NCBI RefSeq assembly: GCF_963921235.1
Contig: NC_086097.1
Span: 141,672,001-141,736,000 of the forward strand
Reading direction: 5' to 3'
DNA from: Mobula hypostoma
Taxonomy: Eukaryota
Length of the DNA: 64,000 nt
Below the pieces are notes generated by a model. That model saw only the letters and a list, made by a program, of their open reading frames with translations. It had not been told where the DNA came from and made no database searches. The translations under genes were made by a program, and so were the position numbers. Of this stretch, positions 1 to 64,000 are shown piece after piece. Position 1 is the stretch's first letter; every line of letters begins with the position of its first letter.

Positions 1-1268
1 TGCAGAGAGAGAGAAAAAAAACACAAATCATACAAACAATAAAAGGAAGCAATAGCATTAAGAACCAAATTGAGTCCATAGACGCAGAACCCAGAGCAGC
101 CAGAGTAGGCCCATAGCCCCAGTCTCAGTTCATCAGACAGTGGGGCAAATCACCGCAAAGTTTGCAGATCCGAGCCCTGGAGAAACTGGAGTAGTCTCAC
201 AGCCTTAGTGCTATGGAGAGAGGAGAAAACGTCACAGAAGAGTGAGCAGAATTGGCCTAATCTTCGCCTCCATTCCTGACACCCTGCCTTTTCAGTCTAT
301 CTGGGCCAGCACTTAAATCATCCAAACACCAGATTGTCCCTCACATTAGGACCCCGGCCCAACGCAGCAGTAGCTTCTGGGTCTGCCCATACTCAACCTT
401 TCCAAATCAACCCGGCACTTAGACCGATCCAACCTCACTCCTGGTTTCAGTGGACGGGCTCTGGAACTCCTCCGCTCCAACTCCTCTCCGATTCGTTACC
501 TCCAACTCTGTCTTGAACATGCCTCAACCTTGCTCCAACCACTTCTCCTCAAACACTCCGACTTTGCATCGCACCCACACAGTTGAATCCTCAACTCAGC
601 CTCGCCTCTTCATTGTTTGTGGTGATAGTTTACCACAATTTACCATAGAAAAAGTGTTATTAATGAAGTATTTAGTTGTAGTTCTTGCCTTATGAATTAC
701 TAGTAAGCTGTCACCCAACTTCAGTAGTGACATCTTAAACCAGAAGAGCATTATTGAAATTACATCGTTAGTAGTGTGTGCAGTATCAGTTTCCTTATAA
801 AAAGAATGGATGTTAACATGTCAGAAGCAGTTCAGAGGTTTACTACACTCATTTCTGAAAACGGCAAATAGTCTTATGAGAAAAGGTTGACAGGCTGGGT
901 CTGTACCTGCTGGAGTTTCAAAATGTGAGAGGTAACTTCAATGAAACATACAAGTTCCAAATCTATTGGGTATTTCTATATTCTTTTTTGTTGTCGTATT
1001 CTCTTCAGAACTTATGACCCTAAGGGTGGATAGGGAAAGGATATTTATCTTGCGGAGAATTTAGAAGTAGGAGTTACTATTTAAAAATTGGAATCAGCTT
1101 TTAAGGGAGAGAAAGATAATTTATAAGTAAAGGGGTTAAGGCTACCAATGAAGAGTGAGGTTACAGTTAGGTCAGCCAAGATCTTGTGAATTGACAGGAC
1201 AGACCTGAGGAGCTGAGTAGCCTATTCTTGTTTTTCATTGGCATTTAGTATGTTCCTATATCACTTAC

Positions 1269-1342
1269 CTTTTCTTTGATGTTATTATCAATTCCAGTAA
1301 TGACTGCATTTGGTTTGATTACCACCACTGTAAAAATTTTGT
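1269..1342 (-). CDS. NME8: NME8/NME9-like gene, coding exon 7 (start of NDK domain): (D)KIFTVVVIKPNAVITGIDNNIKEK; gene continues beyond window start
   Basis: Flanked by ttttcag acceptor and gtaagtga donor; 74 nt, phase 1 to 0, in frame with exon 6; IKPNAV resembles the NDK IKPDAV motif. NME8 vs NME9 not resolved. Confidence 0.88.
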
Positions 1343-1567
1343 CTGAAAAGAAATTAAAACTTCTTGTAATCTTGCCAAAACATACATACTATAGTCCTTA
1401 GAGTAAGTAAAACCTTTCTTTTGGTTTGATGACAATTCCAGAAGAGTCTATGCCAGCGATCCCAGCAACCATATTATGATAATATCCCTAGGCAATCTCT
1501 GCTGCTCCACAGGCTTTTGTAGAGAAAATAGAATGGAATGAATGGTGGCCATGCCACCAATAGTATT

Positions 1568-3135
1568 CAGTACCTAGACAAAGTATTCATCTCCCCTTGG
1601 AAGTTTTCATGTTTTATTGTTTTACAACTTTGAATCTCAGTGGATTTGGCTTTTTTGACACTGATCAATAGAAAAAGACTCTTTCGTGTCAAAGTGAAAA
1701 CAGATCTCTAAAAAGATAACTAAATTAATTAGAAATATAAAATTCAAAATAATTGATTGTGTAAGTATTCATCTCTTTTAGTATGGCACAGTAAATCATC
1801 ATTGATGTAGCCAATTGGTTTTAGAAGTCACATAATTAGTTAAATGGAGATCACCATGTTCAGTCAAGGTGTAGTTCTGAAAGGTCCAACTGCTGGTGAG
1901 TCAGTATCCTGGCAAAAACTACGCCATGAAGTCAAAAGAACACTCCAAGCAACTCCACGAAAAGGTTATTGAAAAGCACAAGTCAGGAGATGGATACATG
2001 AAAATTTCCAAATCACTGAAAATCACTTGGAGTACAGTTAAGTCAATCGTCAAGAGATGGAAAGATTTACAGCTATAACTCTGACTAGAGCAGACAATCC
2101 TCAAAAACTGAGTGACCATGCAAGGAGACTAGTGAGGGAGGCCACCAAGCGACCTACAACGACTCTGGAGGAATTACAAGCTTCAGTGTCTGAGATGGGA
2201 GAGACTGTACATTCAACAACTTGCCTGGGTGCTTCACCAGTTGCAGCTTTAGTAGCAAAGAGAAAGCCACTGTTGAAAAAAACTCACATGAAATCTCGGC
2301 TGCAGTTTGCGAGAAGGCATGTGGGAGACTCTGGAGTCAGCTGAAAGAAGGTTCTATGGTCTGATGAGACCAAATTTGAGCTTTTTGGCCATCAGACTAA
2401 ACACTCTGCTTGGCATAAGCCAGACACTGCACATCATCAAAACACACCATCCCTACCATGAAGGCTGGTGCTGGCTGCATCATGCTGTGGGGATAATTCA
2501 CTGCAACAGGCTCTGGAAGGCTTCTGAAGGTAAAGGGTAAAATGAATGCAGAAAAATATAAGGAAATCCTGAAGGAAAACCTGATGCAGTCCGTAAGAGA
2601 ACTGAAACTTGGAAGAAGATTTGTTTTCCAGCAAGACAATGACCCCAAGCATAAAGCCAAAACTACACAGAAATGGCTTAAAAACAACAAAGTTCATGTC
2701 CTGGAGTGGTCAAGTCAGATTCCAGACCTCAATCCTATTGAGAATTTGTGGCTGGACTTGAAAAGGGCTGTTCACTCACAATCCCTGTGCATTCTGACAG
2801 AGTTTGGGGAAAAACTGCAGTGTCCAGATGTGCAAAGCTGATAGAGAACTATCCACACACACTCAAGGCTGTAAACGGTGCCAAAGGTGCATCTACTAAA
2901 TACTGACTTGAAGGGATGAATACTTATGCAATCAATTATTTTGTGTTTTATATTTGTAATTAATTTAGATCAGTTTGTAAAGATCTGTTTTCACTTTGAC
3001 ACAAAAGAGTCTTCTTCTGGTAAAGAGTGTCAAAAGAAGCCAAATTAAATCCACTGTGATTCAATGTTGTAAAGCAATAAAACATGAAAACCTCCGGGGG
3101 TGGGGGGGGGGGGAGGATACTTTTTATAGGTACTG
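1568..3135 (+). mobile_element. Tc1-family (IR/DR type) DNA transposon, full length, transposase disrupted
   Basis: Long terminal inverted repeats (cagtacct...aggtactg followed by TA) with internal repeated aagtattcatc motif; ORF pieces 1896-2841 give the HTH region and QQDNDPKH / WSSQIPDLNPIENLW catalytic motifs, broken by frameshifts and stops. Confidence 0.92.
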
Positions 3136-3544
3136 TATCTTAGATGTCTATGAATAAGATGTAGCTGATTCTAAGTTTTAGGATTTCTTTGTCTCCTAAA
3201 TAAATAGCATTATTTCCTCAAGTGTTTTGGTTTAAGGAGATCCCTGTAAAACATGAAAAAAAAGTAACAGTTTTCAGGAGGCCATGGCAGGGGCATTACG
3301 CTAACATTTTTGGGAAGGACAGAGGATGGGAATCTGAGAGGAGAGTCAAGTAAGAAGAAAGGAAGCTGAAAGTGGAAGATAGATGTGAAGTATGCAAAAT
3401 GGATAAGCAACAGAAATAAATACAGGCAAAAACAATATAAAAAAAAATTAAAAAGCTTAAGATCCTGTATTCAAATGCACACAGACCCTGTATTTAAAGA
3501 CCCTCTGTTTCTGGGTGCTTGAATTACAATCACAAATAGTCACA

Positions 3545-4732
3545 AACAGTCAGACTTCAGCTCAGTGTTTACCACCATCATACCCCAGAAACTGGTGGGG
3601 AAACTGTCCTCATTGGGTCTAAACAGCTCCCTCTGTAACTGGATCCTGGACTTCTTAACAGAGGCCACAGTCAGTCCGTGTGGGCAGCAATGTCTATAGT
3701 TCCATTACACTGAGCACTGGTGCCACCCGAGGCTCTGTGCTCAGCCCGCAGCTGTTCACACTGCTGACACATAACTGTGTTGCAGCATTCAGCTCAAACT
3801 GTGTCATCAAGTTTATGGATGACACAACAGTGGCTGGTCTCATCAACAACAGTGATGAGTCGGAATACAGGGAGGAAGTGGAGCGGCTGGTGTACTAGTG
3901 TGAAAAGAACAAACTAAGTCTAAAAATGGAGAAGACCAAGGAAGTCATTGTAGACTTCAAGAAGGATCAGATGAACCATCCCCTTCTGTGAATACATGGC
4001 TCCTCTGTAGAGAGAGTTAAGTGCACCAAGTTCCTGAGACTTCACATCACATAAGACCTCACCTGGTCCCTCAATATCACCTCTCTGAACAAGAAGACAT
4101 AGCAGCACCTCCACTTCCTAAGGAGATCGAGGCAAGTGAGGCTTCACCCCCCTCACCCCTCCATCCCATCTTGACTGAATTTTACAGGAACACCATTGAG
4201 AACATCCTGACAAGCTGCATCTCCATCTGGTATGGGAGCAGCTGAGCAGTGGACTGGAAGTCCCAACATTGGACTGTGAGAACGGCTGAGAGGATCATAG
4301 GGGTCTCTTTACTATTCACCGGGGGCATTTATTTGGAGTGCTGTGCACACAGAGCCCTTGGTATTATCAAGGATCCCACTCAAATATCCAGAATCCTCTT
4401 TTACTTTCTACCAGGAGATTCCAATGCATAAAAACAACAACGGTTAGGAGGGAAACCGTTTCTTCCCTCGGGCCATTAGGCTTCTGAACTCCCTCCTACA
4501 TCACATTCAAAGTGTCACTGGTTAATCTGTCTGTACCTGGCAATATTTAATTTATCACTTTACTTAGTTTATTTATGCATAATTCATCAGTAAATTTTAT
4601 CCTTACTTTCCTAAGTTATTGTGTGTTTTGTGTAATATTATTCTTTACATCCGGGTCCAGAGAAACTTTGTCTCACCTGATGGTATACATGTACTGTATA
4701 TAGTTAAATGACAATAAATTTGACTTGACTTG
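3545..4732 (+). mobile_element. Rex1/Babar-type LINE 3' fragment, degenerate
   Basis: RT remnants ([37 protein letters not shown]), then AATAAA and a (ttgac)n tail. Confidence 0.8.
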
Positions 4733-6027
4733 ACCTGAAATGGTTATGGGGTAGAGGACTGCAGTGTGTCGATGGTGAAAGACTGGTCATTCAGCTAACA
4801 TTGCACTTTGTCGGAATAATGTAGGAATTTAAATACAGAGAGACCATAATAAGAGTAGAATGGAAAATGAAGGTGAAAATAACTGGAAGCTCAGAATAAT
4901 CTTTGTGGACCAAATGACAACTGCAGCTTCTTTCAATCCTGTGCAGAAGCACCCACCCCACCCTCCCCCCTCCCCCACAATCCCAGACGGTGATGCAGCT
5001 AGTTAAAATGCTCTCCACAATACATCTGCAGAAATTTGCGAGTATAGTTGGTGTCATACCAACTCTCCTCAAACTTCTAATGAAATATAGCCGCTGTCAT
5101 GCCTTCGTCATAACTGCATTGATATGTTGGGCCCAGTATAGCTCCTCAGAGATGTTGACACCCAGGAACTTGAAATTGCTCACTCTTTCCATTTCTGATC
5201 CCTCTATGAGGGCTAGTGTGTTCCCTCAGCTTACCCTTTCCGAAGTCCACAATCAGTTCTTTGGTCTTACTGATGTTGTGTGCAAGATATTTGCTGTGAC
5301 ACCACTCAACTAGCTGAGTATATCTCGCTCCTGTACACCTTCTCGTCATCATCTGAAATTCAGTCAACAGTAATTGTGTCATCAGCAAATTTATAGGGTG
5401 GCATTTGAGCTGTGCCTAGCCACACAGTCATGGGTGTAGAGAGAGCAGTGCAGTGGGGTAAACACACATTCGTGAGATGTTGATAATCAGTGAGATGGAG
5501 ATGTTATTTCCAGTATGCAGACTGTAGCCTTCCAAAAGGGAGTCAAGGATCTAGTTGCAGAGGGAGGGTCAGAGACCCAGATTTTAGAGCTTTTCAATCA
5601 GAACTGCAGGAATGATTGTGTTAAACACTGAGTTGTTAAACAGCATCCTGACATAAGTATTATTAGGGCCACAAGAAGAGCCAATGAGGTTGCATTGCTG
5701 TAGACCTATTGTGATGATAAGCAAACTGCAGTGGGTGCAGATCCTTGTTGAGAGAGGAGTTGAATCTAGCCATAACCAATCTCTTATCATCAAAGAGGAG
5801 AGAGCTACAGGATGACAGTCATTAAGACAGCTCACACTGTTCTACTTGGGCACTGGTACGATTGTTGTCCTTTTGAAGCAGGTGGGAACTTCTGACTGTA
5901 TCAATGAGAAGACTGAAAATGCTTTGAACACATCCGCCAGTTGGCACAGGTTTTTCAGAGCTCTACCAGGTACACCATCGGGGCCTGTCACCTTGCAAGG
6001 GTTCACCCTCTTGAAAAACAATCTGAT

Positions 6028-8852
6028 ACTCCCATTACCACTGATGAGATTAAGAATGTTATTTCCTCTATGAACCTGGGGAAAGCTCCTGGCCCTGATG
6101 GGTTTACAGCAGAATTTTATAAATGTTTTGCACCTTCATTAATCCCTTGGTTCTGTAGGGTTTTCGAGGCTTCATTAAAACTTGGTAAACTTCCCAAATC
6201 TTTCAATAGAGTGTCAATCTCTCTAATATTAAAGAAGGATAAAGATCCTGCTCAATGTGCATCTTATAGACCAATATCTTTATTAAATGTTGATTCTAAA
6301 ATTTTTTCTAAATTATTAGCAAACAGATTAGAAAAAGTACTTCCTTTTATTATTTCGGAAGACCAAACGGGTTTTATTAAAGGTCGTTACTCTTTTTATA
6401 ACATTCGCACACTGTTGAATATTGTTTATACCCCCTCACAAAATGTTCCTGAGTGTGTTATCTCTTTAGATGCTGAGAAAGCTTTTGATAAAGTAGAATG
6501 GCCTTACTTATTTAAGGTGCTTGAAATGTTTAATTTTAGCTCGGAATTTATATCCTGGATCAAATTGTTATATCATTCTCCTGTGGCCTCAGTCTGTACT
6601 AACTCTTTAAGCTCACCTTTTTTCCCTCGTTTTCGAGGTACTCGACAAGGTTGTCCTCTTAGTCCTTTATTATTTGATATTACATTAGAACCTCTTGCAA
6701 TTGCCATTCGAGAATCTCCAAATATTACTGGGATAACTCGGGGCTTAAAATCCCATAAAATATCACTCTATGCCGATGACTTACTTTTATATATTTCTAA
6801 TCCTCAAAAATCCATCCCTGCTGTTTTAGATTTATTAGCACAATTTAGTCTTTTTTCAGGTTATAAATTAAATCTTAGTAAGAGTGAACTTTTCCCGATT
6901 AATAAACAACTTCCCTTATATCATAACTTTCCGTTTAAATTGATTAATAATTATTTTTCATATCTTGGGATTAAAATTATTTGTAAACACAAAGATTTAT
7001 TTAAGATTAATTTTTTACCCTTAATTGACCATATTATTCAACTTTCATCTAAATGGTTTCCATTATATTTAACTTTGATTGGTCGTATTAATGCAGTTAA
7101 GATGTTTTTTCTGCCAAAATTTTTATATATATTTCAGGCATTACCGATTTTTGTTCCAAAATCTTTTTTTGATAAAGTTGACTCAAAAATTTCTTTATTT
7201 ATTTGGCAAAATAAAAACCCGAGACTGGGTAAAATACACTTACAGAAAGCTAAGAGAGATGGAAGTTTAGCATTACCTAACTTTAGATTCTATTATTGGG
7301 CAATTAATATTCGACATATGAAATTTTGGTTACTTGACCAGGATATACTATCCATTCCTAAATGGGTAGCAATGGAATTACAATCTGTTCAGGACTATAC
7401 ACTTGGCTCTATTTTAGGTTCCTCTCTTCCTTTTGATTTGAAACGCCTCAAACAGGTCTCTAACCCGATAGTTAAATATACCTTACGTATTTGGTTTCAA
7501 TTCAGAAAATTTTTTGATCTTAACCAATTTGGGCTAGCGATTCCTATTTTAGGTAACATATTTTTTCCTCCCTCTTTCACAGATCGTGCTTTTCAAATTT
7601 GGAAGACTAAGGGTATTTCACGGTTTTTGGATTTATTTTTAGATGGTTCCCTTATGTCTTTTGAACAATTATCTAATAAATATAATTTATCAAGAATATA
7701 TTTTTTTAGATATCTACAAGTTAGAAATTTCCTAAGTACTATACTTTCTTCCTTTCCAATGCTTCCTCCTACATATATTTTAGATACTATAATTAACCTT
7801 AATCCATGTCAGAAAGCTGCATCGGCTATGATTTATAATATTATTATGAAACTTAGGAAAGCTCCATTTGATAAGATTAGGGTAGATTGGGAACAGGAAT
7901 TGGGTTCTATCATTTCCGTGGATGACTGGGGGCAGATTTTACAATTAGTCAATACTTCCTCTATCAGTGCTAAACATTCCCTAATTCAATTTAAAGTTGT
8001 TCATAGAGCACATATGTCCAAAAATAAATTAGCTCGTTTTTATTCTCATATTAATCCTTTTTGTGATAGATGTCCGGGGCAGATAGCCTCTTTAACTCAT
8101 ATGTTTTGGTCTTGTCCTACTCTGGAAACTTTTTGGAGAGACATTTTTAATATTATCTCAAAGGTATTGAATATAGATATCTCTCCTCACCCTATTACTG
8201 CTATCTTTGGATTACCTAAAATTTCCAGTAATCTTTCTCCTTCAGCCCGTAGAATGATTGTATTTCTTACTTTAATGGCGAAAAGATGTACCTTACAACA
8301 TTGGAAAGAGCTTAATGCTCCAACTACCTTTTTTCGGTTTTCTCAGACGATATTATGCTTGAATTTGGAGAAAATTAGAAGCAATCTCTATGATTCCTCA
8401 CTTAAATTTGAACAGACCTGGAGATCTTTTATTCAATATTTTCATTTAATGTAATTTTTTTTTCTTCTCTTTTTTGCTCCATATTTATATTCCCTTCTTG
8501 TTTTTTCTTACTGTTTTTAATGGAGGTCGGGTTTGAGGACGTGATTTTAAGTTCTTTAACTCTACTTGGTTCCAAGTTAGCCCATTGCTTTGCTTTGCTT
8601 TTAGTTTAGTTGCACGGTGGGTTTTTTTTGGGGGGGTTTTTGGGGGTTTTGTTTCCTTTTCTCTATTGATATATATATATAAAAATTAGTATACTATTAT
8701 GTTACCTTATTATGTAATGTTTAAATTACATTGTTTGTATCATTTTTTTTATCTGTATTAATATCTCCTGTAATTTTATTATATTCTAACAGTGTATTAG
8801 TGCCTATATGGCTTACCTTTTTGTATACTTATTCAATAAAAAGATTTAAAAA
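6028..8852 (+). mobile_element. 5'-truncated L1-clade LINE with uninterrupted ORF2 (RT + C-terminal CCHC zinc knuckle), 3' UTR and poly(A)
   Basis: ORF to 8454 with KAPGPDGF, YRPISLLNVD, GTRQGCPLSP, YADD and CDRC...HMFWSC; AATAAA at 8835 and an A-tail; 14-bp TSD AAAAACAATCTGAT at 6014-6027 and 8853-8866. Confidence 0.95.
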
Positions 8853-8920
8853 AAAAACAATCTGATGTCTGCCTTCAAGACAGAGATTGCTGGATCACCG
8901 GGTGCTGCAGGGATTCCCAT

Positions 8921-9220
8921 AGTGTGGCCAAGTGGTTAAGGTATTTGTCTAGTGATCTGAAGATCGCTAGTTCAAGCCTTGGCTGAGGCAGCGTGTTGTG
9001 TCCTCGAGCAAGGCACTTAACCACACGTTGCTCTGCGACGATATCGGTGCCAAGCTGTGTAAGTCCTAATACCCTTCCCTTGGACAACATCGGTGGCGTG
9101 GAGGGGAGACTTGCAGCATGGGCAACTGCCAGTCTTCTATACAACCTTGCCAGACCTGCGCCCTGGAAACCTTCCAAGGCACAAATCCATGGACTCATGA
9201 GACTAACGGATGCCTATATT
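8921..9220 (+). mobile_element. tRNA-derived SINE
   Basis: Pol III A box TGGCCAAGTGG and B box-like GTTCAAGCC, about 300 bp, ends in a (tat)n tail. Confidence 0.75.
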
Positions 9221-10099
9221 ATTAGTGTTATTCTCTCTTTCAAAGCATGCATGAAAGGCTTTGAGCTCATCTGGGAGCGAAGCAACTCTGCCATTCATGA
9301 TGTTAGGTTTCGCTTTGTTGTAAGTAATGGCCTGCAAAATCTGCCTGAGCTGATGTGCATCTGATTCCACCTCTAACTTCACTTGGAACCGTTCCTACGT
9401 ACTTGAAGTAACCGTTCATAAGTCATACCTGGCCTTCTTGTATAGTCCTGAATCACCAGACTTAAATGCCACAGATCTAACCCGCAGCAAATTTCTAACC
9501 TCCTGGTTCATCCACAGTTTTTGATTTGGGTATGTACAGCATGTTCTGGTAGGCAAATATTCATCCACACAGGTTTTAATGAAGTCAGTGACAACTGTGG
9601 CATACCCATTCAGACTTGAAGATGAATCCCAGAATACAGTCCAGCCTCTGCCCATACTCAGGGAGTAGAAGGACAGCCAGGTGATCAGACTTTCCAAAGT
9701 GTGGGTATGAGATGGCACAGTAAGCACTCTTGAAGGTAGACTAACAGTGGTCCAGTGTTGTTAGCTCCTCTGGTTCCACATGTGATACGTTGCTAATAAT
9801 TGTTTTGCGACTTTTTCAAGCTGGCCTGGTTCAAATCCCCCAAAATGATGGGAAAGACCTGTTTCTTGCCTGTCGATTACATTGCTCAGTTCATCTGGAG
9901 CCTGTCTGACACTAGCCTGAGGTGGGATGGCACCATTACCAAGATGATGGCTGAAAACTCCCGCGACAAATAAAATGTTCCAGTTCAGGTGAACAGGACT
10001 GGGACAGCACTACCACGTTTATATACCACAAGCATACTCCCAGTACAAGTGAGTTTTTCATTGCATTTTGTGCATACATATACTTATGCATATGTCAAT

Positions 10100-11850
10100 A
10101 AATTCAACTATGACTTTATAAACTTTGTTCACATTGATGAGAGGAATTGAGTACAGGAATAGAGATGCCTTGCTGTAGTTTAGGGGGCCTGGGTGGGACC
10201 AGACATGAAGCACTAAGTTTTGGTCTTCTTGACCAACAAAGGATTGATATGCCATTAAGGATGTGACATAGATTTATTGGACTGGAAGGATAAGGACGAC
10301 CATGCTATTAGAAGGATGTGATTAAGGTGGAGAGAATACAGAAAAGATTCACAGGAATGTTACCTGACTGGAGGAATTGAATTATCTCAAGAGATTAGAT
10401 GGCTGGAATTGTTTTCTTTGGAGTAAACAAGGCTGATGGGTAACCTTTTAGAGGTTTATAAAATCATGAACTTTATAAGGGTATCATCACATGGGTTTGT
10501 CCCTATAACTATCTTGAAATCACTAAAATTATGGTCACTGGTCCCAAAGTGTCTATAAACACATCAACCTCTTTCCCTAGGAAGAGACTGAGTATAGTCC
10601 TTTATCAAGTTCAACTTCAACCTCAACTTCCCCAGTATAGACTGGGATCCCTTTAGTGCAAATGGTTTAGATGGGATAGAACTTGTTGGATGCATCCAGG
10701 AAAGTTTCTTAAATCAGTATGTAGATAGTCCAACAAGTGGAGGGACCATACTGGACCTCGTGTTGGGAAATGAGCCAGCACAGGTGACTGTTCCCTCAAT
10801 ATTCTCCCACTGAAAGGTCAGTGATCAAACTCCTTAAGTTTTAAGTTAGCTTTAGGTAAGGATAATTATGGCCCTTGTGGGAAAGTATTGAATTGAAGCA
10901 GTGTAAATTATGAGAGTATTAGGCAGTTAATTGGGACAGTTGTTTTTGTGCAAGTCCACATCTGACACGAGAAGGATGTTTAAAAATCAACTGCAGAGTT
11001 ATGTAAGAAGGAAGTATGAGGATGGGTATGTAAGAGAACCTTGGATGTCAAGGGAGATGGTGAATTTAGCCAAGAAGAAAAAGGAAGTATATGTAAGATT
11101 TAGGAAAATAGAATCAAACAGAGAACTTGAGAACAGGGTCCTGGAAGAACGTTGTTTCATTTTTACTGTGTACTGTACCAGTTGCTTATGGTCAAAATGA
11201 CAATAAACTTGACTTGACTTGAGAATTATAAAGAAGCTAGGAAAGAACTCAAGAAGGGAAGACAGCCAGAAAGAGCCATGAAAAGTCCTTGGCAAGTAGG
11301 ATTAAAAAGAATTCCAAGGCATTCTAAACAAATATCAAGAGGATAACTAAAGAGATGGAAGGATACAGGAGGAAATATATGCTCGAAATGAGTGTTTACC
11401 AAAGAGAAGGACACAGAGGAGTGTGCTAATATGCTAGAAAATGTTAAGATGAAGTTAATTCTCTTTAAAAACATTAAAGTGGATAAGTCCCCAGAGTCTA
11501 ATGGGATATACCCCAGGTTACTGAGAAAGTTAACTGATGAGATTGCTGGGCAATCTAAAAATGTCTATAACTAGAGAGCTTGCATTTAAGGTGGAAGGGA
11601 GATCAAAGGAGATGTCAAAGCAAGTTTTTTTTTACACAGGGTGTTGGGTGCCTGGAATGTGCTGCCAAAGAAGGAAAGGAGTCAATTATGAAAGGGAAGA
11701 TTAGTGGGCTCTTTGATAGGCACGTGAATATAGATGGAGGGATATGGGCATTGTATAGGTAGAAACAGTTAGTTTATCTAGGCATTTAATTACTAGTTTA
11801 ATTGGTTTGGCACAGTATGATGGCTGAAGGGTCTGTTCCTGTGCTGTGTT
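10100..11850 (+). mobile_element. Old, fragmented CR1 LINE pieces
   Basis: Decayed CR1 endonuclease/RT remnants (EPWMSRE, IKVDKSPESNGIYPRLLR) and CR1 3' end gaagggtctgttcctgtgctgt. Confidence 0.7.
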
Positions 11851-12985
11851 CTATGACACAGAAGGAAACCATTTGGCCTATCCATCTATGCTTGCTCTCA
11901 GGGCAATCTCATCAATGCCATTCCACCTTTTGCTTCCCATTCTCTCCCGTCAACTCCTACCACTTCTTCTACCAACCATCCACTCCAGGGTCAATTTTTA
12001 CAATTCCAATTAACCTACTAATGAGCTCCTGTTTAGATATGGGAGGAAAGTGAGGTGCTGGGGAAATCCATGTGGTCATAATAAGAACTTAGAAACTCCA
12101 TACAGATAGCACCAGAAGTTAGAAACAATTCTCAATCAAAGAAGCTGTGAGACAGCCCTTTATGTTACAGTTATACACTGCTCTTTGTAAAAGAGTGAGT
12201 TCTCTTTTTCGTTTGACTTTGATCTGCTTTCACACTCAGAATGATTTAATGGGGTAGATGAGAAACTGAACCCAACTTCTTTGCTGAGGAAATCCTATCT
12301 GAATGAGTAAGCAAGTTCAGTTAAGGTTTACTTGACTAATACCTGGAATGGGCAAAATTTACTAATTAATATTCTTGATGGACAAGGGGATCAGGGAATA
12401 TGGCAGATGACGGGAAAATAAATTTGCGTTATAGACCTGCCAAAACAGGACTGAAACTTTAAAAATATTTTGAGATAGGGCTGCACAGTAGCATAGCTAG
12501 TAAAGCTGTACTGTGCCTGTGCTGCACTGTACTATGTTTAATAACAGAAAAGAAAGCCATTCAGCCGATCCAGTCCATGTCAACTCTTAGAGAAATCTCA
12601 TCAATTCCAGTCTTCCTGTTTATTTCCTATTCTCTCCCATCAACTCCTAGCAACTACTCAATTTAGGATCAATTTTTACAGTCACCAATTAAGTGTTCTC
12701 TGTGTAGAGTTTACACTTTAATCTAGAAACATGTGGTTTCCTACCACATAAGGTAATTGGCTACTATAGATTATCCCTTGTGTGTAGATGAGTGGTAGAG
12801 TCAAGAGCAGTTGATGGGAATTTGGGGAGAATAAAGTGGGTTAGTGTGTGGACATTGAGTAAAAACTGGTGCCAAAAAGTTACCATGGATTTAATGGACT
12901 AAAGAGTCTGTTTCGGCTGTATCTTTCTATGGCTTTTCTACCATTTATTCTAAAAGGTATATTTTATTACATCAGGATCACTCAC

Positions 12986-13061
12986 CAACTTGTCTGGATG
13001 TTGCTACCTGCATAAATTCTTCTATTTCATCTTCCACATCATATAACTGAACTGCTTGTAT
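12986..13061 (-). CDS. NME8: NME8/NME9-like gene, coding exon 6 (acidic linker): IQAVQLYDVEDEIEEFMQVATSRQV(D)
   Basis: tttaaccag acceptor and gtgagt donor; 76 nt, phase 0 to 1, exactly bridges exons 5 and 7; acidic linker between the Trx and NDK domains as in this family. Confidence 0.8.
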
Positions 13062-13370
13062 CTGGTTAAATATAAAACAGGATACTAATCATCAGCTTCA
13101 TTACAGATATTTTATTCATGTTATCCTGCTGATGAAACTATGCATTGTACAAATACCGGAGAAAGAGAGAGAAGGAGGAAGGGGGGGAGAGGAGGGAGGG
13201 AGAGAGCGGGGGTGGGGGGGAGAGAGAGAGAACCATTGATCTTTTTGGCACCCCTGCACTGTGTTCAGGGCTGAAGTCCTTCTTCAGATCTCTTTTAAAT
13301 CATGTCTCACCTTCAATATAAGCCCTCAAAGTTTTAGTTTTACTTCCCCTCTTCTTGGAAAAGGACAACG

Positions 13371-16300
13371 TCCTTCTGCCCTCACAGTGTATGTGTACAA
13401 AGCAAGGCAGGGAGTTAAACACCTTCTCAAAAATCACTCAAGCCAGATGCTTTCTTCAGGATTTTTAATGAGATATTGCTGTTTTAAGAGTAAATAAAGA
13501 GGAGGTGGAGGTGGATGTCTTTCTACACCATGTGCTTCAAATTGAAATCCAAATTAACCTGCACAGGAAATTATATGCAGTAAATTAACAGCTTACATAC
13601 AGGAAGTGATGTACTGCACCTCCAGAGGCCAGAACACTGCCTGCCTGGCATCCTTGGAATGTCAAATTTAACTACTGAAACTATAAGTCAAATGATCATT
13701 TCATTCAGTCTTTGGCAAAAGATAAAAAGGATAGTCTTAGAGACTGGTCTTGAAAAAATTCTTTAACCATTCTCACTTCAAATATGTCAGCCTTGATGAC
13801 ATGCTTGCTCATGATAAATGTCTGATGAGCAAAGCGGTGACACAGTACTCACCCAGGATGACAACTGGGTGATGAACCTGTATAAATGACCAGATGCAGC
13901 TTCAGAAGTTGGAATTTCATCCCTGTTATTGGAAACATGGTCACACTCACACTCCATGAAGGCTGACAAGGCTAAGCAGAGTTCCCTTCCTACTGGCTCC
14001 AGTACAAATATACTGGATCTTCTTAGACCAAAAGACAAAAGAGCAGAAGTCGGCCATTTGGCCTACCGAGTCTGCTCCGCCATTTTATCATGAGCTGATC
14101 CATTCTTCCATTTAGTCCCACACCCCGCCTTCTCACCCCAACCTTTGATGCCCTGGCTACTCAGATACCTATCAATCTCTGCCTTAAATACACCCAATGA
14201 CTTGGTCTCCACTGCCGCCCATGGCAACAAATTCCATAGACTCACCACCCTCTGGCTAAAAAAATTTCTTCGCATCTCTGTTCTGAATGGGCGCCCTTCA
14301 ATCCTTAAGTCATGCCCTCTCGTACTAGACTCCCCCATCGTGGGAAACAACTTTGCCACATCCACTCTGTCCATGCCTTTCAACATTCAAAATGTTTCTA
14401 TAAGGTCCCCGCTCATTCTTCTAAACTCCAAGGAATACAGTGCAAGAGCGGACAAACGTTCCTCATATGTTAACCCTCTCATTCCCGGAATCATTCTAGT
14501 GAATCTTCTCTGTACCCTCTCCGACGTCAGCACATCCTTTCTTAAATAAGGAGACCAAAACCACCCACAGTACTCCAAGTAAGGTCTCACCAGCGCCTTA
14601 TAGAGCCTCAACATCACATCCCTGCTCCTATACTCTATTCCTCTAGAAATGAATGCCAACATTGCATTCGTCTTCTTCACCACCGACTCAACCTGGAGGT
14701 TAACCTGAAGGGTATCCTGCACGAGGACTCCCAAGTCCCATTGTATCTCAGAACTTTGAATTCTCTCCCCATTTAAACAATAGTCTGCCCGTTCACCTCT
14801 TCTGCCAAAGTGCATAACCATACACTTTCTAACATTGTATTTCATTTGCCACTTCTTTGCCCATTCTTCCAATTTATCCAAGTCTCTCTGGAGACTCTCA
14901 GTTTCGTCAGAACTATCAGCCCCTCCACCTATCTTCATATCATCAGCAAACTTAGCCACAAAGCCATCTATTCCATAATCCAAATCGTTGATGTACAACG
15001 TAAAAAGAAGCGGCCCCAACACGGACCCCTGTGGAACACCACTGGCAACCGGCAGCCAACCAGAATAGGATCCCTTTATTCCCACTCTCTGTTTCCAGCC
15101 AATCAGCCAACGCTCTATCCACATATGTAACTTTCCTGTAATTCCATGGGCTGTTAAGTAGCCTCATGTGTGGCACCTTGTCAAAGGCCTTCTGAAAATC
15201 CAAATATACAACATCCACTGCATCTCTCTTGTCTAGCCTACTTGTAATTTCCTCAAAAAATTGTAATAGGTTTGTCAGGCAGGATTTTCCTTTCAGGAAA
15301 CCATGCTGAGTTCTGCCTATCTTGTCATATGCCTCCAGGAACTCCGTAATCTCATCCTTGACAATCCACTCCAACAACTTCCCAACCACCGATGTCAAGC
15401 TAACAGGTCTATAATTTCCTTTTTGCTTCCTTGCCCCCTTCTTAAATAGCGGAGTGACATTTGCAATTTTTCAGTCCTCCGGAACCATGCCAGAATCTAT
15501 CGACTTTTGAAAGATCATCGCGAATGCCTCCGCAATCTCTACAGCTACTTCCTTCAGAACATGAGGATGCATTCCATCTGGTCCGGGAGATTTATCTACC
15601 TTTAGACTATTCAGCTTCCTGAGTACTTTCTCTGTCGTAATTGTGCACACTTCTCTTCCCTACCACCCCGGAGTGTCTGGTATACTGCTGATGTCTTCCT
15701 CAGTGAAGACTGATGCAAAATACTCGTTCAGTTCCTCCGCCATCTCCTTATCTCCCATTACAATTTCTCCAGCATCATTTTCTATTGGTCCTATATCTAT
15801 TCTTACCTGTCTTTTACTCTTTATATACTTGAAAAAGCTTTTAGTATCCTCTTTGATATTATTTGCTAACTTCCTTTCATAGTTCATCTTTTCCCTCTTA
15901 ATGACCTTCTTAGTTTCCTCTTGTAAGCTTTTAAAAACTTCCCAATCCTCTGTCTTCCCACTAATTTTTGCTTCCTTGTATGCCCTCTCCTTTACTTTAA
16001 CTTTGGCTTTAACTTCTCTTGTCAGCCACGGTTGCATCCTTTTTCCATTGGAAAACTTCTTTTTTGGAATATACCTGTCTTGCACCTTCCTCACTTCTTG
16101 CATAAACTCCAGCCACCGCTGCTCTGCTGTCCTTCCCGCCAGTGTTCCTTTCCAGTCAACTTCGGCCAGTTCCTCTCTCATGCCACTATAATTTCCTTTA
16201 CTCCACTGAAATACCGACACATTGGATTTTGGCTTCTCTTTTTCAAATTTCACAGTGAACTCAATCATGTTATGATCACTGCCTCCTAAGGGTTCCTTCA

Positions 16301-18172
16301 CCTCAATCTCTCTAACCACCTCTGATTCATTACACAATACCCAATCCAGTACAGCCGATCCCCTAGTGGGCTCAACAACAAGCTGTTCTAAAAAGCCATC
16401 TCGCAGACATTCTACAAGTTCTCTCTCTTGAGATCCAGTGCCGACCTGATTTTCCCAATCCACTCGCATGTTAAAATCCCCCACAATTATCATAATACTG
16501 CCCTTCCGACAAGCCTTTTCTATTTCCTGTTGTAACTTGTAGTCTACATCACTGCAGCTGTTTGGAGGCCTATATATAACTGCCATCAGGGTCCTTTTAC
16601 CCCTGCGATTTCTTAGCTCAATCCATAAAGATTCTGCACCTTTTGATCCTATGTCACCTCTTTCTAATGATTTAATATCATTTTTTACCAATAAAGCCAC
16701 GCCACCCCCTCTGCCTACCTTCCTATCCTTCCGATACATCGCGTAAAAGACATTAATCTTTTAGCCGCGTCTCAGTGATGGCCACAATATCATACCTGCC
16801 AATCTGTAGCTGTACAACAAGATCATCCACCTTATTCCTGATGCTGCGTGCATTTAAGTGTAACACCTTAAGACCAGTATTTGGTACTTTTCGCTTTGAT
16901 TTTACTGCAACTTTATTGCACTGCAACTCATCCCAATGGCTACAAATTTGCCCATCACCTGCCTGTCTTTCCTGACATCTTTACTGCTCACTATCTTAGA
17001 TTTATTTCTGTTTTCCCCTTCTTCCGCTCTATCATTTCGGTTCCCATCCCCCTGCCAAATTAGTTTAAACCCTCCCTAACAGCTCTATTAAATCTTCCCA
17101 CCAGGATATTGGTCCCCTTCTTCCGGCAACTACTGTTTTTCCAGAACATACCTTTAGAGCGTAAGAGGAAGTAGCTACATCTGATGAATTTTTGCTGATT
17201 CCCATTGTGCTCTGCTGTGGATATGCTAGAACCAGACGTAGCCCAAGGTGCTGGTCCTGATTTTACAGCTTTATCTGGATCTAATTCTTCTGAGGTGTCA
17301 ATAGGTTCTTGTCTCAGTTTCCTGGAGTCCACTGGTGCTTGCTGCACCATGTGTCCATCTGTATTCTGCAAAAATTTGATGTGAATCATGACAGGAAACT
17401 GGTTCCTACCTTTGTTTGCTGCTTTGATTCCACCCTCTGTTGAGCAACCATGTCATATTAGACGGCTTGCACTAATGGTCAGTTCTTCAGTCACCTCCTC
17501 AGACGACCACCACTGCCTAAGTCAGTTGCAGCTTCACACACCTTTTCTTCTGCTAAGACAGCCTCAGCTTCACACTCCTCCTTGAATGTACCCAATGTGG
17601 CCTCTATACAAGCTTTCTCCATGTCTACACGTTTTCTTCATTCGCATTTCAACTTTGCATTTAGCATATACTGCTCTCATTCTTGCCGCTTCAGCTCTGG
17701 CATGGTCTCACGCTGCAGCTATGGCAACTGTGGTTTCGCTTGAGCGTCATGAAGGTGTAATTGATGCACCACAATCTGACCTAACTTCCAGGGCTCTGTG
17801 ATTGATGTTGCTTGGATTGGAGGCTGACATTGTAGCATACGGCATTCATATGCATCCTAGTCCATGGGTGATGACTTTGAAGATGAATTATCTTTTTACT
17901 CTTCTGCCCTCGCAGTGCATGGAGTTAAGCAGTGAGTTTAACACCTCAAAATCACCCAACCTCAAGCTTTCTTTGGAATTTTAATGAGATCTTACTTGTT
18001 AAAAGATATTGGGCAAATAATGAGGGGATGGAGATTGTTGTCTTTCTACACCGTGTGCTTCAAGTCAAAATCCGAATTAACCCACGCAGGAAATGATATT
18101 AAAGGAACAGTTTATGTACTGGAAATGATATACGTACAAAACAAACTGTATGCAAAACTCTAGAGGCTATAA
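13371..18172 (-). mobile_element. BEL/Pao LTR retrotransposon, internally deleted, both LTRs present, interrupted by a CR1
   Basis: Diverged direct repeats at about 13371-13636 and 17899-18172; PPT-like ccaggcaggcag before TGTTCTGG; gag remnant ARAEAARMRAVYAK; pol remnant ECDHVSNNRDEIPTSEAA (13787-14038). Confidence 0.75.
14025..17119 (-). mobile_element. CR1 LINE, 5'-truncated, relatively young (APE endonuclease + RT + 3' UTR)
   Basis: Long ORFs 15660-16739 (GRGGGVAL, GDFN, SDH), 14952-15398, 14387-15124 (GVPQGSVLGP, FADD) and 14063-14386 (TRGHDLRI..RRNFFSQRV). Confidence 0.93.
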
Positions 18173-19924
18173 CAGGGGTCGGCAACCTTTTTGCCTCTGT
18201 GGGCCGGATCACGTATTAGTGAGCGAATGGTGGGCCAGATAAATGCCATAAAAAACTTGAAATATGGGAATCATCCATTTAAATAAATCTAGTTATGTTT
18301 TGCCTCAGATTAATGAATAACGCATGCTAGAAAATCATTTGTGCTTAACCAAAATAAAAATGATGCATTGAATGGTGGTAAATTAAGTATAATAAAATGT
18401 GGAGCATCCTCATTTTTGCTTTCAAGGAATATTGCCACTTCTTCATGCAATGCAAATACTCTTTCCAGCATTGACCCTCGGCTATGCCAGCGTACATTTC
18501 AGAAATAAGCCAGGTCCCCATATTCTGCCTCCGTATCCAACAAAAACTGCTTAAACTGGCGATGATTCAATCCACGAGTTAGGATCAGATTCATTGCCTT
18601 CACAACAATGTCCATAACATCCTTTAATTTCAAAGACTTGGCACATAATGCCTCTTGATGGATAATGCAATGAATTTTAACCAGTTTCTGTACGATTCCA
18701 AGTTTTTCCATTTGTCCTTGCAGCAATGCGATGATGCCTTTTTTCTGTCCCACCATTGCTGGTGCCCCATCAGTTGTGATGCCAATTAGCTTTGACACAT
18801 TAAGTTTCATTTCTGACATCATTTTCAACAAAGCTTCAAAAACGTCTGCTCCGGTAACCGTGTCCTTCATAGGAATTAATTGAATAAACTCTTCAAAAAT
18901 TTGAAAAGTTGAGGTCACTCCTCGCATAAACACTGCAAATTGAGCAGTGTCTCTCAAGTCTGTGCTCTCATCAAGTGCAATTGAAAAAAAATTGCAATTC
19001 GTTGCAGGCATCGCTTAAACAATTTTTAACATCCGCTGACATTTCGTAAACTCGCCATGTGATTGTTCTTGCTGACAGGTTGATAGATGCAAATAAAGAT
19101 TTCTTTTCAGGACAAACAATATCCACCACTGCCCGTAAATATTCTCTGACAAACTCTCCATCTGTAAAAGGCTTCATCTTATCTGCAATACATTTTGAGA
19201 CTTCGTAGTTTCCACGGGTATTTCCTTCATTTTCACTGCTTTTCTTGGCAAAAAATTATGTTTGTTTTCCAAAACTAGCCTTCATTCGTTCAACTTCATC
19301 TTTCCTTACTTGCCCAGTAAACTTGTTAAAATTTCCACTATGGCGGGTCTCGTAATGTCGCCTGATATTTGCCACCCTCTTCACAGCAACATTTTCTAGG
19401 CAAATGAGACAAACTGGTTTCCTGGCTTGCTCGATGAAGAATTAACCTAGTGTCCAAGTGTCTTGGAAATTTCGGCACTCAGTGTATACCTTCCTGCGTT
19501 TTGCATTCATTGCCATTGGAATTTTTTTTTGATTTTATTTTGAAACGCGAGTTGTTCAACAAGTATCATAGCACATGTAAATATCTGGATATTTAGCATG
19601 GATTTCTTGTTAAAACACAGTGATGCTGTTCCTATTTACAAATTTGAATGATCCCATCTGAAAACCTGCGCATGCACGGAGAGTATCTAATACATATTAA
19701 TAAGGTAGTCTGCCTTCCCGTCATTCATATATACCAGTGTTTGGTTTGGAACAAAACGGAAGCTGGAGCCGGTGTAAGAAGACGCCATGCATGTCCATCA
19801 GTGTGGTCGCCTGAAACATTCAGAATAAGGAAAAATCACTCGCGGGCCGGATAAGCATAGTATCCCAATATTTGCTTGCAGGCCGGTCAAACTACCTTTG
19901 CGGGCCATAGGTTGCCTACCCCTG
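18173..19924 (-). mobile_element. hAT (Charlie/Buster-type, GTF2IRD2-like transposase) DNA transposon with C-terminal deletion
   Basis: TIRs CAGGGGTCGGCAACCT / AGGTTGCCTACCCCTG; 8-bp TSD ggctataa / ggttatga (6/8); transposase motifs PVCLIC..RRHYETRH, KPFTDGEFV, FSIALDESTD, TTDGAPAM, HCIIHQEALC. Confidence 0.92.
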
Positions 19925-20249
19925 GGTTATGACAACGTGTATTCATCATATCTATACCCCTCATGATTTTATACACCTCTATAACAGCACACTTAATTCC
20001 TGAATTGCAATGAATAAAATCCTAACCTGCCCATCCTCTCATTATAACTCAGGCCCTTGAACTCTGGCAAAATCTTCGTAAATCTTCTTGCTACTCTTTC
20101 CAGTTTAATAACACTTTTACTCTAACAGGGTGACAAAAACTGTACACTATAGTTCAAGCATGTTTTCTCCAATGTCTTGCACAACTGCAACACAACAGCC
20201 CAACTTGTATACTCAAAGCTTTGATTGATGAAGAGCAGTATGCCAAATG

Positions 20250-22440
20250 CCTTCAGTGGTTTGAACAGGGCACGACTGCGCAAGCGCGTGGACATCAGCC
20301 AGTGAGAACAGCAAGAAGAGTTTAAAAAGAAAGATTTAAACAGCAGGCATTGGAGAAGCAGGCAACAGAGTAGAGGGAGACTAAGTAGGAAGGCTTTGGC
20401 TCAATGGGGCTTGGGCGATAAAGGGTCGAGGCGAGGTAGGTTATCTGTGTACAATACAGACAGAACGTATGTGTGTTAGGCTGGTTTTCTGTGCTCGGTG
20501 TCAGATGTGGGAGTTCCAGTAGACTCCCAGCCTCCCAGACAGCCACATCTGCACCAGGTGTGTCCAGCTGCAGCTCCTTAAGGACTGCGTTAGGGAACTG
20601 GAGATGCAGCTCGGTGACCTTCGTCTGGTCAGGGCAAGTGAGGAGGTGATAGAGAGGAGCTATAGGCAGGTGGTCACACTGGGGTCTGGGGAGACAGAAA
20701 AGTGGGTAAAGGTCAAAGTCAGGAGAGGGAAGGGCAGGAGTCAGAGGCTAGACAGCACCCCTATGACAATAAGTACTCCTGTTTGAGTATTGTTGGGGGA
20801 GGCGGCCTACCTGGGGGAAGCAACAATGGTCACGTCTCTGGCACAGAGTCTGGCCCTGTAGCTCAGAAGGGTAGGGAAAGGAAGAGGATGGCAGCAGTGA
20901 TAGGGGACTCTATTGTTAGGGGGTCAGACAAGCAATTCTGTGGAAGCAGGAAGGAAACGTGGATGGTAGTTTTCCTTCCAGGTTCCAGGGTCCGGATGTT
21001 TCTGATCGAGTCTGCAATATCTGGAAGTGGGAAGGAGAACAGCCAGAGGTCGTGGTACATATTGGTACCAATGACTTAGGCAGGAAAAGGGAGAAGGTCC
21101 TGAAAGCAGACAACAGGGAATTAGGAAGGAAGTTGAGAAGCAGGATCACAAAGATAGTCATCTCAGGATTACTACATGTGCCACGTAACAGTGAGTATAG
21201 GAATAGGGTGAGGTGGAGAATAAATGCGTGGCTGAGGGATTGGAGCAGGGTACAGGGATTCAGATTTCTAGAGCATTGGGACCTCTTTTGGGGCAGGTGT
21301 GACCTGTACAAAAAGGATGGGTTGCACTTGAATCCCGGGGGACCAATATCCTGGTGGGGAGGTTTGCTAAGGCTACTGGGGAGAGTTTTAACTAGAATTG
21401 GTGGGGGGTGGGAACCGAACTGATGTGACGGAGGAAAGCGAGATTGGCTCACAAATTGAGAAAGCTTGGAAACTGTGAAAGGGAGGTTAGGCAGGTGATA
21501 TAGAGAATGGAAGCGCTCAGATCGATGGTTTGAGATGTGTCTATTTTAATTCGAGGAGTATTATGAACAAAGCGGATGAGCTTAAGGAGTGTGGATCAGC
21601 ACTTGGAGCTATGATGTTATGGCCGTTACAGAGCCTTGGATGGTGCAGGGGCAGGACGGGCTACTTCAAGTGCCAGGCTTTAGATGTTTCAGAAAGGACA
21701 GGGAGGGAGGCAAAAGAGGTGGGGGCGTGGCACTGCTGATCAGGGATGGTGTCATGGCTGCAGAAAAGGAAGAAGTCATGGAGGGGTTGTCTATGGAGTC
21801 TCTGTAGGTGGAAGTTAGGAATAGGAAGGGATCAATAACTCTACTGGGTGTTTTTCATTGGCCATCCAATAGTAACAGGGACATAGAGGAGCAGATAGGG
21901 ACACAGATTCTGCAAAGGTGTAATAATAACAGGGTTATTGTGGTGAGAGATTTTAATTTCCCAAATATTGATTGGCATCTCCCAATAGGAGGTTTAGATG
22001 GGGCGGAGTTTGATAGGTGTGTTCAGGAAGATGTCTTGACACAATATGTTGATAAGCCAACAAGAGAAGAGGCTCTACTTGATCTGGCATTGGGAAATGA
22101 ACCTAGTCAGGTATCAAGTCTCTCAGTGGGACAGCATTTTGAAGATAGTGATCACAATTCTATCTCCTTTACCATAGCATTGGAGAGGGAAAGGAACACA
22201 CAAGTTAGGGAAACATTTAATTGGAGTAAGGGGAAATATGGGGCTAACAGGCATGAACTTGGAAGCATAAATTGGAAACAGATGTTCTCAGGGAAACCTA
22301 CAGAAGTAATGTGGCAAATGTTCAGGGGATATTTGTGTGGGGCTCTACATAGATACGTTCCAATGAGACAGGAAAGGATGGTAGGGTACAAGAACCGTGG
22401 TGTACAAAGGCTATTGTAAATCTAGTCAAGAAGAAGAGCT
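20250..22440 (+). mobile_element. CR1 LINE 5' portion: ORF1 (zinc finger, coiled coil, SGNH esterase) and ORF2 endonuclease, degenerate
   Basis: VIGDSIVRG, VVVHIGTND and DGLHLN SGNH motifs; then RKDREGGKRGGGVAL, DFNFPNIDW and DSDHNSI. Confidence 0.9.
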
Positions 22441-22442
22441 TA

Positions 22443-25400
22443 ACCATAGAAACCATAGAAACTACAGCACAGAAACAGACCTTTTGGCCCTTCTTGGTTG
22501 TGCCGAACCATTTTCTGCTTAGTCCCACTGACCTGCACACGGACCATATCCCTCCATACACCTCCCATCCTTGTATCTGTCCAACTTATTCTTACATGTT
22601 AAAAAAGAACCCGCATTTACCACCTCGTCTGGCAGCTCATTCCATACTCCCACCACTCTCAGTGTGAAGAAGCCCCCCCAATGTTCCCTTTAAACTTTTC
22701 CCCCCTCACCCTTAACCCATGTCCTCTGGTTTTTTTCTCCCCTTGCCTCAGTGGAAAAAGCCTGCTTGCATTCACTCTATCTATACCCATCATAATTTTA
22801 TATACCTCTATCAAATCTCCCCTCATTCTTCTATGCTCCAGAGAATAAAGTCCTAACCTATTCAACCTTTCTCTGTAACTGAGCTTCTCAAGTCCCGGCA
22901 ACATCTTTGTAAACCTTCTCTGCACTCTTTCAACCTTATTTATATCCTTCCTGTAATTTGATGACCAAAACTGAACACAATACTCCAGATTCGGCCTCAC
23001 CAATGCCTTATACAACCTCATCATAACATTCCAGCTCTTATACTCAATAATTTGATTAGTAAAGGCCAATGCACCAAAAGCTCTCTTTACGACCCTATCT
23101 ACCTGTGACGCCACTTTTAGGGAATTTTGTATCTGTATTCCCAGATCCCTCTGTTCCACTGCACTCCTCAGTGCCTTACCATTAACCCTGTATGTTCTAC
23201 CTTGGTTTGTCCTTCCAACGTGCAATACCTCACACTTGTCTATATTAAACTCCACCTGCCATTTTTCAGCCCATTTTTCCAGCTGGTCCAAGTCCCTCTG
23301 CAGGCTCTGAAAACCTTCCTCACTGTCTACTACACCTCCAATCTTTGTATCATCAGCAAATTTGCTGATCCAATTTACCACATTATCATCCAGATCATTG
23401 ATATAGATGACAAATAACAATGGACCCAGCACTGATCCCTGTGGCACACCACTAGTCACAGGCCTCCACTCGGAGAAGCAGTTCTCTACTACCACTCTTT
23501 GGTTTCTTCCATTGAGCCAATGTCTAATCCAATTTACCACCTCTCCATGTATACCTAGTGACTGAATTTTCCTAACTAACCTCCCATGCGGGACCTTGTC
23601 AAAGGCCTTACTGAAGTCCATGTAGACAATATCCACTGCCTTCCCTTCATCCACTTTCCTCGAAAAACTCCAATAGATTGGTCAAACATGACCTACCAGG
23701 CACAAAGCCATGCTGACTCTAATAAGTCCCTGTCTATCCAAATGTTTGTAGATTCTGTCTCTTAGTACTCCCTCCAATAACTTACTCACTACCGATGTCA
23801 AACTTACCGACCTATAATTTCCCAGATTACTTTTCGATCCTTTTTTAAACAACGGAACAACATGAGCCATTCTCCAATCCTCCGGCACCTCACCCGTAGA
23901 CAGCGACATTTTAAATATATCTGCCAGGGCCCCTGCAATTTCAACACTAGTCTCCTTCAAGGTCCGAGGGAATACCCTGTCAGGTCTTGGGGATTTATCC
24001 ACTTTAATTTGCCTCAAGATAGCAAGCCCCTCCTCCTTTTCAATCTGTACAGTTTCCATGATCTCACTACTTGTTTCCCTTAATTCCATAGACTTCATGC
24101 CAGTTTCCTTAGTAAATACAGACGCAAAAAACCCATTTAAGATCTCCCCCATTTCTTTTGGTTCTGCACATAGCCAACCACTCTGATCTTCAGGAGGACC
24201 AATTTTATCCCTTACAATCCTTTTACTCTTAATATACCTGTAAAAGCTCTTTGGACTATCCTTCACTTTGACTGCCAAGGCAACCTCATGTCTTATGTTA
24301 CGTACCCCGTAACTGGGTTGCCAAACCAGCAGAAATGGACCACTTAGTTGGAGTCTGGATTACTGGAGCTAAGAAAGTTTTATTAAAAAAATAAGCAACA
24401 CAATACTCTAATAGTAAGAATATAAATGCAACAGGTTAGCAATGAATAAACACACATGTACACGGATCTATGATAATAGGATCAATCAAGCTCTATCGCA
24501 GTCTAGGGGTAAATGATCAGTTTCAAGTGACGCAAAGTTCAGTTCAATTTAGTTCAGTTCAGTTCGCAGTAATCGCTGTTGTGCCGTTAGGGTGGGGAGA
24601 AGAGAGAGAACAAATGAATATGCAAATCGGATTTCAAACAGACCTTCAATATTCCTCGCAGTTAGCTTTCCGGCGAGCCCTTTGTAATGTCTTCTGAGGT
24701 CACCGACTGTGACCCCTCCGTTCCAGATACGATCGTTCTTCTGCGGTGAACCCGGCACCCAGGCAAGGGCGGAAACACTCACCAGGTTCCCGCCCAAGCG
24801 TATCTTTCCACCCTGTGTGTCTATGGCTGGTCCCGCGACCAGACCTCCAAAAAAACTCCACCAACTTGTGGGGGCACACCGCTTCCAGGGTCTCGTTACC
24901 TCGTGGTGTCGTGTGTCTGTTGCCTTAGCGAACCTGTCCCTTTTTATCCCCCTGCTGGGGTATCGCCTGTCCATCAAACTTCAAACAGTTCAGGGTTCAA
25001 AGCCACCGGTCTCTGACAATACTCGGAACCGTGTCTCCTTTAGGTAATCTCTCTCTTCTCTCTCTTATTAGCACCTTGCATGTTCCCCCATTGTCTTCTT
25101 ATCGGCATCAATCTTCTGATAACTGGTTCTTTTGTCACACTTCTTTTAGCCCTCCTGATTTCCTTCTTAAGTATTTTCTTGCACTTTTTATACTCCTCAA
25201 GCACCTTATTTACTCCGTTTCCTATACATGTCATACAACTCTCTCTTCTTCTTTATCAGAGTTGCAATATCCTTTGAGAACCAAGGTTCCTTATTCCTAT
25301 TCACTTTGCCTTTAATCCTGACAAGCTCTGCACTCTCAAAATTTCTCCTTTGAAGGCTTCCCACTTACCGATCACATTCTTGCCAGAGAACAACCTGTCC

Positions 25401-25745
25401 CAATCCACGCTTTTTAGATCCTTTCTCATTTCTTCAAATTTGGCCTCCTTCCAGTTTAGAGCCTCAACCCTAGGACCAGATCTATCTTTATCCATGATCA
25501 AGTTGAAACTAATGGTGTTATGATCACTGGAACCAAAGTGCTCCCCTACACACACTTCAGTCATTTGTCCTAACTTGTTTCCTAATAGGAGATCTAATAT
25601 TGCATCCCGTCTAGTTGGTACCTCTATATATTGATTTAGAAAACTTTCTTGAACATATTTTACAAACTCTAACCCATCTATACCCCTAACAGTATGGGAG
25701 TCCCAATCAATATGTAGAAAACTAAAATCCCTATTAAAATTAAAA
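22443..25745 (-). mobile_element. CR1 LINE, young, 5'-truncated, split by a solo LTR
   Basis: ORFs 22659-23654 (DFSKAFDKV, GVPQGSVLGP, FADDTK), 23682-24278 and 25301-25564; 3' tail (gtttctatg)n at about 22443-22461. Confidence 0.93.
24296..25139 (-). mobile_element. Solo LTR (844 bp) inserted in the CR1 ORF2
   Basis: TGTTAC...GTCACA ends; 4-bp TSD ctta/cttc (1 mismatch); minus-strand AATAAA near 24380; CR1 sequence resumes exactly across it. Confidence 0.8.
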
Positions 25746-26029
25746 TTCTAGTTACACTGTGGTTGCTCTTCTGATTTCCCTACACTTCTTGGGAAGGATT
25801 TGCTTGTTCCCACTTGCCTAAAACCAATTATGCCTTTTTTTTTCCTGACCAGAGCCTCAATATCTCTCATCAACAAGGGTTCCTTAAACTTGACAGCATT
25901 ACCAATCACTCTAGCAGGAACATGTTGCCCCAGAAGTCTTGATATCATACCTTTAAAAGCCTCCTATTTGCCAGTTGTCCCTTTACCAGCAAACAGTCTC
26001 AGCCAATTGACCCCAGCAATATCTTCTCC

Positions 26030-27420
26030 TTGCAGACAACATGAAGGTAGGTGGAGGAGGAACAGGGAGCAGGGAGTCTGTAGAAGGACAGATTAGGAGA
26101 GTGGGCAAAGAAGTGGCAGATAGAATTTACTTAAGGGAAATGTATGGTCATCCACTTTGGCAGAAGGAATACAGGCATAGACTATTTCTAAATGGGGAGA
26201 AAATTCAGAAATCACATGTGCAAAAGGACTTGAGTCCTTAAGCAAGATTCCCTAAAGGTTAATTTGCAGGTTGATTCAGTGGTAAGGAAGGCAGATGCAA
26301 TGTTAGCAACGCACACAAAATGCTAGAGGAACTCAGTAGGCCAGGCAGCATCTATGGAAAAGAGTAAACAGTCGACATCTTGGGCTGAGACCCTTCATCC
26401 AGCAACAGCAGATTTTCTCATGTTTGCAATGTTACCATTCATTTCAAGAAGACTAGAATATAAAAGCAAGGATGTAATGATAAAGGCTTAATAAAGCATC
26501 GGTCAGATCACACTTAGAGTATTATGAGCAGTTTTGGGTCCCTATCTAAGAAGATATGTGATGGCGTTGGAGAGGGCCCAGAGGAGGTTCATGAGAAATA
26601 ATTCCAGTTATGAAAGGCTTAATAGAGTCACAGAAAAGTACAGCAAAGAAACAGGCCCTTTGGCCTGCTAGTCCATGCTGAAACCATTTAAAATGCCTAC
26701 TCTCATCGAATTTCACCAGGACTAAAGTCCTCCATATCATACTGTCCATGCACCTATCCAAACTTCACTTAGATGTTGAAATCTAGCTTTCATGCACCAC
26801 TTGTGCTGGCAGCTCATTCCACACTCTCATGACTCTCTGAGTGAAGAAGTTTCCCCTCCTGTTCCCCTTAAACTTTTTACCTTTCACCCTTAACCCATGA
26901 CCCCTGGTTGTAGTCCCACCCAACTTCAGAGGGAAAAGCCTGCTTGCATTTACCCTATCTATACCTCTCATAATTTTGTACATGGAGTGTTTGATGGCTC
27001 TGAATCTGTATTCACTGGAGTTTAGAAGAATGAGGGGTGATCTCATTAAAACCTATTGAATATTTAAAAACTTAGAGAGAGTAGATGTGGAGAAAATATT
27101 TCCTATAGTGGGAATGTCTAGAACCAGAGGGCACAGACTCAGAAAAGAGGGAACAGAATTTAGAACAGAGATAAGGAGGAATTTCTTTAGCCGAGGGTGG
27201 TTGATCTGTGAAAGTTATTACCACAGGTGACTGTGGAGTCCAAGTCACTGGGTATATTTGAAGCGGACGTTGAAAGGTTCTTGGTTAGTAAGACCATCAA
27301 AGGTTACAGGGAGACGGGAGGAGAATGGGGTTGAGAGGGATAATAAATCAGCTACGATGGAATGGTAGTACAGACTCGATGGGCCGAACAGCCAGATCTG
27401 CTCCTACGTCTAATGATTCT
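26030..27420 (+). mobile_element. CR1 RT/3' end fragment containing a PLE-tail copy (about 26309-26400) and an inverted CR1 3' fragment (about 26620-26980)
   Basis: CR1 RT remnants ending in gatgggccgaa...tgctccta; nested pieces recognised by sequence similarity to other copies in the window. Confidence 0.75.
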
Positions 27421-27737
27421 ATTGTGTTTCTTTGTATTTACTGTGTATGCCTGCAAAAAAATGAATCTTGGGGTTGTATATGGTGACATATATGTACTTT
27501 GATAATAAATTAACTTTGAACTTATGGTCTTATAGTCTAATGTCCTGCCTAACGCCTCCATAACTGGCCCTGATTTTAACCTCTGGACCATTTTGTTTTC
27601 AAGGGCTGGGGTGAAAGGGCTTAGGTGAGCAGTGAGATATCAGGGACTGATAGAATCAACAGTTGCAATTGGGGAGAGGAATGGTATTCATAGAGTCATA
27701 GAATAATGCAGCACAGAAACAAGCCCTTAAGGTCTAT

Positions 27738-29619
27738 TGTTAGGGTGTATTCTTGAGTGAGGGTATATAGCAAATATTAATTTCAACAGCAACCAGTCTT
27801 CAAATTTGAATGTGGATTGCAGATTGAATTTAAAATGCACCTCAGAACATTGGTCTTCTTGGAGCTGCAGACTGGGGTTGATTGCAAAACAGGAAACACC
27901 CACTCACCTGAGATGCCTAGTTATATATGGTGCAACGAGAGAGACAGAGGTGATTAACACTCATTTTGGGTGCGTTGCTGCGAAGATCTACATGTTTGAA
28001 ATTTTGTGCAACTGAAAGGAAACATTACGAATGCATTGTAAATTGTTACCTTTGTTCTTTTATGTACAAAATGTAATGTAATATTGGGTTAGGAGGCCTC
28101 TTCTTCCAAGAGTCCTCCAGTAAGATGCCTGTTGTTGTCCGGAATAAACACTTCTGTATCACCAGCTTTAGTGTATCCTGGTAACTTCATTCACAGTCAC
28201 AACATTTGGGGGCTCTTCTGGGATATGTTTGTATCCCATTGTTTGGCCGGCGATCTCAGCAGTCTAAGTAGGTGAGTACTTTTTTAAAAACGCAAACATG
28301 AGGAAATCTGCAGATGCTGGAAATTCAAGCATTAGGGTTGACGAAGGGTCTCGGCCCGAAAAGTCGACTGTGCTTCTTCCTATGGATGCTGCCTGGCCTG
28401 CTGTGTTCCACCAGCATTTTGTGTGTGTTGAGTATTTTTTTAAGATTAGTACTCACACTTAGGTCTGTTCAAGTCAATGTCACAGGATCACGAAATATCA
28501 TGAACACGGCGGAGAACTGGTAGATATAAAAAGTAGTGTGGAGTGTGTGTGCATGCATATGTGTTTATGTAAGAGTCCAGACATTTTTGTGTAATTTAAT
28601 GACACAAGGTCACCATTTGCAAAAGGTGGTTGCTGACCGTCCAGGACACCAGTGGGGTGTATGTATACTTCTTCGGGGAACTGCATAGTAGCAGACTCAT
28701 TTGCGAGTGTGTTTTATGTGTTTTAAGAATAAGCATGACACCTTGGTATAACAGTTTTAAATGGAAAGGAATACAACACACATTATGAGTTCAGATCCAC
28801 ATAAGTGGAAGATAGCAGTGTATGTACTCTGTCGTTTTAAGTAGCTAATGTTTAATTTTTATCCACCATTTATATTTTGTATAGTGTGAGAATTAGTGTG
28901 GAGATATTTGAGAGAGAGGTTATACCTAGAAATATCCATTGGGATGGTACCTTTTGAGGTCAGGCAATGTCAGATCGAGAACCCTGACCAGTCATTGACC
29001 TTGATTACAACAATCCATAAGCTCTTCACCCCGGGGAAAAGCAGAACATTTTGTCAGAGGTGTCCTCACTTAAAGTTGCCTGTGGGAATGCTGAATTCTA
29101 GCGCAAGCTCAAGGAAATGATTGAAGTTCACCAGATGCACCCCAAAAATATACATGTGTTGGTGAAAGCAAAAAACCCGAGGAATATGAGGGACAGTACG
29201 GCCCAGGTAGTGCAGGATGGTACATGGGCAACTACCAGAAATGCCAACAATGAAGAGAGGTATTGCTTCTTTAAAAGGGAAGTGAAGCAGCAACTGTGGG
29301 GGAGGGGGGTTGAGAGTAACTGGGGAACAATAAGTGAGTGGTTCAGAAAGCTGATGAGCTTGTCATCGATTATGCAGAAGGTATATATCAATTGTATGAG
29401 TATTCAGGATTAGATAATGCAGGGAGAAATTACCCAGTCTTCTTGAAAATGCTTAAAGAAGGCCTGAGCTCAGCCCACCAGGAAGTTTTAGATTTGGGGA
29501 TAGCAATGGGATCAACCACTGAGAGTGTCTCCAGTATGATGCCTGCTTGATGTCCGGAATAAAGACTTCTACGTCACCAGTTTCAGTATCTCCTGGTGAC
29601 TTCATTCATAGTCACAGCA
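27738..29619 (+). mobile_element. Internally deleted endogenous retrovirus (class I-like, tRNA-Pro primed): 5' LTR, PBS, gag remnant, partial 3' LTR
   Basis: LTR 27738-28204 (TG...CA, AATAAA); PBS TGGGGGCTCTTCTGGGAT at 28207-28224 (16/18 to the tRNA-Pro PBS); donor-like taggtgagta; gag-like remnant at about 29117-29520; LTR 3' end repeated at about 29523-29619; 5-bp TSD TCTAT at 27733-27737 and 29620-29624. Confidence 0.85.
28288..28428 (+). mobile_element. Short Penelope-derived hammerhead module (degenerate core) inserted in the ERV leader
   Basis: ttgacgaagggtctcggcccgaaaagtcgactg plus the conserved tail; TSD of about 15 bp tgagta(c/t)ttttttaa on both sides. Confidence 0.8.
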
Positions 29620-30308
29620 TCTATGACAACCATTATGCCCATCTTAGCTAGTCTCTTTAATCTACATTTGACCCATATCTCTCTAAATCTTCCCTATGTA
29701 CCTATCCAAGCATCTTCCAAATGCTGTTGTTATTCTTTCCTCGACCACTCCTCTGGAAAGCTCATTCTATATGTGCACCACCATCTACATGAAGAAGTTG
29801 CCTCTGACATCCCTATTAAATCTTTCCCCACTCATCTTGAACCTTTGTTCTCCCTATGACTCCTACACTTAATGCCCTGACTGATGAAGACCAGCATGCC
29901 AAACACCTTCTTTACTAAACCAGGTTGACAGATCAGTATTTGGTCCTTGAGACTTGGGACAATACCAGAGCCAGAAAGCAGGATGGCAGCAGGTGCAAGA
30001 TCACAGTAAGGAGGTCCAAAGCTTGGCTTACCAATAAGATAATATTGTTCCAGAAGAGACCAAGAACAGACACTCCCACAACTAGGTGGTTCACTCCCCA
30101 TGTAATATTTCCAAAGGATTGCTATATGTAAAAAAAGCATCAACATGTGCATACTGGTATGTAACTTGGGGATATTGGGGATGAAGTTAAATAAGTAGAC
30201 TTATGGGATTTATCTGGAAAAGGCAGTTTGTCAGAATTCATAATTTTCAATTTCGTAATTGTAAGATATATTAATGTTATGAAATTCTGACATAACATGA
30301 AATGAAAT

Positions 30309-30998
30309 ACACTCAGTCCCTCCTGTATCTAATAAAATAGCCAATGAATGTATGTTAACAACAAACAGCTCCATCCCTCCCCCTCCTGTCTTCTCCTATC
30401 ATTTTGGATCTTCCCCTCCCCCTCCCACTTTCAAATCTCTTACTAACTCTTCTTTCAGTTAGTCCTGACGAAGGGTCTCGGCCTGAAACATCGACTGTAC
30501 CTCTTCCTAGAGATGCTGCCTGGCCTGCTGCGTTCACCAGCAACTTTGATGTGTGTTGAATGAATGTATGTTCATAGTTTGCTGTAGCCCATCCACTTTA
30601 AGGTTTGACATGTTGTGCACTGAGCGATGCTCTTCTGTGCACACTTATGATGTAGCACATGGTTATTGGAAGTTATTGTCGAGTTTCTGTAAGTTTAAAC
30701 CAGTCTGGCCATTCTCCTCTGACTTCTCTCACTAAGAAGGTGTTTTCGTCCAAAAAACTGTCGCTCATTTGATGTTTTTTTTCTCACACCATTCTCTGTA
30801 AACTCAAGAGATTGATGTGCATGAAAATCCCAGGAGATCAGCAGTTTCTGAGATACTCAAACCACTCCATCTGGTACTAATAATCATTCCATGGTCAAAG
30901 TCACAAAGATCACATTTCTTCCCCATTCTAATGTTTGGTTTGAATTAGATACTTATATTATTGAGCAGGTGTACCTAATAAAGTTGTCACTGAGTGTA
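30309..30998 (-). mobile_element. Non-autonomous Tc1/mariner-type element, interrupted by a PLE fragment
   Basis: Ends tacactcagt ... aataaagttgtcactgagtgta; same family as 55208-55747. Confidence 0.7.
30357..30558 (+). mobile_element. Penelope 3' end (pLTR) fragment with hammerhead motif
   Basis: Near-identical to 39176-39324; cagttagtcctgacgaagggtctcggcctgaaacatcgactg; 14-bp TSD AATGAATGTATGTT at 30343-30356 and 30559-30572. Confidence 0.88.
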
Positions 30999-31049
30999 TA
31001 CATTATGTAATTAAATTTCTACTCCTATGTGAGTACTAAGCAACTCATA

Positions 31050-31362
31050 AACACAAGAGATTCTGAAGATGCTAGAAATCCACAGCGACAAAAACAAAAT
31101 GCTAGAGGAACTCAGCAGATCAGGCAGCATTTATGGAAATGAATAAACAGTTGACATTTCTGGCTGAGACCCTTCTTCAGGACTTAGCTATTTAAATTGT
31201 TGCTGAAACTAAGTATAACGTTATGAAATCCAATCATAGACAAGAGAAAATCTGCAGACGCTAAAAATCCAAGCAACACACCAAAATGCTGAAGGAACTG
31301 GCAGGCCAGGCAGCATCTATGGAAAACAGTACAGTTGATGTTTCAGGCAGAGACCCCTCAGC
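31050..31362 (-). mobile_element. Two older tandem PLE hammerhead-tail copies
   Basis: Reverse complement agtcctgaagaagggtctcagccagaaatgtcaactg (about 31148-31184) and a second copy at about 31240-31362, both with the ctgctgagttcctc...gcatctgcag-type tail. Confidence 0.75.
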
Positions 31363-31536
31363 ATACATAAAGTTATGAACGCTACAAGTGCAACATTGAC
31401 TTTTCAAAATAAATGTATGCTGCAATAAGAAGAACTTTTTTAATGCAAGTCAGTATCAGAAACCTGATATCAGAATGTATACATTCAACTGAAAGTACTT
31501 TGGAGAAGATACCTGTTTATAATTAATGGTACTTAC

Positions 31537-31653
31537 ATCTTGACGTTCTATTCCTTTCTCGTAGTATTCAGTTTCCATCTCCAAATACTCAATAATCTTT
31601 CTAATAATAACTGGTGCATTGACACCTTTTACATAATCCACGATCTTACCAGC
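31537..31653 (-). CDS. NME8: NME8/NME9-like gene, coding exon 5: AGKIVDYVKGVNAPVIIRKIIEYLEMETEYYEKGIERQD
   Basis: ttattag acceptor and gtaagt donor; 117 nt, phase 0-0; matches the Trx C-terminal G(A/V)NAP motif of NME8/9. Confidence 0.92.
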
Positions 31654-32258
31654 CTAATAAAGAAGAAAATTTCACAGAACTCTTAGTGCAGATGGAAACT
31701 ATTCAGCTTTTCATGTCTGCACCAGCTCTATGAAAGAGCACTGCAGCCAGTTCCACTCCCTCCCCTTACCAGAGCCTTGCAAATCCTTTCCTCTGAATCT
31801 TCATTTACTGCCATCCATGTGTATTCCAGTTGATTTATTTGTTGTGTAAGATGTTTTTCTTTATAGTACTCTTTTTTAACCTATTATTTTCAATGTTTGT
31901 CTCAGCCCTTGATCCTTTCACTGATAGGAACAGCTTTTCTTTCTCTGTTCTATTTATACCATTTATATTATAAATAATCTTTCAGATCCCCTTGCATGTT
32001 CCTCAGTTCCAAGGCGAACAATCAAGACTTGGCTAGTCTATTGACATAACTTAAGTCTCTCATCCTTTGAAGCTTTTGAGGAAATTTCCTCTCTACCTTC
32101 TTTAGAACCATCATATATTTCCTAAATAGAGCACCCATAGCTAGACACAATATTCCATTTATGGCTGAACCTGTGTTTTATAAACATTCATTTTGTCTTC
32201 CTCATTAAAAATTTCATGTCTATAATAGTTTTCAGTAAACATTAATATTTTTACTCAC

Positions 32259-32330
32259 CACAATAAACAAGAAGGCAGGTTCACATTTTCCATCAAATCC
32301 TTGTAGCAATGGAATGAGGCTAGCTTGAAC
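32259..32330 (-). CDS. NME8: NME8/NME9-like gene, coding exon 4: VQASLIPLLQGFDGKCEPAFLFIV
   Basis: ttccaag acceptor and gtgagt donor; 72 nt, phase 0-0; KCEPxFLF motif typical of the family. Confidence 0.93.
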
Positions 32331-32413
32331 CTTGGAAGTAAAATTGTAACGATTAATTTCTGCTTTGAATGGAGCATTTTCCAGAATTCTTTTCATACTT
32401 TACAAATACTTAC

Positions 32414-32517
32414 TGTGTGAAAATGTAACAGCTCTTCCCCAAATTCCATTTTCAATCTCCTGAACGTACTTAAGATTGCTTTACATGGTCCACACCAGCC
32501 TTGATGAACATCCACTA
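32414..32517 (-). CDS. NME8: NME8/NME9-like gene, coding exon 3 (thioredoxin active site): (V)VDVHQGWCGPCKAILSTFRRLKMEFGEELLHFHT
   Basis: atttcag acceptor and gtaagt donor; 104 nt, phase 1 to 0; WCGPC motif. Confidence 0.95.
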
Positions 32518-33735
32518 CTGAAATATTGTATAGTAGATTCAGCTATTAATTTACATAACTACATACTCATTTATTAAGGAAGTGAGAATATTAAGATATA
32601 CAGTGAATTGAAGATGAATGATCTTTATAATGTATTTTAAACTATTAAGTCTATTTAATCTACAAAGTTTGTATAATCTTTTCCACCATCTTCAAGAGGC
32701 AGTACCTCAAGAAAATACTAAAGGTCTTAACAAACTGGACATACCCTCTTCTCATTAAACTGTAAGATATAGGAGCAGAATTAGGCCATTTGACTCGTTG
32801 AATCTGCTCTGTCATTCCATCATGGCTGAACCAATTTTCGTCTCAGCCCCAATCTCTTGCTTTCTCCACATATCCCTTCGTGCCCTGAGCAATCAAGAAT
32901 CTATCAAACTCTGCCTTAAATATACATAAAGACTTGGCCTCCACAGCTACCTGTGGCAAAGAATTCCACAGATTCACCGCCCCCTGGCTAAAGAAATTCC
33001 CCCTCATCTCGATTCTAAAAGGGTGCCCTCTATTCTGAGGCTGTGTCCTCTGGTCTTAGCCTCTCTCACAACAGGAAACATCCTCTCCACATCCACTCTA
33101 TCAAGACCTTTCAACATTCAATAGGTTTCAATGAGGTCACCCCTCATTCTTCATTCTTCTGAATTCCAGTGAATACAGGCCCAGAGCCATCAGACACTCT
33201 TCACATGACAAGCCATTCAATCCTGAAATCATTTTTGTGAATCTCCTTTGAACCCTCTCCAGTTTCAGCACATCCTTTCAAAGATAAGGAGCCCAAACTT
33301 GTTCACAATATTCTAAGTGAGGCCTTACCAGTGCTTTATAAAGTTTCAGCATTACATCTTTGCTTTTATATTCTAGTCCTCTTGAAATGAATGCTAACAC
33401 TGCATTTGCCTTCCTCACCACAGACTCAACCTGCAAATTAACCCTTAGGGAATCCTGCACAAGGACTCCCAAGTCCCTTTGCATCTCAGTTTTTTTGTAT
33501 TTTCTCTCCATTTAGAAAATAGTCAACTCTTTCATTTCTTCTACTTAAGTGCATGACCATACACTTCCCAACACTGTATTCTATCTGCCATTTCTTTGCC
33601 CTTTCTCCTAAGTCCTACCGTAGCCTCTCTACTTCCTCAAAACTACCTGCCCCTCCACTTACCTTCATAATGTCTGCAAACTTTGCAACAAAGCCATCAA
33701 TTCCATCATCCAAATCATTGACATATAACCTAATA

Positions 33736-35364
33736 CAGGTTTCCCCGTCAGCCGAAGGTAGAGCGTTCCTATGAAACGGTTCGTAAGCCGAAATTTCGTA
33801 AAGCAAAGAAGTAATTACCGTTTATTTATATGGGAAAATTTTGTGAGCGTTTGCAGACCCAAAACTAACCTACCAAATCATGCCAAATAACACATAAAAC
33901 CTAAAATAAGAGTAACATATAGTAAAAGCAGGAATGATATGATAAATACACAGTCTATATAAAGTAGAAATACTTTTCCACAATCATTACTGAACTGTTC
34001 TCCATAGCGAAAATCTCACGCAAGCGCCGTCAGCAGAAAATCTCACGCAAGCGCTGTTGGCAAAAACACGGCGCAAGTGCTCTCCAGTAACCTTTAAGCT
34101 ATGAAGCTGCCAAATCATATGTAAAAATACACAGCCGATATAAAGTAGAAATAATGTATGTACAGTGTAGTATCACTTACTGGAATCGGGAAGACAGCTT
34201 GCCGAGCACACTGATGATAGTGTGTTAGGCTGAGTCGTCGCAGGCTGGGGTGATGCAGTGGCACCCACCCTCTAGGCCGCCGAGTGATACATTGTCACGA
34301 GGTATGCAGGCGTCCAGCGGTAGCCAGGAGGCACACAGCACATCTTTAAGAAAAAAGCCGAAATAAACATGCTAATTAATTAGGTGCTGCCCAGCACGTA
34401 ATTGTCGGCCCAGATCAGTGCCGATTGCATCGCCTTTGATCTGAGCTGACATTTACGTGTGGGGCGGCACCTAATTAATTAGCATGTTTATTTCAGCTTT
34501 TTTTTTAAAGATGTGCTATGTGCCTCCCGGCTACCGCTGCATTCTCTGCGAATCGGTACAGTATCTGTCCGGGGCCTGGGTGTTGGGGTGGTGGGACACC
34601 GGGGTGTCATCTCGTCATCTGTGTCTATTAGAGCAGGCAGCTCATCTTCTCCTGTGACTGCCCGCCTCGATGTCGAAGGTCGAGGTTCGTCGTCTGCTGT
34701 AGCTGATGTGGAAGGCTTGCTTGACTGCTGAGCCTCACGCATTTTTCTATCATACAGTTCTCTATAAGGACTCAAACTATCTTGCAAATATCCCCTAAAC
34801 CTATGTACCCTTTCAAAATTAAAGTCGTACTTTATCATTGCAGCAAAAATCTCACACAGTTGCTTCACGTTCATTTCACTACTGCATTTGGTTTCGACTG
34901 TTATCGTTTCCTCTTCCAATTGCAAAAGCTCTTCATCCGTCAGTTCTTGGTCATGGGATGCCAAAACCTCTTCAACATCATGTTCGTCAGCTTCCACAAG
35001 CCAAACTCACTTTCCTTACTTCGTTCACCACGATCAAAATGCTTAATTATGTCTAGTTTTACGCTAAGTGTTACACCCTTACGAGCTCTTTCAGGCCGTT
35101 CCGACACCATGAACTCATCTTGCAAACGGCTGCTCATGGGCACGTGTTTAAGCAATGCCAGTGAGAATGCAGTTCCGAATCCGGGGGAGAGCGGCTGCTC
35201 AGGGCGCGCGCTGCCTTTTATCGTGCGCTGATTTTTTTATCGCGCGCTGCTTTTTTTTCGTAACAGTGAAAACACCTTCTGAAAGCGAAAACAGGGTACT
35301 AATGTCGGTCTTTCGTAACAGTGAGGTTTCGTAAAGCGAACATTCGGAAAGTGGGGGACACCTG
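33736..35364 (-). mobile_element. Tigger/pogo-type DNA transposon, internally deleted
   Basis: TA-flanked TIRs CAGGTTTCCCC / GGGGACACCTG; CENP-B-like N-terminus RARKGVTLSVKLDIIKHFDRGE joined to acidic C-terminus DVEEVLASHDQELTDEELLQLEEE; DDE core absent. Confidence 0.88.
34315..34539. repeat. Long hairpin (arms about 105 bp, short spacer) inside the Tigger-like element
   Basis: cagcggtagcc...aaataaacatgctaattaattaggtgc...cagatca mirrored by tgatctg...gcacctaattaattagcatgtttattt...ggctaccgctg. Confidence 0.9.
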
Positions 35365-36607
35365 TAAGTATCGGGCCCAACACAGGGCCCCTGTGGAACA
35401 CCACTAGTCACCAACATCCATTCAGGAAAGTCTCCCTTTATCCTTACTCTTGCCTCCTGCCAATCAGCCACTGCTTTATCCATTGTAGAATTTTTTCCGT
35501 AATACCATGGGCTTGTAGCTTGTTAAGCAGCCTCATGTATGACACCTTGTCAAAGGCCTTCTGAAAATCCAAGTACACAACATCAATCGATTCTCCTTTG
35601 TCTATCCTGCTTGTTACATCTTCAAAGAATTCCAACAGATTTGTCAGGCAAGATTTTCCCTTGAGGAAACCATGCTGACTATGGCCTATTTTATCATATG
35701 CCTCCAAGTAAAGTTAGTCCCCCTCCAGTTTAGGTGCAAACTATCCCTTCTGTACACATCCCACCTTCCTTGGAAGAGAGACCAACTCCTTAGTCACATA
35801 TTAAACTGTATAATCTTCCTAGTTCTGGCCTTACTAGCACAAGGCATGGGTAGCAATCCTGAAATCACAACTCTGGAGGTCCTTCCTTCTAAATTAGCAC
35901 CTAATTCCCTGAAATCCCTATGCAGAACCTCATCACTCATCCTACCTATATCATTTGTACCTACACGGACCACAACTTCTGGCTGTTCACCCTCCTACTG
36001 AGGACTCAATCCGAGATATCCCAGAGCCTGGCACCTGGGAGGCAACAGACCATCTGGGAATCTCATTCTGGCCCACTGAGCCTCCTGTGCGTTCTCCTAA
36101 CTAATGAATCCCCTATCACCACAGCATGCCTCTTCTTCCCCCTTCCTGTCTGAGCTACAGAGGCAAACTTAGTGCCAGAGACCTGACCACTGTGACTTTC
36201 TTCTGCTAGGTCATTCACATCCCCCCCCCCCCGCCCCCAACAGTATCAGAAGTGATATACCTGTTGTTGAGGGGGATGGCCACAGGGGCACTCTGCACTG
36301 GCTCCTTAACCCCTTTCTGTTTCCTGACTGTTACCCAGTTTCCTATGTCCTAGTGTAACTACCTCTCTATATGTCCTATCTATCACTCCTTCAGTCTCCT
36401 GAATGATCCAGAGTTCATCCTTAGCGTGGTTTGATAGAAGCTGCAGCTGGATGCAATTCTTGCCAGTTACTACCATTGAGAAGGAGGTACAGGAACCTCA
36501 AGACCCAAACTCAGTGATTCAGGAAGTGATTTTACCCAGCTACCATCAGATTTCTGAATGGTCCATGAACCTATGAATGCTATGTCATTATTCCTTTTTT
36601 TGTCGCA

Positions 36608-36750
36608 AATACGAGGAAATCTGCAGATGCTGGAATTTCAAGCAATACACATAAAAATTGCTGGTGAACACAGCAGGCCAGGCAGCATCTATAGGCAGAG
36701 GTACAGTCCACGTTTCGGGCCGAGACCCTTTGTGAGGACTAACTGAAAGA
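36608..36750 (-). mobile_element. PLE hammerhead-tail copy with mutated core
   Basis: Reverse complement cagttagtcctcacaaagggtctcggcccgaaacgtggactg (CUGAnGA and GUC mutated) plus the conserved tail. Confidence 0.85.
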
Positions 36751-37163
36751 AAAAAAATCCTTTCTTTGTACTGTTTTAAAATTTATAGTAATTTTATATC
36801 ATTGCACTGTATTGCTGCCATAAAACAACGAATTTCATGTCATACAAGAAAATGATAATAAATCTGATTATGATTCTATTATAATAATATGTAGTGCACA
36901 ATGTAAAATGGTTATGATAAATCAAAAGCAACTATTACATTACAAGAGTATTCTGGTTCATGTATTGCATCTTTGAAGATTTTTCTGAATGTACTCTTGA
37001 AATAAATGAAGTGACCTTAATTTATTTTTGCCTTTATGATGCTACACTCAATGAAAAGTTCTGCTGATGTCAAGGGAAGTTATTCTCATTCCAACTCTGG
37101 AATTCAGCTTGTAAGTCCATTTTTAGATCAAAGCTGGAGACAAGAGATCATAGGGATTGTAAA

Positions 37164-39328
37164 CACCAGGAATTCTGCAGATGCTGGAAATTCAAGCAAC
37201 AAACATCAAAGTTGCTGGTGAACACAGCAGGCCAGGCAGCATCTCTAGGAAGAGGTACAGTCGACGTTTCGGGCTGAGACCCTTCATCAGGACTAACTGA
37301 AAGAAGAGCTAGTAAGAGATTTGAAAGTGGGAGGGGGAGGGGAGATCCAAAATGATAGGAGAAGACAGGAGGGGGAGGGATGGAGCCAAGAGCTGGACAG
37401 TTGATTGGCAAAAGGGATATGAGAGGATCATGGGACAGGAAGCCCAGGGAGAAAGAAAAGTTGGGGTGGGGGGAACCCAGAGGATAGGCAAGGGGTATAG
37501 CGAGAGGGACAGAGGGAGAAAAAGGAGAGTGAGAGAAAGAATGTGTGTATATAAATAAATAACGGATGGGGTATGAGGGGGAGGTGGGGCTTTAGCGGAA
37601 GTTTGAGAAGTCAATGTTCATGCCATCAGGTTGGAGGCTACCCAGATGGAATATAAGGTATTCTTCCTCCAACCTGAGTGTGGCTTCATCTTTACAGTAA
37701 AGGAGGCCGTGGATAGACATATTGGAATGGGAATGGGACGTGGAATTAAAATGTGTGGCCACTGGGAGATCCTGTTTCTCTGGCGGACAGAGCGTAGGTG
37801 TTCAGCAAAACGATCTCCCAGTCTGCGTCGGGTCTCGCCAATATATAGAAGGCCACATCGGGAGCACCGGACGCAGTATATCACCCCAGCCGACTCACAG
37901 GTGACGTGTCACCTGGAAGGCCTGTTTGGGGTCCTGAATGGTGGTAAGGGAGGAAGTGTAAGGGCATGTGTAGCACTTGTTCCGCTTACAAGGATAAGTG
38001 CCAGGAGGGAGATCGGTGGGGAGGGATGGGGGGGACGAATGGACAAGGGAGTCGCATAGGGAGCAATCCCTGTGGAAAGCAAAGAGAGGGGGAGAGGGAA
38101 AGATGTGCTTAGTGGTGGGATCCCGTTGGAAGTGGCAGAAGTTACAGAGAATAATATGTTGGATCCGGAGGCTGGTGGGGTGGTAGGTGAGGACAAGGGG
38201 AACCCTATTCCTAGTGGGGTGGTGGGAGGATGGAGTGACAGCAGATGTGTGTGAAATAGGGGAGATGTGTTTTAGAGCAGAGTTGATGGTGGAGGAAAGG
38301 AAGCTCCTTTCTTTAAAAAAGGAGGACATCTCCCTCGTCCTGGAATGAAAAGCCTCATCCTGAGAGCAGATGCGGCGGAAACGGAGGAATTGCAAGAAGG
38401 GGATGGCATTTTTGCAAGAGACAGGGTGAGAAGAGGAATAGTCCAGATAGCTGTGAGAGTCAGTAGGCTTATACTGGACATCAGTAGATAAGCTGTCTCC
38501 AGAGATAGAGACAGAAAGATCTAGAAAGTGGAGGGAGGTGTCGGAAATGGACCAGGTAAACTTGAGGGCAGGGTGAAAGTTGGAGGCAAAGTTAATGAAG
38601 TCAAGAGCTCAGCATGCGTGCAGGAAGCAGCGCCAATGCAGTCGTCAATGTAGTGAAGGAAAAGTGGGGGACAGATACCAGAATAGGTTTGGAACATAGA
38701 TTGTTCCACAAAGCCAACAAAAAGGCAGGCGAGACCCAACGCAGACTGGGAGATCGTTTCACTGAACACCTACGCACTGTCTGTCAGAGAAAGCAGGATC
38801 TCCCAGTGGCCACACATTTTAATTCCACGTCCCATTCCCATTCCGATATGTCTATCCACGGCCTCCTCTACTGTAAAGATGAAGCCACACTCAGGTTGGA
38901 GGAAGAATAACTTATATTCCATCTGGGTGGCCTCCAACCTGATGGCATGAACACTGACTTCTCAAACTTCTGCTAATGCCCCACCTCCCCCTTGTACCCC
39001 ATCCGTTATTTATTTATACACACACATTCTTTCTCTCTCTCTCCTTTTTCTCCCTCTGTCCCTCTCACTATACCCCTTGCCCATCCTCTGGGTTCCCCCC
39101 GCCCTTTTCTTTCTCCCTGGGCCTCCTGTCCCATGATTCTCTCATATCCCTTTTGCCAATCAACTGTCCAGCTCTTGGCTCCATCCCTCCCCCTCCTGTC
39201 TTCTCCTATCATTTTGGATCTCCCCCTCCCCCTCCCACTTTCAAATCTCTCACTAGCTCTTCTTTCAGTTAGTCCTGACTAAGGGTCTCGGCCTGAAACG
39301 TCGACTGTACCTCTTCCTAGAGATATTT
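37164..39328 (-). mobile_element. Penelope-like element, 5'-truncated, with inverted pLTR arrangement
   Basis: Minus part 37164-38728: RT C-terminus (YIDD, QFLRFRRICS) and GIY-YIG (IYCVRCSRCGLLYIGETRRRLGDRFAEH); plus part 38728-39324 is an inverted copy of the 3' end; 8-bp TSD ATTGTAAA at 37156-37163 and 39329-39336. Confidence 0.92.
37258..37299 (-). ncRNA. Minimal type I hammerhead ribozyme with intact core (PLE pLTR)
   Basis: 5'-cagttAGTC CTGATGA A GGGT CTCA GCCC GAAAC GTC GACTg-3': core boxes CUGAUGA / GAAAC / GUC, 4-bp stem II, stem I AGUC:GACU, palindromic ACGU in place of stem III. Activity untested. Confidence 0.8.
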
Positions 39329-39924
39329 ATTGTAAATCCTGTTTGTAGCACTGTCGGTGAAGCCTCCCATAATTTTGCAAATCACTTTGCACACAATTGC
39401 GAGTAGACTGATTGGGCAGCAATTAGTCAGATGAGATTTACCCTGTCATTCTTGTGAACGGGCAATGCCTCTACAATTTTCCATATTGTTGGTTAGGTGT
39501 AACTGAGATAATCACGCTGGAACAGCTTGGTTCAATTAATTATGGAGTGGAGGTTACTGCAGGGTTAAGATATTGGTTGGCATGGATGAGTAGGGCTGTA
39601 GGACCTATTTCCATGTTGTAGAAATCTATGAATCTAACTGTTGTGATTCAGGTATTGTCTCTCCTCAATGAGATCAGGTGTAAAAGCCAGTGAAATCCCT
39701 GCTAACATGTGATGAGAGTGGTAAGTGTATGCCCAAACTATGGAAGACTCTGCAAAGAGACACAGATGTAAGTCTTATTTTTGCATATTTATGCTAATGG
39801 AGTTACATCATCATACACACTAGAGGTAAAATGTTACTTCCATAACAATATGAAGAAAATCATAAATTGTTAGCATCTGGAAAGCCAGCTATTATTCAAA
39901 AGAAAAATGAAAAAGTGATCAAAC

Positions 39925-39982
39925 CTGATAAGCCTTTTGCTTCAAACATTTCATCCCATTCTGCTTCATTGTGTATTGGAAA
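39925..39982 (-). CDS. NME8: NME8/NME9-like gene, coding exon 2: FPIHNEAEWDEMFEAKGLS(V)
   Basis: tttttccctgccag acceptor and gtttga donor; 58 nt, phase 0 to 1; W(D/E)EM...KGL motif of the family. Confidence 0.92.
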
Positions 39983-40060
39983 CTGGCAGGGAAAAATACC
40001 AATGCTTAAAGTTTATCAAGATTTCAAATTACCATTTAAATTAAAAGAATCTGTTCATAC

Positions 40061-40093
40061 CTCAATTTGAATCTCCTTTTTCCTACCGGCCAT
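40061..40093 (-). CDS. NME8: NME8/NME9-like gene, first coding exon: MAGRKKEIQIE (exon spans 40061-40098)
   Basis: ttttttttcag acceptor, Kozak GCG ATG G, 33 coding nt, gtatga donor; resembles the MASKKREVQLQ / MGSRKKEIALQ N-termini. Confidence 0.92.
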
Positions 40094-40279
40094 CGCAGCT
40101 GAAAAAAAATCTAAAATAATGATGTTACTGGACAATTAGCAACTTTTGAAATCATAGGGGTTGAGGTAGAATATCAGTCATAATCTTAATAAATGTTAGA
40201 CCTCCTCTCCTAGATCTTATTTTATTATCGTTTCAAAGCTGCATTAAGACAACTATTTTTCTGAGCTTTATTTTTTTCT

Positions 40280-43200
40280 GGGGTGTATGGGGTGATTGGT
40301 CCTGACTAAATATCAGGAAATGCCATTAGCGATTATATAGCTTCTCCCACCCAAGACAACTCCGCCTTCACGTAGGACTGAGGTCCGGGTGCACCCTGTC
40401 TTGCTGAAGGAGCTCTGTCTATGGTGAGTGTTTGGCACCAGAAAAATAACCAGACCAATGGTGGTGGTGTCACCTAAAATTACTGAAGTCTCTGGCAGCA
40501 GGGAGATGGATTCCAAGCTTTGGTGCAGGAATGTCTTTGTACAACAACTGCAAAGGTTGGGCGACATCTAGTGTATGATTCCCAATTGGGAACACCAGTA
40601 GAAGTCAAATGCTCTAGTTAGATGAGCACTGCGGCAGCAGAAGGCAACGGCAAACCACTGTTGAAATTTCTGCCTAGTCAATCATGGAAAGAAACAAAAG
40701 AAGGAAACCAGACAACAGCGTGAGTGGGGTTGATTCTAATCAACAGAACAACACCTCACTCGGTAGGGGTAGTCAAGAGCTGCAGGTGACACCAAACCGT
40801 CATCCAGAGACTGTAAGCAATAGGGAAAGGCTAGGGATAGCAACATGGAACATCCGTACACTTTACCAGAAAGGAATGTTGGACAACACATTAAATGAAA
40901 TGAAAAGGTTGGAAGTTGATATCTTAGGCCTGTCAGAAATTAGATGGACTGACAGTGGCAAATTCACAAAGAATAGTTCTCTGATAATGTATTCTGGAGG
41001 TCAACACCACACGTATAGAGCTGCAATTATTTTAAACAAACAAGTATCAAGACGTCTTATGGGATTTTGGGCAATATCCAACTGGCTGCTTTTAGTTAAA
41101 TTAAGGGGTAACCCTTTTAACATTAGCCTAATCCAAGCCTATGCGCCAACAAATGATGCGGATGAAGAGAATATCAACAAGTTTTATGAAGATCTCGACA
41201 GCGCTTATGAGCAATGTAAATGTCAGGATATAAAACTAGTTTGGGGAGATTTTAACTCCAAAGTTGGACAGAAAAGGGTTGATAACATCATAGGACCTTT
41301 TGGATTAGGGGAGAAAAATGAAAATAGGGAAAGGTTTACTGATTGGTGTGTCAGAAACAACCAAGTGATCACCAATACTTGGTATAAAAACCATCCACGT
41401 AGATTGCGTACTTGGATTAGCCTGGAGATAGAACAAGGAATCAAATAGATTTCATTACCATCAATGAATGCTTTCGAAATAATACCACAAATTCTAAAGC
41501 CTACCCAGTAGCAGACTGTGGTTCAGGTCACCATCCAGTAATAGCTACCATCAAAACAAAATCAAAGAAACTGAAACGTGGAAAAAAGAGAAAGAAGTAT
41601 ATGTTGGGAGAACTTAAAAAAGATAGCATACTTAAGCAACAATTCAAAACAGCTGTAGAAGAACACCTCAACAAAAATGAAACAACACCTATTTGGGACA
41701 GATTTAAATATGCCATAAAGCAATCAGCAGAGGAGATAATCCCAGTGCAAGAATCCAACACACCAACAAGGGGTGGATAACCAAAGAAATTCAGAATCTG
41801 ATGGAAAAAATAGGTTAGTGAAGAATAATGAAGTGAAATACAGAGAGCTGGAAAAACAGATCAGACAATTGTGCAATATTGCAAAGGAAGAATGGCTGAC
41901 TCAAAAATGCAATGAAGTAGAAGGCCATATTAACAACAGCAAAGGAATGCACAAGAAAACTAAGGAAATTACTGGAATTAAGAAAACCTCCTCTACAGGA
42001 TGCATATCAGCAGATGGATCCATACTAACAGATCCAGATAAAGTATGTGAAAGGTGGATTCAGTACATAGAGCAGCTTTTTGAAGATAATAGAGGGGAAC
42101 CCCCCGATATTAAACACCCTAATTCTAGCCCACCTATTACGAAAAAAGAAATAACTAAAGCAATGAAAAGCATGAAACATGGTAAAGCCACTGGACCTGA
42201 TGAAATTTCAGTGGAAATGATACAAGCCCTAGAAGACCTGGGCATAGATATTCTTTTTGAACTATTTAATGGCATATATGAGTCTGGTGTATTGCCTGAC
42301 GATCTCTTGAAATCAGTATTTATAACTCTGCCAAAAATTCCTGAACTATTGACCGCAAAAATTATAGAACAATCAGCCTTATGAGTCACATAATAAAGAT
42401 TTTGTTGAGAATTGTTCTGAGTCGAATTAAAACCAAGGCCAGAAACTTCTAAACTGCAATATGGGTTTACTGAAGATAGAGGAACTAGGAATGCAATTTT
42501 CATACGACGAATGATTTCAGAAAGGGCAATTGAATATCAAAATGATGTCTTTTTATGTTTTACTGATTTCACTAAAGCAATCGACAAAGTGCAACATGAA
42601 AAATTATTTCAAATTCTCGCTAAACTAAACATTGACGGAAGGGACCAACAACTGCTTCAAAATTTATATTGGAATCAAACAACGGAGGTAAAAATTGATG
42701 ATAATATAAGCAGTTGGACTAAAATTCAAAGAGGAGTTAGACAGGGATGCGTTGCCTCACCGAAATTATTTAATATCTATGGTGAAATGATTCTCAGAGA
42801 AATAGAAGACCTAAATGGGATAAAAATTGAAGGTGTTAACATCAACAATATAAGATATGCAGACGATACCACCCTAATAGCAAGTGCTGCAGAAGACCTA
42901 CAAATCCTCCTAGATAAAGTAGTACAAACAAGTGCAGATTTTGGTCTAACCATCGACTGTAAAAAAACAAAATGTATGGTAATATCAAAACAGCAGGGTA
43001 CTCCCAACTGCCAATTGTACATCGGTAACCAAGAGATTGAACAAAAGGCCAGCTTTAATTACCTTGGTAGCTTTATATCACAAGATGCTAGAAGTAAACT
43101 AGCAATAAAAAGAATTGCCACTGCCAAAACCAACTTCCAAAAAATGAAACCCATTTTTATCAACAGACACATTTCTATGACAACAAGGCTTAGGTTACTA

Positions 43201-43648
43201 AAGTGTTACATCTGGTCAATCTTGCTGTATGCTTCCGAAAGATGGACTATAACACCAGAACTCCAAAGAAACTTAGACGCAACGGAAATGTGTTTTTTTA
43301 GAAGAATGCTGAAAATATCATATAGAGACAGGGTAACTAGGGTAACTAATGGGACAGTACTCCACTGTGCCCATACAAAAAGATCTTCAATGAAAACATT
43401 AAATGAGAGGAAACTTAAATTCCTGGGCCATGTCATCAGAAAGGGAGAAATAGAATGCCTTACGTTACAAGGCCGTATGCCTGAGTAACACGGAAGAGGA
43501 AGGCAAAGAAGAAAATATATGGACACTGTGAAAGGACGAACAGGTCTAAGTGTGTGAGATATCATTGATGGTGCGAGGGATCGTTCGATGTGGAGAGTCA
43601 TGATCGCCCAAGTGTGTAATACGCAAGGCACATGAAGAAGAAGAAGAA
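40280..43648 (+). mobile_element. RTE-clade LINE, near full length, frameshifted
   Basis: IATWNIRTL, ILGLSEIRW, QAYAPT, GDFNSKVG (APE); RGVRQGCVASP, RYADDTTL (RT); (gaa)n tail; probable TSD ttttttct on both sides. Confidence 0.93.
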
Positions 43649-44374
43649 TTTTTTCTATTTTTTATGATCTTGAAATAAATCATTAATGTCTGTGGTAATG
43701 ATTAGGATGGAACATTGAACAAGTTAGAGTTGCAAGTTCTGTTTTGAGTGTAGAGAGACTATGTGACATATTGTAGTGGTATAGAACTTGCTGTTATGAG
43801 GTCAAAATTGAGTTTATTATTAAATGCACAAAAATATGTAAGCATAGGTGTAATGAAAACCTTTTTTGCAGCAGTATATAGCATCATAGAAGCAGCATTC
43901 ACAAGCAAAACTTAAATTTTTTAAAACATAAATTATACACATTTTTACAAAAAAGAACACAACTGAAAAAAGGTCCATTTTAGTGCAAAGTGATCCAAGT
44001 GGTTATGGTGTTGCTAAACTGCAGTGATTAGTTTTTTTTTTGGTTGGTTCAAGAACCAAATGGTTGAAGGGAAGTAGTTGTTCTTGAACTTGGTGGTTTG
44101 GGACTTCAAGCTTCTGTACCACTTACCTGATTGTAGCTATGAAAAGATGGTATGGCCCAGATGGTGGGGATCTTTGATTATAGATGTTGCCTTCTTGAGG
44201 CAGTGCTTCCTGTAGATACTGTCAATAGGGAGAGAAATGTGCTCATGATGTATTGATTACAGTCTGCAGCTTCTTACATTCCAGTGCATTTGAATTGCTA
44301 CACCAGACCATGATACAACTAGTCATAACATTTTCAACTATACATCTGCAGAGGTTTGTGTTGACAAGCCAATA

Positions 44375-44604
44375 GTAACACATATCAAATGCTGAATAAC
44401 CTCAGCAGGTCAGGCAGCATTGATGAAAAGGAATAAAAAGTCAATATTTCGGATCGAGACCCTTCATAAGGTCCTGATGAAGGGTCTCGGTCTGAATTGT
44501 TGACTACTAATATCTTTCCATAGATGCAGTCTGATCTGCTGAGTTCCTCCAGCATTTTCTATGTGTTACTTTACACTTGCAGTATCTGCAGAATCTCTTG
44601 TGTT
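44375..44604. mobile_element. Head-to-head palindromic pair of PLE hammerhead tails, inside an old Rex1/Babar fragment
   Basis: ...tttcggatcgagacccttcataag|gtcctgatgaagggtctcggtctgaa... with mirrored tails on each side. Confidence 0.8.
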
Positions 44605-44799
44605 ATTGACAAGTTGAACCTCTTTAACCTTCTAAGAATGGTTGATATCTTATAATTGCATCTACTGTATGTGCTTTGTAAATTTTGGTAGTCAATAATA
44701 TTTGGGCATACTATATCAGGTATCTTCTGTGGAAAAGTGAAAGGGAAAAATTATCTACTGTTGAATATTTTGGTGGTATTCAATCCTGCTTGGGAACAT

Positions 44800-46140
44800 T
44801 TCAGAATCAGAATCAAAATCAGAATCAGGTTTATTATCACTGGCATGTGACATGAAATTTGTTAACTTAGCAGCAGCAGTTCAATGCAATGCATAATCTA
44901 GCAGAGAAAAAAAATAATAAATAACATTTTAAAAAATTATAATAAACAAGTAAATCAATTACATATATTGAAGAGATTTAAATAATGTGCAAAAACAGAA
45001 ATACTGTATATTAAAAAAAAGTGAGGTAGTGTCCAAAGATTCAATGACCATTTAGGAATTGGTTGGCAGAGGGGAAGAAGTTGTTCCTGAATTGCTGAGT
45101 GTGTGCCTTCAGGCTTCTGTACCTCCTACATGACGGTAACAGTGAGAAAAGGGCATGCCCCTGGGTGCTGGAGGTCCTTAATAATGGACGCTGCCTTTCT
45201 GAGACAACGTGCCCTATTTCGGTCCTGTGCATTAGCCCCTCCATACCAGACAGTGATGCAGCCTGTCAGAATACTCTCCACAGTACAATTATAGAAGGTT
45301 TTGAGTGTACTTGTTGACTCCTAATAAAGTATAGCCACTGTCTTACCTTCTTTATAATTACATTGATATGTTGGGACCAGGTTAGATCCTCAGAGATCTT
45401 GACACCCAGGAACTTGAAGCTGCTCACTCTCTCCACTTCTGATCCCTCTATGAGGATTGGGATGTGTTCCCTCGTCTTACCCTTCCTGAAGTCCATAATC
45501 AGCTCTTTCGTCCTACTTACGTCGTGCCAGGTTGTTGCTGTGGCAACATTCCACAACTTGGCATATCTCACTCCTGTACACCCTCTCATCACCAACTGAG
45601 ATACTACCAACAATGGTTGTATCGTCAGCAAATTTCTAGATGGTATTTGAGCTATACCTATCCACACAGTCATGTGTATATAGAGAGTAGAGCAGTGGGC
45701 TAAGCACACACTCCTGAGGTGCGCCACTGTTGATCGTCAGTGAGGAGGACGTTATCACCAATCAGCACAGATTGTGGTCTTCTGGCTAGGAAGTCGAGGA
45801 TCCAATTGCAGAGGAAGGCACAGAGGCCCAGGTTCTGTAAATTCTCAGTCAGGATTGTGGGAATGATGGTATTAAATGCTGAGTTATAGTCGATGAACAG
45901 CATCCTGACGAAGGGTCTCGGCCTGAAACGTCGACTGCGCCTCTTCCTATAGATTCTGCCTGGCCTGCTGCGTTCACCAGCAACTTTGATGTATGTTGCT
46001 TGAATTTCCAGCATCTGCAGAATTCCTGTTGTTAGCATCCTGACATAGATGTTTGTGTTGTCCACGTGGTCTAAAGCCATGTGGAGAGCCATTAAGATTA
46101 CGTCTGCCGTTGACCTATTGCAGCGATAGGCAAATTGCAT
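44800..46140 (-). mobile_element. Rex1/Babar-type LINE 3' portion
   Basis: [53 protein letters not shown]; (ttctga)n tail at about 44800-44828. Confidence 0.85.
45899..46044 (+). mobile_element. 135-bp PLE hammerhead module inserted in the Rex1 RT (coordinates include TSDs)
   Basis: ctgacgaagggtctcggcctgaaacgtcgactg plus tail; 11-bp TSD AGCATCCTGAC at 45899-45909 and 46034-46044. Confidence 0.9.
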
Positions 46141-46320
46141 GGCGCTATTGCAACTTGGGGCATTCCGGAGTTTGGAGTTCAATTCTGGTGCTGTTCTGTG
46201 AGAAGTCTCTGTACGTCCCTCCAACGGAATTTGCAGATTTTCTCCAGGTTCTTCAGTTTCCTCCCACAGTCTAAAGACATACCGTATTAATTAATTGGTC
46301 ATTGAAAATTGTCCCGTTCT
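46140..46320 (+). mobile_element. V-SINE/HE1-like SINE fragment (related copies at about 48005-48215, 11850-12160 minus, 12470-12930)
   Basis: B-box-like gagttcaattc and V-domain-like gtttcctcccaca...aaagac...ttaattggtcattg. Confidence 0.65.
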
Positions 46321-47175
46321 GTCCAATTGAACAAGTAGCAACTCTCCCTGCACTGGCCCAAATACCTGAGAATTCTCAACCCCTTTCTCCTGCAACTGCT
46401 CTTCAGCCACTCAATTATTTATACTGTTCTCATATTTCTTCAAGAACTGGCAGATAGCATGGGGAGTAAGCAGATTACCACTCTAAAAATCCTGCTTCAT
46501 TCACTGTTTCATAATTCCTTACACCTGCCTGCTGGATATCATTCCTTTCTCTCCCTGCCATTAGACCATAAGACCATAAGAGAGAGAAACAGAATTAGGA
46601 TTTTTGCCTCATTGAGTTTGCTCCGCCATTTCATTATGACTGATTTATTTCCCTCTCAGCCCCAATATCCTTCCCTCTCTCCGTATGCCCCATCTGATCA
46701 AGAATCTATTAACCTCTACCTTAAATATACCCAATGACTTGGCCTCCACAGTTATCTGTGGCAATGAATTCCACAGATTCACCACTACACACCATCCATT
46801 TCTGACTTTCTGCAGTTGCTCAATGGCATACTTAATCCTGGCATCAGGGGAAAATACACCATTCTGAAATGCTTGTCTGTTTTCCCAATGATGGTCTGCT
46901 CTCTTGGTATTTCTCCTCTCCCTCTGTACAGCGTTGGCTCAGACTATACTCCCTAGGGGTATTACTCTTTCAATGAGTAATCAGAAATGAATATGGTTAG
47001 AGAGCAAGATGCCCTTCGGGGTCTCCTGAACTACTTGCCAGCTCTTTTCTTTCGTCAGTCACCTATTTCCTGAATTTTCTCAAACTATGAGATGACAACC
47101 TTCTGAAAGATGTTATCCACAGCTTCATAGATACACTAGATCACAGTGAGGTCAAATCAATATCCGTAGAACAAG

Positions 47176-48630
47176 TTACTAACCAATGTTGTCTGGTTCA
47201 ATGATATTGCGCCAGGTTAATACTACATGAAAACAAGAAACAGAACCAGAGGTAGACTAATCAACCTCAAAGGTTCTCCACCCTCTATGCCCTGAGAGAC
47301 AATTCTTTAACAGGATGTTGTGTGGAATCTTACTTGCTGTATGATGTCAGATTGAACCAACATTTGCTGTACAACATTGTTTTGTGTTCATAGTTACTCT
47401 ATGAATACGTGTTGTGCCAGTATCTGTCATATGACATTACTGCTATATGATACTGTGTTGGGTCATTGCTTGCAGATTACTATTGTGCCAGAGATTATAT
47501 GTGTTGCACGATGAGTGAGTCAACAAGGCATTGTATCAGGTTAATATCAGTTATATCAATTCTATCAAATTTAATAACTGCTAAATCATATAGCATCTAT
47601 ATGATACTGTGATAGCTCAATATCTACTATATTACATTATGTTGGGGCAGCAGCTAAACAATGCTGTGACGTGGTAATACGGTATTGTGCAGATCAATGT
47701 ATGTTGTACAATGTTGTGACTGGTTAATGTCTGTAGAACATCTTTGTATGGATCATTTCTTACTGTGCAATATTGCTTCAGATCAATATCTGTTGTCCAA
47801 TAATGTGTCAGCCAGTATCTGTTGCATGATGTTGGATGAATCATTATTGTGTCAGGGCAATATTTGCTGTATAAATTATATTGCTTTAGTAACTGTTGAA
47901 CAATATAGTATGGGAGAACACTGTGTATATGATATTGTGCCAGATCAATGCCTGCTGTCCAATATTGTATTGGTTAATTCCTGCTATATTGTGTCACTTC
48001 AATAATCCCACCGCTGTCTGTAAGGAGTTTGTACATTCTCCCTGTGGTGTGTGGGCTTCCTCCACTGTTCTGGTTTCCTCCCACATTCCAAAAACATACT
48101 GGTTGATAGGTTAATTGGTCATTGTAAATTGACCCATGATTAGGCTAGGGTCAAATCAAGGGTTGCTGGGCGGCGCGGCTTGAAAGGCTGGAAGGGCCTG
48201 TTCCGCACTATCTCAATAATTTTTTCTTAAATTTACCACAAAACTTTGTGGTAGTTATATGACATTCTATTGGATCAGCACCTACTGCATAACATGATTA
48301 TACCAATAGTCGGTGTGTGATTTTGTGTCGCGCCAATATGATGTTGAATAAAGACCTGCTGAATGATATTGTCTAGGTCAATTCCAACTGCATGAGGGAA
48401 TTCAATGCTTGTTGTATGATATCGTGTCAGAATCAGTATTGATTATGTGATACTGTGTAGATTAATAGTTGCTATAAAAAAGTCACTAACCAATGTTGTC
48501 TGGTTCAATACTAGTTCTATGATATTGCGCCAGGTCAATACTGCATGAAAACAAGAAACAGAACCAGAAGCAGACTAATCAACCTCAAAGGTTCTCCACC
48601 CTCTATGCCCTGAGAGACAATTCTTTAACT
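47176..48630. repeat. Degenerate minisatellite (period about 29-30 bp) bracketed by a direct duplication of about 135-145 bp
   Basis: Recurrent gatattgtg(c)cagatcaatatctg(c/t)tg-like units; 47178-47311 nearly repeated at 48485-48629. Confidence 0.65.
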
Positions 48631-48954
48631 GGACATTGTGATCCTTAGCTGCAGACACCTCTGAGTGAGGTATCATATTTGTATTTACCCTCTCAAGCCC
48701 CTTATGAATTTCTCATTCTTTTAAGCTGAAGAGAGTACAGGCTGAATCTGATTAATCTTTCCTCATATGGCGGACTTGCCATCCCAGGAATCAGTCTGGT
48801 GAAATTTCGCTCCACTCCTTCCAACATAACTATATTCATCCTAAGGTAGTCATGTCAGATCTGCACAGAGTTTTTCAGATGTGGTCTCACCAGAGCTCTG
48901 TATTATATTGCAGTGGTTAACTTTATTTTTGTATTCAAAACCCCTTGCAATAAA

Positions 48955-50422
48955 TAAGATGAAGAAAGGAAAGGCAGCAGGTCCTGATGAATTAGTAATA
49001 GAACAAATTATTGCCCTTGAAGATTATGGAATTGAAAAACTTACTGATTTAATCAATGACATTTATGAGACTGGAATAATACCAGAAGAGATGAAAAAAT
49101 CAGTATTTATCACTCTTCCTAAGAAAGCTGGAGCAATAGAATGTGAATTACATAGGACCATAAGTTTAATGAGTCATATCAACAAGATACTTCTAAGAAT
49201 TTTGATGACAAGAGCTAAAAGTAAGACACAAGCTGAAATTGGCAAAAAACAATGTGGTTTTGTGAAAGACAAAGGTACAAGAAACACAATATTGATGTTA
49301 TTGATACTATCAGAACGAGCTATTCAAGTGCAAAAAGATTTATTTGTTTTATCGACTACACAAAAGCATTTGATAAAGTGAAGCACAATAAGTTATTTGA
49401 AATATTACAGAAAACTCTAGATCTAGATTCGAAAGACCTCTGCCTAATCAGAAATCTGTACTGGGAACAAACTGCCGCTGTAAGAATAGATGGAGAAGTG
49501 AGTCAGTTTACGAAAATCAAGAGAAGCATTAGACAAGGGTGTGTTTTCTCCCCAAATTTATTTAATGTGTACAGTGAAACAATATTACAAAAAATAAGAG
49601 ACATCTTTGGAATCAAAGTTGGCCGTGAAAACATCAATAATTTCAGATATGCAGATGAAACTGTGTTAATTGCAAGTACAGAGGAAGAACTACAAAACTT
49701 AATTGATATAATTGTTGAAGAAAGTGCAAAAATGGGTCTATCTATCAAATGCAAAAAGACAGAATGTATAGTGATATCCAAAAAGAAGGAGAATCCTATC
49801 TGCACGCTGAGAATAAATGGGGAAGACATAAAACAAGTAAAGAACTTTTGCTACTTAGGAAGCTGGGTGAGATCAGATGGCAGGTGTGACTTGGACATCA
49901 AAAGAAGAATAGGGATGGCAAAAGACACCTTTACGAGAATGAAGAGTGTACTGACCAATACTAAACTAGAAATGACAACCCACCTCAGAGTACAGAAATG
50001 TTATGTTTATCCAGTTATGTTATATGGCTCAGAATGTTGGACAATATCTAGTAACATGAGGAAACGAATTGTAGCAGCAGAGATGTAGATTTTGAGGAGG
50101 ATGCAAAGAATATCATGGACGAAACGAATATCTAACGAGGATGTCATGAACAGAACAAACACAAAAAGAGAAATCATGTATGAGATCATGACAAGGCAAC
50201 GTAACTTTATTGGACATGTGATTAGAAAAGAGGAGTTAGAATGCACAGTAATTATGGGAAAGATTGAAGGGAAGAAAGCAAGAGGAAGACAAAGACAAAT
50301 GATGATGGAGACAGCAGCCAGAGAATTGGAAATGAATACCAATGAATTGATCCACTTGACCCGAAACAGGATTGTGGACAATGGCAGTCAAAGCTCAAAC
50401 TGGGCATGGCACCTGATGATGA
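48955..50422 (+). mobile_element. RTE-clade LINE, 5'-truncated (second family)
   Basis: MKKGKAAGPDE, FIDYTKAFDKV, RQGCVFSP, FRYADETVL, MLYGSECW; (tga)n tail; 9-bp TSD TGCAATAAA at 48946-48954 and 50423-50431. Confidence 0.93.
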
Positions 50423-51108
50423 TGCAATAAAGATCAGTATATTGTTTGTCCCCATAATCGTTCATTGTACTTCCCAGTAACTTTATAGTAATTTATGTAC
50501 AAGAACACTCGTGCCTCTGAACGTCAACACTTACAATCTCTTGTCTTGTAAAATATGCTGAATCTTCCTATTTTCTCTACCTCTCATGTTTCCACATCAT
50601 ATTCCATCTGCCAAAGCCTGTCTATTCACTTAGCCTGTCTCTAGGATGGGACATATCACAAAATGTTCTAACCAATTGCGCTGGCTGAAAGTATTCCGAC
50701 TGGTTGCAGTTGCATCACAGGCTGGTATACCAGTTGAATGCAAGAGGCTGCAGAAGGTTACGGACACAGCCTTGTCGAACACAGGCACACCCCTCCTCAC
50801 CATTGACAATATCTACAGGAAGCATTAACTCAAAGAGGTGACATTTTTGTACTAAGGTCCTGATTTTGCAGTCTATTTTAATTGGTCTATAACAGCGGTA
50901 TCATTTTGTGTTCGCTAGATCCATTCACATACATCCGTATCTACTATACAAAATTGTGTCAAATCACTAGTTGTTGTGATAAATGTGTTACCTCCCCACC
51001 CACCCACCCACCCACCCAGCTGTGTGATAGTGCGTCATGGTCAACAGCTTCTCTACATTTTGCTGCTGCAAAATATTGTGTAGGTTCACACTGCCACTGG
51101 GTTCGTAC

Positions 51109-51370
51109 CTGCTTGCAATACAAAGTTTCCTAGGCTAATGAGTGCTATCGGGCGTGATCTGGGTTAATACTTGCAGTGCGATGTCGAAGTCTCTTTTGGA
51201 CGGTGAGGAATGATCCGTTAGGGCCCGGGCCCGGCTCGTGCCGAGCGGTTGGGCTACGGTAACGCCAAAGGGGAGCGCGAGGCGGCGCGGTGGGGGGAGG
51301 GGAGTGGATCGTGGGGCAGGGTTGTGAAGTAGTCTAATGCTTCGGGGGAGGGGCGGCACTGTGCAGTAGG
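51109..51370 (-). promoter_or_regulatory. CpG-rich patch; candidate promoter and non-coding first exon of the NME8-like gene
   Basis: Abrupt GC/CpG enrichment in unique-looking DNA; minus-strand donor CAG|GTACGA at 51109/51108; partial X-box-like motifs at 51125-51138 and 51248-51263; GC-box-like runs. The first coding exon has an acceptor, so an upstream exon is required. Confidence 0.5.
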
Positions 51371-52010
51371 GTGGAAAAAAGTTTGTCAGTTATAAAGAAA
51401 GTGCAGGTAAACACTAATGATAAAAGATCAACTGCATCTGTCACTCATACATTAAAACATACAGTGAAAAGCGTCGTTTGCGTAAAAGACCAGCAAGGGG
51501 CAGCCCGCAACTGTCACCATGTTTCTGGCGACAATACAGCATGCCCGCAATAAGGTGAAAGGTAGATTGTGAGGTTATGAGCCAATCTTATAGTACCAGG
51601 GAACTATTTGATGGTCTTATAACGCGGGGGGAGGGGGGGTGTAGAAACTGTCCTGGAGCTTGGTGATACTTTCTTTCTGGCTTCTGTGCCTTCTACCCAA
51701 TAGAAGTGGGGAGAAGAGAATGATCAGGGTGGTTGAGGTTTTCGATTATATTAGATGTTTTATTGAGGAAGCAAGAATTATAGACAGCAGTCTATAGAGA
51801 CCAGTTTCTGTGATGTGGCTGATGTGTCCACAGTCCTCTGCAATTTCCTGTCATGTGCAGAACAGTTAATATACCAAACCATTATGCAGCCAGATAGGAT
51901 GCTTTCTATGGTGCATCAATAAAAATTGGTAAGGGTCATTGGGAGCATGCCAAATTTCTTTTGTCCTCTGAGAAAATCAGGATGTGGTGAGGGATGATGG
52001 GCAGAAGCTA

Positions 52011-52665
52011 CAATGCCTATAAAAAGTATTCACCTTCCCCCCCCCTTAGAAGTACAAATACAAAACACACATTAATTGATTGCATAGGTATTCACCCCCT
52101 TTAACATGGCACACCAAATCATCACTAGTGCAGCCAATTGGTTCTAGAAGTCACATAGTTAAGGTGTCCTAGCTATATATAAACTTGTGTGCAGTCAAGG
52201 TGTTTCAATTGAATGTAGTAAAAATACACCTGCATCTGGAAGGTCCAACAGCTGGTGAGTCAGTATCCTGGCAAAAACTACACCATGAAGACAAAAGAAC
52301 ACTCCAAGTAACTCCGTGAAAAGGTTATTGAATAGCACAAGTCAAGAGATGGATACAAGAAAATTTCCAAATCACTGAATATCATTGGAGTACAGTTAAG
52401 TCATCATCAAGAAATGGAAAGATTATGGCAAAGCTGTGAAACTGCCTAGAGCAGGATGTCCTCTAAAAATGAATGACCCTGCAAGAAGGGGACTTGTGAG
52501 GGAGGCCACCAAGAGACCTATGACAACTCTGGAGGAATTACAAGCTTCAGTGGCTGAGATGAAAGAGACTGTGCATACAACAACTGTTGTCCAGGTGCTT
52601 CAACCATTGCAGCTTTATGGGAGAGTGGCAAAGAAAAATCCACTGTTGAAAAAAATTCATATGAA
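52011..52665 (+). mobile_element. Tc1 transposon 5' fragment, same family as 1568-3135
   Basis: TA-caatgcctataaaaagtattcac TIR; high similarity to 1750-2290; ARRGLVREATKRPMTTLEELQ. Confidence 0.9.
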
Positions 52666-52671
52666 TTCTAA

Positions 52672-53329
52672 GACAACACACACAAAATGCTGGAGGAACT
52701 CAGAAGGCCAGGCAGCATCTATGGAAAAAAAAAGTACAGTCGACATTTCGGGTCGAAACCCTTAGGCAGGGCACGCAGAAAGTGTGGCACATAGAACCTG
52801 GAGGGAGAGGCAACAGGAGAAACAATCAATTGAATGCGAGTATCTGGGGTCCTCAGAGGGTCCAAATTGAGAAGCTTGAAAATGAGTCTGGAAGCCATGT
52901 GTTACAAACTGGTGGTGAAGACAAGTTCCCAGGAAGGATACATGGCTGCAGTAGTGGGTCTGGATATGCACATGGTCAAAGAGTCGGAGAGAAGCAGAGA
53001 TCACAGAGGAGCAGTGAGAGGGTTTCACTGAACTCCTGTCGATGGGAAGATTTAAACTTCTTCAGGGTCCCTGGAAGAGACTTTACAGTGTAGTAATTCA
53101 ATCACAAACAAGAGAAAATATGCAGATGCTGGAAATCCAAGCAACGTACATAAAATGATGGAGGAACTCAGCAGGCCAGGCAGCATCTATGGAAAAAAGT
53201 AGTCAACATCTTGGCCCGTAACATAGACTGTACTTTTTTTTCCATAGATGCTGCCTGGCCTGCTGAGTTCCTCCAGCATTTTGTTTATGTTGCTTGGTTT
53301 TCCAGCATCTGCAGACTTTCTCTTGTTCG
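52672..53329 (-). mobile_element. Deleted Penelope derivative: putative ORF N-terminal fragment between two direct tail copies, plus an inverted tail copy
   Basis: Tail copies at about 52672-52763 (-), 53105-53215 (-) and 53227-53329 (+); intervening ORF SHVSFLGTCL...FQASQFGPSEDPRYS inferred to be the PLE N-terminus. Confidence 0.65.
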
Positions 53330-55207
53330 AATTCTTTGAGGCAGGATTTACAAGCATTTGAAGCATAATCTGATTAGGGATAGTCCATGTGATTTAGGAG
53401 GACTAGTCATATCTTACGAGCAGCCTCATTGATTTTTTGTGGAAGTAATGAAACATATCGATAAAGGCCAGCAGTGGATGCGGCGTATATGGATTTTAGT
53501 CAACCATTTAACTAGTTCACATGGTAGACTCATTCAGAACTTCACAGCTGGAGGTTTGTGTGGGTGTGTAAGCGAGGTGGTGGGCGTGAGAGGTGGGAAA
53601 GGGACTTGATTTGCTGTTGTTGCTGCTGCTGCTTGTATTGTTCTGTGGAATGTTGTGGGCATACTATATTGATGCTGGAATGTGTAGCAACACTTACAGG
53701 CTGCCCCCAGCACATCATTGGGTGTGCTGGTTGTTAACACAAACAAGACTTTTCATTGTATGTTTCGATGTACATGTGGTAAATAAATCTGAATCTATTG
53801 AAAGAACAAATTTAACCAAATGAATGATTTTTATAACACCTGCAGTGTCATAGGATGTCTTGTTTTTTTCTTTGGAGCTCTCAGACAAAGTTTAAAACTG
53901 TGCACAACACAAGATACTGGGATGTTGGTCCAATAGGGTTGAAACAGTAAATTAAAGGAGGAGGATATTGAAGGATTTAAGGAGGGGTTTATTTCAGGAC
54001 AACTAAAAGTGTGGCTACATATGGTGGGTCATGAAAATACCAATGTGCAAGTGGACAAAACTGGAGAATTGCAAGGATCTCTACAGTTTGGAGGGCTCCA
54101 GATTATTGGGGAGACAAAAAGGGAGTTTTTGCCAAGAATGGGAATTTTTAACCGTAGAAATTGGGGTCAAGCATAAAACAGTGCACAATAGTAACATTGA
54201 ACAGAAGTTCATGGTTGAGAGGAGTTTGAAGAGATATGGTCTGGGTGCAGGTAGATGAGTCTAGATAGAACAGGTCAAAGTGGACTAGGTGGGCAAAGGG
54301 CACAAGACAAATAAATAAATTCATAAATACATTAAGAGTAAGAGGATTATCCAGCGAGAATTGGTCTTACCTGACAAAATAATGATAAATTTGCTGAATG
54401 TCTTTTTCACTGAGGGGAAGAAGATACAATACCAATGAAAGAAAATAATCCCAAAATAATAGAAACATGGGAACTTCCTGTACTCAAAACTGTAAAACAA
54501 AACTTGGCTTTTGAATCCTATACTGAACAATCGCTAATGTCACCTGGTTGCTTAAGCAGAGGAGAGAAAACAGGCTGCCAATATCGGCTTCTGAAAAATG
54601 CCTAGAATCAGCCGTTGAAACAAAATGCTTGAACTGTAAAACAAATATGAGGCTGCTGATGTGACTTTATCAAAAATAAATAATATTGGACTAATCCATA
54701 TAGGAAAATGCATGTTTGGTAACCTAGAATATAAATAGGAAAAAACTGAAGAAGCATTAGGCCTGGTAGCATCTCTGGAAACTAAAACATTACAAATTTT
54801 CTTGTTCATGTCACAATTTAGTAATATTTCAAACCCAGTTGATCAAATTAAAGGAATCATTTTTGCTGTTATCAAAATGGAGTGACATATGGCATTTGCT
54901 AAACTCCACACTGAAATGTATTAAGAAAATTGCAGATTTATGGATTTGCAACTAGCTTTGGTCACAGGTTGCAGGATAGAAGACAGAGGAAGATAAAGTA
55001 TATATAATTTGATCACCAGGATGTGATATTCTCAGGGATCTTAACTGCTTCCTCCTTTCACATTATTTATTAATTATATGGATGAAGGAATACAGAGTAA
55101 AGCAAAAAAAAAAGTGTTGTTTGAAGATGACACCAAATTAGTAAGGAATTGAGGGGCGAGTGAGCAGTACAGTTGTAACAATCATCAAGATGAAGCATAC
55201 ATAATGA

Positions 55208-55747
55208 ACACTCAGTGATAATTATATTAGGAACACCTGGACACCTGTTTGTTATTAGAAATATCTAATCAGCCAATCCGTTGGCAGCAACGCAATGCAT
55301 AAAATCATGAAAGCTTGGTCAAGAGTTTCAGTTGTTGTTCAAAACAAATATTGGAATGGAGAAGAGTTGTGATCCAAGTGATTTTGACCGTGGAATAGTT
55401 GTAAGTGCAGGCAGGACAGTTTGAAACTTCTGATCTTCTGGGATTTTCACACACAACACTCCCCAATGTTTACAGAGAATGGTGTGAAAAACAACAAAAG
55501 AAATCCAGTTCTGGGGATGAAAATGCCTTGTTAATGAGAGAGGTCAGCGGAGAGTGGCCAGACTGGTTCAAGCTGACAGGAAGGCAGCAATAAATCAAAT
55601 AGCCACAGGTTACAACAGTGGTGTGCAGAAGAGCATCTCTGAATGCACAACACATTGAAACAAAGTGAATGGGCAAAAGACCACGAACAGTTATTCAGTA
55701 GCCACCTTATTAGGTGAAGGAGGTCCCTAATAAAGTGGCCACTGAGC
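55208..55747 (+). mobile_element. Non-autonomous Tc1/mariner-type element
   Basis: TIR-like ends cactcagtg..attattagg and cctaataaagtggccactgag; HTH remnant ETSDLLGFSHTTLPNVYREWCEK. Confidence 0.75.
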
Positions 55748-57439
55748 GTCGATTAAAGCTGCACCAGGGAAATGTGTTTGCTAACCATAGAGAAAGAAGA
55801 TTGAGGGAATATTTGATAGATGTGTGAAAGATCACAATGGGTGTAAATAAAGGAAACTGTTTCCCTTAGTATTCTGGTGAAGGACCAGACAACATAAATT
55901 TAAAATCTTGGCCAATGATACAAAGAATGTGAGGGAATTTTGAAATTAAAATACAACTTCCTTTTGGGGAATGAAAATAGAATAAATCATGGATTTCAGA
56001 AGGGAATTGGACAGACAGTTGAGGGATAATTTCTAACCACTTCATATGGGCAATACAGTGGATTAAGTATCTCATATTTTTCTACTGGAAGCTGGCATAA
56101 ATTCAGTGGTGGAGTGGCCTCCTGATTGGTAACAATTCCATTACTTTACTCAGTTATTAAAACCATGATAGCTGAAATGGTTTAAATTGTAGTTCTAAGA
56201 AAGATGAATTGACTATTTTATGAATGATAAGAAACTGAAATCATTATGGAATATTGTTGGTGGAATTTGTATGTTAAATCTGCACTCTGAATCGGTGTTT
56301 AATGTGGGGTGCGTTCACACTCTTAATTATGGCTCAGATTGGAAGTGTACACAAAGAAAATCTTTCATTACAGCATTGGTGAGTTTCTCTAACAAGTCGA
56401 TTTATCCTAGCCCTGTTACAATGTACATTGGGAGCACTTTGAATGAGAACTCAAAGATAATTCATTGTCCCCAAAAATTCCAGTAATTTATCAAATTTGA
56501 GGAACAAGTTACATGCAGATTTCATCACTAATTCACAACAAAAATTGTGATGCAAACCCATCTCCCTTGTGTTGTGTTCAGTTCTGAACACTTCACTATA
56601 TATATATATTGGTCTTGGATGCATGCAACCTTGATTTCTCAGAATGGGGTGAGAAGATTAAACAATGAGGAGTGAATCGATAAATTCCCATGTATGCAAA
56701 AGGTTAAAGATTAATATTAAAGTAGACGCAGCAGAGCAGATGCAGGGAAATTATTTCAGCTGATTGGGAATCAAGAATGAAGAGATATAAACTTTAACTT
56801 AGAACAATGCCACTTGGAGGAAAATCTATGATTCACTGTATCAGACAATTATGTATGCTGAGTCAGTTAGAAGATTCAAGACAACATATTTGTATTTGAT
56901 AACAACATCATGGAAAATAGTATAGAAATTGGTAAAAAAAACAGATCAGCTGTGATATCCCAAAATCACAACTTTAGTATCAAATTTGACCTGAGTTGAG
57001 GTTTGGTCCTCATATTCATGCAGTCACCACAGTTCTGCTTCTGAGTCAGCACATCTGCTGCCGAAATCAGATACCGAGGCTTTGTTATCTCCTTTAATGT
57101 CCAATTAATTCAGGAACTAGTTGTTTGTAAATAAAAAGGGTTTTAGATTGGAAACAGCATTGAATTCAAGGGGATTAAAAAACACCTCTAGTTAGGAGAA
57201 AGTCCAGATAAAACCTTGCAATCTAAAGAACAGATGGCAATTGGAAAGGCTGCAGGGAACCCAGTAATTAATATATTACATTGATATGCCTGGATTCATC
57301 AACTCTGCCAAAATCGTGCATCATCCTAACACCAGGAAACCATTCCTGCAGGGAGGAGAGCTAATCAATGACAGAGGGGTAATCAGCGCCTGCTGGCAGG
57401 AGCACTTTGAGGATTTACAGGGCCATCATAGATGGAGAT

Positions 57440-58290
57440 GAATCCAAGGTGGTGATGAATTGGCCAATAGGAGAGAGATTAAAGATCTGGTTGAGTGGTA
57501 CCAAAACAACATCCTCTCATTCAATGTGAGCAAAACCAAAGAGTTGATTATTATCTATAGGAGAAAAAAAATGGAGAACCATGAGACAGTGCTCTTTAGG
57601 GAAATGGAGATGGAGAGGGTCAATAGATTTAAATTCCTTGGCATCACAATGTCAGAGGATCATTTCCTGAGACCAGTACTGTATATAGGTGTCACCACAA
57701 GGGAAGGAATGACACCACTTCTACTCTCTCATAAGTTTGCACAGCTTTGGCATGTCACCACATACTTTGACCAACTTCTATAGATGCACGGTGGAGAGTA
57801 TTCTAAATGGTTGCATCATGGCTGGTATGGAAATACCAATGCCTAGAAATGGAAAAGTCTATAAGAAGTGGTGGATATAGCCCAGCTTATCACAGGAAAA
57901 GCCCTCCCCACCATTGAGTATACTTACATGGAGAAATGACACAAGAAAACAGCAACCTACCGTCCAGAACATACCCTCTAATTTACTATTGCAACCAGTC
58001 AGGAGGTACAGAAGCCTTAGGTCCCACACAACCAGGTTCAGAACCATCAGGCTCCTGAACCATTATGGATAAGATCAATCACCACTACTCTCAACTGACT
58101 CTATAATCTACAAACTGGCTTTCAAGGACTCTTTTCAACTCTTGTTCCTAGTAAATTTTTATTTGTACAGTTTGTCTTATTTTGCATGTTTGTAGTTTTT
58201 GTTTACCTTTTCATGAAATTCTATTGTATTTCTTTCCTGTAAATACATACAAGAAAATTGTATATGGTAACATGTATATACTTTGATAAT
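57440..58290 (+). mobile_element. Old Rex1/Babar 3' fragment, flanked by very old RTE remnants (about 57340-57420 and 58430-58620)
   Basis: LSFNVSKTKELII, RFKFLGITMSED; flanks translate to WQEHFEDL and KGENSECGNYR. Confidence 0.65.
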
Positions 58291-59462
58291 GAATTTAATC
58301 TGAACATTGAGTTATCCATTACTCTAACCCTGGAAAATCTCAGTGCCATTCCCAATTCAGCTTTAAAATATAGCCTGTTCAGTAATAAAAAAGTATTCAG
58401 TAATAGAAAAGTATTTCTAGCATAAATTCCTATCTTCATCCTCGTCTTTTATGAAGAGAAAGCAACCAGCTATCTGCCATACCCACATCGTGATCATCTT
58501 GGAGAAAGGAGAAAACTCTGAATGTGGGAATTACAGAATGGTGCTCTCCTATCTGCCATGGGCAAAGCCATTATAAGTATCCTCCTCAAACTATCACCTT
58601 CACTGGCTGAAGAGCTCCTCTAGTATTCCTCCAGAGGTACAATGGGCATTCCTACCTGAGAATTAAAAGAACAACATATTAAACAAAATCACCATTTTAA
58701 AATCACCATGGATTTATGATGCCATTAAAACTTTTGACTCTGTTAAAAGAGGAATATGGACAATCTCAAATTTGCTTGTCCATAAGAAGTCCAATATCAT
58801 TCTACGTCTGCTATATAGGCTGGAGTGAAATCAATAACTGTACAGCTTAAAGATCAACTTGTATTGGAGATTGTAAAGAGAAGATTCACTAAGGTGATTA
58901 CTGGAATAAAGGAATTGATGTCTGAAGATAGGTTGATCAGATTGCTTCTTCATTTTTTAGTCTAAATGAATTGTCTGGACCAAAAATGTCAACTGTCCAT
59001 CTCCCTCCATAAATATCTGGCCTGCTGAGTTCCTCCGTTGTTTTGTGTGTTGTTTCAGATTTCAGCATCTGCAGTATCTTATGTCTCAAGGTCATCTCTG
59101 ACATTTTTACTTAAGTGTAAGAAAATATGGACCTTTCACTAAACATCTTTTATGAATGAAAATTGAATTTAGTGGGATATCAAACACGTATGGAGTTAGA
59201 AGGAATGTATGATTAAACTAGATGGAATATTAAATGATATAGAACACCAGTGGAGAAAGAAGAATTTGACACTCCCCTCTCCTCTTTGAACCTTACACCC
59301 TCTGAATTCACTCCCCTCCACTCTCTCTGCACCATTTCCAACCTTACCAGACAAAGGGACTGCTGTTGTAGTGTGGTGGACTGACCTCTACCTTGACGGG
59401 GCCGTGGGCAACTCTCAGACACCTTCTCTTTCTTACTCCTTGAAACGGACTCCAATCTCAAA

Positions 59463-59796
59463 CAATGCTCCCTCTAATTTGTAATGATCAGTGTGCGCAA
59501 AAATCTTGTGCAATTTTTTACCCAGTGACAATAACATGTGTGCACTGAATAATTTCTTCAATAAAAACAGTATAGATAAGCCAGTTCTAAAATCTGCAGA
59601 CAAATTATCACAAACTCCACATTGTCAACACCATCGCATCAGAAACCGGAAAAGGAAATGTGGTTGTGTACGATCGTGAAATATACCTAACATGTCAACA
59701 AGGCAGAGAGTGTCAAGCTTTTGCGTGCAGTTTAAATTTCTTTGTGCACTAGTAGCAAAAGACGTATGCGCGTACACACACCTTAGAGAGAAATTG
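59463..59796. mobile_element. MITE-like element inserted in an old Penelope fragment (about 59270-60770)
   Basis: Imperfect TIRs CAATGCTCCCTCTAA / TTAGAGAGAAATTG; no clear TSD; flanks resemble decayed PLE RT (DKG..VVVW.TDLYL) and 3' UTR. Confidence 0.55.
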
Positions 59797-60508
59797 CTCT
59801 GGGCAACAAGAAAATTGTCTCCAACACCATCACCAACCTCATCAACTCTGGAGAACCCCCATCCACTGACACTTTCCCTTTCTCCCATGGTCCACTCTCC
59901 TCTCCTATCAGGTTCCTTCTTCTCCAGCCCTTTACCTTTTCAGCTCTCCTGGCTTCACCCATCTCCTTCTAGCTAGCACAAGGAAATCTGCAGATGCTGG
60001 AATTTCAGGCAACACACATAAAAGTTGCTGGTGAACGCAGCAGGCCAGGCAGCATCTCCAGGAAAAAGCACATTCCTGACGAAGGGTCTCGGCCCGAAAC
60101 GTCAACTGTACTTCTTCCTAGAGATACTGCCTAGCCTGCTGCGTTCACCAGCAACTTTCATGCGTGTTGCTTGAAATTCCAGCATCTGCAGATTTCCTCG
60201 TGCTAGCTAGAAGGAGATGGGTGAAGCCAGGAGAGCTGAAAAGATGAAGGGCTGGAGAAGAAGGAACCTGATAGGAGAGGAGAGTGGACCATGGGAGAAA
60301 GGGAAAGTGTCAGTGGATGGGGGTTCTCCAGAGTTGATGAGGTTGGTGATGGTGTTGGAGACAATTTTCTTGTTGCCCAGAGCAATTTCTCTCTAAGATG
60401 TGTGTACGCGCACACGTCTTTTGCTACTAGTGCACAAAGAAATTTAAACTGCACACAAAAGATTGACACTCTGTGCCTTGTTGGCATGTTAAGTATATTT
60501 CACGATCG
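59671..60508. repeat. Large inverted repeat (arms about 400 bp) whose spacer is a hammerhead core
   Basis: 59671-60072 mirrors about 60106-60508 (mirror ORFs 59692-59976 + and 60203-60487 -); spacer ttcctgacgaagggtctcggcccgaaacgtcaac. Confidence 0.95.
60076..60103 (+). ncRNA. Hammerhead ribozyme core (intact boxes, native stem I lost)
   Basis: CTGACGA A GGGT CTCG GCCC GAAAC GTC. Confidence 0.7.
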
Positions 60509-61064
60509 AAGGATCTCGGCCCGAAACGTCAACTGTGCTTCTTCCTCAAGATGCTGCCTGGCCTGCTGCATTCACCAGCAACTTTTATGTGTGTTCCTTC
60601 TAGCTAGTCCGCCTTTCCCTCCCCTCCCCCTTTTTATTCTGGTAACTCCCCCCACCCACCCCTTCCTTTCCAGTCCTGAAGATTTGTCTCAGCCAGAGAC
60701 GTCGACTGTTCATTCATTTCCATAGATGGTGCCTGACCTGCTGAGTTCTTCCAGCTTGTGTGTGGGTATTGCTCTGGAATTTAACTGTATTTATACAGGA
60801 ACAAGAAAAAGTAATTAGCCTGGTTGGTTATGGTAAAGAAAGACACAGTAACTGCCGGTGGTTTATTGCTGAGACTTTGTGCAAAATTTACTTGGTTACT
60901 AATTTATTTGGTGGTTAGGCTTTGAACTGTGCAGTGTAATTAAAGGCTTTTGGGAGAGTCGTGTTTATGATCGGAATCTTGCAACAATTTCCATCAATCA
61001 CCTCCATGAAGTTAGCGGCTTTACATCCATTGCTTTTAGTACCGTGGGGATTAACTGAGCCACG

Positions 61065-61250
61065 GCATTGCCCAATCCAGGCAAAGAAACCATAAATATC
61101 GGGCCAACTCCCATATTGGTAACTGAAAGAAAACTACAATTCCCAGCATGGCTCGCAAAACTTACGCTATTTGTCGCTTTGATAACGGATGTTGCGTCCG
61201 GAGGTTAGTTAACTGATATCAGAGTTATCCAATCGGATATCAAGAGAGGT
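61065..61250 (+). promoter_or_regulatory. Housekeeping-type promoter with ZNF143/SBS motif and CCAAT boxes; probable first exon ending at a donor near 61203 or 61248
   Basis: ACTACAATTCCCAGCATG at 61133-61150; CCAAT at about 61072 and ATTGG at about 61115; local CpG enrichment; donors GAG|GTTAGT and GAG|GTAAGG. Confidence 0.7.
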
Positions 61251-61480
61251 AAGGTAACCGACTGCTCGAACCAAAAGGAGGCAAGGATGAAGGTAATAGA
61301 GGGTGGTACATCCGGGATGTGAAGCTGCAGTGTGCAGTTTTGCACAGTTGTGTTTAATTATTTGTGGGATAATAGCATCAAAAAAAAAAGGAATTAGCCT
61401 TTGCATATCAGCAGCAATCTAGAGATTGACCTGGTGTCTTTTGACTATAGCTTGTATTAATATTATTCTGTTATTCACAG

Positions 61481-61514
61481 GAATGAGAGCTAAGTAGGGG
61501 AAATGCTGCTAATG
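61481..61514 (+). other. Candidate exon 2 of an unidentified plus-strand gene, ending in ATG CTG CTA ATG
   Basis: Strong acceptor ttattctgttattcacag and donor ATG|gtgagt; 34 nt; contains a short uORF (ATG AGA GCT AAG TAG). Confidence 0.55.
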
Positions 61515-64000
61515 GTGAGTGCATCTTGTGTGTATATTTCGTATTTGTAAAATGAAATTATATAAATGAATGTCTTAATGAAAGGTCGATTACCCATGTT
61601 AAAATCTAAAGGTTTATCGATTGAATTATTCCCCACTTTTTATTGATGTGAAATCTAAGGTTTTTGTGTTGTTTTGTGTATAAATACTTTGCATCCAACT
61701 GTGACAGTTTCTTTGCCTCGCCTCCAAAAGAGATTCTGCAGGACTTTGGCTTGTTGTTTTAATATTCATGGTATGTTATTTAAATAATTATTTATGCGTT
61801 CAGATGGGGAACCAGATTTACATTTTTTCTTGATTCATTTGAATTAAGATTTGAAGTGTTGGAATTTGATCTGGAGTTTAGCTTCGCTGCTATTGAATTG
61901 AATGAGGAAGGGGTACAGTAGTTTTGAATGTTAAGTAATGAAATTTATGACTTAGTTGGAGGTATGAAGAAATTGGCTTAATTGAGATTTGATGGAGAAC
62001 AGTTTCCAAACAGAAAAGACATCACAGGGTATTGGAGAATGGAAAATAGTTATTCAATGGAGGATCAGCCTAATTGTATTAAATGGTGGAACAGGCTTGA
62101 AATTTTATAAGGTCGGCTGTACTCTTATTTTTCCATTTTTCTATGATTTGTTTCGCCACTATTGAAATTTGTGAATTTGAATCACGTTCTGGGTTTGAGT
62201 AATCTTCCAGGTAAGTTTTCCAATGTAGCACATGGAGAAAGATGCTTTCTGCAACATGTGTAAAAGTTAAATTGCACTTCTTCAGATGGTTGCAGAAAAT
62301 TGCAAGGTGCTTTGTAGAAAAGCTCAAGGCTTCTCCCAGCTTCCTCAGACTTCCTAAGATTTGTCCCTTAATGAACATCTCAAAATTTGTAGTTGATGTA
62401 ATTTTTTTAAAGCCATGTTTCCTCACGTTTTAACATTTTTCCTCCCATATTAAAAAGGTAATTAGTTTGGATTTGAAAAGTCCTTGAGTTACGCCAAGTA
62501 CTGTTTTAAAAGCATTGTGAAGTTCCTGGATATACTCAGCAAGGTAACAACCTGAGTGGAGATGGCAATTTCTTATTGCTAATAGTGATTGTCAAGAATT
62601 ATTAAACTCTTTCTTCATCACTACATAAATGTTAATTTCCTTTTTTAATGTGTTCAGTTTTTATTGGTTTTGCTATTTATCTTCAGAGTCATGTTGAAAA
62701 TTGTAAATATATGCAAAAGAAAATTGTAAAAAAAAATTCTTGAACTCTGGTCCATGTTACACACTTCTTTTCAATGAGCAGGTTCATATGTATTTAATAC
62801 GGAGTAATCTTTCCGCAGCCCATATTCCAGATGACAGCTTTAATGGAAGTTAAAACCCGAGAGGCAAAAGAAAAACTTAATAAAAAAAAAAAGAAATCAG
62901 TGCAAATGTGGCTGAAAAATTATGCAAACTAATTAGGTTGATGTCATTTATAGAGGTATACCAGTGAAAACTAGGACATTATGTTAATTGTGTGCATTCC
63001 ATCTTAGTGCTGGAAGCGTGGCAAGAGTTGCAGGCTGCCCCCAGCACATCTTCAAACTGTGATTGTTGATGCAAATGCACATTTCACTGTATGTTTCCAT
63101 GTGCATGTGACAAATAAATCTAATCTTTAAGCATTTTGGACCTAGCAGGAGCACACTTGGAATATTGGGTGTAGTTCTGGTCGCTTTGATGCACAGAATA
63201 GATGCTCAATTTTGTTATTAAAATTAAGAGTTTGCAGGAATGACCAATGAATTTTGTTCCTTTTAAAAAAAAAGAAAGGACAAGGCTTCAAAATTGGGGA
63301 TGGGTCAGAAATTTATTTGAGAGACTAGAGACAGCTGGCTGTAGTGGTGGGCAAGTCTAGACTAATAGGATATAAATATATGTAAGTCATGAATGAGAAC
63401 ATAAGAACAGCAGTATTGAGGAACGTTTTGCATTTTTGGATGCCTAAGAAGGGTATTTGACTAGGAGGAAAAGCAAGAACTGACAATTAGAGTTGAGGTT
63501 CTTGTGCTAGCTTGAGGTTTTTTGTAATTCATAGAATTATTTCAGTAAGATTGGAGGGCAGCAAATATTACCCATTGAATAAAGAGGAAGGAGAGACAAT
63601 GGGTACTGGTGACCTGCTAGTCAATAGTGGAAAATGTGCTAGATTCAGTTGAGAATCATAAGTAATAATAGAACACCTTTAAAAAGGAATAGCGTTGTGT
63701 AGAATCAACATGAACTTGTGAAAGGAAAACATTTGACTAATTTATTGAAATTTTAAGAGCATGTTGCAAGTAAAATGAGGGACAAATGGATCTGGTATAT
63801 TTGGATTTTCAGCCAGGCTGGTTGAAAGAGATTGATTAAAAAGGCAATAATGTACAATAATGAACAGAATCAGGAATAATCCACTGATATAGACTCAAAA
63901 TTAGTTATTGGATAGAAAGGTAATCTTTTTCCTTTTCAAGGTAAGTGGGGTTCTGTCAAAGACCCTGATCTAGAGCTACACACACACTGGTTCTTTGCGG

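What the first reader, a model, noticed from the sequence alone, without database searches (positions are those of the whole stretch)
26309..60770. A dispersed, independently mobile hammerhead-ribozyme mini-element derived from Penelope ends
Seen: about 15 loci (near 26309, 28288, 30357, 31050, 31240, 36608, 37164, 39270, 44375, 45899, 52672, 53105, 58975, 59977-60202, 60509, 60670) share a 100-140 nt unit. The unit is AGUC-CUGAnGA-A-GGGU-CUCR-GCCC-GAAAC-GUC-GACU followed by a conserved tail (gatgctgcctggcctgctg...cagcatctgcag). The same unit terminates the GIY-YIG Penelope at 37-39 kb, which identifies its source. Several ORF-less copies have their own 11-15 bp TSDs (28.3, 30.4, 45.9, 60.0 kb) and at least two tail subfamilies are present. 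Known: PLE termini carry minimal type I hammerheads with a palindromic stem III thought to cleave as dimers, and an extra A between A9 and G10.1 is a tolerated natural variant. Inference: at roughly one copy per 4 kb this behaves like a very abundant ribozyme-bearing non-autonomous element (retrozyme-like) that may be poorly annotated in this lineage.
Basis: partly seen in the sequence, partly recalled or inferred. Interest (0 to 1): 0.75.

Follow-up and report, generated by a model that had tools for sequence, protein, structure and literature searches.

The report
Penelope ends starting at their hammerhead
These short repeats in ray-like DNA are real insertions of the ribozyme-bearing end of a known kind of jumping gene (a Penelope-like element), with the ribozyme motif broken in every short copy here; most begin just in front of the motif rather than at its cut site, so they are likely dead-end by-products of the parent element and not a self-spreading ribozyme family.

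Summary
All 16 listed loci are real (21 arms, 14 insertion units; 9 of 14 have TSDs beyond chance). They are 3' pLTR ends (minimal hammerhead plus tail) of a Neptune-type Penelope-like element (PLE) whose closest named relatives are from rays. They are not one uniform unit: 6 of 14 are head-to-head, and 3' ends fall at +65/66 or +91..+110 from the cut site, the optional PLE tail. They are also not random debris: 13 of 21 arms start 11-35 nt upstream of the cut site (P<=0.0035); 1 of 21 starts at it. Only 1 of 19 aligned arms, the ORF-bearing copy, keeps a whole hammerhead. The window has no tandem array of the unit, short copies mix with long ones in both subfamilies, and no composite junction repeats. 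Best reading: reverse transcription of the parent's uncut RNA stops at a fixed point at helix I, likely the RNA's 5' end, often primed from both target strands; two loci tile one RNA as twin priming predicts. Not a retrozyme; independent spread is not shown. No genome was held, so genome-wide support is indirect. The scan found this class before on other DNA.

The parts
37161..38727 (-). 5'-truncated Neptune-type PLE: RT C-terminal part, Cys linker, GIY-YIG endonuclease (frameshifted), 3' UTR, hammerhead, full tail
37259..37294 (-). only whole minimal hammerhead in the window; predicted cut between 37263 and 37262 (reference point for all +/- numbers)
37774..37908 (-). GIY-YIG domain start
   Evidence: PF01541, E 5e-5, above curated cut-off
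38728..39324 (+). inverted arm of the same insertion (-579..+22), 4.5% diverged from the main arm; 8-bp TSD candidate 37156-37163 / 39329-39336
   Evidence: P 0.035
26309..26429 (-). split-tail insertion: body -26..+66 on minus, inverted distal tail stub (about +74..+107) at its 5' end; 13-bp TSD, 1 mismatch
28287..28430 (+). split-tail insertion: inverted stub +64..+108 (28287-28331), 7 other bases, body -27..+66 (28339-28430); 15-bp TSD, 1 mismatch
30368..30558 (+). 5'-truncated copy -124..+66 with UTR; 14-bp exact TSD 30343-30356 / 30559-30572
31050..31184 (-). older-subfamily short copy -32..+101, no TSD found
31228..31363 (-). short copy from about -24, full tail; 13-bp TSD, 1 mismatch
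36607..36751 (-). short copy -43..+102; 12-bp TSD, 1 mismatch (36592-36603 / 36758-36769)
44377..44603 (.). old head-to-head pair: arm -29..+65 (minus) joined to arm -31..+101 (plus); 10-bp TSD, 1 mismatch
   Evidence: P 0.0175
45903..46033 (+). short copy -30..+101, core bases intact, stem I 2 of 4 pairs; 11-bp exact TSD overlapping the 5' end
52674..52763 (-). short copy -22..+66, no TSD found
53106..53327 (.). head-to-head pair, both arms with full tail, joined inside stem II (about -12); no TSD found
58960..59077 (+). heavily decayed short copy, no TSD found
59977..60596 (.). composite insertion: arm +1..+99 (minus, 59977-60075), arm -30..+99 (60074-60202), inverted copy of the left flank (60203-60508), arm about -24..+65 (60505-60596); 13-bp exact TSD
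60672..60780 (+). hammerhead/tail end of an older, longer PLE (second subfamily) whose UTR was the target of the composite above; RT-like remnants at 59218-59454 and 59787-59870
   Evidence: tblastn E 0.002 and weaker

Best explanation
The repeats are inserted copies of the hammerhead-bearing end of a Neptune-type Penelope-like retroelement, most starting just before the hammerhead, and they are likely dead-end products of the parent element's own reverse transcription rather than a self-propagating family. Inferred steps: (1) the PLE protein nicks target DNA and starts cDNA at one of two internal sites on its RNA, about +66 and +101 from the hammerhead cut site; (2) the template is uncut at the hammerhead, since copies keep the core; (3) cDNA stops at a fixed point at the start of helix I (about -32), most likely because the RNA begins there, so that priming at the pLTR/ORF junction near the RNA's 5' end runs off after 100-135 nt; a stop caused by the adjacent 3'-splice-site-like motif or by helix I microhomology is the alternative; (4) often both target strands prime, one at each site, and the two cDNAs are joined head to head, which gives inverted arms with the tail at one end only; (5) after insertion the copies decay neutrally. 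Shown here: identity of the parent, TSDs, the two 3' end classes, the 5' pile-up, the tiling at 26.3 and 28.3 kb, the decay. Not shown: where the RNA starts, cleavage, and which loci served as templates.
For: Parent: GIY-YIG, C-X4-C-X2-C linker, 82-88% identity to ray proteins and 43% to a full RT+GIY-YIG protein. 3' ends: 6 of 21 arms at +65/66, 13 of 21 at +91..+110, 1 at +22, 1 undetermined, as in the two start sites that bound the tail in the anole element PAc (PMC11167929). 5' ends: 13 of 21 in -35..-11; constant-hazard nulls P<=0.0035, uniform null over -45..+30 P about 0.001; 1 of 21 at the cut site, in line with PAc using unprocessed RNA. Short and long copies occur together in both subfamilies. 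No two of the 6 head-to-head units share a junction. 28.3 and 26.3 kb tile one RNA with a 2-nt overlap and an 8-nt gap; the same kind of joint (+72 to -32, opposite strands) is among the 15 of 563 joints shown and stands in 4 of 4 runs (4, 7, 2, 1 contigs). 4 of 6 head-to-head units have one short and one long end. PAc needs RNA beyond its start sites (first 172 nt of the ORF), which a solo copy lacks. Summed contig depth about doubles between -56..-29 and +8..+28 in 2 of 2 runs (7.1-7.4 to 15.2-15.6 million; 14.2-17.7 to 29.5-31.4 million), a weak sign that about half of the matching sequence does not continue into this subfamily's UTR.
Against: No whole genome was held, so the end statistics rest on 21 hand-curated arms that are not independent (14 units), and two weak tail-only hits were left out. 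The RNA start was not mapped; in D. virilis Penelope the start lies 121 nt upstream of the intron end (46-nt exon, 75-nt intron; PMC2377424) and it is the intron end that coincides with helix I (PMC4209133), which favours a processing or stop site over a transcription start. The loose-end pile at -31/-32 (111 and 204 contigs in X1) is partly the other subfamily's UTR, judging by its consensus, and cannot be separated. The tool states that contig depth is no copy number. The tree rests on 69 columns with 3 of 15 branches well supported and only 3 long copies; one subgroup (26.3a, 52.7, 53.2a, 53.2b, 31.3) has no close long partner in the window (best 72-79%). In the 60-kb composite the two inner arms differ by 11 of 99 bases while the duplicated flank differs by 10 of 308 (P 0.0065), so that locus used two templates, not one RNA read twice; 53.2 kb has the full tail on both arms.
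Confidence: 0.72

Rival explanations
1. A true non-autonomous, SINE-like family: some 134-nt copies are transcribed from about -32 and are themselves copied again by the PLE protein in trans.
For: Shared 5' boundary and own TSDs; high density (16 loci in 64 kb); copies with the full tail keep the predicted tail hairpin; one subgroup has no close long partner in the window; non-autonomous PLE families exist in Chlamydomonas (PMC8557442).
Against: Short copies fall with long copies in both main subfamilies; 5' ends scatter over 25 nt and each composite junction is unique in the window; recurring joints stand in few contigs (1-7 per run); PAc needs RNA beyond the start sites.
Confidence: 0.15
2. 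Non-LTR retrozyme: tandem units are cut by paired hammerheads to unit-length or circular RNA, which is reverse transcribed and dispersed as monomers.
For: A head-to-tail joint of the -32..+102 unit stands in 7 and 4 contigs (letters between not known); 31.1 and 31.3 kb lie in the same direction about 45 nt apart; animal retrozymes derive from pLTRs and have dispersed monomers (bioRxiv 10.64898/2026.07.22.740005).
Against: No tandem array of the unit in the window; copies are not bounded by cut sites (1 of 21); no permuted unit; 0 of the short arms has a whole hammerhead; 31.3 has its own TSD, so the pair is two insertions; the unit is shorter than the 150-450 bp repeats of PMC7229834.
Confidence: 0.05
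3. Ordinary random 5' truncation; the apparent boundary comes from detection bias and from subfamilies that share only the hammerhead and tail.
For: PLE insertions are highly 5'-truncated and most min-HHRs are single motifs related to truncated PLEs; subfamily UTRs do diverge at exactly -32 (60.7 kb; loose-end consensus); 4 short loci (31.1, 52.7, 53.2, 59.0) lack a TSD to fix their outer ends.
Against: A sensitive profile search found no strong tail-only fragments; 5' ends are fixed by a TSD or an inverted partner at 26.3, 28.3, 31.3, 36.6, 44.4, 45.9, 53.2 and 60.0 kb; truncation nulls are rejected.
Confidence: 0.08

Closest known systems
Minimal hammerheads (min-HHR) in pLTRs of metazoan PLEs (Cervera and De la Pena 2014, PMC4209133; parts 1-2 of 4 read)
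   Same: Type I motif, 4-bp helix I, extra base at the 5' end of stem II, palindromic stem III without loop; thousands of single motifs per genome ascribed to truncated PLEs, some pairs on opposite strands 100-700 bp apart.
   Different: Helix II is 4 bp here (7-8 bp in the Schistosoma families); cartilaginous fish are not named in the parts read; that paper does not map copy ends.
EN+ Penelope-like elements, Neptune clade (Craig et al. 2021, PMC8557442; Arkhipova et al. 2013, PMC3846280; passages read)
   Same: C-terminal GIY-YIG with CX2-5CxxC linker, 5' truncation, adjacent inverted copy, 30-40-bp tail at one end, TSDs, solo pLTRs.
   Different: Here the architecture is seen in 100-230-bp miniatures with a shared 5' boundary; Arkhipova 2013 proposes self-priming for head-to-head junctions, whereas the split-tail loci fit priming from both target strands.
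PAc, Poseidon of Anolis carolinensis (Frangieh et al. 2024, PMC11167929; parts 1-2 of 4 read)
   Same: Two internal start sites bounding the tail, both target strands cut and extended, unprocessed RNA as template, no reads ending at the cut site.
   Different: Poseidon clade; no 5' pile-up at the hammerhead or twin-primed joining is described in the parts read.
Non-LTR retrozymes (Cervera and De la Pena 2020, PMC7229834, passages; Li et al. 2026 bioRxiv 10.64898/2026.07.22.740005, parts 1-3 of 5)
   Same: ORF-less, pLTR-related, type I hammerhead, dispersed monomers; found in the one chondrichthyan sampled (mean consensus 363 bp).
   Different: Defined by tandem units with at least two whole hammerheads and circular RNA; not seen here.
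Twin priming in L1 (Ostertag and Kazazian 2001; only the citation seen; mechanism recalled)
   Same: Two cDNAs primed by the two target strands tile one RNA and are joined with one part inverted.
   Different: Here the internal priming point is a fixed, element-encoded site rather than a chance microhomology (inferred).

Membership tests
EN+ PLE, Neptune type (parent) | PLE-type RT followed by C-terminal GIY-YIG endonuclease | tested here: met
   PF01541 E 5e-5; 43% identity over 336 aa to P0019, which carries RVT_1 and GIY-YIG; the window's 237-aa piece alone had no Pfam match
EN+ PLE, Neptune type (parent) | CX2-5CxxC linker before the endonuclease (absent in Penelope/Poseidon) | tested here: met
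   C-X4-C-X2-C read in the translation; definition from PMC8557442. Nematis also has it.
EN+ PLE, Neptune type (parent) | Placement in the Neptune clade of an RT tree | not tested
   No named reference set at hand; the bioRxiv survey names Neptune and Poseidon as the groups in vertebrate classes
EN+ PLE, Neptune type (parent) | pLTR with hammerhead, optional 30-40-bp tail, inverted 5'-truncated copy, TSD | tested here: met
Minimal type I hammerhead | Invariant core, G10.1-C11.1, extra base after A9, palindromic stem III, short helix I | tested here: met
   Whole in 37.2 kb and in the majority sequence; broken in 18 of 19 arms
Minimal type I hammerhead | Self-cleavage as dimer or with protein help | not testable with these tools
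   No assay; contigs cannot show RNA ends
Non-LTR retrozyme | Tandem repeat with at least two consecutive whole hammerheads | tested here: not met
   0 of 8 tandem-repeat rows involve the unit; head-to-tail joints in only 7 and 4 contigs; short-read contigs could hide arrays
Non-LTR retrozyme | Unit bounded by cleavage sites | tested here: not met
   1 of 21 arms starts at the cut site
Non-LTR retrozyme | Unit-length linear and circular RNAs | not testable with these tools
   Only contigs were available
Non-autonomous (SINE-like) PLE family | Shared defined 5' end | tested here: inconclusive
   Ends cluster but scatter over 25 nt; also expected from run-off on the parent RNA
Non-autonomous (SINE-like) PLE family | Short copies form their own lineage apart from the autonomous element | tested here: inconclusive
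   Short and long copies mix in both subfamilies, but the tree has 69 columns and 3 long copies
Non-autonomous (SINE-like) PLE family | One structure repeated at many loci | tested here: not met
   6 of 6 head-to-head junctions in the window differ

The most novel reading that the evidence does not exclude
The miniature insertions record the Penelope transposition cycle: both nicked target strands prime cDNA on one uncut RNA at the two tail-bounding sites, and the copies run off an RNA end that lies at the first base of hammerhead helix I. This would explain the inverted pLTR and the one-sided tail in one step, and would mean that a large share of this element's insertions in rays are short run-off products.
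Probability: 0.45. Interest if true: 0.55.

Novelty: new member of a known kind. Interest (0 to 1): 0.3.

Why it matters
Solo minimal hammerheads from truncated PLEs have been known since 2014, so the class is not new. What could matter is the end anatomy: how PLEs make inverted pLTRs and one-sided tails is described as still undefined (PMC8557442), and an in vitro system now exists (PAc). The fixed 5' boundary and the split-tail insertions give exact predictions for that system. For annotation: these PLE-derived pieces cover about 7% of the window (4552 bp including the long copy) and could be mistaken for MITEs, SINEs or miRNA hairpins (Rfam gave sub-threshold hairpin matches at 53.2 kb).

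Tried and rejected
No whole genome was held. Pattern scans for more loci: metagenome 0 then 21, viral 0, prokaryote genomes 75; none of these 96 loci matched beyond 38 bases, so they were dropped as chance. No RNA holder listed; the two runs guessed as RNA were contigs and cannot show starts, strand or level. Copy number from contig depth was rejected (the tool says it is none). Covariation in the tail hairpin: 0 of 11 consensus pairs had a change on both sides; single-sequence folds had z of -1.0 to -1.7, so the hairpin is only a prediction. Splicing at the 3'-splice-site-like motif: no shared upstream exon in the short copies' junctions, and no loose end or joint at that place among the rows shown (most rows not shown). 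An initiator-like match at -32 was set aside because helix I fixes most of its letters. A simple fold-back origin for the 60-kb palindrome was rejected because its inner arms differ more than the duplicated flank. Core versus whole tail gave P 0.004 (10/137 vs 238/1463) but is confounded by subfamily differences in the tail. In one search the 60.7 5' end (-400) is a placeholder and the 26.3 stub was entered as +84 (later read as about +74); neither changes the count. Literature: 8 searches; Penelope + twin priming gave 3 papers, none about PLE mechanism by title or abstract start (one checked by passages); Penelope + Mobula gave 0; the dimer-cleavage paper PMC5785218 is not held (only its citation seen). 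Subscription papers, Repbase/Dfam entries and all supplements (not read; those of the bioRxiv preprint are closed) could already hold this family. Earlier scan notes by sequence: none.


Full report
Observation. A profile built from the copies and run over the window at full sensitivity gave 19 strong hits, two inverted tail stubs, two weak hits that I did not examine (54784-54746 and 53698-53669) and six hits with E above 1. I count 21 arms in 14 insertion units. Positions below are relative to the predicted hammerhead cut (between 37263 and 37262 on the minus strand). Rfam has no hammerhead match at E up to 1, so the identification rests on the published minimal descriptor (PMC4209133).

Parent and host. 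37161-38727 (minus) is a 5'-truncated, frameshifted Penelope-like element: the RT C-terminal part, a C-X4-C-X2-C linker, a GIY-YIG domain (PF01541, E 5e-5), a pyrimidine-rich UTR, the hammerhead and the tail. 38728-39324 is an inverted copy of 37241-37839, 4.5% diverged. The closest named proteins are from Mobula hypostoma and Hypanus sabinus (82-88% identity over the whole query), then sharks, so the host is likely a ray. The linker motif marks Neptune or Nematis and not Poseidon (PMC8557442); I did not build an RT tree.

TSDs. Against 400 random intervals, 7 of 14 units have a flanking direct repeat at P<=0.0025 (26.3, 28.3, 30.4, 31.3, 36.6, 45.9 and the whole 60-kb unit), 2 more at P 0.0175 and 0.035 (44.4, 37-39), and 5 have none (31.1, 52.7, 53.2, 59.0, 60.7). 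Short copies were therefore inserted as such. The target was the UTR of an older PLE that ends at 60672-60780.

3' ends. 6 of 21 arms end at +65/66, 13 of 21 at +91..+110, one at +22 and one is too decayed to call. The 36-nt difference is the optional 30-40-bp PLE tail, which in the anole element PAc lies between two internal start sites of reverse transcription (PMC11167929). In the predicted fold of the tail the first site lies just 3' of the apical loop and the second at the base of the hairpin, but the alignment shows no compensatory change (0 of 11 pairs).

5' ends. 13 of 21 arms start between -35 and -11; 4 start upstream of -45 (30.4, 37.2, the 39-kb arm, 60.7); 1 starts at -43; 1 starts at the cut site (60.0, left arm); 2 are tail stubs. 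Constant-hazard truncation with mean lengths of 40-500 nt gives such a cluster with P<=0.0035, and a uniform null over -45..+30 gives about 0.001. These are hand-curated ends, arms of one unit are not independent, and the two weak hits were left out. The boundary is the start of helix I (-32), not the cut site, so the template was uncut at this hammerhead; PAc also uses unprocessed RNA. Outside the window only short-read contigs were available. Summed depth about doubles from -56..-29 to +8..+28 in both DNA runs, rising over about 35 bases, which I read as a step near -30 blurred by the 31-letter words (inference, and the tool says depth is no copy number). Loose ends pile at -31/-32 (111 and 204 contigs in X1; 157 at -32 in X5) with low agreement (0.35-0.38), but their consensus begins like the second subfamily's UTR, so they mix true junctions with subfamily divergence. 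X1 may be the sample behind the window.

Ribozyme. 1 of 19 aligned arms, the ORF-bearing copy, has the whole motif; 5 of 19 keep the 11 invariant core bases, and the three short ones among them have 2, 2 and 3 of 4 helix I pairs. Several short copies lack part of helix I or of the core because they start inside it. Non-CpG core bases differ from the majority in 10 of 137 cells, the best-conserved tail block in 42 of 468 (P 0.61); against the whole tail P is 0.004, but that comparison includes subfamily differences. In the contigs, the core's CpG positions show 9-13% other letters, as expected from neutral decay. The motif is kept between subfamilies whose UTRs are unrelated, which points to selection on active parents and not on the inserted copies (inference).

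Independent family or by-product. Short arms group with long copies in both subfamilies (85-92% identity to the 37.2/30.4 type over +1..+66; 31.1 with 60.7), although the tree is weak and one subgroup has no close long partner here. The six head-to-head junctions in the window all differ. No tandem array of the unit is in the window and a head-to-tail joint stands in only 7 and 4 contigs, so the retrozyme definition of two consecutive whole hammerheads is not met. In PAc the RNA must reach beyond the start sites (first 172 nt of the ORF, start at 111-118); an inserted copy ends at a start site and lacks that part. By analogy solo copies are poor templates.

Mechanism. At 28.3 kb the distal tail (+64..+108) is inverted and joined to a body that runs -27..+66; at 26.3 kb the stub is about +74..+107 and the body -26..+66. 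The two parts tile one RNA, as expected if one target strand primes at the distal site and stops near the internal site, where the other strand has primed. The same kind of joint (+72 to -32, opposite strands) is among 15 of 563 joints shown and is present in 4 of 4 runs. 44.4 kb and the outer ends of the 60-kb unit also pair one short with one long end. PAc cuts and extends both strands. Against a single-RNA rule: 53.2 kb has two full tails, and the inner 60-kb arms differ by 11 of 99 bases against 10 of 308 in the duplicated flank (P 0.0065), so two templates were used there. Why cDNA stops at -32 is open. Run-off from an RNA that starts there is the simplest reading, since the hammerhead lies at the ORF start in PAc. 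But both subfamilies carry a pyrimidine tract ending in CAG at the boundary, with a branch-point-like motif in the younger one (motif consensus recalled), and in D. virilis it is the intron end, not the start site, that meets helix I. I give run-off about two thirds of the weight within the by-product reading.

Comparison and verdict. Single min-HHRs from truncated PLEs, pairs on opposite strands, inverted pLTRs and one-sided tails are all in print. I found no paper in the held library on the 5' pile-up or on twin priming in PLEs, but subscription papers, repeat databases and supplements were not seen. My reading was noted before I saw that the scan had reached the same conclusions on other DNA; those notes are unchecked and are not counted as support. 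Verdict: real and abundant, a new member of a known kind, not a retrozyme and probably not self-propagating; interest 0.3, mostly for the testable insertion mechanism.

Noticed in passing
window 59671-60596: A PLE insertion that carries an inverted copy of about 305 bp of its own left flank (3.2% diverged), ending at a palindromic 8-mer; inner arms come from two templates. Mechanism unexplained (joining of two copies of the same broken end is one option).
   Followed up: partly
window 30440-30459, 37298-37317 (minus), 60640-60673: Pyrimidine tract plus CAG directly before helix I in both subfamilies, with a branch-point-like motif in the younger one; resembles the intron end at helix I in D. 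virilis Penelope. No sign of splicing in the rows seen.
   Followed up: partly
window 59218-59454 and 59787-59870: Weak tblastn matches to the N-terminal part of PLE RT proteins (E 0.002 and weaker): remnants of an older, internally deleted element.
   Followed up: partly
window 54746-54784 and 53669-53698 (minus): Weak profile hits that may be tail-only fragments (E 0.0014 and 0.038).
   Followed up: no
window 34315-34539: A 225-bp imperfect palindrome (87%) unrelated to the PLE unit, beside a frame that looks like a DNA-transposon remnant (34488-35006; likeness recalled, not tested).
   Followed up: no
window 5917-8454: 845-aa open frame that looks like an L1-type reverse transcriptase (label recalled, not tested).
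   Followed up: no
window 14-17 kb, 21.8-27.4 kb, 32.8-35.7 kb, 40.7-43.5 kb, 48.8-50.1 kb, 18.5-19.0 kb, 52.0-52.7 kb: Many other decayed elements: CR1/L2-like and RTE-like LINE pieces, a hAT-like transposase piece and a Tc1-like piece (labels recalled, not tested). No host gene was apparent among the frames listed.
   Followed up: no
window 31050-31363: Two short copies in the same direction about 45 nt apart; one has its own TSD and a broken core, so this is not a tandem unit.
   Followed up: yes
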